In this document: positions 1-48,566 of the stretch, piece after piece
Layout: every line of letters begins with the position of its first letter
How positions within the stretch are numbered: the stretch's first letter is position 1
From: an uncultured Dehalococcoidia bacterium
GTDB lineage: Bacteria > Chloroflexota > Dehalococcoidia > Lucifugimonadales > UBA3495
DNA: 48,566 bases
NCBI GenBank assembly: GCA_950072105.1
Contig: CATMOE010000025.1
Span: 1 to 48,566 of the forward strand
Direction of reading: 5' to 3'
Program-made: the position numbers and the translations under genes
Notes under the pieces: generated by a model
Seen by the model: the letters and a program-made list of their open reading frames with translations, nothing else
Databases searched by the model: none
Told to the model about the DNA's origin: nothing

Positions 1-188
1 TTGGTGCTACGATATTGGCCCAAGGAGACGGCAGCTGGGAGTTGGAACTGTTGGTCCCCAGGGCGGTTTCGACTGAGGCCCAAGAGCCGCAGATTGTGAA
101 CACCGGACCAAGGTTAGGATGGGGGTGCGGAATTCCTGAACAAATCTGTTTTCGACACCCACAAACACCCATACGGAGCGAGAGGAAC

Positions 189-995
189 ATGATGATCGTC
201 GATACCCATAGCCACGCCGGCATCAACTGGTTCGAGCCGGTGGAGATGATCCTGCACCAGATGAACCTTAACGGCGTCGAAAAAACTGTCCTGATTCAGC
301 ACGCCGCCAATTACCACAACGACTACATAATGGAGTGCGTTAAACGCTTCCCCGGCCGGTTCGGCGCGGTGATCTGGGTGGACGTGCAAGACCCCAACGC
401 CACCGCCACTCTTGAGCAGCTATCCAAACACCCGGAGGTCGTTGGCGTGCGGTTCCACCCCAACGAACGTTCTCCGGGACTGGACCCGCTGGCCATCTGG
501 CGCAAGGCCGCCGAGCTCGATCTACCCGTAAGCTGCTTCCCGAGGACCGCGGAGCATACGGCCGATCCATCATTCCAGAGCCTAGTAGAAGAGCTTCCCG
601 GCTGCACCATCGTTCTGGAGCACCTGGCCGGAGCCTACCGGCCCCAAAGCCCCGCCTCAGTCACGGCTCCCTATGACGATTACAAGAAAGCCCTGACCCT
701 AGCCAGGTTTCCCAACACATACATAAAGTTCGGCGGCCTAGGAGAATTCTGCGTTCGCCCCGTTCCCCTGGCCGCCCAGTTTGACTTCACCGAGGTCCCG
801 CCCCTGATGGAGATGGCCTACGAGGCCTTCGGCCCCAAACGCATGATGTGGGGCAGTGACTACCCGCCGGTGGGAGGGCGGGAAGGCTACCGCAACTCCC
901 TGCAGGGAGTAATGGAACACCCAGTCTTTAAAAGCCAGGACGACAAGGACTGGGCCTTCGGCAAGACCGCCATGGAGGTCTTCAAACTAGCGTAA
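189..995 (+). CDS. Amidohydrolase_2 family metal-dependent hydrolase
   Basis: Start moved to ATG 189 after GAGAGGA; N-terminal IVDTHSH, LEHLAG and MWGSDYP motifs. Confidence 0.85.
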   Translation: MMIVDTHSHAGINWFEPVEMILHQMNLNGVEKTVLIQHAANYHNDYIMECVKRFPGRFGAVIWVDVQDPNATATLEQLSKHPEVVGVRFHPNERSPGLDPLAIWRKAAELDLPVSCFPRTAEHTADPSFQSLVEELPGCTIVLEHLAGAYRPQSPASVTAPYDDYKKALTLARFPNTYIKFGGLGEFCVRPVPLAAQFDFTEVPPLMEMAYEAFGPKRMMWGSDYPPVGGREGYRNSLQGVMEHPVFKSQDDKDWAFGKTAMEVFKLA

Positions 996-1006
996 ACCCC
1001 AGCCAA

Positions 1007-1040
1007 AGCCCCCTTCGATAAAGGGGGGTTGGGGGGATTT
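1007..1040. repeat. REP-like palindrome family A (copy 1), between convergent genes
   Basis: GCCCCCTT-CGATA-AAGGGGGG-TTGGGGGGATTT; inverted near-copy at 45122-45155. Confidence 0.65.
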
Positions 1041-1916
1041 TCACCCCCGCAGCATGTCCATCACCATGTGCTCCTCGCCGAAGACGAGTTCCCCGTCATA
1101 GATCTTCTTGATGTCGCCGATGCCCTTTTCCATGGCTCCGTGTTCGCACAGGTTTGGGCCGGTGTGCACCAGCACCAGTTTTTTCACCCCGGCTTGCTGG
1201 GCCATCTCCGCCGCGCCTCGGGTGCCGCACATGCTGCCTTCACCCTCGCCGATGGCATCCATCACGTCCGAGTCACCCCAGCACATGCACAGCATGACGT
1301 CCGCGTCCTTGGCCAGATCTAACACCGTGTCACAAGGGGTGGTGTCGCCGGTGAACACCATGGTGCCGTCGGGTGTGTCCAGGCGATAGGCCAGGCAATC
1401 CAGCCACGGCTGGGCGTGCTCGGCGGTGGCCGAGGTTATCTGCCAGTCCTTTCCGGAGTGGACGTAACCGGGTCCGATGTCACGAACATCCACCGAGGGC
1501 GGCTTGCGGGGTAACGTGCCACCCCGGTTCACGAACACGGCCTGGCTGCCTGGGTGGTTGACCCGCGCCTTCCAATCATGGGCGAACGCGCCGACATTTT
1601 CATCCAGGATCCGCTCGGTGATCAATTCGGTCAGTGTGGGGCCGTACACCTGCAACTGGTTCTCTTTGCCGATACTCTGGTCCCACCGGCAAAGTAGAAA
1701 GCAAGGGTAATCTACGTCGTGGTCGAAGTGGTGGTGGCTAAAAAACAGGTAGTCGATCTGGGTGGGCCACAGGCCCGACTGAACCAGCTTGTGGGTTGCG
1801 GCCGGTCCACAGTCGAACATGATATATTCGCCGCCAACCTCGACGACGTGGGAAGAGCCGAACCTCGTCGGTGTCGGCGTCGGGGTGCCAGTGCCCAACA
1901 GGTAAATTTTTGCCAA
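1041..1916 (-). CDS. MBL-fold metallo-hydrolase (RNase Z/arylsulfatase-like)
   Basis: LLGTGTP, FDCG, SHHHFDH, FTGDT and LVHT motifs. Confidence 0.85.
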   Translation of the reverse strand: MAKIYLLGTGTPTPTPTRFGSSHVVEVGGEYIMFDCGPAATHKLVQSGLWPTQIDYLFFSHHHFDHDVDYPCFLLCRWDQSIGKENQLQVYGPTLTELITERILDENVGAFAHDWKARVNHPGSQAVFVNRGGTLPRKPPSVDVRDIGPGYVHSGKDWQITSATAEHAQPWLDCLAYRLDTPDGTMVFTGDTTPCDTVLDLAKDADVMLCMCWGDSDVMDAIGEGEGSMCGTRGAAEMAQQAGVKKLVLVHTGPNLCEHGAMEKGIGDIKKIYDGELVFGEEHMVMDMLRG

Positions 1917-2190
1917 TATCTCTACTCCCTAAGAAGATTACTTCGGAGTTGGTGTTGCTCCGTTGCGATTCCCTGGCCGAGTATACCAGCACCAAATCTG
2001 GTCGTTATGCAGGTTTCGATATTAAGGCCACCAGGAGCAGCCAGTTGGACAGGTACGGACGGTGCGGTTATGATTTGGCCGGAATCAACCTAAGAGGCGA
2101 GGCCATTGGGAATTCGGCAAGACATCAAGCATGGGCGGCTCGTCCGCCAGGCACAGCAGCACATGAAAACGCTGGCCGTGGACGATTAGG

Positions 2191-3231
2191 ATGAAGTTCG
2201 CCTTTTTCACCCATCTGCCATGGCCGGAAGGGACCGATGCCAAAGAGGTTATCGACCGGAGCGCCGAACAGGTTCTGTTCGCGGAAGAACTGGGTTTTTA
2301 CAGCGCCTGGCTGGCCGAGCATCACTTCACCCGCTATAGCATCGGCTCTTCATCCCTGATCTTAGCCACCAACCTGGCGGCCCGCACCAAGACCATTCGG
2401 CTGGGAACGGCGGTGTTGGTGTCGCCATTGCACAACCCGCTGCGGCTGGCCGAAGATACCGCTACTCTTGACCTTATCAGCGGGGGCCGCTTGGACGTGG
2501 GGTTCGGCCGGGGGTCTGGGGGCTACGAGTATCACGGCTACAACATCAACGCCGACGAAAGCTTGGACCGGTTCATGGACTCCGTAAATATGGTCCAGGG
2601 ACTTTGGACCACGCCCGACTTCACTTATTCGGGACAACACTTTCAGGTGAACCGGGCCAATCTCGTGCCGATGCCTATCCAGAAGCCTCATCCGCCCATA
2701 TATCTGGCCGCTACCCGGACCCCCGCGACCCTGGATTTCGCGGTTTCCACCGGGCACAACCTTTGCATCGCGGTCGTGCAGGACACGGCTGACGCCTTGG
2801 AACTGTGCCAACGATTCGTGGAGAAATCCCAAGAAGCGGGATTCAACCTGTCCAAGTCGGAGATACCTTTCTTTCGCTACTTCTACGTTGCCGAGACCGA
2901 AGAACAGGCCCGTCAAGACACGGTGGACAGACTGAACTGGGTGGCGGATATAATGCAGTGGCGGCGCTTCATCGACGAGGGAAGCGAGGTCTATCGCCGC
3001 ATGGAGGACTGGCGCAAAACGCGCAACGAAGCTCCCACCACTTACGAATACTTGGCCGAACACCGCGCTATAATCGGCACGCCTGACCAATGCGCGGCGA
3101 AGATTCAGGAGCTACGAGACCAGGGTATCGAGTACTTTGGCTGTAACTTCGACTTCGGCGGCATGGAGCACGGTAAGGTGCTAAAGTCCATGGAACTATT
3201 TTCAAAAGAGGTCATGCCCAGATTCACCTAG
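2191..3231 (+). CDS. LLM-class flavin-dependent oxidoreductase (luciferase-like)
   Basis: WLAEHHF, IRLGTAV, PLRLAED, SGGRLDVGFGRG motifs. Confidence 0.9.
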   Translation: MKFAFFTHLPWPEGTDAKEVIDRSAEQVLFAEELGFYSAWLAEHHFTRYSIGSSSLILATNLAARTKTIRLGTAVLVSPLHNPLRLAEDTATLDLISGGRLDVGFGRGSGGYEYHGYNINADESLDRFMDSVNMVQGLWTTPDFTYSGQHFQVNRANLVPMPIQKPHPPIYLAATRTPATLDFAVSTGHNLCIAVVQDTADALELCQRFVEKSQEAGFNLSKSEIPFFRYFYVAETEEQARQDTVDRLNWVADIMQWRRFIDEGSEVYRRMEDWRKTRNEAPTTYEYLAEHRAIIGTPDQCAAKIQELRDQGIEYFGCNFDFGGMEHGKVLKSMELFSKEVMPRFT

Positions 3232-3257
3232 AGCATTAGCGGACCGGAGAATCAATA

Positions 3258-3611
3258 TTGAACTCTAAACGGATCCCTTCACGCCCGCCAGACCCCGTTG
3301 ACGCAGAAGGTTTTCACACCCGCGGCAACCGGTACAGCCGGACCGGTGCATACGAGGCGGCGATCGCCGACTACGACAAGGCGATCGAACTGGACCCGAA
3401 TTTCGCGGATGCCCATTACGATCGCGGCTACTCCTATTACGAAATGGGGCGCCTTGAGGAGGCGGTCAGGGACTCGTCCCAGGCCATCGAACTCAATCCC
3501 GATGACGACCGCTACTATGCGCTGCGTTCCGTGGTTTATCTCTTCTCCGACCGTATGGACCTGGCCCAGATCGACGAGGAGATGTGCGAAGAGCTGAGAA
3601 ACCGGGACTAG
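3258..3611 (+). CDS. Tetratricopeptide repeat protein
   Basis: AIADYDKAIELDPNFADAHYDRG and AIELNP TPR repeats; GGAGA RBS before TTG. Confidence 0.85.
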   Translation: MNSKRIPSRPPDPVDAEGFHTRGNRYSRTGAYEAAIADYDKAIELDPNFADAHYDRGYSYYEMGRLEEAVRDSSQAIELNPDDDRYYALRSVVYLFSDRMDLAQIDEEMCEELRNRD

Positions 3612-3874
3612 ATCAGGCTGGCTGAATTTAGAGGCGGCGGAAAAGTTATTACTTGGCCGGAAAGAATCAAGCAAAAGTCAGGACGTGACCGAAGAGCGGC
3701 CAAAATTGGGCTGGAATCGGTTATAATAGGGGTGCCGTACCGGAGGTTCCGCAGTGCCGGAGCATCTCGTCGACGTCAGACTTCCACCCAACAACTAGAA
3801 ACCTCGGCGCCTCGAACAGGCCTTTGATCGAAAGCGATATTCTAAGGTTTCAAAACCTACGGAGTACACATCAG

Positions 3875-4081
3875 TTGAATACCAAGCAAGTGCCAAAATC
3901 AGTGAAAGAAGATCGCTGTTGGTGCGGACATCTGGAACGCTGGCACCACTGGACGGGTATCTGCCGATGGTGCGCCAGACTGGAACTACGCCGCCCCGAG
4001 TTTAACTTCGTACCTCGGCATGCGTTCGGCACCGAGATTCCCGACCGCGTTCGAAAGATAATAGGCACCCTGGGCCGTTGA
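3875..4081 (+). CDS. Small Cys/His-rich hypothetical protein, putative Zn-binding
   Basis: GGAG RBS then TTG 3875; CWCGHxxxWHH...CRWC; TATAAT about 150 nt upstream. Confidence 0.5.
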   Translation: MNTKQVPKSVKEDRCWCGHLERWHHWTGICRWCARLELRRPEFNFVPRHAFGTEIPDRVRKIIGTLGR

Positions 4082-4156
4082 TCCTCGTTTAAGGACATCC
4101 GGCCCAAGGCTGTTGAAACCTCGTTACTCTTCGGCGCGCTACGCCGGCGGCCAAGA

Positions 4157-4534
4157 TTACTTAGGCGCTATCCGGTCCTCGTCAACCAACTGCAAACGCC
4201 AACCGTCGGGGTCCCGCATATTGACGTTGGTCCTGCCGGTTACCTCCACCAAGTGGGGCCCACGTTCGGGCTTGATCCCCTTGGCCACCACGTCGTCGTA
4301 AGCTTCTTGAGCGTTGGCCACCTTAAACGCGATGTGGTTGATCCCGATGGATTCTTCGCCGGAGGCGCTGTGAATCTCAAGAACGGGCTGGTTTTCGCCG
4401 GGCAGCTTCAGTTCGGCTGACCCGCCATGATGGGCCGTTCGCAACAGTACCTCAAATCCCAGCTTATGATAAAACTCCACAAACTCGTCCACGTCGCGAA
4501 CGATCAACTCTATATGGTCGATGCTAAGTACCAT
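4157..4534 (-). CDS. VOC/glyoxalase family protein
   Basis: IDHIELIVRD, INHIAFKV, RDPDGWRLQL; GGAGG RBS before ATG 4534. Confidence 0.9.
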   Translation of the reverse strand: MVLSIDHIELIVRDVDEFVEFYHKLGFEVLLRTAHHGGSAELKLPGENQPVLEIHSASGEESIGINHIAFKVANAQEAYDDVVAKGIKPERGPHLVEVTGRTNVNMRDPDGWRLQLVDEDRIAPK

Positions 4535-4750
4535 TTTTCCTCCTAACTCAGGCCCTACTTCCCCCAAGCCGATCTAAGGCCTCCGAAGCGGGTGAATCGA
4601 AAATACAGTCTCGGCAAATCGCTGTCAAACATGCCCGGCTTCCCTTCGAACCAGGTTGGAATGCGGGCAAAGAGAGTGTATTCTAGAATCGAGGCGACCT
4701 TCACTCCGGTACTTTTTTACCCATCGGTCATTGAAAAAGATGCATAGACC

Positions 4751-5553
4751 ATGAGCTTAAGAGATAGGATCGGCTTCGACTCGGGCGCCACCAAGCTGGA
4801 AGACTCTCTGGAAACCGCCAAGTCCCACGGGTTTCACTATCTGGACTTCGGCGCCGACACCGGCCCCAACCGGCTGGACAACTGGACCGATGAGCGGGCC
4901 AACACGGTTCAGAACGTATGCCACCAAAGCGGCATCCGCCTGTCCCTACACACCGCGTCTTCAGTCAATATCGCCGAGTTCTCGCCTTATGTCAGCGACG
5001 CCGTGGACCAGTACCTCGGGGCTATATAGGCCTGGCGAAAGTGTTGGACTGCAACGAAGTGGTGGTGCATGGCGGTTACCATTTCAGTTCTCAGTTGGAG
5101 GCACGGAAGCTGGCGTCCCTGGAGCGCTTACAGCGTAGCGTGGCCTACGCCGAAGAACAGGGAGTGAAATTGTTCCTGGAAAACCTGAACTTCGAGCCCG
5201 ACGATGCTGAGATCCATTACCTGGCCCATACGGTAGAAGAGAGCCGTTACTACTTCGACGCGATCTCGTCAGATAGCTTCAGTGGGGCGTTCACCGTCAA
5301 CCACGCCAATCTGGTGCTCGAGGGAATCAACGGATTTCTCGACGCCTTCGGTGTCGACCGGATAGGCGAAGTCCGTCTGGCTGACAACCTTGGAGACAGA
5401 GAGGTCCACCTCAATCCCGGCGAGGGCAACATAGACTTCCCGGCGGTTTTCCACCGTTTAGAGTCTTCGGGATACCTGGGATTCGACACCATGGCCTTCG
5501 GCAGCCTGGAAGACAAACTAAAGGCAAGGGACGTTTTCGGCGATTATGAGTAG
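4751..5553 (+). pseudogene. Sugar-phosphate isomerase/epimerase (xylose-isomerase-like TIM barrel), frameshifted
   Basis: ORFs 4751-5029 and 4918-5553 join at about 5015-5020 (YL|RGYIGLAK); VVHGG, LENLN, HLNPGEGNIDF motifs. Confidence 0.75.
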
Positions 5554-5608
5554 CCTAGCGCAGATGTAGGCGTCAAGCGGCGGCGATCGTCTTGCCCGCA
5601 TACAAACA

Positions 5609-6931
5609 TCAAGACGGATCCCGGCTCGATTCCTCGACCGGTCTGCGAGGGGGCGTGGCCGCCAGCACCATGACCGACGCCGCCGCCGCCGCCGCGGCCA
5701 CCAGGAAGAACGCCAAACGATAGCTGCCGGTGGCGTCGAACATAAAACCGGAGATTAACGGCCCGGTCAATTGGCCTGCGATCTGGACCGGCAACGTTAT
5801 GCCCCGGATGCTGCCCAAGGAGCTACGGCCATAGAAATCCGCCCACACCAGCCGAAGCAGCAGGTGTATGCCGCCGATACCGCCGCCCAAAATGGCTGCA
5901 GCGCACAATCCCCAGACAAACGTCCCGCTGGATCCGGTTACCATGCCACCCAGAGCGACAGTCATCCCGCTGGCCGCCAGGAGGAATCGCACCGGAATCC
6001 TGATACACAAAGTGGACCACACCAGCCCTCCCGCGACTTGGGACAAAGCGAAGACTCCGACGATAAGAGCGGCCGATGAACCCGAAACCCCTTGATCGAT
6101 AAAGTGGGCCGCCTGGTGCACGGAAACTCCACCCTGAACGAGAAAGATCGCCGCGGAGAAGATGGACAAGATCCAAAACGACCGGGTTACCAAGGCTTGG
6201 CGGGTGGTGAAGTCGGGCTCCGAGGCGTCTTGAACCTCACTGCCCGATGCCGAAACCGGCGAGTTCCTTGGGCCGACGCCTCTCGGCATCGGGTCGCCCG
6301 CCAGTCCCACGTCCTCCGGACGCCTGATCAATAGCAAAGCCGGTATCACGCCTATAGCCAGGGTGTATATCCCAAGTGATGACCAAGCGGCCCGCCAGCC
6401 CCAACCCCCGATGACCCACTGGGCAATCAGCGGCATGGCGGCTAGGCCGGTGCCTTGGGTCGCCATCAAGATGGCCAACGCCAGCGGTCTTCTCCTGATG
6501 AACCAATTGCTTATGGCGGTGGAGGGCGCCAACTCCAGAGGCGCGGCGAAACAGGCCCGTCCGGGAACAAACAGGCCGTAATAACCTCCCAAGTTGGCCA
6601 CTTGGGACAACCCCACTCCGCACACACCTACTATCGCGGAGGCGACGGCCAGGACAGTTCCGGCGCCGTACCGGTCGATCCAGCGGCCAATCATGGGTGA
6701 TATCACCACGGCTAGTAGGCCGCCCAGGCTCAACGCGCCGGAAAATACGCCCCTCGACCAGCCGAATTCGGCCGTCATGGGTACTACGAAAACCGCCAGA
6801 ACGGCGGAGGCCATCAACGGTCTAGTGGAATAGCTGGATACGGCGGCGACGCCAAGGATGACCCAGCCATAGTAGAACGGGCAGCGCCGGGCTAATCGGG
6901 CTTGGAACGAGTTATGTAGACGGTGCTCCAA
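5609..6931 (-). CDS. MFS transporter
   Basis: About 12 hydrophobic segments; FYYGWVIL, GRWIDRYG, ISNWFIRRR. Confidence 0.9.
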   Translation of the reverse strand: MEHRLHNSFQARLARRCPFYYGWVILGVAAVSSYSTRPLMASAVLAVFVVPMTAEFGWSRGVFSGALSLGGLLAVVISPMIGRWIDRYGAGTVLAVASAIVGVCGVGLSQVANLGGYYGLFVPGRACFAAPLELAPSTAISNWFIRRRPLALAILMATQGTGLAAMPLIAQWVIGGWGWRAAWSSLGIYTLAIGVIPALLLIRRPEDVGLAGDPMPRGVGPRNSPVSASGSEVQDASEPDFTTRQALVTRSFWILSIFSAAIFLVQGGVSVHQAAHFIDQGVSGSSAALIVGVFALSQVAGGLVWSTLCIRIPVRFLLAASGMTVALGGMVTGSSGTFVWGLCAAAILGGGIGGIHLLLRLVWADFYGRSSLGSIRGITLPVQIAGQLTGPLISGFMFDATGSYRLAFFLVAAAAAAASVMVLAATPPRRPVEESSRDPS

Positions 6932-6943
6932 TGGAAAAGCGCT

Positions 6944-7043
6944 TTAGATTCGCGGCTTCCGGTTATGCCGGGGCGTCGCCGGATCATGGGCGTGGGCCGT
7001 CCTCAGCCCGGTGGCATCGACAAAAAGACATCTGACGCTGCAG
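6944..7043 (-). pseudogene. Displaced, degenerate copy of the amidase 3' end
   Basis: Minus strand reads FVDATGLRTAHAHDPATPRHNRKPRI* versus amidase FDEATVLRIAHAYEQATPWHNRRPPI* (7785-7886). Confidence 0.85.
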
Positions 7044-7102
7044 GATTGGGCCAACACGCCCACGTTACTCAAGAAAGAAACTCATGTTCGATGATGATCG
7101 GC

Positions 7103-7690
7103 TCACAGCTGTCCAGCCTTCAAATCCGCAATGAAGGGTTCGTATGCCGCCCGCACCTCATTTGCCCCAGGTAGCCCCGGCTCAATCACATCCTTCTGGT
7201 AATCCTGAGCGATCTGGCCTTGTTGTTCCCGGTTGTAATCTTTGAAGTGCTTACCGTTTGCTCTCCAGCTGTTCAGACCAGGCCAACTGTCGTAGAAATA
7301 ACCGCCTTCCTGTTGGGCCCGCAATGCCTGGAATATATAGTCGGTACCGATCCGTTCGAACTGATATACGTGAACCAGTTCATGTATGAGCAGCTCGAGA
7401 TGTTCCCTGGAATGGTAACCCGACTTGGGCAGGTTGACCGTGTGAAATGTTGTGAAAGCCCTTCCTGGGCCGAACTTAAAGATCAGGGTGAGCAGTCTTC
7501 CCTCTGCAACCCGAACGGACCGATATTTGATCGAATTCTCTCCCAATACCAACGAAGCGGCTTTAATCTCAGACTCGGTCAATCGGCTGACGCCGACAAG
7601 GAAATGCCAAAAGAACTGAAACAGTCTAGGTCCCTGAAATATGTCAAACACCTTAGATATCAAGGCTTTCATCGGCGTTGCCTCCTTCAT
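7103..7690 (-). CDS. HExxH putative zinc metallopeptidase-like protein (DUF4157/Rhs-associated type)
   Basis: LIHELVHVYQ and YNREQQGQIAQDY; more AT-rich than its neighbours. Confidence 0.65.
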   Translation of the reverse strand: MKEATPMKALISKVFDIFQGPRLFQFFWHFLVGVSRLTESEIKAASLVLGENSIKYRSVRVAEGRLLTLIFKFGPGRAFTTFHTVNLPKSGYHSREHLELLIHELVHVYQFERIGTDYIFQALRAQQEGGYFYDSWPGLNSWRANGKHFKDYNREQQGQIAQDYQKDVIEPGLPGANEVRAAYEPFIADLKAGQL

Positions 7691-7784
7691 TGCCTAGAGA
7701 AATGAAACACCGCTGTCACCAGTATCCGGCATTATACCGTTTAGAATTCAAGGGATGCCCAACCCCTTGCCAGCCTATCGCGCT

Positions 7785-9212
7785 CTAAATGGGCGGTCTT
7801 CGGTTATGCCAGGGCGTCGCCTGTTCGTAGGCGTGGGCTATCCGCAAGACGGTTGCTTCGTCAAAGGGGCGTCCGGCGATCTGTAGCGCCAAAGGCAGAG
7901 CGCCTTCTCCTTCAGAAGTAAAGCCGCACAGCATGGAAAGGGCCGGAGCGCCAGCCAAGCTATAAGGACTCCGGAAGCTTCCGGCAGCCAGGGCTCGTTT
8001 GGCTTGCTCTTTGCTCTCGACTATCCGCTCGGGGGTCATCACCTCCGCCGGTCCGGCGCTGGTGGGTTGAACCAAGACGTCAACGTCGTTCAAGACCTGC
8101 AGCACTTCTTGGCGGATCAGAGCCCTTAACTTCTGCGCTTTGTAGTAAACCTGGGCCGGGATCAAGTTTCCTGCCGTGAAGGCCACTCTAGTGTTGTGGT
8201 GGTATTCCTGAGGCCGTTGCCGCAGCCACTCGGGATGGAGGCTCACCCGTTCGGTATGGGTGATGGTGCGGACAACCACTCCGGACTTGGCTCCCAATGG
8301 GAGGGAGACTTCTTTGACCTGAGCGCCCAGGCCTTTCAACACTTCCACTGCGGCCAGCACCGCGTCTCGCGTTTGAGCGGTAACCCCCGATGCATCGGGG
8401 TCGAGGAACTCTTTCACGATTCCTAGTTTCAGCCCAGAGATGTTTCCGGATAGCGCTTGGCGGTAATCGGGAACAGGCGTCTGCCGCGTATAGGAGTCCT
8501 GGGGGTCGTACCCAGCTATCGCGCCGATGGTAACGGCGCAGTCCTCCACCGTCCGCGCGACGGGGCCGATGGTGTCGATGGACCAACAAGCTCCATCCAC
8601 GCCATAACGGCTGACACGCCCCCAGGTTGGACGCAGCCCCACCAAGCCACAGTTGGCTGCCGGTCCGCGGATGGATCCGCCGGTGTCCTCTCCCAAGGAC
8701 GTAGCGCAGAGGTGGGCGGCCGTGGCCGCGCCCGAACCGGTGCTGGACGTGCCGGGACTGCGCTCCAGGTCCCACGGGTTGCGGGCCGCGCCGGAAGCGG
8801 AACTAACCGGGTCGCCCAGTGCAAACTCGCTCATGTTCAGCTTTCCCAGCAAAATAGCGCCGGCTTTCTTCAGATTCGCCATGACCGTGGCGTCCTCTTC
8901 TGGCACGAAGGTTGCCCGGAGTTTTGAACCGTCGGTGGTGCGGATGCCCTTGGTGTGGATCTGGTCTTTTATCGCCACGGGTACGCCATGCAACGGCCCC
9001 CGGTAATGGCCTTGTTGGATCTCTGCCTCGGCCTGGCGGGCATCGCGGCGGGCCTCTTCGGCGCAGACGGTGACGTAAGCGTTGACGACCGGGTTCACCT
9101 GCTCTATGCGATCCAGGTACGCCTCCACCGCTTCCACCGGGGAGACTTGCTTTGTTTCTATAAGTTTGGCCAGTTCGGTGACTGTGAGATGCGGTATCCC
9201 GGCGCGATCCAT
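7785..9212 (-). CDS. Amidase-signature family amidase (GatA/AtzE-like)
   Basis: GPLHGVPVAIKD, PGTSSTGS, GEDTGGSIRGPA (Ser-cisSer-Lys triad region). Confidence 0.92.
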   Translation of the reverse strand: MDRAGIPHLTVTELAKLIETKQVSPVEAVEAYLDRIEQVNPVVNAYVTVCAEEARRDARQAEAEIQQGHYRGPLHGVPVAIKDQIHTKGIRTTDGSKLRATFVPEEDATVMANLKKAGAILLGKLNMSEFALGDPVSSASGAARNPWDLERSPGTSSTGSGAATAAHLCATSLGEDTGGSIRGPAANCGLVGLRPTWGRVSRYGVDGACWSIDTIGPVARTVEDCAVTIGAIAGYDPQDSYTRQTPVPDYRQALSGNISGLKLGIVKEFLDPDASGVTAQTRDAVLAAVEVLKGLGAQVKEVSLPLGAKSGVVVRTITHTERVSLHPEWLRQRPQEYHHNTRVAFTAGNLIPAQVYYKAQKLRALIRQEVLQVLNDVDVLVQPTSAGPAEVMTPERIVESKEQAKRALAAGSFRSPYSLAGAPALSMLCGFTSEGEGALPLALQIAGRPFDEATVLRIAHAYEQATPWHNRRPPI

Positions 9213-9213
9213 G

Positions 9214-9402
9214 CTAGACCTCCCCTTGCGGAAATATCAGAGGCAGGGGTTCAACAGCGTTAACGCCGGGCAGATCGATCTCGTCCATCATTTCCAGTAT
9301 GGCGTTGAGGCTGTGGGCGACTTCAGTAAGCTCAGGCTCTTGGATATCCAGTCCCACGGCCCTTCCCAGGGCCTTCACTTCCAGGTTGGTCAGATCTTCC
9401 AC
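9214..9402 (-). CDS. Small GatC/AtzG-like amidase partner protein
   Basis: 62 aa, GGAGG RBS, ends 1 nt before the amidase start; EVKALGRAVGLDI...LNAILEMMDEIDLPGVNAVEP resembles the GatC pattern. Confidence 0.7.
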   Translation of the reverse strand: MEDLTNLEVKALGRAVGLDIQEPELTEVAHSLNAILEMMDEIDLPGVNAVEPLPLIFPQGEV

Positions 9403-9779
9403 AACAGCCTCCTTAGCCGGTCGGTTCGACTGCGCAGGGTATTTCCGAGGATGGGTCCAATTCTATCGGGGAGGCAAGCAGTGTCAACCTTGGGCCGTGC
9501 GCCAAGCATACAAGGTAGTGTAAGGGTACTGGGACCGTCACGCCGACCCCATTGTTGTCTAATCTTGCCAGCAGGCAAGACGTCCGATAGGTCCGCCCCT
9601 CCGGCGTAACTATGAACGCACAACCGAACCCCTGCCAAAATCGCTTGGCGCTGCGATTTTGGACATGGAGACGCGGGAGAGTTGGTCTCGACCAGAAACA
9701 TGGGCTGGCGGTGCTGGTGGCGTTAGGCCAAGTAGGGTTGTGGTGCCTAAGAGTTGATTGAGGACCACATACCAAAGCT

Positions 9780-11873
9780 CTAACGCCCCACCAAGAGCGG
9801 CCTACGCCAATTCTTGACCTGATCCACCCTTTCACCCTCGTGGCCGCCCCCTCCGTCTTTGCTCCCCTCTCCGTCTTTGCCCCCCTGACCATCTTTGGTT
9901 CCTTCACCGGCGCGGTCCCCTTTGGTCCCTTCACCGGCGTGATCGGCTTTTGCATCGTCTTTCTGGCGTTCATCTTCCGCGTGTTGGCTTATCGCCGCAT
10001 CCAGACTGTCCTTGATATCTTCATCCGCGTTATCTTGGGATTGCTCCGTGCTGAAGTCAACTTGAGCGAGGTGGGCGCCTCTGAGGCTCTCAAGGCTCAA
10101 GGCCGCACCGGTGATTCCAGCCGCGACGGCCGCTCCTAAGAAGTTGTCCAGTCGATCCTGTATGGCATCACTATGGACCGACCCAAGAACCTCCACTTTC
10201 TTGTCCGCGCCTACCGAGTGTACGACCATCACGACGTGAGCACCGCCGGTCATAGTCTTGGCTTGCGCTTCGCTTACTCGCAATGTATTACCTGCTTCAA
10301 GCACGACAGTGGCCTTACCGTCGGGTGCCTTTTCCGCCACTACCCCTCGCAGGTGGTCGCGCCGCGGCTTATTGGGGATAATGGTCACGTGAATTGCGGT
10401 GACCAACTCGGAGTCGGCGACGTCCGCCCCGACCAACGACGGAAGATCAGTCAAGACCGCGACCCGTTGCCCCGGCGCCAGAGTGCCTCCATCCGCAAGG
10501 CCGATGCCCGGTGCAGCGACGGACGTGCCGGGTCCAGTACCAGCTCTAACGATCCCGAATTTGGTTTCGGTCGAGAAGTTGTTCGGGTTCACTTCAATGA
10601 CTTTACCGAAGTAGGCCCGATGGGGAAGGCGGGAGCGCAGCTGGAAATCAACCTCGGTTGCGCTGCCTATCGTTACGTCCACCAGGTTAGCCTGTTGCAT
10701 GTTCTGCTTCTGGTCGTACCAGGAATCCACGAAATTGGCCGGATTTGGACTTTGCTGAGGGCTGGCGAAGGCGAAGTAAGTCCCCGGGATGAGCTCTTCG
10801 ATGATGTAGCTCCCCGATGAGTCCGACGATACTTGGCCCACCAATTGCAATCCGCCCGTGCTGGTGAAGAAAACGATAGGCACACCCGGAATCGGATTGC
10901 CCGCGCTATCCCTAACAGAGCCGGTGATACTTCTGTCCGTCCCCACCGCCGCCACCGTCGTGCTCTCCGAGTCCGTCGTGATCCACTCATCGCCGCCATC
11001 GGTCGAACCCGAAACTGTGACGTCGTTGGTGACGGTACTCGACGCGGAAGACACGGTTGCCCCAAAGGAGACTATCGCACTGGCTCCGGCTTCCAATATG
11101 CCCAGGGAACAGACAACGACGCCACCGGCGACGATACAGGAACCTTGGGAGGAGGAAACGGAAACTAATTCGACCTCTAAGGGGAGGGAGTCTACGATGG
11201 ACACGCCCCCTACGGCCTGGGAACCGTCGTTGGAAACAGTGACTATGTAGGTCAATGTCTCTCCCGGGACTACCGGGTCTACCTCGTCAGACAGGCTCAC
11301 CGATAGGCCACCGGACGCCGGGGTTGTGCTCCCATAAACGATTGTCGTGCGATGAACCGAACTTTGATCCGCACTCAGCTCCCCTGAGGCCGCGGAAAGA
11401 GTGATAGAGTCCGCCGCCACCAACCCTGACGTAGCGGCGATCAACGTGATGGAGACCGAAGCACTAGCTCCACCGGCAAGTGAACCTAGGGGGCAGGCCA
11501 CTTCGACTCCGCTCTGCGAGCATTGCCCACGGCTGGACGACGCGAAAACGAAAGTTGAGCTATCGTCCAGCTTCGTTACCAACATCACCCCGGTGGCGGT
11601 TTCGTTGGAGTCATTGGTCACGTTGATGGTGTAGCTGAAAGTCTCACCGGCGGGAACCACCGCGGTCTGTCCGCCGGAGATGGACACGCCCAGACCCTTA
11701 GCGGCGGGCTGGAACGACGGACCCGAAGTGGGCGAAGACAGCTCCACCCGATTAAGGTCCTGGCACATGACGGTAAAACCGCCGATCCTTTGTTGATTGC
11801 TGAACGCCGGTGTATAGCGGTAGATATGCAGTCCCCTCACGGCGTGCAGCGTTGTATACGGGGAGTCGTTCAA
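9780..11873 (-). CDS. DUF11/Ig-like repeat protein with carboxypeptidase-regulatory-like domain and low-complexity acidic/Gly tail
   Basis: Two DUF11-type repeats (GETFSYTINVTNDS, PGETLTYIVTVSNDG, CSLGxL); ITGSVRDSAGNPIPG; start uncertain, no clear signal peptide. Confidence 0.7.
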   Translation of the reverse strand: MNDSPYTTLHAVRGLHIYRYTPAFSNQQRIGGFTVMCQDLNRVELSSPTSGPSFQPAAKGLGVSISGGQTAVVPAGETFSYTINVTNDSNETATGVMLVTKLDDSSTFVFASSSRGQCSQSGVEVACPLGSLAGGASASVSITLIAATSGLVAADSITLSAASGELSADQSSVHRTTIVYGSTTPASGGLSVSLSDEVDPVVPGETLTYIVTVSNDGSQAVGGVSIVDSLPLEVELVSVSSSQGSCIVAGGVVVCSLGILEAGASAIVSFGATVSSASSTVTNDVTVSGSTDGGDEWITTDSESTTVAAVGTDRSITGSVRDSAGNPIPGVPIVFFTSTGGLQLVGQVSSDSSGSYIIEELIPGTYFAFASPQQSPNPANFVDSWYDQKQNMQQANLVDVTIGSATEVDFQLRSRLPHRAYFGKVIEVNPNNFSTETKFGIVRAGTGPGTSVAAPGIGLADGGTLAPGQRVAVLTDLPSLVGADVADSELVTAIHVTIIPNKPRRDHLRGVVAEKAPDGKATVVLEAGNTLRVSEAQAKTMTGGAHVVMVVHSVGADKKVEVLGSVHSDAIQDRLDNFLGAAVAAGITGAALSLESLRGAHLAQVDFSTEQSQDNADEDIKDSLDAAISQHAEDERQKDDAKADHAGEGTKGDRAGEGTKDGQGGKDGEGSKDGGGGHEGERVDQVKNWRRPLLVGR

Positions 11874-11913
11874 GCTAACGTCAACAAGGAATCGTTACCC
11901 AAGAAAAATGGGC

Positions 11914-11946
11914 AAAAAAAGAGGCCGCCAGTTTGGCGGCCTCTTT
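11914..11946 (-). terminator. Intrinsic terminator after zinc-ribbon gene 1
   Basis: GAGGCCGCCA-gtt-TGGCGGCCTC stem with A7 on plus (U7 on minus). Confidence 0.85.
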
Positions 11947-11962
11947 GCAGATCGGTTAGTTG

Positions 11963-12253
11963 TTAGCGCCTTTGCGCGCTGAAACAATCACTGCAATACA
12001 CCGGCCTGTCGCCCCGGGGGACGAAAGGAACGGTAGTGTCTATGCCGCACTGGGCACACACCACCGGATGCATCTCACGTGGACCACTGCCGTATCCGCC
12101 GCGCTGTTGGTTCTTGCGGGTTTCCCGGCATTCCGGACAGCGCTTCGGCTCGTTGGTGTATCCTCGCGAATTGAAGAACTCTTGTTCTCCAACCGTGAAG
12201 ACAAACGCTGCGTTGCACTCCGAACATGATAGATCCTTGTCTGCTAGGGCCAT
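11963..12253 (-). CDS. Zinc-ribbon protein with C-terminal CxxC-x17-CxxC domain (paralogue 1)
   Basis: DKDLSCSEC..FVFTVGEQEFF..NEPKRCPEC; CAQCG..VPFVPRGDRPVYCSDC. Confidence 0.9.
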   Translation of the reverse strand: MALADKDLSCSECNAAFVFTVGEQEFFNSRGYTNEPKRCPECRETRKNQQRGGYGSGPREMHPVVCAQCGIDTTVPFVPRGDRPVYCSDCFSAQRR

Positions 12254-12361
12254 TTGGATGACCTCCCTTAATTTGATCTGGTTCAGTCTTAGGTCATCCG
12301 GTTGCCTGAGCTAACGGACCTTTGTACCACCAACGGTAAACCTTAACTAATACCGGCTTTC

Positions 12362-12392
12362 ATTATACCAGAAGCCTAGTCACTATAGTCAA
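12362..12392 (-). promoter_or_regulatory. Sigma70-type promoter (extended -10) of zinc-ribbon gene 1
   Basis: Minus strand TTGACT-N19-TATAAT with TG-n-TATAAT. Confidence 0.6.
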
Positions 12393-12615
12393 GGAGCCAG
12401 GCGTCCGGCGACCTAATGCCAGGCTCAATTTCCCATTCATATGAATATTAACTATCCGATTACAGCGTTTTATGGTAATTTGGGTCCCAGCCCGTTTCAG
12501 GTACGCACATCCGCACGAATGGACAATTTTTGACACATCCGCGGCCCGTTCTTACAATTGACATCTCCCGTAAGTTGTCTTGTGTCTCGGGAATTCACCG
12601 TCAAGGAGTGGAGAA

Positions 12616-13368
12616 ATGCCCGACGTTCTCGCCTGGCGCAAGAAATTCGGAGTCTTGGCCCCCAGCACCAACACCATCGTCGAACCCGACCTCCACATGA
12701 TGGAAGTCCCCGGCGTAACGTCCCACATGGGGCGCATCATGATGCAGAATACCGTCAGGGATTCCGCCAACGTCACCGCCAACGCTGAACGAGCTAAAGC
12801 GTTGGGCGGCGAGATGCAGCCGACCATCGAGCGGCTGCTAACCATGGAGCCCGATTACCTGGTGATGGCCATGAGCGCCCCCACCTTTCGAGGTGGCGTC
12901 GAAGGCAACCGCCGTTGGAAAGAGCAGATGCAGGAATACAGTGGCGGTCTGGGCACGGCCAACGGCGCCGAAGCCTGTGCGCGGGCTCTGAACCTGCTCA
13001 ACGTGAAACGCATTTCGGTGTTGACCCCCTATTGGTCCGACACCAGCGACCACGTGATCCAGTTCTTCACCGAATCTGGGTTCGAGGTGGTCAGCAACAT
13101 CGACCTGGAGTCCCGGACCCCAGTGGGGATCGGACACATCACGTCAGACCAGTGCCGGGAAGCGCTAATGAAGATCAACTCGGACCGAACCGAAGCTATC
13201 ATCCAGTGTGGCACCAACCTTAATATGATCCGGCTGGCCGATGAAGCGGACCGCTGGCTGGGAAAACCCGTACTGGCCATCAACGCCACCATCTGGTGGA
13301 TGGCGCTAAGGGACAATGGCATAGAGGATCAACTGCAAGGGTTCGGCCGGATGCTCAGGGACTACTAA
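12616..13368 (+). CDS. Maleate cis-trans isomerase/arylmalonate decarboxylase family (Asp/Glu racemase fold)
   Basis: GVLAPSTNTIVEPD, ISVLTPY, IIQCGTNL, KPVLAINA; ATG 12616 after GGAG. Confidence 0.85.
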   Translation: MPDVLAWRKKFGVLAPSTNTIVEPDLHMMEVPGVTSHMGRIMMQNTVRDSANVTANAERAKALGGEMQPTIERLLTMEPDYLVMAMSAPTFRGGVEGNRRWKEQMQEYSGGLGTANGAEACARALNLLNVKRISVLTPYWSDTSDHVIQFFTESGFEVVSNIDLESRTPVGIGHITSDQCREALMKINSDRTEAIIQCGTNLNMIRLADEADRWLGKPVLAINATIWWMALRDNGIEDQLQGFGRMLRDY

Positions 13369-13478
13369 GACCCTGCACACCGCGTGACAGTCAACTGAGT
13401 TGAATCAAAGGCACTTTAGGATATACCCGGCTGAAATGCCGGCAAGGATCGGGAAGTTCATCGAGAGGAGGTCACGGG

Positions 13479-14282
13479 ATGGCGGCGTCGATAGGAATCG
13501 TCGGTTGTGGCGCGATAGGGCAGGCCATACTCAGAGAAGCGGATGCCGGTAAATTAAACGTCCCCGTTTCCGGCGTCACCAGCAGGACCGAGAGCACGGC
13601 CCTGGAGTTCCTCTCCACGCTGAGCGACCCCCCTCCCTATCTGGGACCCGCCGAGTTGATCAACCGCTCAACGTTGATCGTTGAGACGGCGGGAGGCCAC
13701 GTGGTCCCCCAACTCGCTAAGGACGTGTTCGCGGCAGGCAAGGACCTTATGGTGATCAGCATCGGAGCCCTGCTCGAACACCCGGAAATCATTGAGGAGT
13801 CACGGAGCAAGGGATGCCGCCTATTGGCGCCCTCGGGAGCGATAGCAGGATTGGACGGCATCAAGTCCGCTTGCGCCGGTAGAGTAGACCGGATAACCAT
13901 GACCTCACGAAAGCCGCCAAGGGCCTTGGAAGGCGCTCCTCACCTCGTGGAGAATGAGATCATTCTAGAGGGACTGGAAGAAGAGCTAGAGGTGTTCTCT
14001 GGCACGGCTAGGGAGGCCTGTAAAGGATTTCCCGCCAACCTGAACGTCTCGGCGGCCGTGAGCCTGGCAGGACTGGGGCCGGACAAGACGCAAGTGAAGA
14101 TCGTGGCCGTGCCCGGTCTGGAGCGCAACTGCCACGACATAGAAGTGGAGGGCGAATTCGGCCTGCTGACTATCCACATCGAAAACGTCCCCAGCGAAAA
14201 CCCAAAGACCGGCAAGCTCACCGCCCTGTCCATAATCCGTTCCATCCGCGACGCCGTAGACACGGTCAGCATCGGCACATAA
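13479..14282 (+). CDS. nadX: L-aspartate dehydrogenase
   Basis: GCGAIG, SGAIAGLD, RKPP, FPANLNV, ENPKTG motifs. Confidence 0.85.
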   Translation: MAASIGIVGCGAIGQAILREADAGKLNVPVSGVTSRTESTALEFLSTLSDPPPYLGPAELINRSTLIVETAGGHVVPQLAKDVFAAGKDLMVISIGALLEHPEIIEESRSKGCRLLAPSGAIAGLDGIKSACAGRVDRITMTSRKPPRALEGAPHLVENEIILEGLEEELEVFSGTAREACKGFPANLNVSAAVSLAGLGPDKTQVKIVAVPGLERNCHDIEVEGEFGLLTIHIENVPSENPKTGKLTALSIIRSIRDAVDTVSIGT

Positions 14283-14296
14283 CCCAATTCAGAGCA

Positions 14297-14321
14297 CGTT
14301 CGTGGTGAGCTTGTCGAACCA
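14297..14321. repeat. REP-like family C (CGTTCGTGGTGAGCTTGTCGAACC)
   Basis: Other copies at 37706-37730 and 37752-37777, partial copy at 16951-16963; all just 3' of genes. Confidence 0.75.
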
Positions 14322-14351
14322 CCATCCGATCCATAACTTGGGAGGGACCCC

Positions 14352-15638
14352 ATGCCTTTCTTCTGGCAACGCCCCCGCCCAATGCACCTGGGCAGATTCC
14401 CCATGGAGAAGATCAAGCGGGTCAAGGAAACGACCACGAAGATCTCGGATGACATTCCTCGAATACCCAAACGGGCCCATTTTTTTCAACGCGCCCGCTT
14501 TGGCGATCTGGGGCCCAAACCCCAACAAGAAGTGCGCCGTTTCGCCACCAAACACCCTTTGTCCATGGCCATGGGGAAAGTGACTCAGACACAGGCTACG
14601 GTCCACGACGGCGACGTCGCTTCCGATATCGCGCCCCTACCCGAAGACCTGCAGGAGGTCGCCGACCATATAAAGGCCACCTGCTACTTCTTGGACGCCG
14701 ACGTGGTCGGCATCTGCGAGATTCCCGACTTCGCCTGGTATTCCCACGACATCGACGGCAACCCAATTACCCCCATCCACAAATACGCCATCGTCCTGCT
14801 CATCGACCAGGGCTTTGAAACCATGGAAGCCTCCAGCGGCGACGACTGGATCAGTGGCGCCCAGAGCTTCCGCGCCTACCTGAAAGGCTCCACCATCGCC
14901 TGCACCGTGGCCGGCTACATACGAGAGTTGGGTTACCCAGCCCGGGCCCATACCAACTCCGACAGCGAAGTGTTGCACAACCCACTGACGATATTGGCCG
15001 GATTGGGCGAGCTGAGCCGCATCGGCGAAGTTGTGCTGAACCCTTTCTTGGGCCCCCGGTTCAAGACGGCGGTGATCACCACCGATCTTCCCATGGCGGT
15101 GGACCAGCCCATCGACTTCGGCCTGCAAGACTTTTGCGGCAAGTGCCGCAAGTGCGCCCGGGAATGTCCCTGCGGCGCCATCTCCTTCGGCGACAAAGTC
15201 ATGTTCAACGGCTACGAGATGTGGAAACCCGACGTGGAGGCCTGCACCCGGTACCGGGTGACCAACCCCAATGGGTCGGCCTGCGGACGGTGCATGAAGA
15301 TGTGTCCCTTCAACAAGAAAGGCCTGATGCAGCACCGCTTGGCGCTGTGGGTTGCCATCCGAATGGCGCCCCTGCGCAAGCTCCTCATCTGGCTGGACGA
15401 CGCGCTGGGATACGGCAAACGTAACCCGCTGTGGAAGTGGTGGCTTGACCTGGAGATCCGTGATGGCAAGGTGTCCCGCCCCGCCAATACCAACCAACGG
15501 GACCTGCAATTGAAACGGCCGATACCCAAGAACAAGATAATCCCCATATACCCGGTCGAGACGATACCTCCTCCGGGCTCACACGAAGCCCACCCCCTAG
15601 ACCGCCAAGACGCCCAGGCCCGTGCGGCCAAGAAGTGA
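14352..15638 (+). CDS. Reductive dehalogenase-like cobalamin/2x[4Fe-4S] protein, cytoplasmic (catabolic type)
   Basis: ADVVGIC, YIRELGYPARAH, AGLGELSRIG, TTDLPM, CGKCRKCARECP, CGRCMKMCP; no TAT leader. Confidence 0.85.
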   Translation: MPFFWQRPRPMHLGRFPMEKIKRVKETTTKISDDIPRIPKRAHFFQRARFGDLGPKPQQEVRRFATKHPLSMAMGKVTQTQATVHDGDVASDIAPLPEDLQEVADHIKATCYFLDADVVGICEIPDFAWYSHDIDGNPITPIHKYAIVLLIDQGFETMEASSGDDWISGAQSFRAYLKGSTIACTVAGYIRELGYPARAHTNSDSEVLHNPLTILAGLGELSRIGEVVLNPFLGPRFKTAVITTDLPMAVDQPIDFGLQDFCGKCRKCARECPCGAISFGDKVMFNGYEMWKPDVEACTRYRVTNPNGSACGRCMKMCPFNKKGLMQHRLALWVAIRMAPLRKLLIWLDDALGYGKRNPLWKWWLDLEIRDGKVSRPANTNQRDLQLKRPIPKNKIIPIYPVETIPPPGSHEAHPLDRQDAQARAAKK

Positions 15639-15682
15639 CGCGGGTCTTGGCGCAAACCAGCTAATCCCCCCGAGGTAAACGA

Positions 15683-16918
15683 ATGACCACAGAACAACGA
15701 AAATCGCCGCCGCCCTTGGTAGGCGTAAGGGTACTGGACGCCACCCACATCGTCGCCGGCCCTTTCTGCTCGATGATACTGGCGGATATGGGCGCCGAGG
15801 TTATCAAGATCGAGCGTCCCGGCAGCGGAGACCTGTCCCGGGCGCGGGGACCGTTCGTTCAGGGCGCGGACGGTCAGGAGGTCAGTTCGCGGTTTCTGGG
15901 AGTCAACAGGAACAAAAAAAGCGTGACCTTGGACCTGCGTAACCCAAAGTGTAAAGAAGCCTTCGAAAATCTGGTGCGCGAGTCCGACGTTTTATTGGAC
16001 AACTGGGGGTCGGGGGCCTTTCAACGTTTGGGCCTCGGCTACGATCATCTCAAAGAGATCAATCCCGGCTTGATCTACGCCAGCATCACCGGCTACGGCG
16101 ACAGCGAGGGACTGCGAGGCCCCTATTCCAAATGGCCGGCCAATAACCTGAGCATTCAGGGCATGGCCGGTTGGATGGAGCTAACCGGAGAGCCGGACGG
16201 TCCTCCCCAGAGTGTGGGCGACAACATCGGCGACTCTGTTCCGGGAGTGTGGACCGCCCTGGGCATCGTCTTGGCCCTGGAGTCGCGGCGTAAGACCGGC
16301 CTGGGCCAGTACGTGGACATGGCCATGTACGAATGTCTGGTGTCTCACACCGTCAGCCAGATGAACATCTTCCAGACCACCGGAGAAAATCCCGGCCGGT
16401 CGCGGGAAAGACTGACCACCGCCGGTCTGACTTTCAAAGCCAAGGACGGCTACGTCGTGATGGCCGGCGTCCGGTCGGAGGAGAGGCTGCGGGCCATGTG
16501 GAAACTCGTCGGCCGGGAAGAGCTGACTGAAGACCCGCGCTATCTGGGTAAAGGGGCCGACGGAGACTTCTGGTTCCAGAACGTCATTCCGGCCATCGAG
16601 GGTTGGTCGCAGCGCCTGTCCAAGTGGGAAGTCGCCGAAAAACTTACCGAGATCGGCCTCTCCATGGGCGTTGCCCAGACCATGGCCGACCTGGACCAAT
16701 GCCCTCACCTGGAGGCGCGGCAGATGTTCGTGGACACCGACGACACGATGGGCGGCCGATTCAGGTCGCTGAAGACCCCCATCCGGCTAACGGGATGCGC
16801 GGACCCTCCCGCCGAAACCCCGCCGGAACTCGGCGAGCACAATCAGGCGATCTTGTGCTCCATCGGGGGGCTAACTCCTGAGGAATTAGCCGAGTTGGAA
16901 TCAAAGGGCGTGGTCTGA
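15683..16918 (+). CDS. CaiB/BaiF family (class III) CoA transferase
   Basis: GVRVLD..AGPFCSMILADMGAEVIKIE, NRNKKSVTLDL. Confidence 0.92.
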   Translation: MTTEQRKSPPPLVGVRVLDATHIVAGPFCSMILADMGAEVIKIERPGSGDLSRARGPFVQGADGQEVSSRFLGVNRNKKSVTLDLRNPKCKEAFENLVRESDVLLDNWGSGAFQRLGLGYDHLKEINPGLIYASITGYGDSEGLRGPYSKWPANNLSIQGMAGWMELTGEPDGPPQSVGDNIGDSVPGVWTALGIVLALESRRKTGLGQYVDMAMYECLVSHTVSQMNIFQTTGENPGRSRERLTTAGLTFKAKDGYVVMAGVRSEERLRAMWKLVGREELTEDPRYLGKGADGDFWFQNVIPAIEGWSQRLSKWEVAEKLTEIGLSMGVAQTMADLDQCPHLEARQMFVDTDDTMGGRFRSLKTPIRLTGCADPPAETPPELGEHNQAILCSIGGLTPEELAELESKGVV

Positions 16919-17149
16919 GTTGATCCCATCGATCGTGGGAAAACGTTGCCCCGTTCGTGGTGAAAGGGAGACAGTTGCCGCCAACCCACTATGACGCGGA
17001 TTATGGCGGGAATTAAGCCCCGCCTCAGGCCCAAGCGGCAACGAGACTCCAGGCACGAAAATTCGCCATAACGGTGTGGCGGTAAAGCTGGATAGGGCTA
17101 AATCCCTTTGCGGCTAATCTCGCGCCTGGATCATGATTTGTTCGTTGAT

Positions 17150-17632
17150 CTAGTTCCCCGCCGGTTGATTCGATCCAAATAGATATGGCCGTTGTTGTTG
17201 ATCAAAGCATCTGCCGATTTTTCCTATCTCCCCGTATCCTCCACGCGGCTCAGTCCTTGCGAGAACTACCTTAATTTCGGCTAACAGATCATCTAGATCA
17301 AAGGGTTTCTTTAGAAACGCGTCCGCGCCCGCTTCCATCGCAGCCGTCATATCGCCGCTCATGTGACCTGACCCTCCGGTCATGATTAAAATTGGGATAT
17401 TGGATATTGCCCGAACTTGCCGGATCAGCTCGAAGCCATCCATATGTGGCATTTTTAAATCGGAGATCAGCAGATCAGGCTCCTCACGTTGAAACGCCTC
17501 TAATGCCTCTCGCCCGTCGCTCGCCATGCACGTCACGAACCCGGAACGGTCCAAATACCTTGCAAGAAGTTCACGAATAACCCGGTAGTCATCGACAATG
17601 AGAACCTTTATAACCCTTTCCGTGTTGCCCAT
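17150..17632 (-). CDS. Single-domain response regulator (receiver)
   Basis: VLIVDD, ISDLKMPHMDG, IMTG, KKPF; ATG 17632 after GAGGAG. Confidence 0.85.
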   Translation of the reverse strand: MGNTERVIKVLIVDDYRVIRELLARYLDRSGFVTCMASDGREALEAFQREEPDLLISDLKMPHMDGFELIRQVRAISNIPILIMTGGSGHMSGDMTAAMEAGADAFLKKPFDLDDLLAEIKVVLARTEPRGGYGEIGKIGRCFDQQQRPYLFGSNQPAGN

Positions 17633-17651
17633 CAGTTGATGCTCCTCACGG

Positions 17652-18356
17652 CTATTCCGATGGGAAAACGTCTTGGAACCCAATGTTCTCCGGTGTGGGG
17701 AAGGAGAATAGTGTGGATTGGACAATGCCTCTTTTGTTGACGAACCAACTATATGGCCCTGCCAGGCTCTCGCTAGACCCAGGAGGCACATTGTCCGGCG
17801 AAGCGGAAGATGGAACGGTCTCTAGATAGTCTTCCGCCACTAAAATCTCGAAATTAATGAAATAGTCCCTGGAGTCGACCAGGACATCGACACCGTGGAG
17901 GACTAGAGAAGCAACCTGCCATCCCGGTCGAGTAAGATCGTCCTCGTCGTTAAGTACATCTTCGTCAGGTTCATCCCGAATGCCGTTTTGGTTGTCAACC
18001 CATTGCGGTTTTCCGCCTAGGGTCCCTCCAAATGCGTTCCCGGCCACCAACACCGTATCGGCAGATTCGTTTTCGTCGGGCTGAACGATCTCTCCCTGAA
18101 TCTTGAGCGCGCCATGGATAGGGTATTGACGCTTTCTCAAGAAGCGAGTGCTGTCAGGACTAAGCCAATACAGATTTACGACATCTTGGATCCGCTGCCG
18201 CTCAACGTTGTAGGCCTGTGCCTTTGAGCTGCCCAGGTAGTTGTTGACCAAGGGAATCGTGATAGCGGCCAAGACGCCGAGAATGGCGATGACCACGACC
18301 AGTTCCACTAAAGTAAATCCCTTGGTCCCCTTTAACGTGGTTTTTAATTTTTCCAT
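17652..18356 (-). CDS. Type IV pilin-like protein (prepilin cleavage/methylation motif)
   Basis: KG|FTLVELVVVIAILGVLAAI. Confidence 0.85.
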   Translation of the reverse strand: MEKLKTTLKGTKGFTLVELVVVIAILGVLAAITIPLVNNYLGSSKAQAYNVERQRIQDVVNLYWLSPDSTRFLRKRQYPIHGALKIQGEIVQPDENESADTVLVAGNAFGGTLGGKPQWVDNQNGIRDEPDEDVLNDEDDLTRPGWQVASLVLHGVDVLVDSRDYFINFEILVAEDYLETVPSSASPDNVPPGSSESLAGPYSWFVNKRGIVQSTLFSFPTPENIGFQDVFPSE

Positions 18357-18859
18357 GGACGAGCACCTTTTTAGCCACTTTCAAGTTGCCCACTGTTCAT
18401 CCGAGTCTTAACCGGGCCAGACAATCGACAAAGGCGAGTATCACAAACGGATGTAAGTTCCAGAGAAGAAGGATGTATGAATTCCGTGAGAGATTGCCGC
18501 CGATATCACCGCATGGATTGACGTGGTGGGGCTGTTCGACCCAATGGTTTCAATGGAATAAGGCCGGCCACTCCCGTCCTGCTCCGATGATGAATCCGGT
18601 CCCTGGTCTCCCAGCACGAGCACTCCAGGTCTATTCCCAAGGCCCTGTGTTTGTATAGGTTGGTGGCTTTGATAGACGAAAAGGCGCAGGAAGCTGCACT
18701 ACCTAGTGACACTGGAAGATGGACGCCTGGAGGGAATTTTCAAGAATATGTAGACGGGAAGTTGGTACGAAGGGGAAAATCATAGAGCCGCCGGTTATCC
18801 GTCCGCCGTTCCAACAGACGCCGCAAACCAGGGGAAGTCCTGGCATAAAATGTTCCGGA

Positions 18860-19807
18860 TCAAGACACCGCCCCCACCACCACCAAGACAACCCCGCCCA
18901 CGCTGAGCAGGGTGCCCAGCAACAGCAGCGGGTTGATGTGCTCCAGCCGTTGCAGAAATAGGTGGGCCAGCAACAGGGTGATCAGCGGGCTACTGGCGTT
19001 TATCGGGCTCACCACCGTCACCGGGGCCCTGCTTAGGGCCTGGAACAAGAAGGCCACCGCCAAACCCTGACACACCCCGGCCAGGCAACAAAGAGCCAGA
19101 TACTTCCTGGGCAGATTGCGGAGACTGTTGATCACGTCCCGGTAGGTCAGCATGAACAACAATACGGCCCCGATACTCAAGGCAAAGGCCGCCGTCACCA
19201 TGGGCGGCGCGATGCTTCCAACTACGTGACGGCTGATGATGTCACGGCTGGCAAAGCTGGCGGCCGCGCCCATCGCCAGCAGGTAACCCAGCTTCCTGGT
19301 GGTCAAGATCTGATTCACTGGTCCGTTGGACCGGCTGGTCACGACGACGATGATCAGCCCGCAAACGATGATAGGCGTACCCAAGATCACCAGCAGATTA
19401 GGCCGCTCACCCAGGATGGTCAGGGCCAAGGCCATGGCGAATATCGGTTGCAGCGAAGAGACCGGCGCCGCTCTGGTCGCACCGACCATGGTGATCGCCA
19501 TGTTTTGGAGCACCCGGGCCAAGGGATAGGCCATGACGCCCATTAAGGCGAACCACCCTAGAGCGGTGGGAGTGACGGATCTGACTTCCGGCAGATTGAG
19601 GATCAATGCCAAAGCGGAGATAAGAACCGCTCCGGTGATAACCGTGAAAAAGGTAGCAGTAGGGGCCGACACTCTTTGGGTGCCGACTCTGATAAGGACG
19701 TAGCCACTGGAGAATCCCAGCGCCGCCAGAAAAGCGAAAACCACCGCTAACGCCAAAGATCGCTCCCCTCCGGAAACCCTGAATGAGTCATCAAGCTGTT
19801 GAGACAC
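18860..19807 (-). CDS. DMT/EamA family transporter
   Basis: Two EamA repeats, about 10 TM segments, ILGERP and APVTVVSPI; start may lie about 50 nt downstream. Confidence 0.88.
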   Translation of the reverse strand: MSQQLDDSFRVSGGERSLALAVVFAFLAALGFSSGYVLIRVGTQRVSAPTATFFTVITGAVLISALALILNLPEVRSVTPTALGWFALMGVMAYPLARVLQNMAITMVGATRAAPVSSLQPIFAMALALTILGERPNLLVILGTPIIVCGLIIVVVTSRSNGPVNQILTTRKLGYLLAMGAAASFASRDIISRHVVGSIAPPMVTAAFALSIGAVLLFMLTYRDVINSLRNLPRKYLALCCLAGVCQGLAVAFLFQALSRAPVTVVSPINASSPLITLLLAHLFLQRLEHINPLLLLGTLLSVGGVVLVVVGAVS

Positions 19808-19931
19808 ATCATAAAGCAGTTCCGCAATCCGTAGTCATACCACACCCCGCCTTGACGCCCCGCACTGCGTAGCCCCATCACCGCCTATCTGTCGGAGAAT
19901 TCTATATGCTTTCAGACTGGGATAATTACCA

Positions 19932-19960
19932 TTGAACGATTGATACTATGGTGGTAAACT
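19932..19960 (+). promoter_or_regulatory. Putative sigma70 promoter of the rdh-like cluster
   Basis: TTGAAC-N17-TAAACT, about 180 nt before ATG 20139. Confidence 0.45.
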
Positions 19961-20138
19961 CAAACTCACGCCAGGTGTCTTACGCACGGAATCTTCCGTC
20001 GCTCAGACTCAAGCCCTGGAAAATCATCGGGGGAACCAGAGACGCGGGCGCAGATGCAAAATCGATCAGGCCCAACGCGGGTCTTTAAAAGTCACCGGGT
20101 TTAAGCTGAACGCGGTAGGCGAACAAGGAGAAGTCTGG

Positions 20139-21590
20139 ATGGTCATCAAAGAGGAAGAACAGGCCTCTAGCCAACCTGAAGAGCAGACTACTTCCGGCAA
20201 GGATACCAGTGAAAACCTACCCACCGTCCTTGATGCACCATACTTTGGGCGAACCGCCCGGATCGTGGGTTCATGGGAATCGGTGGACGCCAGCGGAACC
20301 CCTCACGAGAAAAACAAACGTGGCGAACTGGGCAAACCCCTTTACAACTGGTACATGAACCGCGTTGCCGACGACGCGTTAGCTCGCACGGCCTTCCCAC
20401 AGTCCGCCGCCGACAAAAGAAATACCCTACAACAGGTCGTGTCCCGGGCGGCCAAGGGCAACGTCAACCCGGATAAGTTCCAAGTAACCGACCCCAAGGC
20501 CCTGTCCAAGCACATCAAGCGAGTGTCGGAACATCTCGGCGCCCACGTTGTCGGCATCGCCGCAGTTCATCCGTCCATGCTCTACAGCGGCAGCCGCTAC
20601 CCCGATGACGGCACCGGCGCGACCGACGCCGCCAGGGGAATCAAGCAAGGCCCAGATGACATGGCCACCAAATATCCCTACGCCATCTGCTTGAGCACGG
20701 TGTGGGACTACAACATGGTCCAGGCTCACCGGCACCACATCGGAGACCACTCTTACCACTTCAGCCAGTCAAGACTGCAACTGATCTACGCCAACCTGGC
20801 GGCCTACATCCGTGAGATGGGATACGAAGCAGTCCAGAATCGCGCCCAACCCATGCCCACGGCCCTGGCAGCCGGTATCGGGGAACTGGGCCGGAACGGA
20901 ATGGTAATCACCGAGAAGTACGGGGCCCGCATCCACTTGGGCGACCCCATCTTGACCAACATGCCTTTGGTGGCCGATAAGCCCATCGACATCGGCGTCG
21001 ACGACTTCTGCAAAGTCTGCCGTAAATGCGCCACCACCTGCCCGACCAACAGCATCACCATGGACGACAAGGTGGTGCACAACGGTGTTGAGAAGTACAA
21101 GATCAACTGGGAGACCTGCTACCGGCTGCGGGCATACGTCATGGAGTTCTGGGAAGTCTGCATGAGCTGCGTCACGGTCTGCCCTTACACCAAGCCCAAG
21201 GTTTGGTGGCACCAACTGACAATCGGGACCCTTAGGCGAACCCCCTTCGCGCTACGGCCCCTGCTGGTCAGAGGGCTGAAGTTCCTGGACGACAAAGTCT
21301 GGGGCACGATCCCGCGCAAACGGGTCAAGTGGCTAACCTACGATTCGGGCATCAAGCCTGTCAAAAAGCCCCGTGACCAGGCGGTCGCGTCAGTCGCCCG
21401 ATCTAATGGAGCCAACGGCACAAACGGAACCAACGGAGCGCATGCCAACGGGGTAAGCACCAACGGGCACAGCGCCAACGGACACGGCGAGGCTCCTGAC
21501 CCGTCGGAAAAGATGGGCTACTACTATCCTCTGAAGGAAAATACCCGGCGGTTCGAGATCATGGAGGAACGAGCCAAGCGTTCGAAGTAG
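20139..21590 (+). CDS. Reductive dehalogenase-like cobalamin/2x[4Fe-4S] protein
   Basis: LGAHVVGIA, YIREMGYEA, AAGIGELGRNG, CKVCRKCATTCP, CMSCVTVCP; no TAT leader; NG-rich tail. Confidence 0.85.
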   Translation: MVIKEEEQASSQPEEQTTSGKDTSENLPTVLDAPYFGRTARIVGSWESVDASGTPHEKNKRGELGKPLYNWYMNRVADDALARTAFPQSAADKRNTLQQVVSRAAKGNVNPDKFQVTDPKALSKHIKRVSEHLGAHVVGIAAVHPSMLYSGSRYPDDGTGATDAARGIKQGPDDMATKYPYAICLSTVWDYNMVQAHRHHIGDHSYHFSQSRLQLIYANLAAYIREMGYEAVQNRAQPMPTALAAGIGELGRNGMVITEKYGARIHLGDPILTNMPLVADKPIDIGVDDFCKVCRKCATTCPTNSITMDDKVVHNGVEKYKINWETCYRLRAYVMEFWEVCMSCVTVCPYTKPKVWWHQLTIGTLRRTPFALRPLLVRGLKFLDDKVWGTIPRKRVKWLTYDSGIKPVKKPRDQAVASVARSNGANGTNGTNGAHANGVSTNGHSANGHGEAPDPSEKMGYYYPLKENTRRFEIMEERAKRSK

Positions 21591-21620
21591 CAAGCCTCGA
21601 GAAACGTAGCGTGAATCCAC

Positions 21621-21646
21621 GACGGGCGCTTGGAATAGCGCCCGTC
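21621..21646 (+). other. Intergenic 10-bp stem-loop without U tract
   Basis: GACGGGCGCT-tggaat-AGCGCCCGTC. Confidence 0.6.
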
Positions 21647-21698
21647 AATGCGAGCAAGACTCTACAAGAATTGTTAGGGAAATCGGGAGCAACGTAAT

Positions 21699-22307
21699 TT
21701 GACCGATCGATCGGACAGAGATCGCTTGTGGGATCACTTCATAACCAGCCCTCCGGCTGACGCGAAGAACGACCTCACCCCTCACATCGAATCAGCCCCA
21801 GAGGGTAGGGTCTATCCCATCCAAAGCGCGTCCGATGACCCCGATACGGTGTCTCAAACGATCAAGGAACTGGGGCAGTGGCTAGGAGTGAATCTGGTGG
21901 GTATCGCCGCCGTCGATCCGTCTCTTCAACCTGAGGTGCGTTCCGAAGGCGAAGGCGACACTGACGAAGAGGGCGGCCAAACGAAACATTTGCCCTTCGG
22001 CATCGTTTGCGTAGTCCACTCAGATCACGACCCAGAAGTATCCAAGGGGTTGGGGGGCCAGAAAGGCACTCAGCTGGACGCAGTGGTCATTCATCATCTA
22101 AGAGCGTACATCTTAGAGTTAGGTTATCGCGCTTCCTTCTCAGATCTCGACCCGGTGGCCGTCGCTGAAGCAGCGGAACTAGGCCGACGGGACCAAAGTG
22201 GGCGATTCATAGCCGCCGCAGGAAAGAAAGGCTCTTACGCCGTCTTATCCCACGTCCTATCCACCGATCTGCCGATGGCGCCCGATGGCCGGCTGATCGC
22301 TGCTTGA
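21699..22307 (+). CDS. Rdh/QueG-like cobalamin-domain protein lacking Fe-S motifs
   Basis: IKELGQWLGVNLVGIA, LRAYILELGYRA, AEAAELGR, LSTDLPMAPD parallel the upstream Rdh; ends before the CxxCxxC region. Confidence 0.7.
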   Translation: MTDRSDRDRLWDHFITSPPADAKNDLTPHIESAPEGRVYPIQSASDDPDTVSQTIKELGQWLGVNLVGIAAVDPSLQPEVRSEGEGDTDEEGGQTKHLPFGIVCVVHSDHDPEVSKGLGGQKGTQLDAVVIHHLRAYILELGYRASFSDLDPVAVAEAAELGRRDQSGRFIAAAGKKGSYAVLSHVLSTDLPMAPDGRLIAA

Positions 22308-22345
22308 GCGGGAAAGATTAAGAATTCAAAAGCGGGTAAAGATTC

Positions 22346-23011
22346 GTGACGTCACAATTTTCAGCATACGTCATCACCGAACCCTGCGTCGGCGTCAAGG
22401 ACGAGACCTGCCTGGAAGTATGCCCGGTTGATTGCATCGCCTCGACCTACGATGACGACCAATATTTCGTAGACCCGGAAATCTGCATCGCCTGTGAGCA
22501 ATGCGCTCTGGTGTGCCCGATGACCGCCGTTTTTCTGGATATCGAAGTACCCTCTTACTTCAAGAGCTATATCAATAGAAACGCCGATTTTTATCGAAGA
22601 AACAAGGGAGAACCTATGCCGGTCCCGATCGACAAAGCTTTAACAATGATTCAAGCGGGTCACGCCAAGGCACTGGAGTTGGACATCGCCGTCAGCGTGT
22701 CCGTGGTCGACGAAGGAGGACGTCTGGTCGCCTTCGGGCGAATGGACCGCTCCCGACCCATGAGCGTCGATATCTCGATCAACAAAGCCTACACCGCTGC
22801 TTCATTCCAGGTCCCGACCACCGATCTGGGCAGCGTGTCCAGCCAGAGCTGGTTCCAGAGCTTGATAGTTTCCAGCCAGGGAAAAATCATCGCCGTGGCC
22901 GGGGGACTGCCCGTACTGGGAGAACCATTGGTGGTCGGCGCCGTGGGCGTCAGCGGGGGCACCGACGAACAGGACCAGGAGTGCGCCAGGGCCGCGGTTG
23001 CCGCCTACTGA
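22346..23011 (+). CDS. Ferredoxin (7Fe/8Fe type) fused to GlcG/HbpS heme-binding domain
   Basis: N-term YVITEPC..CLEVCPVDCI..CIACEQCALVCP; C-term VSVVDEGG..RMD..NKAYTA..GGLP..GAVGVSGG..QD. Confidence 0.85.
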   Translation: MTSQFSAYVITEPCVGVKDETCLEVCPVDCIASTYDDDQYFVDPEICIACEQCALVCPMTAVFLDIEVPSYFKSYINRNADFYRRNKGEPMPVPIDKALTMIQAGHAKALELDIAVSVSVVDEGGRLVAFGRMDRSRPMSVDISINKAYTAASFQVPTTDLGSVSSQSWFQSLIVSSQGKIIAVAGGLPVLGEPLVVGAVGVSGGTDEQDQECARAAVAAY

Positions 23012-23106
23012 CCGGAGTGATACGGCAAAGTTTATCGGTAGGCACCAAAAGATATTGGCAATCTGGGATTAGGTTCGCACCCTCCCAAAACAGGAAAGTA
23101 CCGGCG

Positions 23107-23189
23107 CACCCCCATCCTTAACTCTCCTACCTAACGGGGGAGAGAACAGATCCCTTTCCCCTTGACGGGGGAAGGTTAGGATGGGGGTG
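23107..23189. repeat. REP-like inverted repeat family B
   Basis: CACCCCCATCCTTAAC...GGTTAGGATGGGGGTG arms; AGGTTAGGATGGGGGTG also at 111-127. Confidence 0.65.
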
Positions 23190-23425
23190 AACTTTTGTGC
23201 ACCAACTCCAATCGGAATGGGCTCCGTCAACACCCAGTAACCAAGTCTCCAAGATACTACCCATTACCCGAGGCTAACCCAAAGAGTCCCAGCACGTACG
23301 GGTTACCTTACGTCCTTCAACTTGGCAAGGCACCCCCCGGTTAACCGTCAAATTCGCTACCAGTTATCGGATATAATATCGGATGCCTACGAGGCTTTAG
23401 ATTATTCCACCTGGAGGACCCAAGA

Positions 23426-24976
23426 ATGAAGTACGACTATATAGTCCTCGGCGCGGGCTCGGCGGGTTCCATCGTGGCTACCCGCCTTAGCGAGGACTCG
23501 AACCGATCGGTGCTGTTGCTTGAGGCGGGTCCGGACTATCCCGATTTCGAAAAGCTCCCGGACGAGGTCAAATTCGGCTACGCCACTGCTACGGACATCA
23601 TGGTCAGCGACCACAACTGGCAATTTGAAGGCAAAGCCACCGAAACCGCCCCGCCCATGCTGGTGCCCAGGGGTAAGGTCACCGGCGGCTCCAGCGCCAT
23701 CAACGGCCAAGTATTTCTTCGCGGCGTCCCGGAAGACTACGACTCCTGGGCGGCCAAGGGCAACGACCAGTGGAGCTTTCAACACGTGATGCAATACCTG
23801 CGCATGGTGGAGTCGGACACCGATTTCGGCGGCGGTGACTTCCACAACTCCGACGGCCCCATCATCGTCCACCGGTTCAAGCCCGAGACCATGCTTTCCG
23901 AGCAGACGGCATTCTATAACGCCTGCCGGTCCGCCGGCATCCCCGACAGTCCCGACCACAACGCGCCGGATGCGTCGGGGGTGGGACCGTGCCCGGTTAA
24001 CAACCCCAACGGCATCCGCTGGAGCACCGCCCTCGGCTACTTGGACATGGCGCGGCACCGGTTGAACCTGACCATCAAGGCTAACTGCACCGTTCACCGT
24101 ATCTTGTTCGACGGTAAGCGCGCCACCGGGGTCCAGGTGGAGAGCGGAGGCGAGACCTTCACGGCCGAGGCAGAGGAGATCATCCTAAGTTCAGGGGCCA
24201 TCGGGTCGCCCCAGATCTTGATGCTTTCGGGAGTAGGTCCCGCAGCCCAATTGCAGGCCCTGGGCATCCCAGTGGTCCACGACCTTGCCGGCGTGGGGCA
24301 AAACATGCGTGACCACCCCATGCTTTACGTGACCTTCCGGACCAAGAAAGACCACCCCATGGACGGATTTGCACCTAGGGTCCAGATGGCCCTTCGCTAC
24401 ACGGCCCCGGACTCGGACCTGCGTAACGACATTCAGGTGCTGATGCAGTCCTATGCCACCGGAAAGGTGAATCAGGGCGGCGACCGTATGGAGCCCTTGG
24501 GCATCAGGATGCTGGCTATCCTGAACCTGGCGGTGGGTTCCGGAGAGTTGCGTTTAACTTCGGCCGACCCGGCCGTCCAGCCCTTTTTAGACTACCGGTA
24601 CTTTGAAGAGGAGTTCGACCGCCGCCGGATGCGGGAGGCGATCCGCCTGTGCGTCAAATTAGGCCAGGACGAAGTATTCAAGGACATTATCGAGGAACGC
24701 ATCGAACCCACGGACGCCGAACTGGCGTCGGACGATGCATTGGACGAATTCATGCGCCGGGAAGTCACCACCGGCCAGCACATCTCCTGCACCTGCAAGA
24801 TGGGCCCATCGAATGACCCCATGGCCGTGGTGGACCAGTATGGCAAGGTTCATGGCCTACAGAACCTGCGGGTGGTGGACGCGTCGATAATGCCCGACTG
24901 CGTGAGGGCCAACACCAACGTCACCACCATGATGATCGGGGAACACATCTCCGACTTCATCCGCCAAGGCTCCTGA
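23426..24976 (+). CDS. GMC family oxidoreductase (choline dehydrogenase/MftG-like)
   Basis: GAGSAG, LLEAGPD, RGKVTGGSSAING, GSPQILMLSGVG, LRVVDASIMP, NTNVTT. Confidence 0.92.
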   Translation: MKYDYIVLGAGSAGSIVATRLSEDSNRSVLLLEAGPDYPDFEKLPDEVKFGYATATDIMVSDHNWQFEGKATETAPPMLVPRGKVTGGSSAINGQVFLRGVPEDYDSWAAKGNDQWSFQHVMQYLRMVESDTDFGGGDFHNSDGPIIVHRFKPETMLSEQTAFYNACRSAGIPDSPDHNAPDASGVGPCPVNNPNGIRWSTALGYLDMARHRLNLTIKANCTVHRILFDGKRATGVQVESGGETFTAEAEEIILSSGAIGSPQILMLSGVGPAAQLQALGIPVVHDLAGVGQNMRDHPMLYVTFRTKKDHPMDGFAPRVQMALRYTAPDSDLRNDIQVLMQSYATGKVNQGGDRMEPLGIRMLAILNLAVGSGELRLTSADPAVQPFLDYRYFEEEFDRRRMREAIRLCVKLGQDEVFKDIIEERIEPTDAELASDDALDEFMRREVTTGQHISCTCKMGPSNDPMAVVDQYGKVHGLQNLRVVDASIMPDCVRANTNVTTMMIGEHISDFIRQGS

Positions 24977-26442
24977 TGACCCGCACCGGCGCCGATTACA
25001 TCAAGAATGTACAAGACGGGCGGTCCATCTATCTAGACGGGCAACTCATCGAGAACGCCGCCGAGCACCCGGCATTCCGGAACGCGTTGGCCACGGTGGC
25101 CCGGCTGTACGACTTTCAAGCGGCCTCGGAGAACGAAGAGCTGATGACCTTCCCGTCGCCCACCAGCGGCGGCCGCGTCAATCGCTGCTGGCAGCTTCCC
25201 CGTTCTCACGCGGAACTGGTGCAACGCCGGGAAGCGATCACCGCCTGGGCCGAGCTAACCTTTGGGTTCATGGGCCGCTCCCCCGACCACGTAGCATCCT
25301 CCTTGAGCGGCATGGCCATGGGCATCGACGTGTTCCAAAGGCACGGCGAAGACCGGGCCAAGGCGCTGATGGATTACTTTACCTACGTCCGCGACAACGA
25401 CCTGTTCGTTACCTACGTCATCGCCAATCCCCGCGCCGACCACAGCAAGGACGTTTCTCAACAAGAGGACGAGACGTTGGTGGCGGCTATCTGCGACGAA
25501 GACAGCCAGGGCGTCACTATCAACGGCGCCAAGATGCTGGGAACCAGCGCCGTCATCGCCGACGAGTTGCTGGTGACTACCGGCGCGCCCCTGAAGCCTG
25601 GCGAGGAGATGTACGCCTTTTCGGTGGCCATGCCCATGGCTACCAAGGGACTGAAGATACTGCCGAGAAAATCCTACGAAGCGTCGGCGGTCTCCCAGTT
25701 CGATAACCCCTTGTCCTCCCACTTGGACGAGAACGACGCCATCATATTGTTCGACAATGTGAAAGTGCCCTGGGACCGTGTTTTTGTCCATAAGGACACC
25801 GAGATCTGCCGGGCGCAATTCACGGATACGCCGGCCCATATGTACCAGAACTACCAGGCCCAGGTCCGCATGATGGTCAAATTGCGTTTCTTATTGGGCC
25901 TGGCAAGGAAGATTGCCGAAACCAACGGCATCTTGTCCATCCCGGAGGTCGCGGGGACGCTGGGCTATCTGGCGGCCAATACCGCGATGATGGAAGGCAT
26001 GGTCAAGGGTATGGAGGCGGGCGGAGTGTCTTACGGGCCTTACTTCGTTCCGGACCGAGGGCTCCTTTACGCCACCCAAGTTCTGAGCCAACAGTTCTAT
26101 CCCCAGATGGTCCACCACATTCGGGATCTGGGCGGAGCCAGCATGATTATGATGCCGCCCTCGGTAGCCGACTTTGGCAACCCCGAAACCGCGTCCTTCA
26201 TACACCGTACCCAGCGGTCGCCCGTGGCCGAGCCCAAAGACAAAGTTAAGCTCTTCAAACTAGCCTGGGACGCCGTGGGCTCCGAGTTCGGCTCCCGGCA
26301 AGCACAATACGAAATGTTCTACGCCGGTGGACCGTTCGTTACCCGTGGCCGATCCTTCCAGAACTACGATTGGAGCACGGTGACTGACATGGTGGACGGT
26401 CTCCTGGAAAGCTACGATCTACCGGAATCACCAATCGGATGA
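24976..26442 (+). CDS. 4-hydroxyphenylacetate 3-hydroxylase family (HpaB-like) flavin monooxygenase
   Basis: GRSPDH, GAKMLGT, DNPLSSHLDENDA, LAWDAVGSEFGSRQAQYEMFY; overlaps the GMC stop (TGATG). Confidence 0.9.
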   Translation: MTRTGADYIKNVQDGRSIYLDGQLIENAAEHPAFRNALATVARLYDFQAASENEELMTFPSPTSGGRVNRCWQLPRSHAELVQRREAITAWAELTFGFMGRSPDHVASSLSGMAMGIDVFQRHGEDRAKALMDYFTYVRDNDLFVTYVIANPRADHSKDVSQQEDETLVAAICDEDSQGVTINGAKMLGTSAVIADELLVTTGAPLKPGEEMYAFSVAMPMATKGLKILPRKSYEASAVSQFDNPLSSHLDENDAIILFDNVKVPWDRVFVHKDTEICRAQFTDTPAHMYQNYQAQVRMMVKLRFLLGLARKIAETNGILSIPEVAGTLGYLAANTAMMEGMVKGMEAGGVSYGPYFVPDRGLLYATQVLSQQFYPQMVHHIRDLGGASMIMMPPSVADFGNPETASFIHRTQRSPVAEPKDKVKLFKLAWDAVGSEFGSRQAQYEMFYAGGPFVTRGRSFQNYDWSTVTDMVDGLLESYDLPESPIG

Positions 26443-26507
26443 CACGGCCTAAGCGAAACAGTGCCCATGAACGCAAGGCGCCACCCCACTCTATCAGGGC
26501 GTATCTC

Positions 26508-27389
26508 TCAGATATTGATCGTGTCCCCCCCGAGGTCGGCCCGCGCCTCAGTCGTTGTGGGGAGCGCTTCCAGGTCTCGGCAACTCAGGATTCGCTCGAT
26601 ACACGCATCACTTCCCCCAACATACGTGTCGGGGTTGTCTATCTCCGTTGCAACACACCAAGCTCGATCGTCAGGCCACCAGATGCTCGGCGACTGTGAC
26701 CAGCCACGGGGGAAGTGGTCCAAAAACGACATGACAGCATCCAGAGGGCCTTGAAAGAGCAGGTAGTCTCGGCCCGGAACTCTAAGGCGAGACGCATTTT
26801 TGTAGAGGCCTGGATCAAGGAACCCCCAGCCTTCCCAAACACAGAAGTAACAGCGGTTGGGTGTCGAGGTGAATCCCCTGAGCACGTTGGCGATCGCGCG
26901 GCACTCTTCAGATGGGAGGCACCCATATCTCGGATACGAGCCCCACGGCGGCCTCTGGTAAGGCTCAGAAAGGTTCGCAATACGTTCGAACTGCATCTCA
27001 GGATGGACGGTTCGCCCAGTCCATGAAGCCACCGTAGACCATCGGACCGGGGACCGCTGGACCGGCTCATGCCCCCGGTCTCGGAGTTCGGCAGGGTGAA
27101 ACACGCGGGCGTAGGCTGCAAATCCATCAGGCACGAACGAGCCTACCCGCACTCCCTCGATGCCAGTGGCGCTCCCCCAGGGCCAGAGGCATTCCTCAAT
27201 CCACCGCGCCGGCGCGATGTCTTCCATCAACTCGACACCTTCCGGCGCCTTCGGTATCTCGAATGCCCCCTTCACCGTTGATACTTTGGTATCGCCATTG
27301 GCCATTGGCGTGAGCGGCTGGAGGCTAGCCAGCCCGACACTTCGCATGCCGTATTTCAGCCACCGAAGGAACCGTATGATACCTGCCAA
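26508..27389 (-). CDS. Hypothetical protein (cargo)
   Basis: 293-aa ORF with VPDGFAAYARVFHP, CVWEGWG, QSPSIWWPDDRAWCVATEID; start uncertain. Confidence 0.7.
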   Translation of the reverse strand: MAGIIRFLRWLKYGMRSVGLASLQPLTPMANGDTKVSTVKGAFEIPKAPEGVELMEDIAPARWIEECLWPWGSATGIEGVRVGSFVPDGFAAYARVFHPAELRDRGHEPVQRSPVRWSTVASWTGRTVHPEMQFERIANLSEPYQRPPWGSYPRYGCLPSEECRAIANVLRGFTSTPNRCYFCVWEGWGFLDPGLYKNASRLRVPGRDYLLFQGPLDAVMSFLDHFPRGWSQSPSIWWPDDRAWCVATEIDNPDTYVGGSDACIERILSCRDLEALPTTTEARADLGGDTINI

Positions 27390-27577
27390 ATCTCAGCCAC
27401 CGTAGGAACCGTATGATATGCGTCGATTCTAACATGGGAAATGCGGGCTAGACCGGTTACATAAACGGAAAGGGTCATTTCCTAACCCTTTCCGCCTCAA
27501 TGTTCATCTTGTCTGAGGAGTCTTGCTGAATGCCCAGTCCTTCATTCCGAATAAGAGCCGCCTTAACGGAAGCGCGT

Positions 27578-27960
27578 TTATGGGGAGTGGCGGCTTTCCA
27601 CGATCGCCATCCCGATCAGCCAGGCGATCGAAATAACGAATAGAGCGAGACCGATAAGGAATATCAGAATGCCTAAGCTCATAATCCATAAAATTGAGTG
27701 AGCCATTAACAAGACGCTAACCAGGACGAAAGAAACCCACATTCGATAACCATTGGCAAGTAAGCCCCAAGTCGACATCAAAGCGATCGTTATCACAACG
27801 GCAACCGAGATGGGTCGAAAACTAAATGAGTATCTTCATCTTGAGGCGACCAGGGCCACCCTAGCCACATTGTAGCGAATGCGGCGCCTATTAATGCAGA
27901 GCCCGCGATGAAGAGCAGAATAGGTACACTAAGTCTCTTCACAGATGAACTGACCATCAT
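27578..27960 (-). pseudogene. Small membrane protein with a frameshift
   Basis: MMVSSSVKRLSVPILLFIAG... shifts frame near 27820 (T run) into ISVAVVITIALMSTWGLL...; hydrophobic on both sides. Confidence 0.5.
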
Positions 27961-28118
27961 AGTGTCACCCTAGTGCTTAATCATGGGGTCGATTCGGGAA
28001 TCACGGTCGGGCGTCGCCAGGCAGAATGCAATCCTCGAGCCATCGCTAGACGCCATTGTATCGGTATAACACATCGATCTAGCTAGTTAAGCAAGCACTC
28101 AGTTAATAAAAACAAAAC

Positions 28119-28172
28119 ATGGTGGACGGTCTGGTGCACGGCTACGATCTACCGGACTTACCCGCCGGTTGA
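28119..28172 (+). pseudogene. Displaced copy of the hpaB-like 3' end
   Basis: MVDGLVHGYDLPDLPAG* versus MVDGLLESYDLPESPIG* (26389-26442); 43/54 nt identical, same stop position. Confidence 0.85.
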
Positions 28173-28255
28173 TAGTATCCGAAAGGGAGTATAATTTAGG
28201 CCAAAGCTTACTAGCTTGACCTCTCAAACCCAGTTCCCATATTTCCGGAGACTAT

Positions 28256-29131
28256 ATGTCCACTAAGGCCCACAACTCTCAACTCGTCGAAACACCCGCC
28301 AAGATGGAGTCGCTGAAGGAAATCTTGCGGGAGATGGGTTCGGTCATCGTCGCCTACTCCGGCGGAGTGGATAGCGCCTTCTTGGCGGCCACCGCTCACC
28401 AGGTCTTGGGGGACCGTTCCTTGGCGGTAACCGCCGATTCTCCTAGCTTGGCGCCTTCAGAGCTCCGGGAAGCCGTGTCCTTGGCGCAGCAACTGGGACT
28501 CAACCACCGGATAATCCAGACCCAAGAGTTAGAGCGGGAAGACTACCTGGCAAACAATCCCAACCGCTGCTTTTTCTGCAAGGACGAGCTTTACTCGCAC
28601 ATAAACAAGATCGTCCAGTCCGAAAGTTACGAGTGGGTGACCAACGGCACCAACACCGACGATTTAGGAGACTTTCGGCCCGGCCTTGACGCAGCCAAAC
28701 AGTACGGTGTCCGCAGCCCGCTGGTGGAAGCAGAACTAACGAAAGCTGAGATACGGTCGCTGTCCAAGGACATGGACCTTCCTACCTGGGACAAGCCCGC
28801 CCAGGCTTGCCTGTCTTCCCGCATACCTTATGGGACACCTGTATCCGTCGAAGCTCTCACCCGAATCGCCAAGGCCGAAGAGTTCTTGAGAGGTCTGGGA
28901 ATAGGCCAACTCAGAGTCCGCCATCACGGATCAGTCGCTCGTATCGAGGTGACCCCAGCCGACTTCCCGGCCCTCTTGGACGAAGAAGTACGGACGAGCA
29001 TCGGAAAGCATTTTCGTTCCATCGGCTACGCCTACGTAACCCTGGACCTTGAGGGATTTCGCTCGGGCAGCATGAACGAGGTACTGAGCAGCAAAACCAA
29101 GAAGGAGGCCACGTCCAGGGCTAACGATTAG
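28256..29131 (+). CDS. larE: ATP-dependent sulfur transferase LarE
   Basis: [10 protein letters not shown]-loop, [38 protein letters not shown]. Confidence 0.92.
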
Positions 29132-29231
29132 TCCTGCGCAACGGCCGCCTGCGTTATACCCATAACTCCATTCATTCTTGCGCCGCACAACTTTATTACG
29201 TGGGGATGCGGCAATCTCCAGGAGAATAATC

Positions 29232-30053
29232 ATCGACGAAAATCGCTTGCGGGAAATCCTGCGCCGGTGTGCTAACGATGGACTCTCCATTGACGACGCG
29301 GTAGGCCTGCTAAGGGACCTCCCTTACCAGGATTTGGGCTTTGCCAAAGTAGATCACCATCGGGCCATCCGAACCGGCTTTCCCGAGGTGGTGTTCGGCG
29401 AGGGTAAGACGCCCAACCAAACCGCGACTATCGCCCAGGCGATCCTCCAGCAGTCCGATGTTCTTCTGGTCACCAGGGCCAGCCAAGAGATGTACTCGGC
29501 GGTCTTAGCCGGCGCACCCGACGCGACATACGACGAGATGGCCAGGACCGTGATAGTCGATCGTCGTGAACACCGGGAACATCTATCAGGAGTTTTGGTG
29601 CTTTGCGCCGGGACCGCCGATCTGCCCGTGGCCACGGAGGCGGCGATTACCGCCGAGCTAATGGGCTGCGAGGTGGAGCGGGTGTTCGATGTTGGAGTGG
29701 CCGGGATCCACCGGCTGCTAGACCAACTGGAGACGCTGCAGCGGGCCAGGGTCGTGATCGCTGTTGCCGGAATGGAAGGGGCTCTGCCGTCGGTGGTCGG
29801 AGGCCTGGTGCGTGCGCCGGTCATCGCCGTCCCTACCAGCATCGGTTACGGAGCAAGTTTCCAGGGATTGGCGGCCCTTTTGGCCATGCTCAACAGTTGC
29901 GCACCAGGTGTGGCGGTGGTGAACATAGACAATGGGTTCGGCGCCGGATACCTGGCCGCTCAAATCATTCATGTCAGCCACGATAGCCCATCGCCCCAAG
30001 TCGACAACGGGCGGAATTCCCAGCCGGGGATCAACCAACGGGCTGGTTCTTAG
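29232..30053 (+). CDS. larB: Nickel-pincer cofactor biosynthesis protein LarB
   Basis: DHHRAIRTGFPEVVFGEGK, AGTADLPVA, DVGVAGIHRL, AGMEGALPS, VNIDNGFGA; start uncertain (ATC after AGGAGA, or TTG 29178). Confidence 0.9.
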   Translation: MDENRLREILRRCANDGLSIDDAVGLLRDLPYQDLGFAKVDHHRAIRTGFPEVVFGEGKTPNQTATIAQAILQQSDVLLVTRASQEMYSAVLAGAPDATYDEMARTVIVDRREHREHLSGVLVLCAGTADLPVATEAAITAELMGCEVERVFDVGVAGIHRLLDQLETLQRARVVIAVAGMEGALPSVVGGLVRAPVIAVPTSIGYGASFQGLAALLAMLNSCAPGVAVVNIDNGFGAGYLAAQIIHVSHDSPSPQVDNGRNSQPGINQRAGS

Positions 30054-30085
30054 ATCAAGATCGTTTACGGTCCGTTATCGGGTGC

Positions 30086-31012
30086 TTAATTCCCGTTTCG
30101 GGGGAGAGAGGACAGGAGCCCCGAAGCTGCCAGACATACGAGCGCCTCGAACACAGCCCGGTCGATACAGATTCCCTGGTTCTCAAGGACGGCACAAGCC
30201 TCTTCCAGATTTCCATGGACGGGCCGATTCGAACCGGCCGCTTCATCCGCGTCCACCTGGATCTCACTTTCCAGTACGGGGGGATCCACGTCCCATGTAT
30301 CCATAGCCGGGAGGTTATTCAGGATAGCTCCGCGAGAGGCTTCAACGGTCTGTTCAGTGTCGATCAATCCGGCCATCACCTTCGGGTCGACGATTATTCT
30401 TCCTTCCGCCACTAACCTGATGATTCCAGAGACCTGTTCCATGGTATCAATGGTGTGTTTTAGCAGATAAGCCGTTCCCATGGCCCCTCCGATGGGGAGT
30501 GACCGTAAGGACTTGAACGCTCGGCGGTCATAAGAGGACACGAGCAGGACCAGACCTACCTCGCTGTACTCTTCTCTGAGGTCATTTAGACTTTCCAACA
30601 TCGCCGGACGCAACGTCTTGACGCCCAATAGGATCACGTCGGGATTAACCGCCATCGCGGCGGTGAAAAGGGATTCCGCAGCCAGATCCTCCGACGATCC
30701 CAACAACTTGATAACGGAATGGGTCCCGAAATACGATTCGTAAGGTCCTCTGAGGACCTGCTGCTCCTCAGCCAGGTACAATCCGACATTCCGGATCTTT
30801 GAGGCAGTATTCCGAAGTTTGGGCGCAACCGGGCCAACCGTTAGATCAATACTGTTCTTCACTTGAATCAGGTCATCCGGCAAGTGGTCGTCCAAATACC
30901 GAAGACATTTAGCCATGTCGCCTTGTTCCAGGCCAAGCTTGCCCAAATAAGAAAGCAATTCTTGCTGGCCGGCGTTTCTCGTGCCATTCCTGGCATACCG
31001 GTCGTTATTCAT
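30086..31012 (-). CDS. Atypical NarL/LuxR-like regulator with Asp-less receiver and degenerate HTH
   Basis: Paralogue of 31692-32663: LAEEQQVLR, PDVILLGVK, YLLKHTIDT; C-terminus diverged. Confidence 0.7.
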   Translation of the reverse strand: MNNDRYARNGTRNAGQQELLSYLGKLGLEQGDMAKCLRYLDDHLPDDLIQVKNSIDLTVGPVAPKLRNTASKIRNVGLYLAEEQQVLRGPYESYFGTHSVIKLLGSSEDLAAESLFTAAMAVNPDVILLGVKTLRPAMLESLNDLREEYSEVGLVLLVSSYDRRAFKSLRSLPIGGAMGTAYLLKHTIDTMEQVSGIIRLVAEGRIIVDPKVMAGLIDTEQTVEASRGAILNNLPAMDTWDVDPPVLESEIQVDADEAAGSNRPVHGNLEEACAVLENQGICIDRAVFEALVCLAASGLLSSLPRNGN

Positions 31013-31487
31013 ATATGGTCCATCCTAGGTATCTATCTGTCGTCAAACAGTAAAAAGGTGAGCACGTGCTCACGCGTGTTAAATCAGGGGAGCTTCCACT
31101 CTTGCACACTGTCCACATACCTCTGCTCCAGTTGGGATTGCCACGACGTCATCGGCCTTCCGGTTTTAGCCTCGGTCCACAACTACGCCGTAAGCATAGC
31201 CGGCCAGGGGACCACGCCTTGTGACCGAAGTCCGCTCATCTAGAATGCCGCAAGGCTGGGTATTAGACAATAGGGTAGACTAGCTTTGAACGCAGAATCG
31301 TCCCCAGTTTATTTCGGGTATAAACCCCCAATGAGTTTGCCGGATAATCGCAGGAGTACTAGCTGGTGACTCCCTTTAATGGGGCAGAGTTGAGATGTAT
31401 TCTAAGTTTGCTGGGGTGTGGTCTCAGTGATCCGGGTTTCTCTGTGAGAAGACCGGAATCGGTTTCTACTCATATCTTCTGGATCAG

Positions 31488-31521
31488 GGGCCGTTGGAAT
31501 GTGGGCCAACGGCCCTTTTTT
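31488..31521 (+). terminator. Intrinsic terminator on plus strand with no upstream CDS
   Basis: GGGCCGTTGG-N8-CCAACGGCCC-TTTTTT. Confidence 0.75.
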
Positions 31522-31600
31522 CTTGTTCATAGCCGTATGGGATAGGGATAGTGTAGGCCGCCCGGATGCAGCTTACCGGCGGCCTGAGAATCGCCAAATG

Positions 31601-31629
31601 AAAAGGCCCCCAGCGATACCGGGGGCCTT
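31601..31629 (-). terminator. Terminator after the LuxR-family gene
   Basis: AAGGCCCCC-N9-GGGGGCCTT with A run on plus. Confidence 0.65.
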
Positions 31630-31691
31630 GATCCATCAAGAATAATGACGACCCGCCAAGGGCCAACACCTAAGATACTGAATCTCAATCG

Positions 31692-32663
31692 TCAGTCGTC
31701 ACCAGAGTTGGCGCCGGATAGCAGGCCAACGGCCTTCAGGTACATCAGGGCGGCCCGCACCCGGGGATGCATCGTAGCGTCCGGGCCTTCCGACTTATCG
31801 TTCTGCAGTTTGCTATAGATATTATTGATGTGGCGTTCCACGGTTTTCACGTCCCGCGACAGGAGTCCGGCAATCGTATCGTTGCGATAGCCCTTGGCCA
31901 GCCAGCCCAACACCTCCATCTCTTTGGGAGACAGCTCCTGCACGACGCCGCTACCGGAGTCACCCGTACGGATCAACTCTTCCATAACCATGGGGTCCAC
32001 TATGATCTTTCCCTCTGCCACCGAGCAAACCACCTGGTTAAGCTGTTCTACTGTATCTATGGTGTGCTTCAGGATATAGGCGCACCCGGACGAGGAGTCT
32101 CGAGAGAATTCTCGCAGCGACTTGATGCCTTGCCCATCGTACATCGCCATCAGTAGAACCAATCCCATCTCGGGACAGGTTTCTCGCAGTACCTGCAACT
32201 TCTCGACGGTGCATGGTTGCACCGCTTTGACTCCAAGTATGATTACGTCGGGCTTTAATGCTTGGACCATTCCCGCCAGGAAGTCTGTCGACGTATCGCC
32301 GGTCGACCCTAGCATTTCCATATTGGATTGGGAGTTGAACACCGAATAGTATGCTTCTCTGAGGATCTGCTGCTCTTCCGCCAGGAACACACCGATTGTG
32401 CCACTGGGCCGGCCTTGTGGCATGTGGCCTTCCATCGGCCTTTCTTTTGACATTTCCTCGGTGGGGTCCTCCCGCCGTCCGCTTTGCAACATGGCGATCA
32501 TTTGGTCTAACTCACCGTCCGCCAAGCCCAGCTTCGCCAGATATCCGGCCAGGCCGGCAACGATATCCACCCTATCCTCCCCTTTTGCCGCCTTACCTCC
32601 AACCCGAACCTTCTTTTCGCCAATAAAGTCGATGGTTCCCACCCGTGAGTCCAGCTGTGTCAT
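31692..32663 (-). CDS. Atypical NarL/LuxR family response regulator
   Basis: ELSPKEMEVLGWLAKGYRNDTIA..KTVERHINNIYSKL HTH; receiver PDVIILGVK lacks the phospho-Asp. Confidence 0.85.
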   Translation of the reverse strand: MTQLDSRVGTIDFIGEKKVRVGGKAAKGEDRVDIVAGLAGYLAKLGLADGELDQMIAMLQSGRREDPTEEMSKERPMEGHMPQGRPSGTIGVFLAEEQQILREAYYSVFNSQSNMEMLGSTGDTSTDFLAGMVQALKPDVIILGVKAVQPCTVEKLQVLRETCPEMGLVLLMAMYDGQGIKSLREFSRDSSSGCAYILKHTIDTVEQLNQVVCSVAEGKIIVDPMVMEELIRTGDSGSGVVQELSPKEMEVLGWLAKGYRNDTIAGLLSRDVKTVERHINNIYSKLQNDKSEGPDATMHPRVRAALMYLKAVGLLSGANSGDD

Positions 32664-33004
32664 AGCTCACCTCGCGCTTGCCAGGATTCTGTATCGGTTT
32701 GTATGCTCCCGGATTCAAAAGAGACCATCGCCCCATCGGGTTTGGACTTCTCAGGCATTTGGTTGGCGAGTTATCGCTTCGTGCCCGCTTTGTCCTGGTC
32801 CTTTAAATCTCGGCTGCGCTCAGTATGTGTCTCAACAGCCCGCTGGAAATCACCCGAACTGGTGATATCGGGGATGATAAAAGAGGTAACCCGTAGAAGT
32901 TAGCCCTAAGTCAGCCCGGAGGTAGCTCCTGGAGGATGATACTATGTTCCTCGGCTCGATTGGCTAGCCCATCGTGACCAACGCCGACGCCACCTGAGGG
33001 ACAC

Positions 33005-34234
33005 ATGACCAGCGTCTCTGAATACTCATCTCGCACCGAGGCCTTGCCGCCGAGACGATACCGGTTCTTGATCGCCGGTCTAGTCATGGCGGCCCACTTC
33101 TCCGTGGGCTTGAATCTGTTCACGATTTCCCCGTTGCTGGGGGATGTCATCCGCGATTATGAGATTAATCGCGGGTCGGCCGGCCTGCTGATCGCGCTGG
33201 CCCTATTGGTAGCCGCCGGCTTCGGACTGCCTGGCGGAGTGGTGATCAGCCGGTTGGGCATCGCCCGGTCCTATACTCTGGGTTGGTGGCTGGCTGGCCT
33301 CATGACGTTGTCGTTCTTAGCTCCTAACTACCTCTCCCTCTTGGCGCTACGGTTGTCGTTTGGTCTTGGGTTCGCTTTGGTATTGATAACCACCGGCCCC
33401 CTTTTGCTGCGATGGTTCAGGCCCAAGGAAGTCTTGGTGATGAACGGATTGAACACCGCGGTCTTGAGCCTGGGAATCGCCATCAGCATTGCCACGGCAG
33501 CACCTCTCGCCGGGGTCCTGGGATGGCAGAATTCTCTGAGCGTTTTCGGAGCGATCGGCTTAGTAGGAGCAGCCGCTTGGACCGTTCTGGGGAAAGTGCC
33601 GGGGGACTCGGTTCGAAAGTCCGGCTCCATGTCCTTCAGGGCGATCCCGCGTCTCATCCGAAACCGGCAGATCGTACTGTTGCTCTTGGCTGACGGCGGA
33701 GTGTTGGTCCAATACACCGCCCTAACCGCGTGGCTACCGGCTTTTTACACGGAAGTCCGTGGCATGACGCCAACAGGGGCAGGCTTTGCAACCGGGCTAT
33801 TGCCCTTCATCGGAGTATTCGCCGTTTTGCTTGGCGGCTTCTTGCCCTTGAGATTCGGCACGCCCCGGAGCTACTTCATCTGGCCGGGGATCTTGCTGGC
33901 CATCGGCGGTCCCGCCTCTTTCCTTTTAGGCAGCGCCACCGGGATCTACTTGGGTCTGATATTAGTCGGGATTGGGTCTTGGCTGTACGTGCCCACCTTG
34001 CTATCACGAACGATGGAACTGGTCAGGAACGACCCGGAGCGTGTCGCGGTGGTTTGGGGTTCGTTGTTAACCTTCTCCGGTTTGGGCATGTTCATCGCCC
34101 CCGTAATGGTGGGAAGCCTGCGGGACCTGACCGGCTCCTATCTGCCGGGGTTCTTTATCGGTTCGATAGCAGCGCTGACGCTGCTGGCTGCTGGACTTGC
34201 GATGCCTCGGGGCCGGGTCCAATCGCCACCATGA
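33005..34234 (+). CDS. MFS transporter (CynX-like)
   Basis: About 12 hydrophobic segments; WLPAFY, GSLRDLTGSY. Confidence 0.85.
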   Translation: MTSVSEYSSRTEALPPRRYRFLIAGLVMAAHFSVGLNLFTISPLLGDVIRDYEINRGSAGLLIALALLVAAGFGLPGGVVISRLGIARSYTLGWWLAGLMTLSFLAPNYLSLLALRLSFGLGFALVLITTGPLLLRWFRPKEVLVMNGLNTAVLSLGIAISIATAAPLAGVLGWQNSLSVFGAIGLVGAAAWTVLGKVPGDSVRKSGSMSFRAIPRLIRNRQIVLLLLADGGVLVQYTALTAWLPAFYTEVRGMTPTGAGFATGLLPFIGVFAVLLGGFLPLRFGTPRSYFIWPGILLAIGGPASFLLGSATGIYLGLILVGIGSWLYVPTLLSRTMELVRNDPERVAVVWGSLLTFSGLGMFIAPVMVGSLRDLTGSYLPGFFIGSIAALTLLAAGLAMPRGRVQSPP

Positions 34235-34433
34235 TTCGGACGGCCTCCTGTCAAAGGTTGGAGGCTTCAAGAAGCTCATTTATCGGCCAAGTGGATGATC
34301 CGCCGCCCATACACACCACCATTGACATCCCATTTTCCGGCTAGTACCGTTAAGGCCGCCTCGCCTAACCAACCTGTGCGGGCCAGATTACATTCTTCAC
34401 TAACGTCTCTGAATGGCGAAAAAGGGGGCCAAA

Positions 34434-34991
34434 ATGGCTAGAGCGCCGATACCTACCAGGGAAAGCGTACCCGAGAAATACCGTGATCTGTTCGACCAAG
34501 TAGTCAAGGAGAGAGGCGGCCCACCCACCAGCGGTCCCGGGTCGGTAACCCTCAACAGTCCGGAGATAGCTCAACGGACTAATCACCTATCGGCCTATCT
34601 GCGCCAAGGTTCAGGTCTGCCCGCCAACGTCCAGGAACTGGCCATGCTTACCACGGCCCGGGAACTGGACTGCCAGTACATCTGGAACGCCCACGCGGCT
34701 TCCGGACGCCAGGCAGGCTTGAGCGATGCCTTGGTGGACGCCATGCGGGACGGGCGCGACCTGCCCAACTTGAGCGCCGACGAAGCGGCCGTTGTGAACC
34801 TGGGCCGGGACTTTTTCCGAACCCACAAGGTCAGCGATTCCACCTACGAGGCAGGAGTTCAGCAGTTTGGCGTGCACGGCCTAACGAACCTGGTGAATCT
34901 GATGGGCTATTACGCCTTACTGGCCTTCAACGCCAACACCTTCGTCATCGACCTCCCCGACAACCGCACCGAAGACACATTGCCGATCTAA
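34434..34991 (+). CDS. Carboxymuconolactone decarboxylase/AhpD-fold protein
   Basis: ELAMLTTARELDCQYIWNAH, GLSD, LMGYY. Confidence 0.85.
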   Translation: MARAPIPTRESVPEKYRDLFDQVVKERGGPPTSGPGSVTLNSPEIAQRTNHLSAYLRQGSGLPANVQELAMLTTARELDCQYIWNAHAASGRQAGLSDALVDAMRDGRDLPNLSADEAAVVNLGRDFFRTHKVSDSTYEAGVQQFGVHGLTNLVNLMGYYALLAFNANTFVIDLPDNRTEDTLPI

Positions 34992-35019
34992 CGCCAGGGA
35001 GTAAAAAGGACTGACGGAT

Positions 35020-36171
35020 ATGGAAGTTAAACCCTACCAGATACACATCCCGGACTCCGTCCTAGCCGACCTGAGGGAGCGGCTGGAGCGCACCCGCTGG
35101 CCTGGCGAGATTCCCGATTCCTGCTGGGACTACGGCTCCAACCTCGGCTACGTCAAGGAGTTGGTGGATTATTGGGTTGACGGATTCGACTGGCGGGCAC
35201 GGGAAGAAGCGATAAACGCTCTGCCCCATTTCCGGGCTACTGTCCAGGACTTAGACATTCACTTCATACACCACCGCGGCAGCGGCCCTAACCCGCTCCC
35301 CTTGATCATCACCCACGGTTGGCCCAGCACGTTCTTTGAAATGCTGGAAATAATACCCCTGCTTACGGACCCGGCCGGCCATGGCGGCTCCGCCGAAGAC
35401 TCTTTCGATGTGGTGGTCCCTTCCATGCCGGGCTACGGTTTCTCCCAACCCGCGCTCCAGCCCGGTATGAGCGTATTCAAAGTGTCGGACCTATGGGCGG
35501 AGCTGATGACGGAGGGATTGGGGTACCAGCGGTTCGGAGCCCAGGGCGGCGACTGGGGAGCAAGTGTGACCGCCAGGCTAGGCTTCTCTTATCCCGAAAA
35601 CGTCATAGGCATCCATCAGACGTCGGTGACCAGGCCGGTCCCCTACTTGGGTCCCGGATCGCGTCCCATCTCAAAACCGGAAGAAGACTACCAGGCGGAC
35701 CGCGACCGGTGGCAGCGGGCCGAGGGTGGGTATTCCCACATCCAAGGCACCAAGCCTCAAACCCTATCCTATGGCTTGAACGATTCCCCGGCGGGTCTGG
35801 CAGCCTGGATAGTCGAGAAGTTCCGTACCTGGAGTGATTGCGACGGGGACGTGGAGCGCAGTTTCAGCAAGGACGAACTGCTGACCAATATCACTATCTA
35901 CTGGGCCACCCAGACGATCAACTCGTCTACCCGCATCTACTACGAGACCCAGCAGACCATTTGGGAATTGAAACAGGACGAGATGATAAGGGTCCCCACC
36001 GGCGTGGCGGTCTTTCCCAAAGAACTCAGCCACCCGCCCAGGGAGTGGGCCGAACGGTCATACAACCTACAGCGATGGACCCAGATGCCCAGGGGCGGAC
36101 ACTTCGCGGCTTTGGAAGAGCCCAACTTGCTGGTAGAGGACATCCGCGCCTTCTTCCGGCCTCTCCGTTAG
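35020..36171 (+). CDS. Epoxide hydrolase (EHN + alpha/beta hydrolase)
   Basis: HGWP, PSMPGYGFS, QGGDWG, GGHFAALE. Confidence 0.93.
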   Translation: MEVKPYQIHIPDSVLADLRERLERTRWPGEIPDSCWDYGSNLGYVKELVDYWVDGFDWRAREEAINALPHFRATVQDLDIHFIHHRGSGPNPLPLIITHGWPSTFFEMLEIIPLLTDPAGHGGSAEDSFDVVVPSMPGYGFSQPALQPGMSVFKVSDLWAELMTEGLGYQRFGAQGGDWGASVTARLGFSYPENVIGIHQTSVTRPVPYLGPGSRPISKPEEDYQADRDRWQRAEGGYSHIQGTKPQTLSYGLNDSPAGLAAWIVEKFRTWSDCDGDVERSFSKDELLTNITIYWATQTINSSTRIYYETQQTIWELKQDEMIRVPTGVAVFPKELSHPPREWAERSYNLQRWTQMPRGGHFAALEEPNLLVEDIRAFFRPLR

Positions 36172-36419
36172 TAGGCGGGACAGATTGCCTGCTATAATCC
36201 AGACGCCCTGGCGAACATAACCGCCACTGATAATTGGGCCGAAAACAGGTTTGAGCAAGCACTAATCTGTTGATATAGAGATTACAGGCCGCGCCCGCAA
36301 GAACCATTCGCCTTAGTTTGGTTCGCCAAGCCGGTCCTGAGACCAGCATTGGAGTCGCGAGTGTGGTTATGGCGATAGACCGGAATGGAATCGGGAAGGG
36401 AGCTTCCTCAGGGTTGATT

Positions 36420-36824
36420 TTGTCCGACGTCATTGAAATTAAACTCCCGCCATCTTCAGAGTATCTAGCCGTCGTTCGCGCCACGATAGGCGTGATCGCC
36501 GGCAATATGTCGTTTAATTATGATGAAGTCATACAGTTGAGAGTAGCCGCCTCTGAAGTCTTCAGCCTGGCTATGGAATGGATTTCCCAAGATGCCGCGG
36601 CCTCGGCTACCCGAGAGTTGGCATTACAGTTCATCGTGGAAGGAAACAAACTGGAGATCCTCGTCCCTAACCAGATCAGTTACACCGTATCGCTGACCGG
36701 GGATGACATGGTCGAAAGCAAGGCTCTTCTGGAGAGCTTGATGGATGAAGTGGAGTTTGGTGGGGGAGCCAACGAAGACCCTATGATACGGATTGCCAAA
36801 TACAACACGGTGGAAACCGGCTGA
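36420..36824 (+). CDS. Anti-sigma factor RsbW-like (HATPase_c_2)
   Basis: IKLPPSSEYLAVVR, LRVAASE, LLESLMDEVEF; directly upstream of a SigB/SigF-type gene; ATP-binding boxes look degenerate. Confidence 0.75.
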   Translation: MSDVIEIKLPPSSEYLAVVRATIGVIAGNMSFNYDEVIQLRVAASEVFSLAMEWISQDAAASATRELALQFIVEGNKLEILVPNQISYTVSLTGDDMVESKALLESLMDEVEFGGGANEDPMIRIAKYNTVETG

Positions 36825-36903
36825 ATGGTCTTCTATCCAACGCCGGGTTTGATCTGCTCATACGGGGCGCCCGGCCGGTTATAGGTAACGGGGAAGGTAC
36901 AAG

Positions 36904-37668
36904 ATGGGAACCAAGGGCAAATCAGAGGGGACCAAGGAGTTGCTGGCTCTCTACCGGATGTCCCAAGATCCGGAAGCGGCAGAACGCCTGGTCGTGGACC
37001 ATCTTGCTCTGGTCAAGCGGTTGTGCTAGCGTTTCCACAACTCCGGAGAGCCCCAAGAAGACCTGATACAAGTGGGAACCATCGGGCTGTTGAAAGCCAT
37101 CAAGAAGTTCGACCCTGAATTGGGCAGCAGCTTCATCTCTTTCGCGGTGCCGGTCGTCGTAGGCGAGATTAAAAACTACTTCCGCGACCACGGCTGGGCC
37201 GTGAAGGTGCCCAGAAAGCTTCAGAGCCAAAAAATGGCCGTGGACCGGGCGGTGGTAGGACTCACCCAAAACCTGGGACACACTCCCACGGTGCCGAAAA
37301 TAGCCGAGGATACAGGCTTCTCCATCGAGGAAATAGCCGAAACCTTTGAAGTGGAGCGGTTCGGCAAACCCCTATCTTTAGACGCCCAATACGAATCGGA
37401 CGACAGCGAAGACGTGTCCAGCATCCTGGACTATATGGGGGTCCCAGACCCGGACCTAGAGGGGTTGGCCGACCGGGTAGACCTGGAATTGGCGCTAGAT
37501 GGAGTGGACTCCCGCGAGCAGGTCATCATTTACCTAAAGTTCTTCTCGGGGCTATCCCAAAGCGCCATCGCCAAGCGGCTCGGCATCTCCCAGATGCACG
37601 TGTCCCGCCTCCAACGCACCGCTCTGAACAAGCTCAAGTCCTCACTCATCAAGCAATCCTCCGCCTGA
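36904..37668 (+). pseudogene. SigB/SigF-type RNA polymerase sigma factor with in-frame TAG at codon 42
   Basis: From ATG 36904: ...HLALVKRLC*RFHNSGEPQEDLIQVGTIGLLKA...GEIKNYFRD...GISQMHVSRL; TAG at 37027-37029. Confidence 0.85.
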
Positions 37669-37705
37669 CCTCGGCCCTTCCAAGCATTCCTCCGGCGTCA
37701 CTTCC

Positions 37706-37777
37706 CCGTTCGTGGTGGGCTTGCCGAACCGCTCACGCCCATCTTCCCTAACCGTTCGTGGTGAGCTTGTCGAACCA
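37706..37777. repeat. Two tandem copies of REP-like family C
   Basis: CCGTTCGTGGTGGGCTTGCCGAACC and CCGTTCGTGGTGAGCTTGTCGAACC. Confidence 0.75.
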
Positions 37778-37864
37778 ACCACCGCGCTGGGACAACCGGC
37801 CTCTCCTCCTCACCTGTATAATCATCGGGTTACTATTCATCCCCATCAGGAGAGGAGAATAACC

Positions 37865-38416
37865 ATGTCCTGGATACGCGAAGAAGACGTCCCCATGTCC
37901 AACGTCATAAAAGTTATGTCCATCCTGCCTTCGGCCATGGAGGCGGTTGGCGCTCTGAACCAGGCGGTAACCTTCGGATCTTCCGCGCTTACCAGGGTGC
38001 AGGAAGAGGCCATCGCCACGGCGGTGTCGGTTTACAACCATTGCCGCTTTTGAACCATGGCTCACGGAGGGTTCCTCCGTCAGCACTCCGACGACCCCCA
38101 ACTGGCCAGCCACATCATGCACGACTACACCAAGGCCGATCTGGATCCGGAAACGCGCGGCATGTTGGACTTCGCCGTGAAACTTACCCGGGAGCCAACA
38201 AACATGAGCGAGGCCGACGTTAAAGGACTGCGGGCGCTGGGCCTAACCGACGAACAGATCCTCTCGGTAGTGCTAATCACTTGCACGTTCAACTTCATGA
38301 CCCGCCTGGCCGACGGGCTGGGAGTCCAAGTACCCGAAGGCAGACAGGAAGCCCACGAGCGTTGGCTAACCGGCCCAGCGCTCCAGCAAGAGTGGCTGAT
38401 GACCGCCAAGCCCTAG
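37865..38416 (+). CDS. AhpD/CMD-like peroxidase-related selenoprotein (CxxU), 183 aa
   Basis: ORFs 37712-38053 and 38057-38416 are in frame across TGA 38051-38053: EAIATAVSVYNHCRF-U-TMAHG; hairpin follows. Confidence 0.85.
38060..38084 (+). promoter_or_regulatory. Candidate bacterial SECIS element
   Basis: GCT-C-ACGGAGG-GTT-CCTCCGT-C-AGC; loop G about 18 nt after UGA. Confidence 0.7.
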
Positions 38417-38511
38417 CAGCCGGACCCAGTGGCGTTGACACGGAAAACAGGGCGACTTATCATCGAACAGGCAGCGTGGGCGTAACTCAGTGTAGTGTTT
38501 GCTTCCCAAGC
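38369..38511 (+). repeat. Direct repeat: ahpD-like 3' end, promoter and 5' half of tRNA-Gly (copy 1)
   Basis: Matches 40684-40829; includes TTGACA-N17-TATCAT. Confidence 0.9.
38476..38511 (+). pseudogene. Truncated 5' half of tRNA-Gly(CCC)
   Basis: GTGGGCGTAACTCAGTGTAGTGTTTGCTTCCCAAGC; D-arm deletions, ends just after the anticodon loop. Confidence 0.85.
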
Positions 38512-38582
38512 CCCGCGCTCTCAAAGCTGTGCTTCCGTAGCTACAAACCACCCCAAAACTTGTCCAGTTATCTGCTGTAATT
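38503..38582 (+). repeat. 80-bp att-like direct repeat (copy 1)
   Basis: 75/80 identical to 39690-39769; begins at the anticodon loop TTCCCAA. Confidence 0.85.
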
Positions 38583-38652
38583 CTGACCACTGCCAGCAGG
38601 GGAGAAAAGTTCGATCCGTTCATTCAGTAATCCACCTTATTTCTGTAGGCGA

Positions 38653-39123
38653 GTGTTGGTAATGGGAATCAAATCGTTAGCCTGCCCAATGTCAAATGAA
38701 CGGATTGACAAGAATGTTGTGAGGTCTTCCGCAATTATTACGGCAGTCATCATAGCGTCGTACTCGGTGCTTTCTTTGGTATCAACCGCAAGTGTATTCA
38801 TACTGATGTTGTTACTTGCTGGCGACTACGCTGTGAGGGTGTTCACCCACAACCTCAGTCCAATCGGCTGGTTGGGACACCAACTCACTCGTCGGCTTAG
38901 GATGACTCCGAAGCAGATGGACAAGGCTCCCAAAATATTTGCGGTGAGAGTAGGGTTTATCTTTGCTGCCAGTTCAGTTGGATTATTTTTCGTAGATCCA
39001 ACAATTGCAATCGGGGTAGGTCTGGCACTATTGGCCTTCAATTTGTTAGACGGCGTTCTCGACATATGCGTGGGTTGTTATTTTTACACCTATGTATCGC
39101 TGCCTTTGTTCGGACAGAAATAA
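38653..39123 (+). CDS. DUF4395-like membrane protein
   Basis: IDKNVVR, SPIGWL, APKIFAVRVG, DICVGCYFY. Confidence 0.75.
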   Translation: MLVMGIKSLACPMSNERIDKNVVRSSAIITAVIIASYSVLSLVSTASVFILMLLLAGDYAVRVFTHNLSPIGWLGHQLTRRLRMTPKQMDKAPKIFAVRVGFIFAASSVGLFFVDPTIAIGVGLALLAFNLLDGVLDICVGCYFYTYVSLPLFGQK

Positions 39124-39194
39124 CTGCCGTAGGCAAATAAGAACAAAGCCCCGGCGAATCTGGGGCGATCCAAAAACGCGAAGAAGAGTTAACC

Positions 39195-39632
39195 ATGAGT
39201 GAATACATACCAAGTCCTTGGCAATTTGTATCCAATCAGGTTGAACGATACGAAAGTAGCGGGGGCACCGAGGGTTCAACTTTCATGGACACGGGTCTGT
39301 CAGTAATAATTGTGACCAACAAAGGATGGAAGACAGGCGCTACCCGTAAGACTCCGCTGATGAGGGTAGTGGACGGGGACAGCTATATCTTGGTGGCCTC
39401 CAAGGCTGGAGCGCCGGAACATCCCTTTTGGTATCACAATCTGAAGGCAGAGCCGTACGTCGAGATTCGCGACAAAACTGAAGTGTATGCGATGCGGGTC
39501 AGAGAGGTTGTAGACCCAGCCGAGCGGCAACGGCTCTGGGATTTAGCGGTCTTGGCATTCCCTACTTATCAGGAATACCAAGAGAAAGCCAATCGGCTCC
39601 TTCCAGTTTTCTTAGCAGAACCAGCCGGATAA
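39195..39632 (+). CDS. Nitroreductase-family deazaflavin (F420)-dependent oxidoreductase
   Basis: KTGATRKTPLM, LVASKAGAPEHPFWYHNL, YQEYQEK. Confidence 0.9.
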   Translation: MSEYIPSPWQFVSNQVERYESSGGTEGSTFMDTGLSVIIVTNKGWKTGATRKTPLMRVVDGDSYILVASKAGAPEHPFWYHNLKAEPYVEIRDKTEVYAMRVREVVDPAERQRLWDLAVLAFPTYQEYQEKANRLLPVFLAEPAG

Positions 39633-39689
39633 GTAGCAAAGGTCCGACGTGTCTAGTACAACCTCAGAATGTTACTTGCTAGCACGTGA

Positions 39690-39769
39690 TTCCCAAGCCC
39701 CGCGCTCGCAACGCTGTGCTTCCGTAGCTACGAACCACCCCAAAACCTGTCCAGTTATCTACTGTAATT
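39690..39769 (+). repeat. 80-bp att-like direct repeat (copy 2)
   Basis: TTCCCAAGCCCCGCGCTC...GTCCAGTTATCTACTGTAATT. Confidence 0.85.
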
Positions 39770-39927
39770 TCTCGATGGTGAATTGGACTTAATGGCTCTG
39801 GCGGAGTGGCGCTCCAGAACCATGCTCCAAAGATATGCCGCCAGTACCGCAGCCGAGCGGGCTTTGGACTCCCACAAACGGATTTCGCTCAGTGACCGGC
39901 TATAGCCTTTTCGTTGAACTCGATCTA

Positions 39928-40470
39928 TTACCTTATATCTGCCCTTTCCGACTGTGAGGAGAATGCGGTCCCCTCTTTGGTTATAGTTATAGGCTGGTTG
40001 GTATGGAATTCCCTAAAGCTCAATCCGAATAAAACCGGCGGCTGGGTATAGGTGATCTTACAATGGACGGTCATGGGTATGGACTCACGACTAAAAGTGG
40101 ACCGAGTTCGAACTCCCCCTTCTGGAGTGATCTCCCTCGTCTGCTTCAGTAATGCAGGAACGTAGAATGCAGTCTGCGGCACGTCAACCGTGGTAGTCGC
40201 CTGCTGGTGGGGGAAGATCGCACCTAACTGATGGCTAGAGGGCTCGAACTCTGACACCGAATAGGTTAGGTCCAGTTTAACGTTTGTCGCGGGTATTTCG
40301 CCTACGTTAGCAACTACGATCTCCCACACTATCGGTTCATCCAGCCCTTCATATTTGGAGGCTGGGCATTTAATCTACTGTACGCCAAGGTACGGGCGAT
40401 TTCGGCCCAGGTAGGTGAAGATCGATGTCAAGAATGCCCCGATGGCGATTAAAATTGATAGGGATGCCAT
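39928..40470 (-). pseudogene. Membrane-anchored hypothetical protein with in-frame TAG
   Basis: MASLSILIAIGAFLTSIFTYLGRNRPYLGVQ*IKCP...VWEIVVANVGEIPATNV; TAG at 40375-40377 in frame with ORF 39928-40329. Confidence 0.6.
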
Positions 40471-40683
40471 AATCAGGAATACCCCACGGCTGGATTAGAC
40501 TGACGTGATCTTGTCCCAAGTTTACATTGCGCCCAAAAGCAAGTGCCCCCGGCGGTGGTATGAACACCCCGAGGGCGTGGCGTCACCCAGAGTGGACCGG
40601 GCAACGCGAAATCTATTATCGCATACATGGACCGTTCGCCCTTTGGTGACGACGGGCTTTTTCTTTTATACGCCGGGGGGTTG

Positions 40684-40829
40684 ACCGGCCCGGCACTCCA
40701 GCAAGAGTGGCTGATGACCGCCAAACCGTAGCGACCGGCCCCAGTGGCGTTGACACGGAAAACGGGGCGACTTATCATCGAACAGGCAATGCGGGCGTAA
40801 CTCAGTGGTAGAGTGTTTGCTTCCCAAGC
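40684..40829 (+). repeat. Direct repeat copy 2 (ahpD-like tail, promoter, tRNA 5' half)
   Basis: Encodes TGPALQQEWLMTAKP*, identical in protein to the selenoprotein tail. Confidence 0.9.
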
Positions 40830-40865
40830 AAAAAGTCGTGAGTTCGAATCTCATCGCCCGCTCCA
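40791..40865 (+). tRNA. tRNA-Gly (anticodon CCC)
   Basis: Acceptor GCGGGCG/CGCCCGC, anticodon arm TTTGC-TTCCCAA-GCAAA, GTTCGAATC T-loop, encoded CCA. Confidence 0.95.
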
Positions 40866-40874
40866 AACAAATAA

Positions 40875-41219
40875 ATGCTGTCCCGGAGGTTACTCGCCAT
40901 CGCTGATCCAGAGTTTATAAGGGTGGCCGACGTCAGTGATATCCCGCCCGGCGAGATGAAAGCCGTGAAGATAGGGTACCGCCAGGAAGTTCTGCTGGTA
41001 AATGTCGATGGGGTGATTCACGCCTGCGACAACTGGTGCAATCATCAAGGATACCGGCTATCGGCGGGAGAGGTGGAGGGGGAAGAAGTACGTTGCGACT
41101 TGCACGGCGCGAGATTCAACGTGACCACGGGAGAGGCGACCGGCCGCCCAGCCACTGAGCCGATAAAGGTGTTCGAGGTCCGTCTCGACGGATCTGACAT
41201 ATTGATAAGGAAATCCTAG
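40875..41219 (+). CDS. Rieske [2Fe-2S] ferredoxin
   Basis: CNH and CDLH ligands; start may be ATC 40899 after GGAGGT. Confidence 0.9.
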   Translation: MLSRRLLAIADPEFIRVADVSDIPPGEMKAVKIGYRQEVLLVNVDGVIHACDNWCNHQGYRLSAGEVEGEEVRCDLHGARFNVTTGEATGRPATEPIKVFEVRLDGSDILIRKS

Positions 41220-41296
41220 GCGGAATGCCGGGGTAGCCTGGCCTCAAGATAGAAATCGCATTTTCCGGAAGCAGTTGGACCTTTAATCATAGAAAA

Positions 41297-41323
41297 CGGG
41301 GCAGCCTAGAGGCTGCCCCTTTC
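41297..41323 (+). terminator. Intrinsic terminator after tRNA/Rieske
   Basis: GGGGCAGCC-taga-GGCTGCCCC-TTT. Confidence 0.7.
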
Positions 41324-41479
41324 GCTTTCACTGGTTGACCTTTTGATTCTCAAGAATAAGCCGTTAGCTCGATTCTCAACAACCTCTGTGCACAAGTTAG
41401 TACAGAGGCGGCCAGACCTTGTTGAAGATTCCTAAAAAGGGTCCAATAGCGGACTCCGAGTATCAAGCCCTACCGTAAT

Positions 41480-41511
41480 AAAAAAGAAGCCGCCTAAATG
41501 GCGGCTTCTTT
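41480..41511 (-). terminator. Intrinsic terminator after zinc-ribbon gene 2
   Basis: AAGAAGCCGCC-taaat-GGCGGCTTCTT with A run on plus. Confidence 0.85.
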
Positions 41512-41525
41512 AACTTACGTAGCTG

Positions 41526-41843
41526 TTACCGCCTCATCGAGCTGAAGCAGTCGCTGCAATAGACCGGCTTGTCGCCCCTGGGCAGGAAGGGGACCTCGGT
41601 GTCGATGCCACACTGGGCGCACACCGCGGGGTGCATCTCTCGTGGTCCACCGTATCCACCACCACCACCGCCCCCGCCCCCGCCGTAGCCCCCGCCTTGG
41701 TTCCGCCGGGCGGACCGGCAAGCCGGGCAGCGGCTAGGCTCGTTGGTGAACCCCTTGGACGCGAAAAATTCTTGTTCTCCGGCTGTGAAAGTGAAAACAG
41801 CTCCACAGTCTCTACAAGTTAGGTCTTTGTCTGAAATCGCCAT
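41526..41843 (-). CDS. Zinc-ribbon protein with CxxC-x17-CxxC domain and Gly-rich linker (paralogue 2)
   Basis: DKDLTCRDC..FTFTAGEQEFF..CPAC; GGGYGGGG; CAQCG..VYCSDC. Confidence 0.9.
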   Translation of the reverse strand: MAISDKDLTCRDCGAVFTFTAGEQEFFASKGFTNEPSRCPACRSARRNQGGGYGGGGGGGGGGYGGPREMHPAVCAQCGIDTEVPFLPRGDKPVYCSDCFSSMRR

Positions 41844-42106
41844 TCGGATGGCCTCCCTATGTGTTGTATTGGTCCAGTTGAGGTCGTCCGATGTAACAGA
41901 AACCTAAACTCGCACCGACTCTTATTTTACCAGATATGTGCGGCGCACCATACCCTGTCAATAAGTAATATATACTTGTGCCTACTATGCCATTCGTGCT
42001 TTATGGCGAATCGATGCACATTCGCGGGGAAAAGTCCGCCCAGCGGTAGGGAAATGTACGCCTGGGAGCGTAAAACAGCTATGGCTGAGCTTGGGAAGTG
42101 CTTGGA

Positions 42107-43039
42107 CTATTCGGGCATATTGCGCAGAATATCTTCCAAAGTCTTGTCCAGCGCCGGGTCAAGACTCACCGACTGCTCGAAGGGCGTGTAGCTGTAGTCA
42201 GACCGAACGCTTTCGATGAGCTGCCTGGCCTCCCGGTTGTTGGAGCTGATTTTCTCCAAGGTTTCCGTCAACTGCCGCGACTCGGCCTCTCCCAGTTCCT
42301 GAAGCTCCGACAAGTCGATATCAAGGTCGAACATAGACTTCAGCCGGCGCATAATATCGTAATAAGACCGGTGGTCCCTGGTGATCCCCACCTGCTCGTT
42401 GTTGGTGGAAAAGGGATACATGGGGGCCATGGACCCCAAGCGGAACATGTCCACGTCCGGATGTTCGAAATGGGCCAGCGTCACCAGCGCCATAGCTATG
42501 GTAGGGCCCCTGCGCCCTTCGCTGCCGTAGCTGGAAAACTGCACCCCGATCTTGTCCAGGTCCTCTTTCATTTCGGCCTTGCTGTAGACGCAAGTGACCC
42601 GTCTTTCCATCTCCGGCGGAACCGGGCCGTTGACTCCTTCCACGGCCACGGTGGTCTGGATGCCCAGCTCACTGACGGCCTGGAAGAAGGCTTGGCCGAA
42701 TATCTCGATGTGGAACCAGGGTTCTTCTCCCCTGAAGATGATCAGCCCGTTGCCCGCGTCGTAGAAATAGTTTTCCCTGTACATGTCCTTGGTGGGCAGT
42801 CCGTCCTCGTAGGCCGCCAGGGGGCGGAACGTATCGTGGGTCCCCGCAACCTGAAAGGGATAGCAGTCGTGAGAGACTGCCGGACTCATCTCTCCGATCT
42901 TTTTGGCGCCTAATTTCTCGATCAGGTACCTGGTCAATCCTCCGGACACCCGTCCGCCGTCGGACCACTGGCGGCGCCAGCCCGCTATCAGATACTTGGC
43001 TTGAGGCTTCTCTGAAAAGATCATTAATTCATCGGGCAT
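42107..43039 (-). CDS. PAC2 family (proteasome assembly chaperone-like) protein
   Basis: IAGWRRQWSDGG, GEEPWF, GPVPP, LDIDLSEL. Confidence 0.75.
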   Translation of the reverse strand: MPDELMIFSEKPQAKYLIAGWRRQWSDGGRVSGGLTRYLIEKLGAKKIGEMSPAVSHDCYPFQVAGTHDTFRPLAAYEDGLPTKDMYRENYFYDAGNGLIIFRGEEPWFHIEIFGQAFFQAVSELGIQTTVAVEGVNGPVPPEMERRVTCVYSKAEMKEDLDKIGVQFSSYGSEGRRGPTIAMALVTLAHFEHPDVDMFRLGSMAPMYPFSTNNEQVGITRDHRSYYDIMRRLKSMFDLDIDLSELQELGEAESRQLTETLEKISSNNREARQLIESVRSDYSYTPFEQSVSLDPALDKTLEDILRNMPE

Positions 43040-43058
43040 CAGGCTCTTCTCCTATACT

Positions 43059-43847
43059 CTACGAAGAGGCATTGATGGATGTTTTAACTTGGTCTCCGAT
43101 AGAGACGTTACCAGGATGTTCTACGATTCCATATACCCCGAAATATACTGCTCCCGAACTGGGCCGGTACTGCGCGATCAACTCCCGGGTCTCGAAATCC
43201 GCCTGCCCAGTGTCTGGATCAAGGCAAGTGATGGCGCATCTCGGGTCTCTGGCCACCACCTGAAGGAGCATATCATCTCCGATCTGTATGGTTTCGCCTA
43301 GCCAGGTGTCCTCTTCGTGGGGCTCACATCCACCGATCAAAAAGTTTGGACGGAACCTACGGACATCCAAAGACACCGTATTATCCGCTTGGCCGTTCAA
43401 CACATCCAATGAGGCTTGAGACAGTAACGAGATGGGATATTCATCGAAGCATTGCCCTGGAGCGCTTGAGAGGACCAATCGAACGGTCTGACCGCAAAAG
43501 TCCGAGAGAGCGTCGGCCCAATCCCCGATTACCACCGACCCCATCACATCGCGGCCCCACAGCTTGGTTGCCACCGGCTCTCCGAGTTCCAGCCGTCCTT
43601 CGATCGTAGCGCCACCGGGTATAACCAAACTAAGCCAATCCGGATCGCCGCGGTAATCAGCTTTTACTCGCGTCAGCCGCCCCATCTCTCTCTGGGTCAC
43701 CAGTCTATCACGATTGTCCAACAAAAAGAGCCGCCGGTCTTCCATGATGCCGCTCGTGCCAACATGCACCGTGCCGGCATTGACCAGACCCAGGGATTTC
43801 ACGGGCGAGATATTGATTTCTAGTACCGATTTCATGTGGGAATTCAA
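43059..43847 (-). CDS. MOSC domain protein
   Basis: ISPVKS, EDRR, RRFRPNFLI, EEDTW, PRC, FGVYG. Confidence 0.9.
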   Translation of the reverse strand: MNSHMKSVLEINISPVKSLGLVNAGTVHVGTSGIMEDRRLFLLDNRDRLVTQREMGRLTRVKADYRGDPDWLSLVIPGGATIEGRLELGEPVATKLWGRDVMGSVVIGDWADALSDFCGQTVRLVLSSAPGQCFDEYPISLLSQASLDVLNGQADNTVSLDVRRFRPNFLIGGCEPHEEDTWLGETIQIGDDMLLQVVARDPRCAITCLDPDTGQADFETRELIAQYRPSSGAVYFGVYGIVEHPGNVSIGDQVKTSINASS

Positions 43848-43971
43848 CTACTAATGATACCAGAGACGCCGGCTTAACTCGTGCCCTTGACGCTTACATC
43901 AGCGCCCACTAGTATCCGGAGAGCGTCCGCGACTTATCGGGGTACTGCATATCGGCCTAAGGAGACATCCA

Positions 43972-45123
43972 TTGAAAATCACCGGAGTGACCACCTTCCT
44001 CGCCCATCCGGGAGTTGGGAAGAACCTGTGCTTCGTCAAACTTGACACCGACGAAGGCATCCACGGTTGGGGGGAGTGTTACACCCAGTCGGACCGGGAC
44101 CTTCAAATAGTGGCTCATGTCGATCAACTGGAGCGCTACCTGGTGGGCCGGGACCCTTTCAACATCAAGCACTTCACCCAGGTGGCCTACGACGACATCG
44201 CCGGACGTCGCGGGGCGATGGATTTTTATTGCGCGATAAGCGGTCTTGAGCAGGCCATGTGGGACATAACCGGCAAGAAGCTGGGAGCCCCTGTGCATCA
44301 ATTGTTGGGCGGAGCTTGCCGGGACAAGATAAGGGTCTACGCCAACGGATGGTCCGAGGGCGCCAAGACGCCTGGGGCCCTGGCCGAGAAGGCATCCCAA
44401 GTGATTGAGATGGGCTTCACCGCCCTAAAGTTCGACCCGATTCCCGGTCCCTGGCGTAGCTACGTCAGCCGGGAAGTAGAGGAAGCGGCGGTGGAAAACG
44501 TGGCCGCGGTGCGCCAAGCCGTGGGACCGGACGCGGAGATACTGGTGGAGATGCACCGCCGCCTGGCCCCCATGCACACCGTGCGCATCGCTAGGAACAT
44601 CGAACAGTTCCGGCCATTCTGGTACGAGGAGCCGGTGCTGGCCGAAAACGTCGACGCGCTGGCGGCGGTCAAGCGTGAGATTAACATCCCCATCGTCACC
44701 GGTGAAGAGCTGTACACCAAGTTTGAATTCCGGGAGATCTTCGAGAAACAGGCCGCCGACATCATCAACCCGGACGTGTGCAACGTCGGCGGTATCCTGG
44801 AGCTGAAAGAGATCGCGGCCATGGCCGAACCGTACTACGTGGTGGTGTCACCCCATAACTACAACAGCACCACGGTGGGACTGGCGGCGACGCTGCAGGT
44901 GTCCACCAACATACCCAACTTCCTCATTACCGAGTACTTCGTGAACTTGGAAGGGTTCGGCCAGGAGATCGCCCACAATCCCTTCCAGGTCAAGGACGGG
45001 TATATAAGCATCCCGCAAGGCCCCGGCTTGGGCATCGAGTTGAACGAGGATGCCCTGAAGCAACACCCCTACCAGCCCTTCCCGGCCCGCTCACCCCGGC
45101 AGTTTTACGAGGAGGGGCCCTAA
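43972..45123 (+). CDS. Enolase-superfamily acid-sugar dehydratase (DgoD/mandelate racemase-like)
   Basis: TDEGIHGWGE, MWDITGK, ALKFDP, VEMH, EEPV, TGEEL, SPHN. Confidence 0.88.
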   Translation: MKITGVTTFLAHPGVGKNLCFVKLDTDEGIHGWGECYTQSDRDLQIVAHVDQLERYLVGRDPFNIKHFTQVAYDDIAGRRGAMDFYCAISGLEQAMWDITGKKLGAPVHQLLGGACRDKIRVYANGWSEGAKTPGALAEKASQVIEMGFTALKFDPIPGPWRSYVSREVEEAAVENVAAVRQAVGPDAEILVEMHRRLAPMHTVRIARNIEQFRPFWYEEPVLAENVDALAAVKREINIPIVTGEELYTKFEFREIFEKQAADIINPDVCNVGGILELKEIAAMAEPYYVVVSPHNYNSTTVGLAATLQVSTNIPNFLITEYFVNLEGFGQEIAHNPFQVKDGYISIPQGPGLGIELNEDALKQHPYQPFPARSPRQFYEEGP

Positions 45124-45155
45124 ATCCCACCAACCCCCATTTACGAAAGGGGGCT
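45122..45155. repeat. REP-like palindrome family A (copy 2)
   Basis: AAATCCCACCAACCCCCATTTACGAAAGGGGGC, an inverted near-copy of 1007-1040. Confidence 0.65.
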
Positions 45156-45224
45156 ACTCGCCGTCGTTATCAAAGTCGCGCCCGTTTTGAGTCAAGCTGT
45201 CAGACTCAAGAGTTTTGTTTGAAG

Positions 45225-46657
45225 TTAAAAAGCACCGGCGGATTTATCCCGTTCACTTCGCCGGTCCCGCATAGCTATTGGAACAATCGATCGAGACAAG
45301 CGGCCCACCAGACCGGCTCGGAACGCCTCAGCTGAATCTTGCAGCAGTTCTCGACTTATTCCGGGCTTACGAACGACCTCGTCAGCCATGTGTGCAGTGG
45401 TGCCTGCCATGAGAACCAATCGACTATCAATCTCATCGTCATCTAGTCCGTTAGCTATGAGCACGATCATGTCCGCGCTCAAGAGCCTTTCCCGGACCTG
45501 ATAAAAGACATCGCCTGCGACGGTTTCTAAGAAAAACCACTCTTCCAGATCCGTTGGGGAGGGGAACCTCACGCCGGGTTTTGAGATTGCCGCCTCGGAA
45601 TAAAAGGCTCCGATATCGGCGGCGAGATAACGTAGCAACTGGGGCATCGGGTGATTGTAACCATCCGGAACTGTCATGCCGGCGTCCGCAGAGAATGTCA
45701 CCAAGATTTCAAGCATCTCGCCGATCGAATCGGCGTCCTTACCGCTCGTTCCGACCGTAGTTCGGCCTCGTACGCGAAGTCCTTCATCGAACCATGGCCG
45801 CAGCAGTTGCGCTTCTGTACGCAGTTGTGCCTTTAACGATTCTGACTGGGTACTTGGTTCAACGTCTGGGAAAGTTACTGGGCAGGACCAACCCTCTTCG
45901 GAAGGGATATCGTCGCCGTTAATGTTGTCGGGATAGTCGATCAACGCGGGAGCGGTAGGCTGATCCACCAATCCCAACGTTTGGCGCAATACGTCTAATT
46001 GGACATCTGGGCGGTCTGGCGGACCCAGCGGCCGCCCAGCACCCACAATGCCCGAGGTGGCCGTACCGCCTCTGTAACTGGTCTGATTAAGCTCACCTGG
46101 ACCGTCGCGATACCGGCGCCACCGTCGTTCGCGGCTCGTTCTATGTATTGTGACAGCACGCCCACGGCGTAGGTGCAACCGGGTCAAACGGGGATGAGGA
46201 GAACTAGATTGACGTTGTCTCCGACAAGGAGTCGTGAAACCTCTGTCGCGGCAGGCTCCATCCGTTCCGGCGCGGTTGATCCCATGAAAGAATAATGCCA
46301 ATCCGCGACAGAGCCTATTTCCTGCAAGTCGATCAAAGTTCTCAGGTGGTCCAGCGGAAAACACACATTCACGTCTTGTTGGTATGCACTGCGGTCAAAA
46401 TTTGTGCTGGAATGCGTCATCGCCAGATCTTTATAGTCGATATCGCCGGGTATGATTCGATAATCTCCCTCGTGACCCGTGAATGGCCGGTCGTCAAACC
46501 GATGGATCGCAGCCGTCGTTACGATGGCGATCCGGGCATAGATCAACTTCGGAGCTTCTACCCAAGGTGTCTGTTTAAAGGGCGCCGAATATCTTCCATC
46601 TAGCCGCTCCTTTAGACTAGCTTGTTCATTTGGATGAATATCTTTCCAACGGACCAT
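45225..46657 (-). pseudogene. PrdB/GrdB-like selenoprotein (UxxC) with C-terminal extension; frameshift near 46040
   Basis: IAIVTTA, DVNVCFPLD, HYSFMG, LIPV-U-PGCTYAVGV (TGA 46184-46186), RPPRALWV, then frame change to GRPLGPPDRPDVQ in ORF 45225-46364. Confidence 0.75.
46158..46170 (-). promoter_or_regulatory. Candidate SECIS hairpin
   Basis: mRNA ACGCC-GUG-GGCGU; loop G about 19 nt after UGA. Confidence 0.5.
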
Positions 46658-46851
46658 ATGTAGCGCCTCTCGCTTGTGATTGATTGAAGATGGACATGAA
46701 GTAGATTTACCTAGAAACGATCGAACTGAACGATTATACATCCTGGGGTAAGACGCACTTTTGTGGCGTTTGACGGGATTCGGGGCAGGTGCTAACGTTC
46801 CCCCATCACCCGGGAATCTCATATTAGATAGCTACGTATTGGAGCGATCGA

Positions 46852-47970
46852 TTGTCACACATCGTGTTGCGCTGCCCTCGATGCGGCAGAACCCGCCCGG
46901 CCGATATGTCAACGGATGTTTGTCGCGACTGCGCCGCACCGCTGGACGTCGAGTACCTCGATGACCACAAGCCAGTTGGAAATTCAGACACCTACGAAGC
47001 CCGGACCCCGGTGCACGATTCAAGTTCCGGTGTTTCTCTGGGAGAGGGGGGCACCCCGTGCGTACACCTAAAGGCCCTTGGTGAGAATCTGGGCATGCGG
47101 CGTCTGCACGGGAAGCTGGAATTCTTGAATCCGACAGGGTCGTTCAAGGACCGGGGCACCGCGGTGATGATTTCTGTCGCCATGGATCACGGGGTGACCG
47201 AGCTCGTTGAAGACTCGTCAGGAAACGCCGGGGCGTCAGTATCGGCCTACTCAGCTCGCGCCGGCATAAAGGCCCACGTATTCGTGCCCGCCGACGCTCC
47301 GCAGGCCAAGCTACGGCAGATCAAGGTTTATGGCGCCGAAGTTCACCCTATCGAAGGACCCCGGGATGCCGTAACCGCGGCGGCCATGGATTACCATCGA
47401 CAACACGGCCTGGTCTACGCATCCCACATGTTGAGCCCTTACTTCGCCGAAGGCACGAAAACCTTCGCCTACGAGGTGGCGCAACAGTTTGATGGAGCGC
47501 TTCCCGACCACATCGTCTTCCCCGTGGGCAACGGCTCCCTATTCATAGGCGCCTTCAAGGGATTTTGCGAGCTGCAAGCCGCGGGACGCACCGATAAGAT
47601 ACCCAGGCTCCATTGCGTTCAGGCGCGTAGCGTCATGCCCCTGGTCGCTGCCTTCACGAGCCAAGCCTGGAACCCAGGGACAGTCTCGAGAACGGTGGCC
47701 GGCGGTATCGCCATAGCGGCGCCCTCTCGACAAGAGCAGATCCTCGATATCCTGCGCCAGGTGGAAGGGACCGCCGTAGCGGTCGAGGAATCAAGCATCG
47801 TGAAGATGCAACATGCTCTGGCGGAGCAGGAAGGTATATTCGCCGAGCCCACGTCGGCGGCCGCGTTCGCGGGCCTCGAGGAGATCGCGAAGCAAGGCGT
47901 CATCCGGGAAAACGATACTGTGCTCGTGCCCGTCACCGGCTTCGGCCTAAAAGACGAAGTGCCCCTGTAA
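46852..47970 (+). CDS. thrC: Threonine synthase family PLP enzyme
   Basis: CPRC/CRDC Zn motif, SLGEGGTP, NPTGSFKDRG, SSGNAG, PVGNGS, EPTSA, TGFGLK. Confidence 0.8.
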   Translation: MSHIVLRCPRCGRTRPADMSTDVCRDCAAPLDVEYLDDHKPVGNSDTYEARTPVHDSSSGVSLGEGGTPCVHLKALGENLGMRRLHGKLEFLNPTGSFKDRGTAVMISVAMDHGVTELVEDSSGNAGASVSAYSARAGIKAHVFVPADAPQAKLRQIKVYGAEVHPIEGPRDAVTAAAMDYHRQHGLVYASHMLSPYFAEGTKTFAYEVAQQFDGALPDHIVFPVGNGSLFIGAFKGFCELQAAGRTDKIPRLHCVQARSVMPLVAAFTSQAWNPGTVSRTVAGGIAIAAPSRQEQILDILRQVEGTAVAVEESSIVKMQHALAEQEGIFAEPTSAAAFAGLEEIAKQGVIRENDTVLVPVTGFGLKDEVPL

Positions 47971-48071
47971 GCTGTACCGAACAGCGCTATCGGCGAATAG
48001 TGAACGTGGGCGAGAATATTTGACAACTCTCGCAACCAGCGACAACTATCATAAGAATGAGAGGAACGGAA

Positions 48072-48566
48072 ATGCCTATTAGCGGAAGCAGGAATACCGG
48101 CCCGAATTTGGCCTTTGTCGACTGTGAGATTGACGCCAACGCTGGTGCGGGCGGCGGCTCGGGGCAGGTGCCTGCGCAAGCCCGCCGCGAGGTCGTCATT
48201 AGTGGGAAGAGAGTCAAGACCGTGGACATCCATGCGCATTGCATCGTCCCGGAGGCTGCGCAACTGATCAATCGCTCACTGGAATCGCCGGGTCTTCTGT
48301 GGTCCAATATCGGCGACCGTCTGGCGCAGATGGATCGATCGGGCGTCGATGTCCAGGCGCTCAGCATCAATCCTTACTGGTACCAGGCCGACCGCGATGC
48401 CGTCGCCGAATTGATCCGGGTGCAGAACGAGGCCCTGGCCGGGTTCTGCGCGTCGCAACCGGATCGGTTCATCGCCTTTGCGACTGCGTCATTGCAATAT
48501 CCTGACCTCGCAGCTGAACAGGTCGAGCAGGCAGTCAAAACCCTCGGCTTCCGCGGCATTGGCGTT
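48072..48566 (+). CDS. Amidohydrolase_2 (ACMSD-like) protein, partial, runs off the window
   Basis: Open from ATG 48072 after GAGGA: VKTVDIHAH, RLAQMDRSGVDVQALS, QNEALA, PDRFIAFA; absent from the ORF track. Confidence 0.85.
   Translation, partial: MPISGSRNTGPNLAFVDCEIDANAGAGGGSGQVPAQARREVVISGKRVKTVDIHAHCIVPEAAQLINRSLESPGLLWSNIGDRLAQMDRSGVDVQALSINPYWYQADRDAVAELIRVQNEALAGFCASQPDRFIAFATASLQYPDLAAEQVEQAVKTLGFRGIGV

Follow-up and report, generated by a model that had tools for sequence, protein, structure and literature searches.

The window, a contig of 48,566 nt from a marine Chloroflexota genome, contains three loci at which the end of a gene occurs twice around a small cargo: an amidase-family gene (locus 1), an hpaB-like monooxygenase gene (locus 2) and an ahpD-like gene that precedes a tRNA-Gly(CCC) gene (locus 3). 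Alignment within the contig verified the paired copies at the amidase (7785-7886 and 6944-7043; 72 identical positions over 102/100 nt), the hpaB-like gene (26389-26442 and 28119-28172; 43/54 identical) and the ahpD-like gene (38369-38416 and 40684-40731; 44/48 identical), as well as those of a fourth repeat (38500-38582 and 39687-39769; 77/83 identical). The tail scores of amidase, hpaB and ahpD were 64, 57 and 76, and none of 200 shuffles of each gene tail's downstream 5 kb reached them (maxima 31, 29 and 33). The direct repeats of loci 1-3 span 54-146 bp, above the 30-bp criterion for insertion with long target duplication (ILTD), and the two copies of a repeat are 71-96% identical. Genome-wide, the repeats of loci 2 and 3 match only their own partner copies, and the amidase orphan matches only its neighbour. 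The preliminary description had assigned one layout to all three loci, with foreign-looking cargo between an intact gene and a diverged copy of its last codons. Paired repeats are indeed real at all loci, but the loci are not alike: the locus 3 repeat extends beyond the gene tail, through a promoter-like stretch and into the 5' half of tRNA-Gly(CCC). Likewise, the three cargos have a low G+C content (0.505, 0.549 and 0.505 against 0.576), yet they are drawn from the lineage's own gene pool, with homologues in the family and in Chloroflexota.

At locus 1, all features lie on the minus strand. The amidase-family gene (7785-9212, PF01425), whose product does not reach the threshold of any named NCBIfam amidase family among those shown, carries the in-gene copy at 7785-7886. 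It is followed by a cargo gene for a hypothetical protein of 189-195 aa (7103-7690), with a weak eCIS_core match below the Pfam cut-off, and by the orphan tail (6944-7043), which aligns with the last ~33 codons and the stop of the amidase and is frameshifted. This orphan shares 72 matches with the adjacent amidase versus 57-60 with the three paralogue tails tested, and it also occurs, more decayed, in the congener G002. A 73% identical counterpart of the cargo gene occupies the same site in G002 and is absent at the site in G010, and the amidase cargo cluster is commonest in Chloroflexota. The copy-ancestry counts at the amidase were 12:10 and 13:7.

Locus 2 begins with the hpaB-like gene (24976-26442, plus strand; in-gene copy 26387-26442) and a cargo gene for a hypothetical protein of ~279 aa on the minus strand (26508-27347). 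Before larE there follows an orphan hpaB tail that has the ancestral end (28117-28172, plus strand); the corresponding hpaB-larE site is empty in G002. Homologues of the cargo protein were found in 37 of 201 other family genomes, the hpaB cargo has an 82% nucleotide homologue in a same-family genome, and a 35-bp tandem repeat lies at the 5' end of the cargo gene (27347-27418). In the downstream copy, the final 21 nt are ancestral (3 differences from the empty allele versus 8), and the last ~16 nt of the in-gene copy are not. Ancestry switches at a 16-bp identical core, with counts for the in-gene copy of 4:1 before and 0:5 after it. A search for hpaB tails in 120 genomes missed even the known orphan and so provides no measure of duplications.

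The ahpD-like gene of locus 3 (37865-38416, plus strand) contains an in-frame TGA at 38051-38053 that is conserved in G002 and G010, and its product is probably a selenoprotein. The full repeat covers 143/146 nt with 131 identical positions. Its left copy (38369-38511, plus strand) aligns over the ahpD tail, promoter-like hexamers (read by eye) and a decayed tRNA-Gly 5' half (38476-38511) that stops in the anticodon loop. In the right copy (40684-40829, plus strand), the orphan ahpD tail is followed by a putative promoter of host type and by the 5' half of the tRNA that works; the intact tRNA-Gly(CCC) gene (40791-40865, plus strand), to which this half belongs, is the apparent integration target. 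Directly behind the left copy, comparison across genomes identified an att arm of a tRNA-targeting tyrosine-integrase element (38512-38582, plus strand). It is followed on the same strand by genes that family searches assigned to a DUF4395 membrane protein (38653-39123) and an F420H2-dependent quinone reductase family protein (39195-39632). The fourth repeat of about 80 bp was described correctly as a pair, but it begins at the anticodon-loop core and corresponds to this att arm, the second copy of which (39687-39769, plus strand) has an anticodon-loop-like core and a non-tRNA left flank. Next to it, at 39780-39905 on the plus strand, lie the last ~42 codons of a XerC-like tyrosine integrase, 31/41 aa (76%) identical to the integrase of the full 5'-duplicating tRNA island of G004 (E 4e-20). 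The earlier statement that the window holds no recombinase is therefore right for intact genes only. The islet also contains a hypothetical ORF on the minus strand (39928-40374) with no Pfam or NCBIfam match and, beside the right junction, a hairpin-rich segment (40534-40667, plus strand) that is 82% like a segment on contig C102. The first hairpin of this segment resembles the leader upstream of putative serine-recombinase-like ORFs in three relatives, a label given to these ORFs on visual inspection of their N-termini. The islet showed no replication module. Other insertions use the same base of tRNA-Gly (L100, L104 and G007), and the copy-ancestry counts at ahpD were 1:2 and 1:1. Recognisable IS or att ends had been held incompatible with the preliminary interpretation, and the left side of locus 3 has both an att end and an integrase remnant. 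Locus 3 is thus what remains of an integrase element inserted in a tRNA gene and not an integrase-free islet. An IS or transposon insertion is not supported: Pfam gave no transposase family match in 94 frames of the three cargos, and the repeats are long and diverged.

In related genomes, the arm follows the anticodon loops of Gly, Val, Ala and Arg tRNAs. Sorted by eye, the 28 distinct contexts of the arm with its anticodon-loop boundary comprise 19 after tRNA 5' halves, 3 after reversed 3' halves, 4 that follow the core with a non-tRNA flank and 2 that are unclear. Ten distinct loci are at least 61% identical to the remnant. In nine of them the integrase points away from an intact tRNA-Val, -Ala or -Gly that begins ~150 bp downstream of it, and the tenth is interrupted by the end of its contig. 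Both ends were seen in two integrase-bearing islands, which duplicate 39 and 52 bp and have their own right end. Of the eight integrase-less islets of the 5' type, six (two of which share one site) duplicate 64-143 bp including host promoter DNA, which suggests that a second, host-type recombination replaced the integrase end. An intact integrase of the remnant's subfamily was not found in G000 with the remnant as query and is present in relatives; the C34 integrase was rejected as a helper because it belongs only to a sister subfamily (44% to the remnant). The arm itself is neither an integrase coding 3' end, as no long ORF ends there, nor a structured RNA (z-scores 0.22 and -0.12), and it has 0 exact matches in viral contigs.

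Genome-wide, the census found the layout at 6 of 2,668 genes probed and duplicated starts at two genes. Hence the proposed habit recurs elsewhere in the genome but is rarer than the window suggests, and its supposed restriction to 3' ends does not hold. Short orphan copies fell only into tail-downstream and head-upstream classes, on the same strand, and the repeats vary from 37 to 143 bp. At selB (copy-ancestry count 2:1), the reading frame of the orphan head continues into a truncated cassette gene, of which only the last 8 codons are left, and on C22, which was left out of the copy-ancestry comparison, a dehydrogenase gene without ~158 N-terminal residues begins at the orphan junction. Such truncation was seen at these two protein-anchored loci, which lie on other contigs, whereas neither the amidase nor the hpaB locus showed it. 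The replacement of the old tail by a new one is evident only at hpaB, and the counts at the amidase, ahpD and selB favour neither copy clearly; at leuA, the in-gene copy equals the empty allele through the stop and there is no replacement tail. Intergenic repeats comprised 56 direct pairs, 11 of them two-copy, versus 9 inverted pairs, and these pairs gave no evidence of many hidden intergenic cases. A census by tblastn gave more noise than the one at the DNA level, since paralogues that had not been called as genes were counted as orphans. The genome contains dprA and comEC, the latter with an in-frame TGA.

On balance, it is probable that the islets arose when two alleles of the same locus fused, by homology on one side and illegitimately on the other. 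The sequence around the tRNA indicates that locus 3 began with a XerC-like tyrosine-integrase element entering the anticodon loop of tRNA-Gly(CCC), in an orientation that displaces the tRNA 5' half; the arm and the integrase stump are still in place. In a second step, host recombination would join two alleles through one homologous and one illegitimate junction, the latter landing 55-145 bp inside DNA common to both. Because such a join lies inside shared DNA, the shared piece would be duplicated and everything beyond it, including the integrase and part of a cargo gene, would be lost. Applied to cargo just behind a stop or before a start, the same step would yield the islets at the amidase and at hpaB, along with about six others in the genome. 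The repeats would end at stops, starts and anticodon loops because the homology of the alleles ends there and because the gene or tRNA stays functional in products of this kind. The donor may be the cargo allele, as in the capture model first proposed, or the empty allele, with partial curing. The idea of one-sided homology survives in part: one junction seems to be homologous and the other illegitimate, as is suggested by the cargo genes cut on the orphan side at selB and C22. Several observations count against the fusion of alleles: no donor tract lies upstream of the repeat at leuA or selB, the tracts of DUF885 and ahpD may be alleles imported later, two of the eight integrase-less islets (L186 and C63) duplicate only 45 and 20 bp, comEC has its in-frame TGA, the strand of the integrase remnant is opposite to the canonical layout, and the ancestry switch at hpaB is equally compatible with an integrase or with one crossover of a circle.

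Indeed, that switch at the 16-bp core and the lack of donor tracts outside the repeats of leuA and selB agree with a Campbell-type insertion-duplication, in which a gene end and a cargo fragment are circularised illegitimately and integrate by one homologous crossover within the shared 55-145 bp. Truncated cargo genes at the orphan junction are explained equally well in this way. However, the homology would amount to only 37-56 bp at 80-97% identity, which is short for RecA, the assembly (92% complete) contains no Ku to close circles, and no circle junction was seen among 15 of the 26 joints listed (4 runs, 23000-42500), although contigs drop rare forms; we therefore regard this origin as rather unlikely. 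We consider it less likely still that all loci are decayed site-specific elements that targeted protein-gene ends with a replacement tail and later lost their integrase or were moved in trans. Integrases such as those of e14 and phage 21 at icd do target a gene end and bring a replacement tail. The left end of locus 3 has this kind of origin at least, 10 tyrosine-recombinase matches in the genome exceed the Pfam cut-off and 6 large serine recombinases are present, two nested insertions occur at DUF885, and Dehalococcoides islands without integration modules have been described (PMC3146451). In contrast, the amidase and hpaB cargos contain no integrase or transposase remnants (tblastn with 13 genome- or locus-derived recombinases; Pfam on the 94 frames from three cargos), a test that is insensitive because Pfam also missed the real integrase remnant. 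Moreover, the anchors are unrelated and often accessory genes, and leuA is without a replacement tail. At 30 tail loci of hpaB and 30 of DUF885, this genome's own included, no integrase was found in the 1.5 kb that follow, a span too short to reach its own orphans. Orphan DUF885 tails occur only in this genome and G001 and in none of 93 other genomes with the gene, and the two nested ones begin at different points.

A dedicated, undescribed pathway that places cargo at gene 3' ends and provides a new tail is very improbable. It would account for the two same-strand orphan classes and for three cases on one 48-kb contig, but the cargo ends of protein-anchored loci share no motif, starts are duplicated like stops, no candidate enzyme is apparent, and the position is explained by homology limits and selection. 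Chimeric assembly of strain haplotypes is hardly credible as a general explanation and is already refuted for loci 2 and 3. The assembly does comprise 164 contigs with 6% contamination, and depth dips over the locus 3 cargo; nevertheless, contigs of two other studies span both loci, one of 5,256 bp from run X7 covering 24910-30165 with 0 differences and one of 2,783 bp from run X9 covering 38056-40838 with 7 differences. Two more metagenome contigs match 38841/39087-40832 at 99.7%, and the amidase islet is common to G002. The raw-read run X22, which holds mainly relatives (8 of 333 reads at at least 99%), was left out. Empty sites exist at hpaB in G002 and at the amidase and ahpD-tRNA in G010, both being other species and not strains; no conspecific empty allele was recovered. 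Taken as a whole, the preliminary interpretation was borne out as to the absence of artefact, the empty sites, the ancestral end of the downstream hpaB copy, the recurrence and, tentatively, the mixed junctions, and not as to a 3'-specific habit, a dedicated pathway or an integrase-free locus 3.

This layout is known as insertion with long target duplication, reportedly since a first account by Nobusato et al. in 2000, and loci 1 and 2 together with about six others genome-wide fit it. Furuta, Abe and Kobayashi 2010 (PMC2853133) describe long variable direct repeats of more than 30 bp with no intact mobile-element gene and an empty site in relatives, the repeats often spanning a start or stop and leaving the gene whole, features that recur here; most of their cases come from competent species. 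In contrast, the copies here (71-96%) are more diverged than cases with 44-47 of 45-47 bp in Table 2 of that paper, and the cargo is metabolic or hypothetical. No restriction-modification family, the search criterion of that paper, was matched by the cargo ORFs, so the feature works like ILTD yet is not a restriction-modification case. No other mobile element, which ILTD inserts of less than 20 kb should lack, was found in the inserts of loci 1 and 2, and one case, locus 3 with its arm and integrase remnant, derives from an integrase island. Islands that displace a tRNA 5' fragment by crossover in the anticodon loop are said to bear the label 'class IB' (Williams 2002). In the Islander collection (PMC4383910), where this type is rare (159 of 3,919 islands), the 5' fragment likewise lies upstream and the intact tRNA downstream, with an anticodon-loop crossover, tandem arrays and, as in the relatives, a tyrosine integrase beside the restored tRNA. 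Unlike these islands, the window copy keeps only an integrase stump, for which it would fail the Islander integrase filter, its right end is host-type DNA, and a single arm family is used at Gly, Val, Ala and Arg tRNAs, whichever the orientation. A similar course, homology-facilitated illegitimate recombination, has been proposed for the orphan 3' ends of T6SS/Rhs loci (Kirchberger et al. 2017, PMC5361080): it combines a homologous anchor with an illegitimate join and displaces the old gene end downstream without an integrase. However, the anchor there is a toxin-delivery gene that is conserved apart from its variable tips, whereas unrelated ordinary genes and tRNAs with a short displaced piece are involved here, and such events are orders of magnitude rarer than ordinary homologous recombination (PMC5361080), which also counts against the fusion of alleles. 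Tycheposons (bioRxiv 2020.12.28.424599) and the ssrA islands of Dehalococcoides (PMC3146451) resemble the islets in their cargo arrays anchored at tRNA or tmRNA genes, in which parts of the tRNA are repeated, integrases occur as fragments and some islands have no integration module. Tycheposon integrases, however, group by target tRNA, and tycheposons carry replication modules, none of which was seen in the islet of the window, while the ssrA islands differ in their serine integrase, T-loop site and 20-bp repeats.

The mechanism of ILTD has so far been argued from static genomes. As the stump of an integrase element, locus 3 hints at how ILTD scars arise, and one site type with and without integrase lets the second step be read, the integrase-side end having apparently been swapped for host DNA. 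We tentatively raise the possibility that one tyrosine-integrase family seeds Gly, Val, Ala and Arg anticodon loops in both orientations and that efficient one-sided fusion of alleles by the host routinely strips the integrase and restores the native promoter. If so, islands with and without the integrase would pair up as natural snapshots from before and after this event, exposing the ILTD mechanism, and the retained arm may allow stumps to move in trans. The arm motif and the integrase subfamily offer a search handle for such islets. If general, the swap of the integrase-side end would explain why integrase-based island finders miss them and how small accessory genes become fixed in uncultured marine Chloroflexota.

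The three gene-tail repeats and the fourth repeat reported in the preliminary description are all present, with 72 matches over 102/100 nt at the amidase islet (locus 1), 43 of 54 nt at the hpaB-like islet (locus 2, 26387-28172), 44 of 48 nt for the ahpD tail at the ahpD-like/tRNA-Gly(CCC) islet (locus 3, 38369-40865) and 77 of 83 nt for the fourth repeat. Every gene tail compared with its own downstream 5 kb scored above all 200 shuffles. The G000 assembly, whose contig C25 is the window, comprises 4.08 Mb in 164 contigs (92% complete, 6% contaminated); its gene content suggests a SAR202-like placement. The amidase cargo cluster occurs most often in Chloroflexota. Seventeen sequencing runs with marine, seawater, vent or subsurface metagenome labels contained 0.93-0.97 of the sampled words of 36000-44000 (8 kb), and contig span and depth were checked in four runs over 23000-42500, covering loci 2 and 3. 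A run X7 contig covers the entire hpaB islet with 0 differences, a run X9 contig covers 38056-40838 with 7 differences, and the congener G002 shares the locus 1 cargo and its orphan (the displaced duplicate of the gene end beyond the cargo) in a more decayed state, which leaves chimeric assembly a negligible prospect. Sites empty of cargo occur in G002 for hpaB and in a second relative, G010, for the amidase and for ahpD-tRNA. In three runs the locus 3 cargo had less read depth than the sequence on either side (about 43 versus 58, 14.5 versus 17-20 and 29 versus 41), a weak hint of polymorphism, although depth gives no share of cells. Short dispersed intergenic repeats lie at 14297-14328 and 37707-37784.

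Locus 3 is a tRNA integration site. Its 143/146-nt repeat takes in the ahpD tail, promoter-like hexamers and the 5' half of tRNA-Gly(CCC), ending in the anticodon loop, so that its description as a duplicated gene tail holds for the tail but not for the repeat as a whole. The left half-tRNA copy is decayed, and the fourth repeat, an att arm, begins at the anticodon-loop core where the locus 3 repeat ends. The site is in use, since L100 and L104, loci 99.7% identical to the islet, carry another insert at the same base, the related genome G007 has an independent 5' duplication at this tRNA-Gly and a G002 contig terminates at the core. In L100 the locus 3 cargo is interrupted at 38841, and in L104 at 39087, by a multi-copy element that also occurs at many contig ends. 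In L021 (3530-4070, G002:C88), a ~180-codon ORF, MOSC-like by eye, lies between ahpD and the tRNA-Gly promoter with no visible duplicated tail. The ahpD-like gene (37865-38416) has, past a cysteine motif, an in-frame TGA that G002 and G010 also conserve; G000 carries selB and tRNA-Sec, and the product is probably a selenoprotein.

The left end of locus 3 derives from an integrase element. A 20.6-kb island in the relative G004 starts with this arm and ends at tRNA-Val, and an interrupted tyrosine integrase lies immediately before the tRNA. The last 42 codons of this type of integrase (31/41 identical) survive at 39780-39905, immediately behind arm 2 (39687-39769), on the strand opposite to the canonical layout. 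The earlier statement that the window has no recombinase is therefore correct for intact genes only. Matches to the integrase occurred in 14 others of 202 family genomes. Ten distinct loci reached ≥61% identity; in nine the integrase sits ~150 bp upstream of an intact tRNA-Val, -Ala or -Gly, facing away, and one was cut by a contig end. At 44-58%, seven of eight loci lay downstream of a tRNA. Two intact copies scored as XerC-like, under the XerC cut-off. The 1.6-kb element L207 carries arm, integrase and tRNA-Ala. The G000 assembly yielded no intact member of the close subfamily. In L208/L211 (G101:C70), the last ~45 codons of an intact integrase are repeated behind the gene. The window retains this same portion, and a recurrent break point within the gene is possible. 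G000:C23 has a one-strand array of 29 tRNA genes (17631-22111) and a large serine recombinase.

The arm matched 11 of 119 other family genomes and 19 metagenome stretches, two of them G000's own contigs and several others one locus repeated. Of 400 further genomes from the order, 12 contained its 22-mer with ≤3 mismatches, some of them by chance (8 control matches). Sorted by eye, the fetched loci gave 28 distinct contexts: 19 behind 5' halves of Gly, Val or Ala tRNAs, three behind reversed 3' halves of Gly or Arg tRNAs, four behind an anticodon-like core with non-tRNA flank and two unclear. Internal arms (window 39660-39700; L091, L109, L077, L082 and L084) share a conserved non-tRNA left flank followed by an anticodon-like core, possibly a second landing site borne by the element. 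More tRNA-linked islets occur on contigs C63, C102, C11, C1, C5 and C34 of G000: those at Val(GAC) and Ala(TGC) carry the same arm, Leu(CAA) has a 5' duplication, Lys and Sec have 3' duplications, and tRNA-Val(TAC) is preceded by an intact integrase of the sister subfamily.

In the two integrase-bearing islands for which both ends are visible, the duplications measure 39 and 52 bp, and each island brings its own right end with arm-type sites. By comparison, six of eight integrase-less 5'-type islets duplicate 64-143 bp including host promoter DNA (window, 143; L105 and L095, which share one site, 87; L183, 87; G007, 85; C11, 64), and L186 (45 bp) and C63 (20 bp) do not; the G007 and C11 arms differ from the window type. 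In most of these islets, therefore, the integrase-side end has been swapped for host-type DNA, presumably by joining an island allele to an empty allele rather than by integrase chemistry. A hairpin segment lies at the right junction of locus 3. Its first stem is similar to a leader that precedes serine-recombinase-like ORFs in three relatives, so that another gene may have been cut off at this point.

With our own ORF caller and 90-nt probes for genes >450 bp, orphan tails were found downstream of 6 of 2,668 genes (leuA, DUF885 with two nested orphans, a WD40-repeat gene on C22, a TPR gene on C117, the amidase and hpaB) and orphan heads upstream of 2 of 2,652 (selB and an HD gene); ahpD escaped because the caller split it at the TGA. 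Middle-downstream, head-downstream and all opposite-strand probes gave 0 matches, and the five tail-upstream and middle-upstream matches lay within long paralogue or repeat segments. The suspected genome-wide habit is real, at only about one locus per 450 kb, and extends beyond 3' ends. Relatives have empty or shorter alleles: G001 at leuA and selB, G004 at DUF885 and G002 at the C22 locus. The selB orphan head is joined in frame to the final 8 codons of a cassette gene, of which the neighbouring cassette has a complete paralogue; on C22, a dehydrogenase gene that starts at the orphan lacks ~158 residues. These cut cargo genes indicate illegitimate cuts on the orphan side. Separately, DUF520 (yajQ) cassettes at G000:C6 17233-17718 and C5 39161-39646, the latter within a tRNA-Sec array of 3' duplications, are 89% identical over 724 bp and lie inside repeat-bounded islets. 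Two paralogous small zinc-finger (treble clef) genes have a 131-nt, 79% repeat in common at their 3' ends (11957-12087 and 41520-41650), with more copies on other contigs. Adjacent minus-strand ORFs at 30086-31012 (no Pfam match) and 31692-32663 (LuxR-type domain) share short similar stretches in G002 and the window.

Against the empty hpaB allele, the orphan differs at 3 and the in-gene copy at 8 of the last 21 nt, and at 6 and 3, respectively, of the first 35 nt. Judged from these alignments, the old stop is the downstream copy and only ~16 nt of the working tail are new. The proposal of a new tail in the gene and an old tail downstream applies to this short stretch but not to leuA, where the in-gene copy agrees with the empty allele through the stop. 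Comparisons at the amidase, ahpD and selB favoured neither copy clearly. No donor tract was consistent among the loci compared.

We somewhat favour a fusion of two alleles, homologous on one side and illegitimate on the other, in which capture of cargo or partial curing by an empty allele would yield the identical product. Laboratory homology-facilitated illegitimate recombination has a deleting outcome, which partial curing would fit. Insertion of a circle is unlikely. Decay of site-specific integrase elements at all loci, as the att end at the left of locus 3 could suggest, is less likely still: a weak test of the amidase and hpaB cargo turned up no remnant of an integrase, the protein-anchored loci share no cargo-end motif and no integrase lay in the 1.5 kb that follow 30 hpaB and 30 DUF885 loci, a span too short to reach G000's own orphans. 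These 60 loci contained one short duplication, beyond the match end. Among 94 genomes with DUF885, the orphan-tail search returned G000 only; G001 nonetheless has a decayed one. A dedicated pathway is highly improbable. G000 has dprA and a comEC (C3 74755-77235) that an in-frame TGA interrupts close to where the competence domain ends; Ku was not found in its 92% complete assembly.

The icd prophages (e14, phage 21) integrate at icd with a replacement tail. Insertion with long target duplication was reportedly first described by Nobusato in 2000, and tRNA islands with a displaced 5' fragment are said to have been labelled 'class IB' by Williams in 2002. The literature searched, mostly without subscription papers, contained no account of this integrase-arm family from marine Chloroflexota. 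Furuta et al. 2010 (PMC2853133) described long, variable target duplications without mobile elements, often across starts or stops, like the window repeats; Islander records 5' fragments in 159 of 3,919 islands and may include Dehalococcoidia cases (PMC4383910); Touzain et al. 2010 found repeats, mostly <30 bp, flanking 10-18% of variable segments (PMC2884548); and Kirchberger et al. 2017 (PMC5361080), the tycheposon preprint and PMC3146451 provide context for anchored cargo and one-sided recombination. The layout with duplicated gene ends is a real feature of an already known kind. To this the analysis adds the origin of locus 3 in a tRNA island, the family of its integrase, and a comparison between whole and truncated islands that points to a host recombination step.
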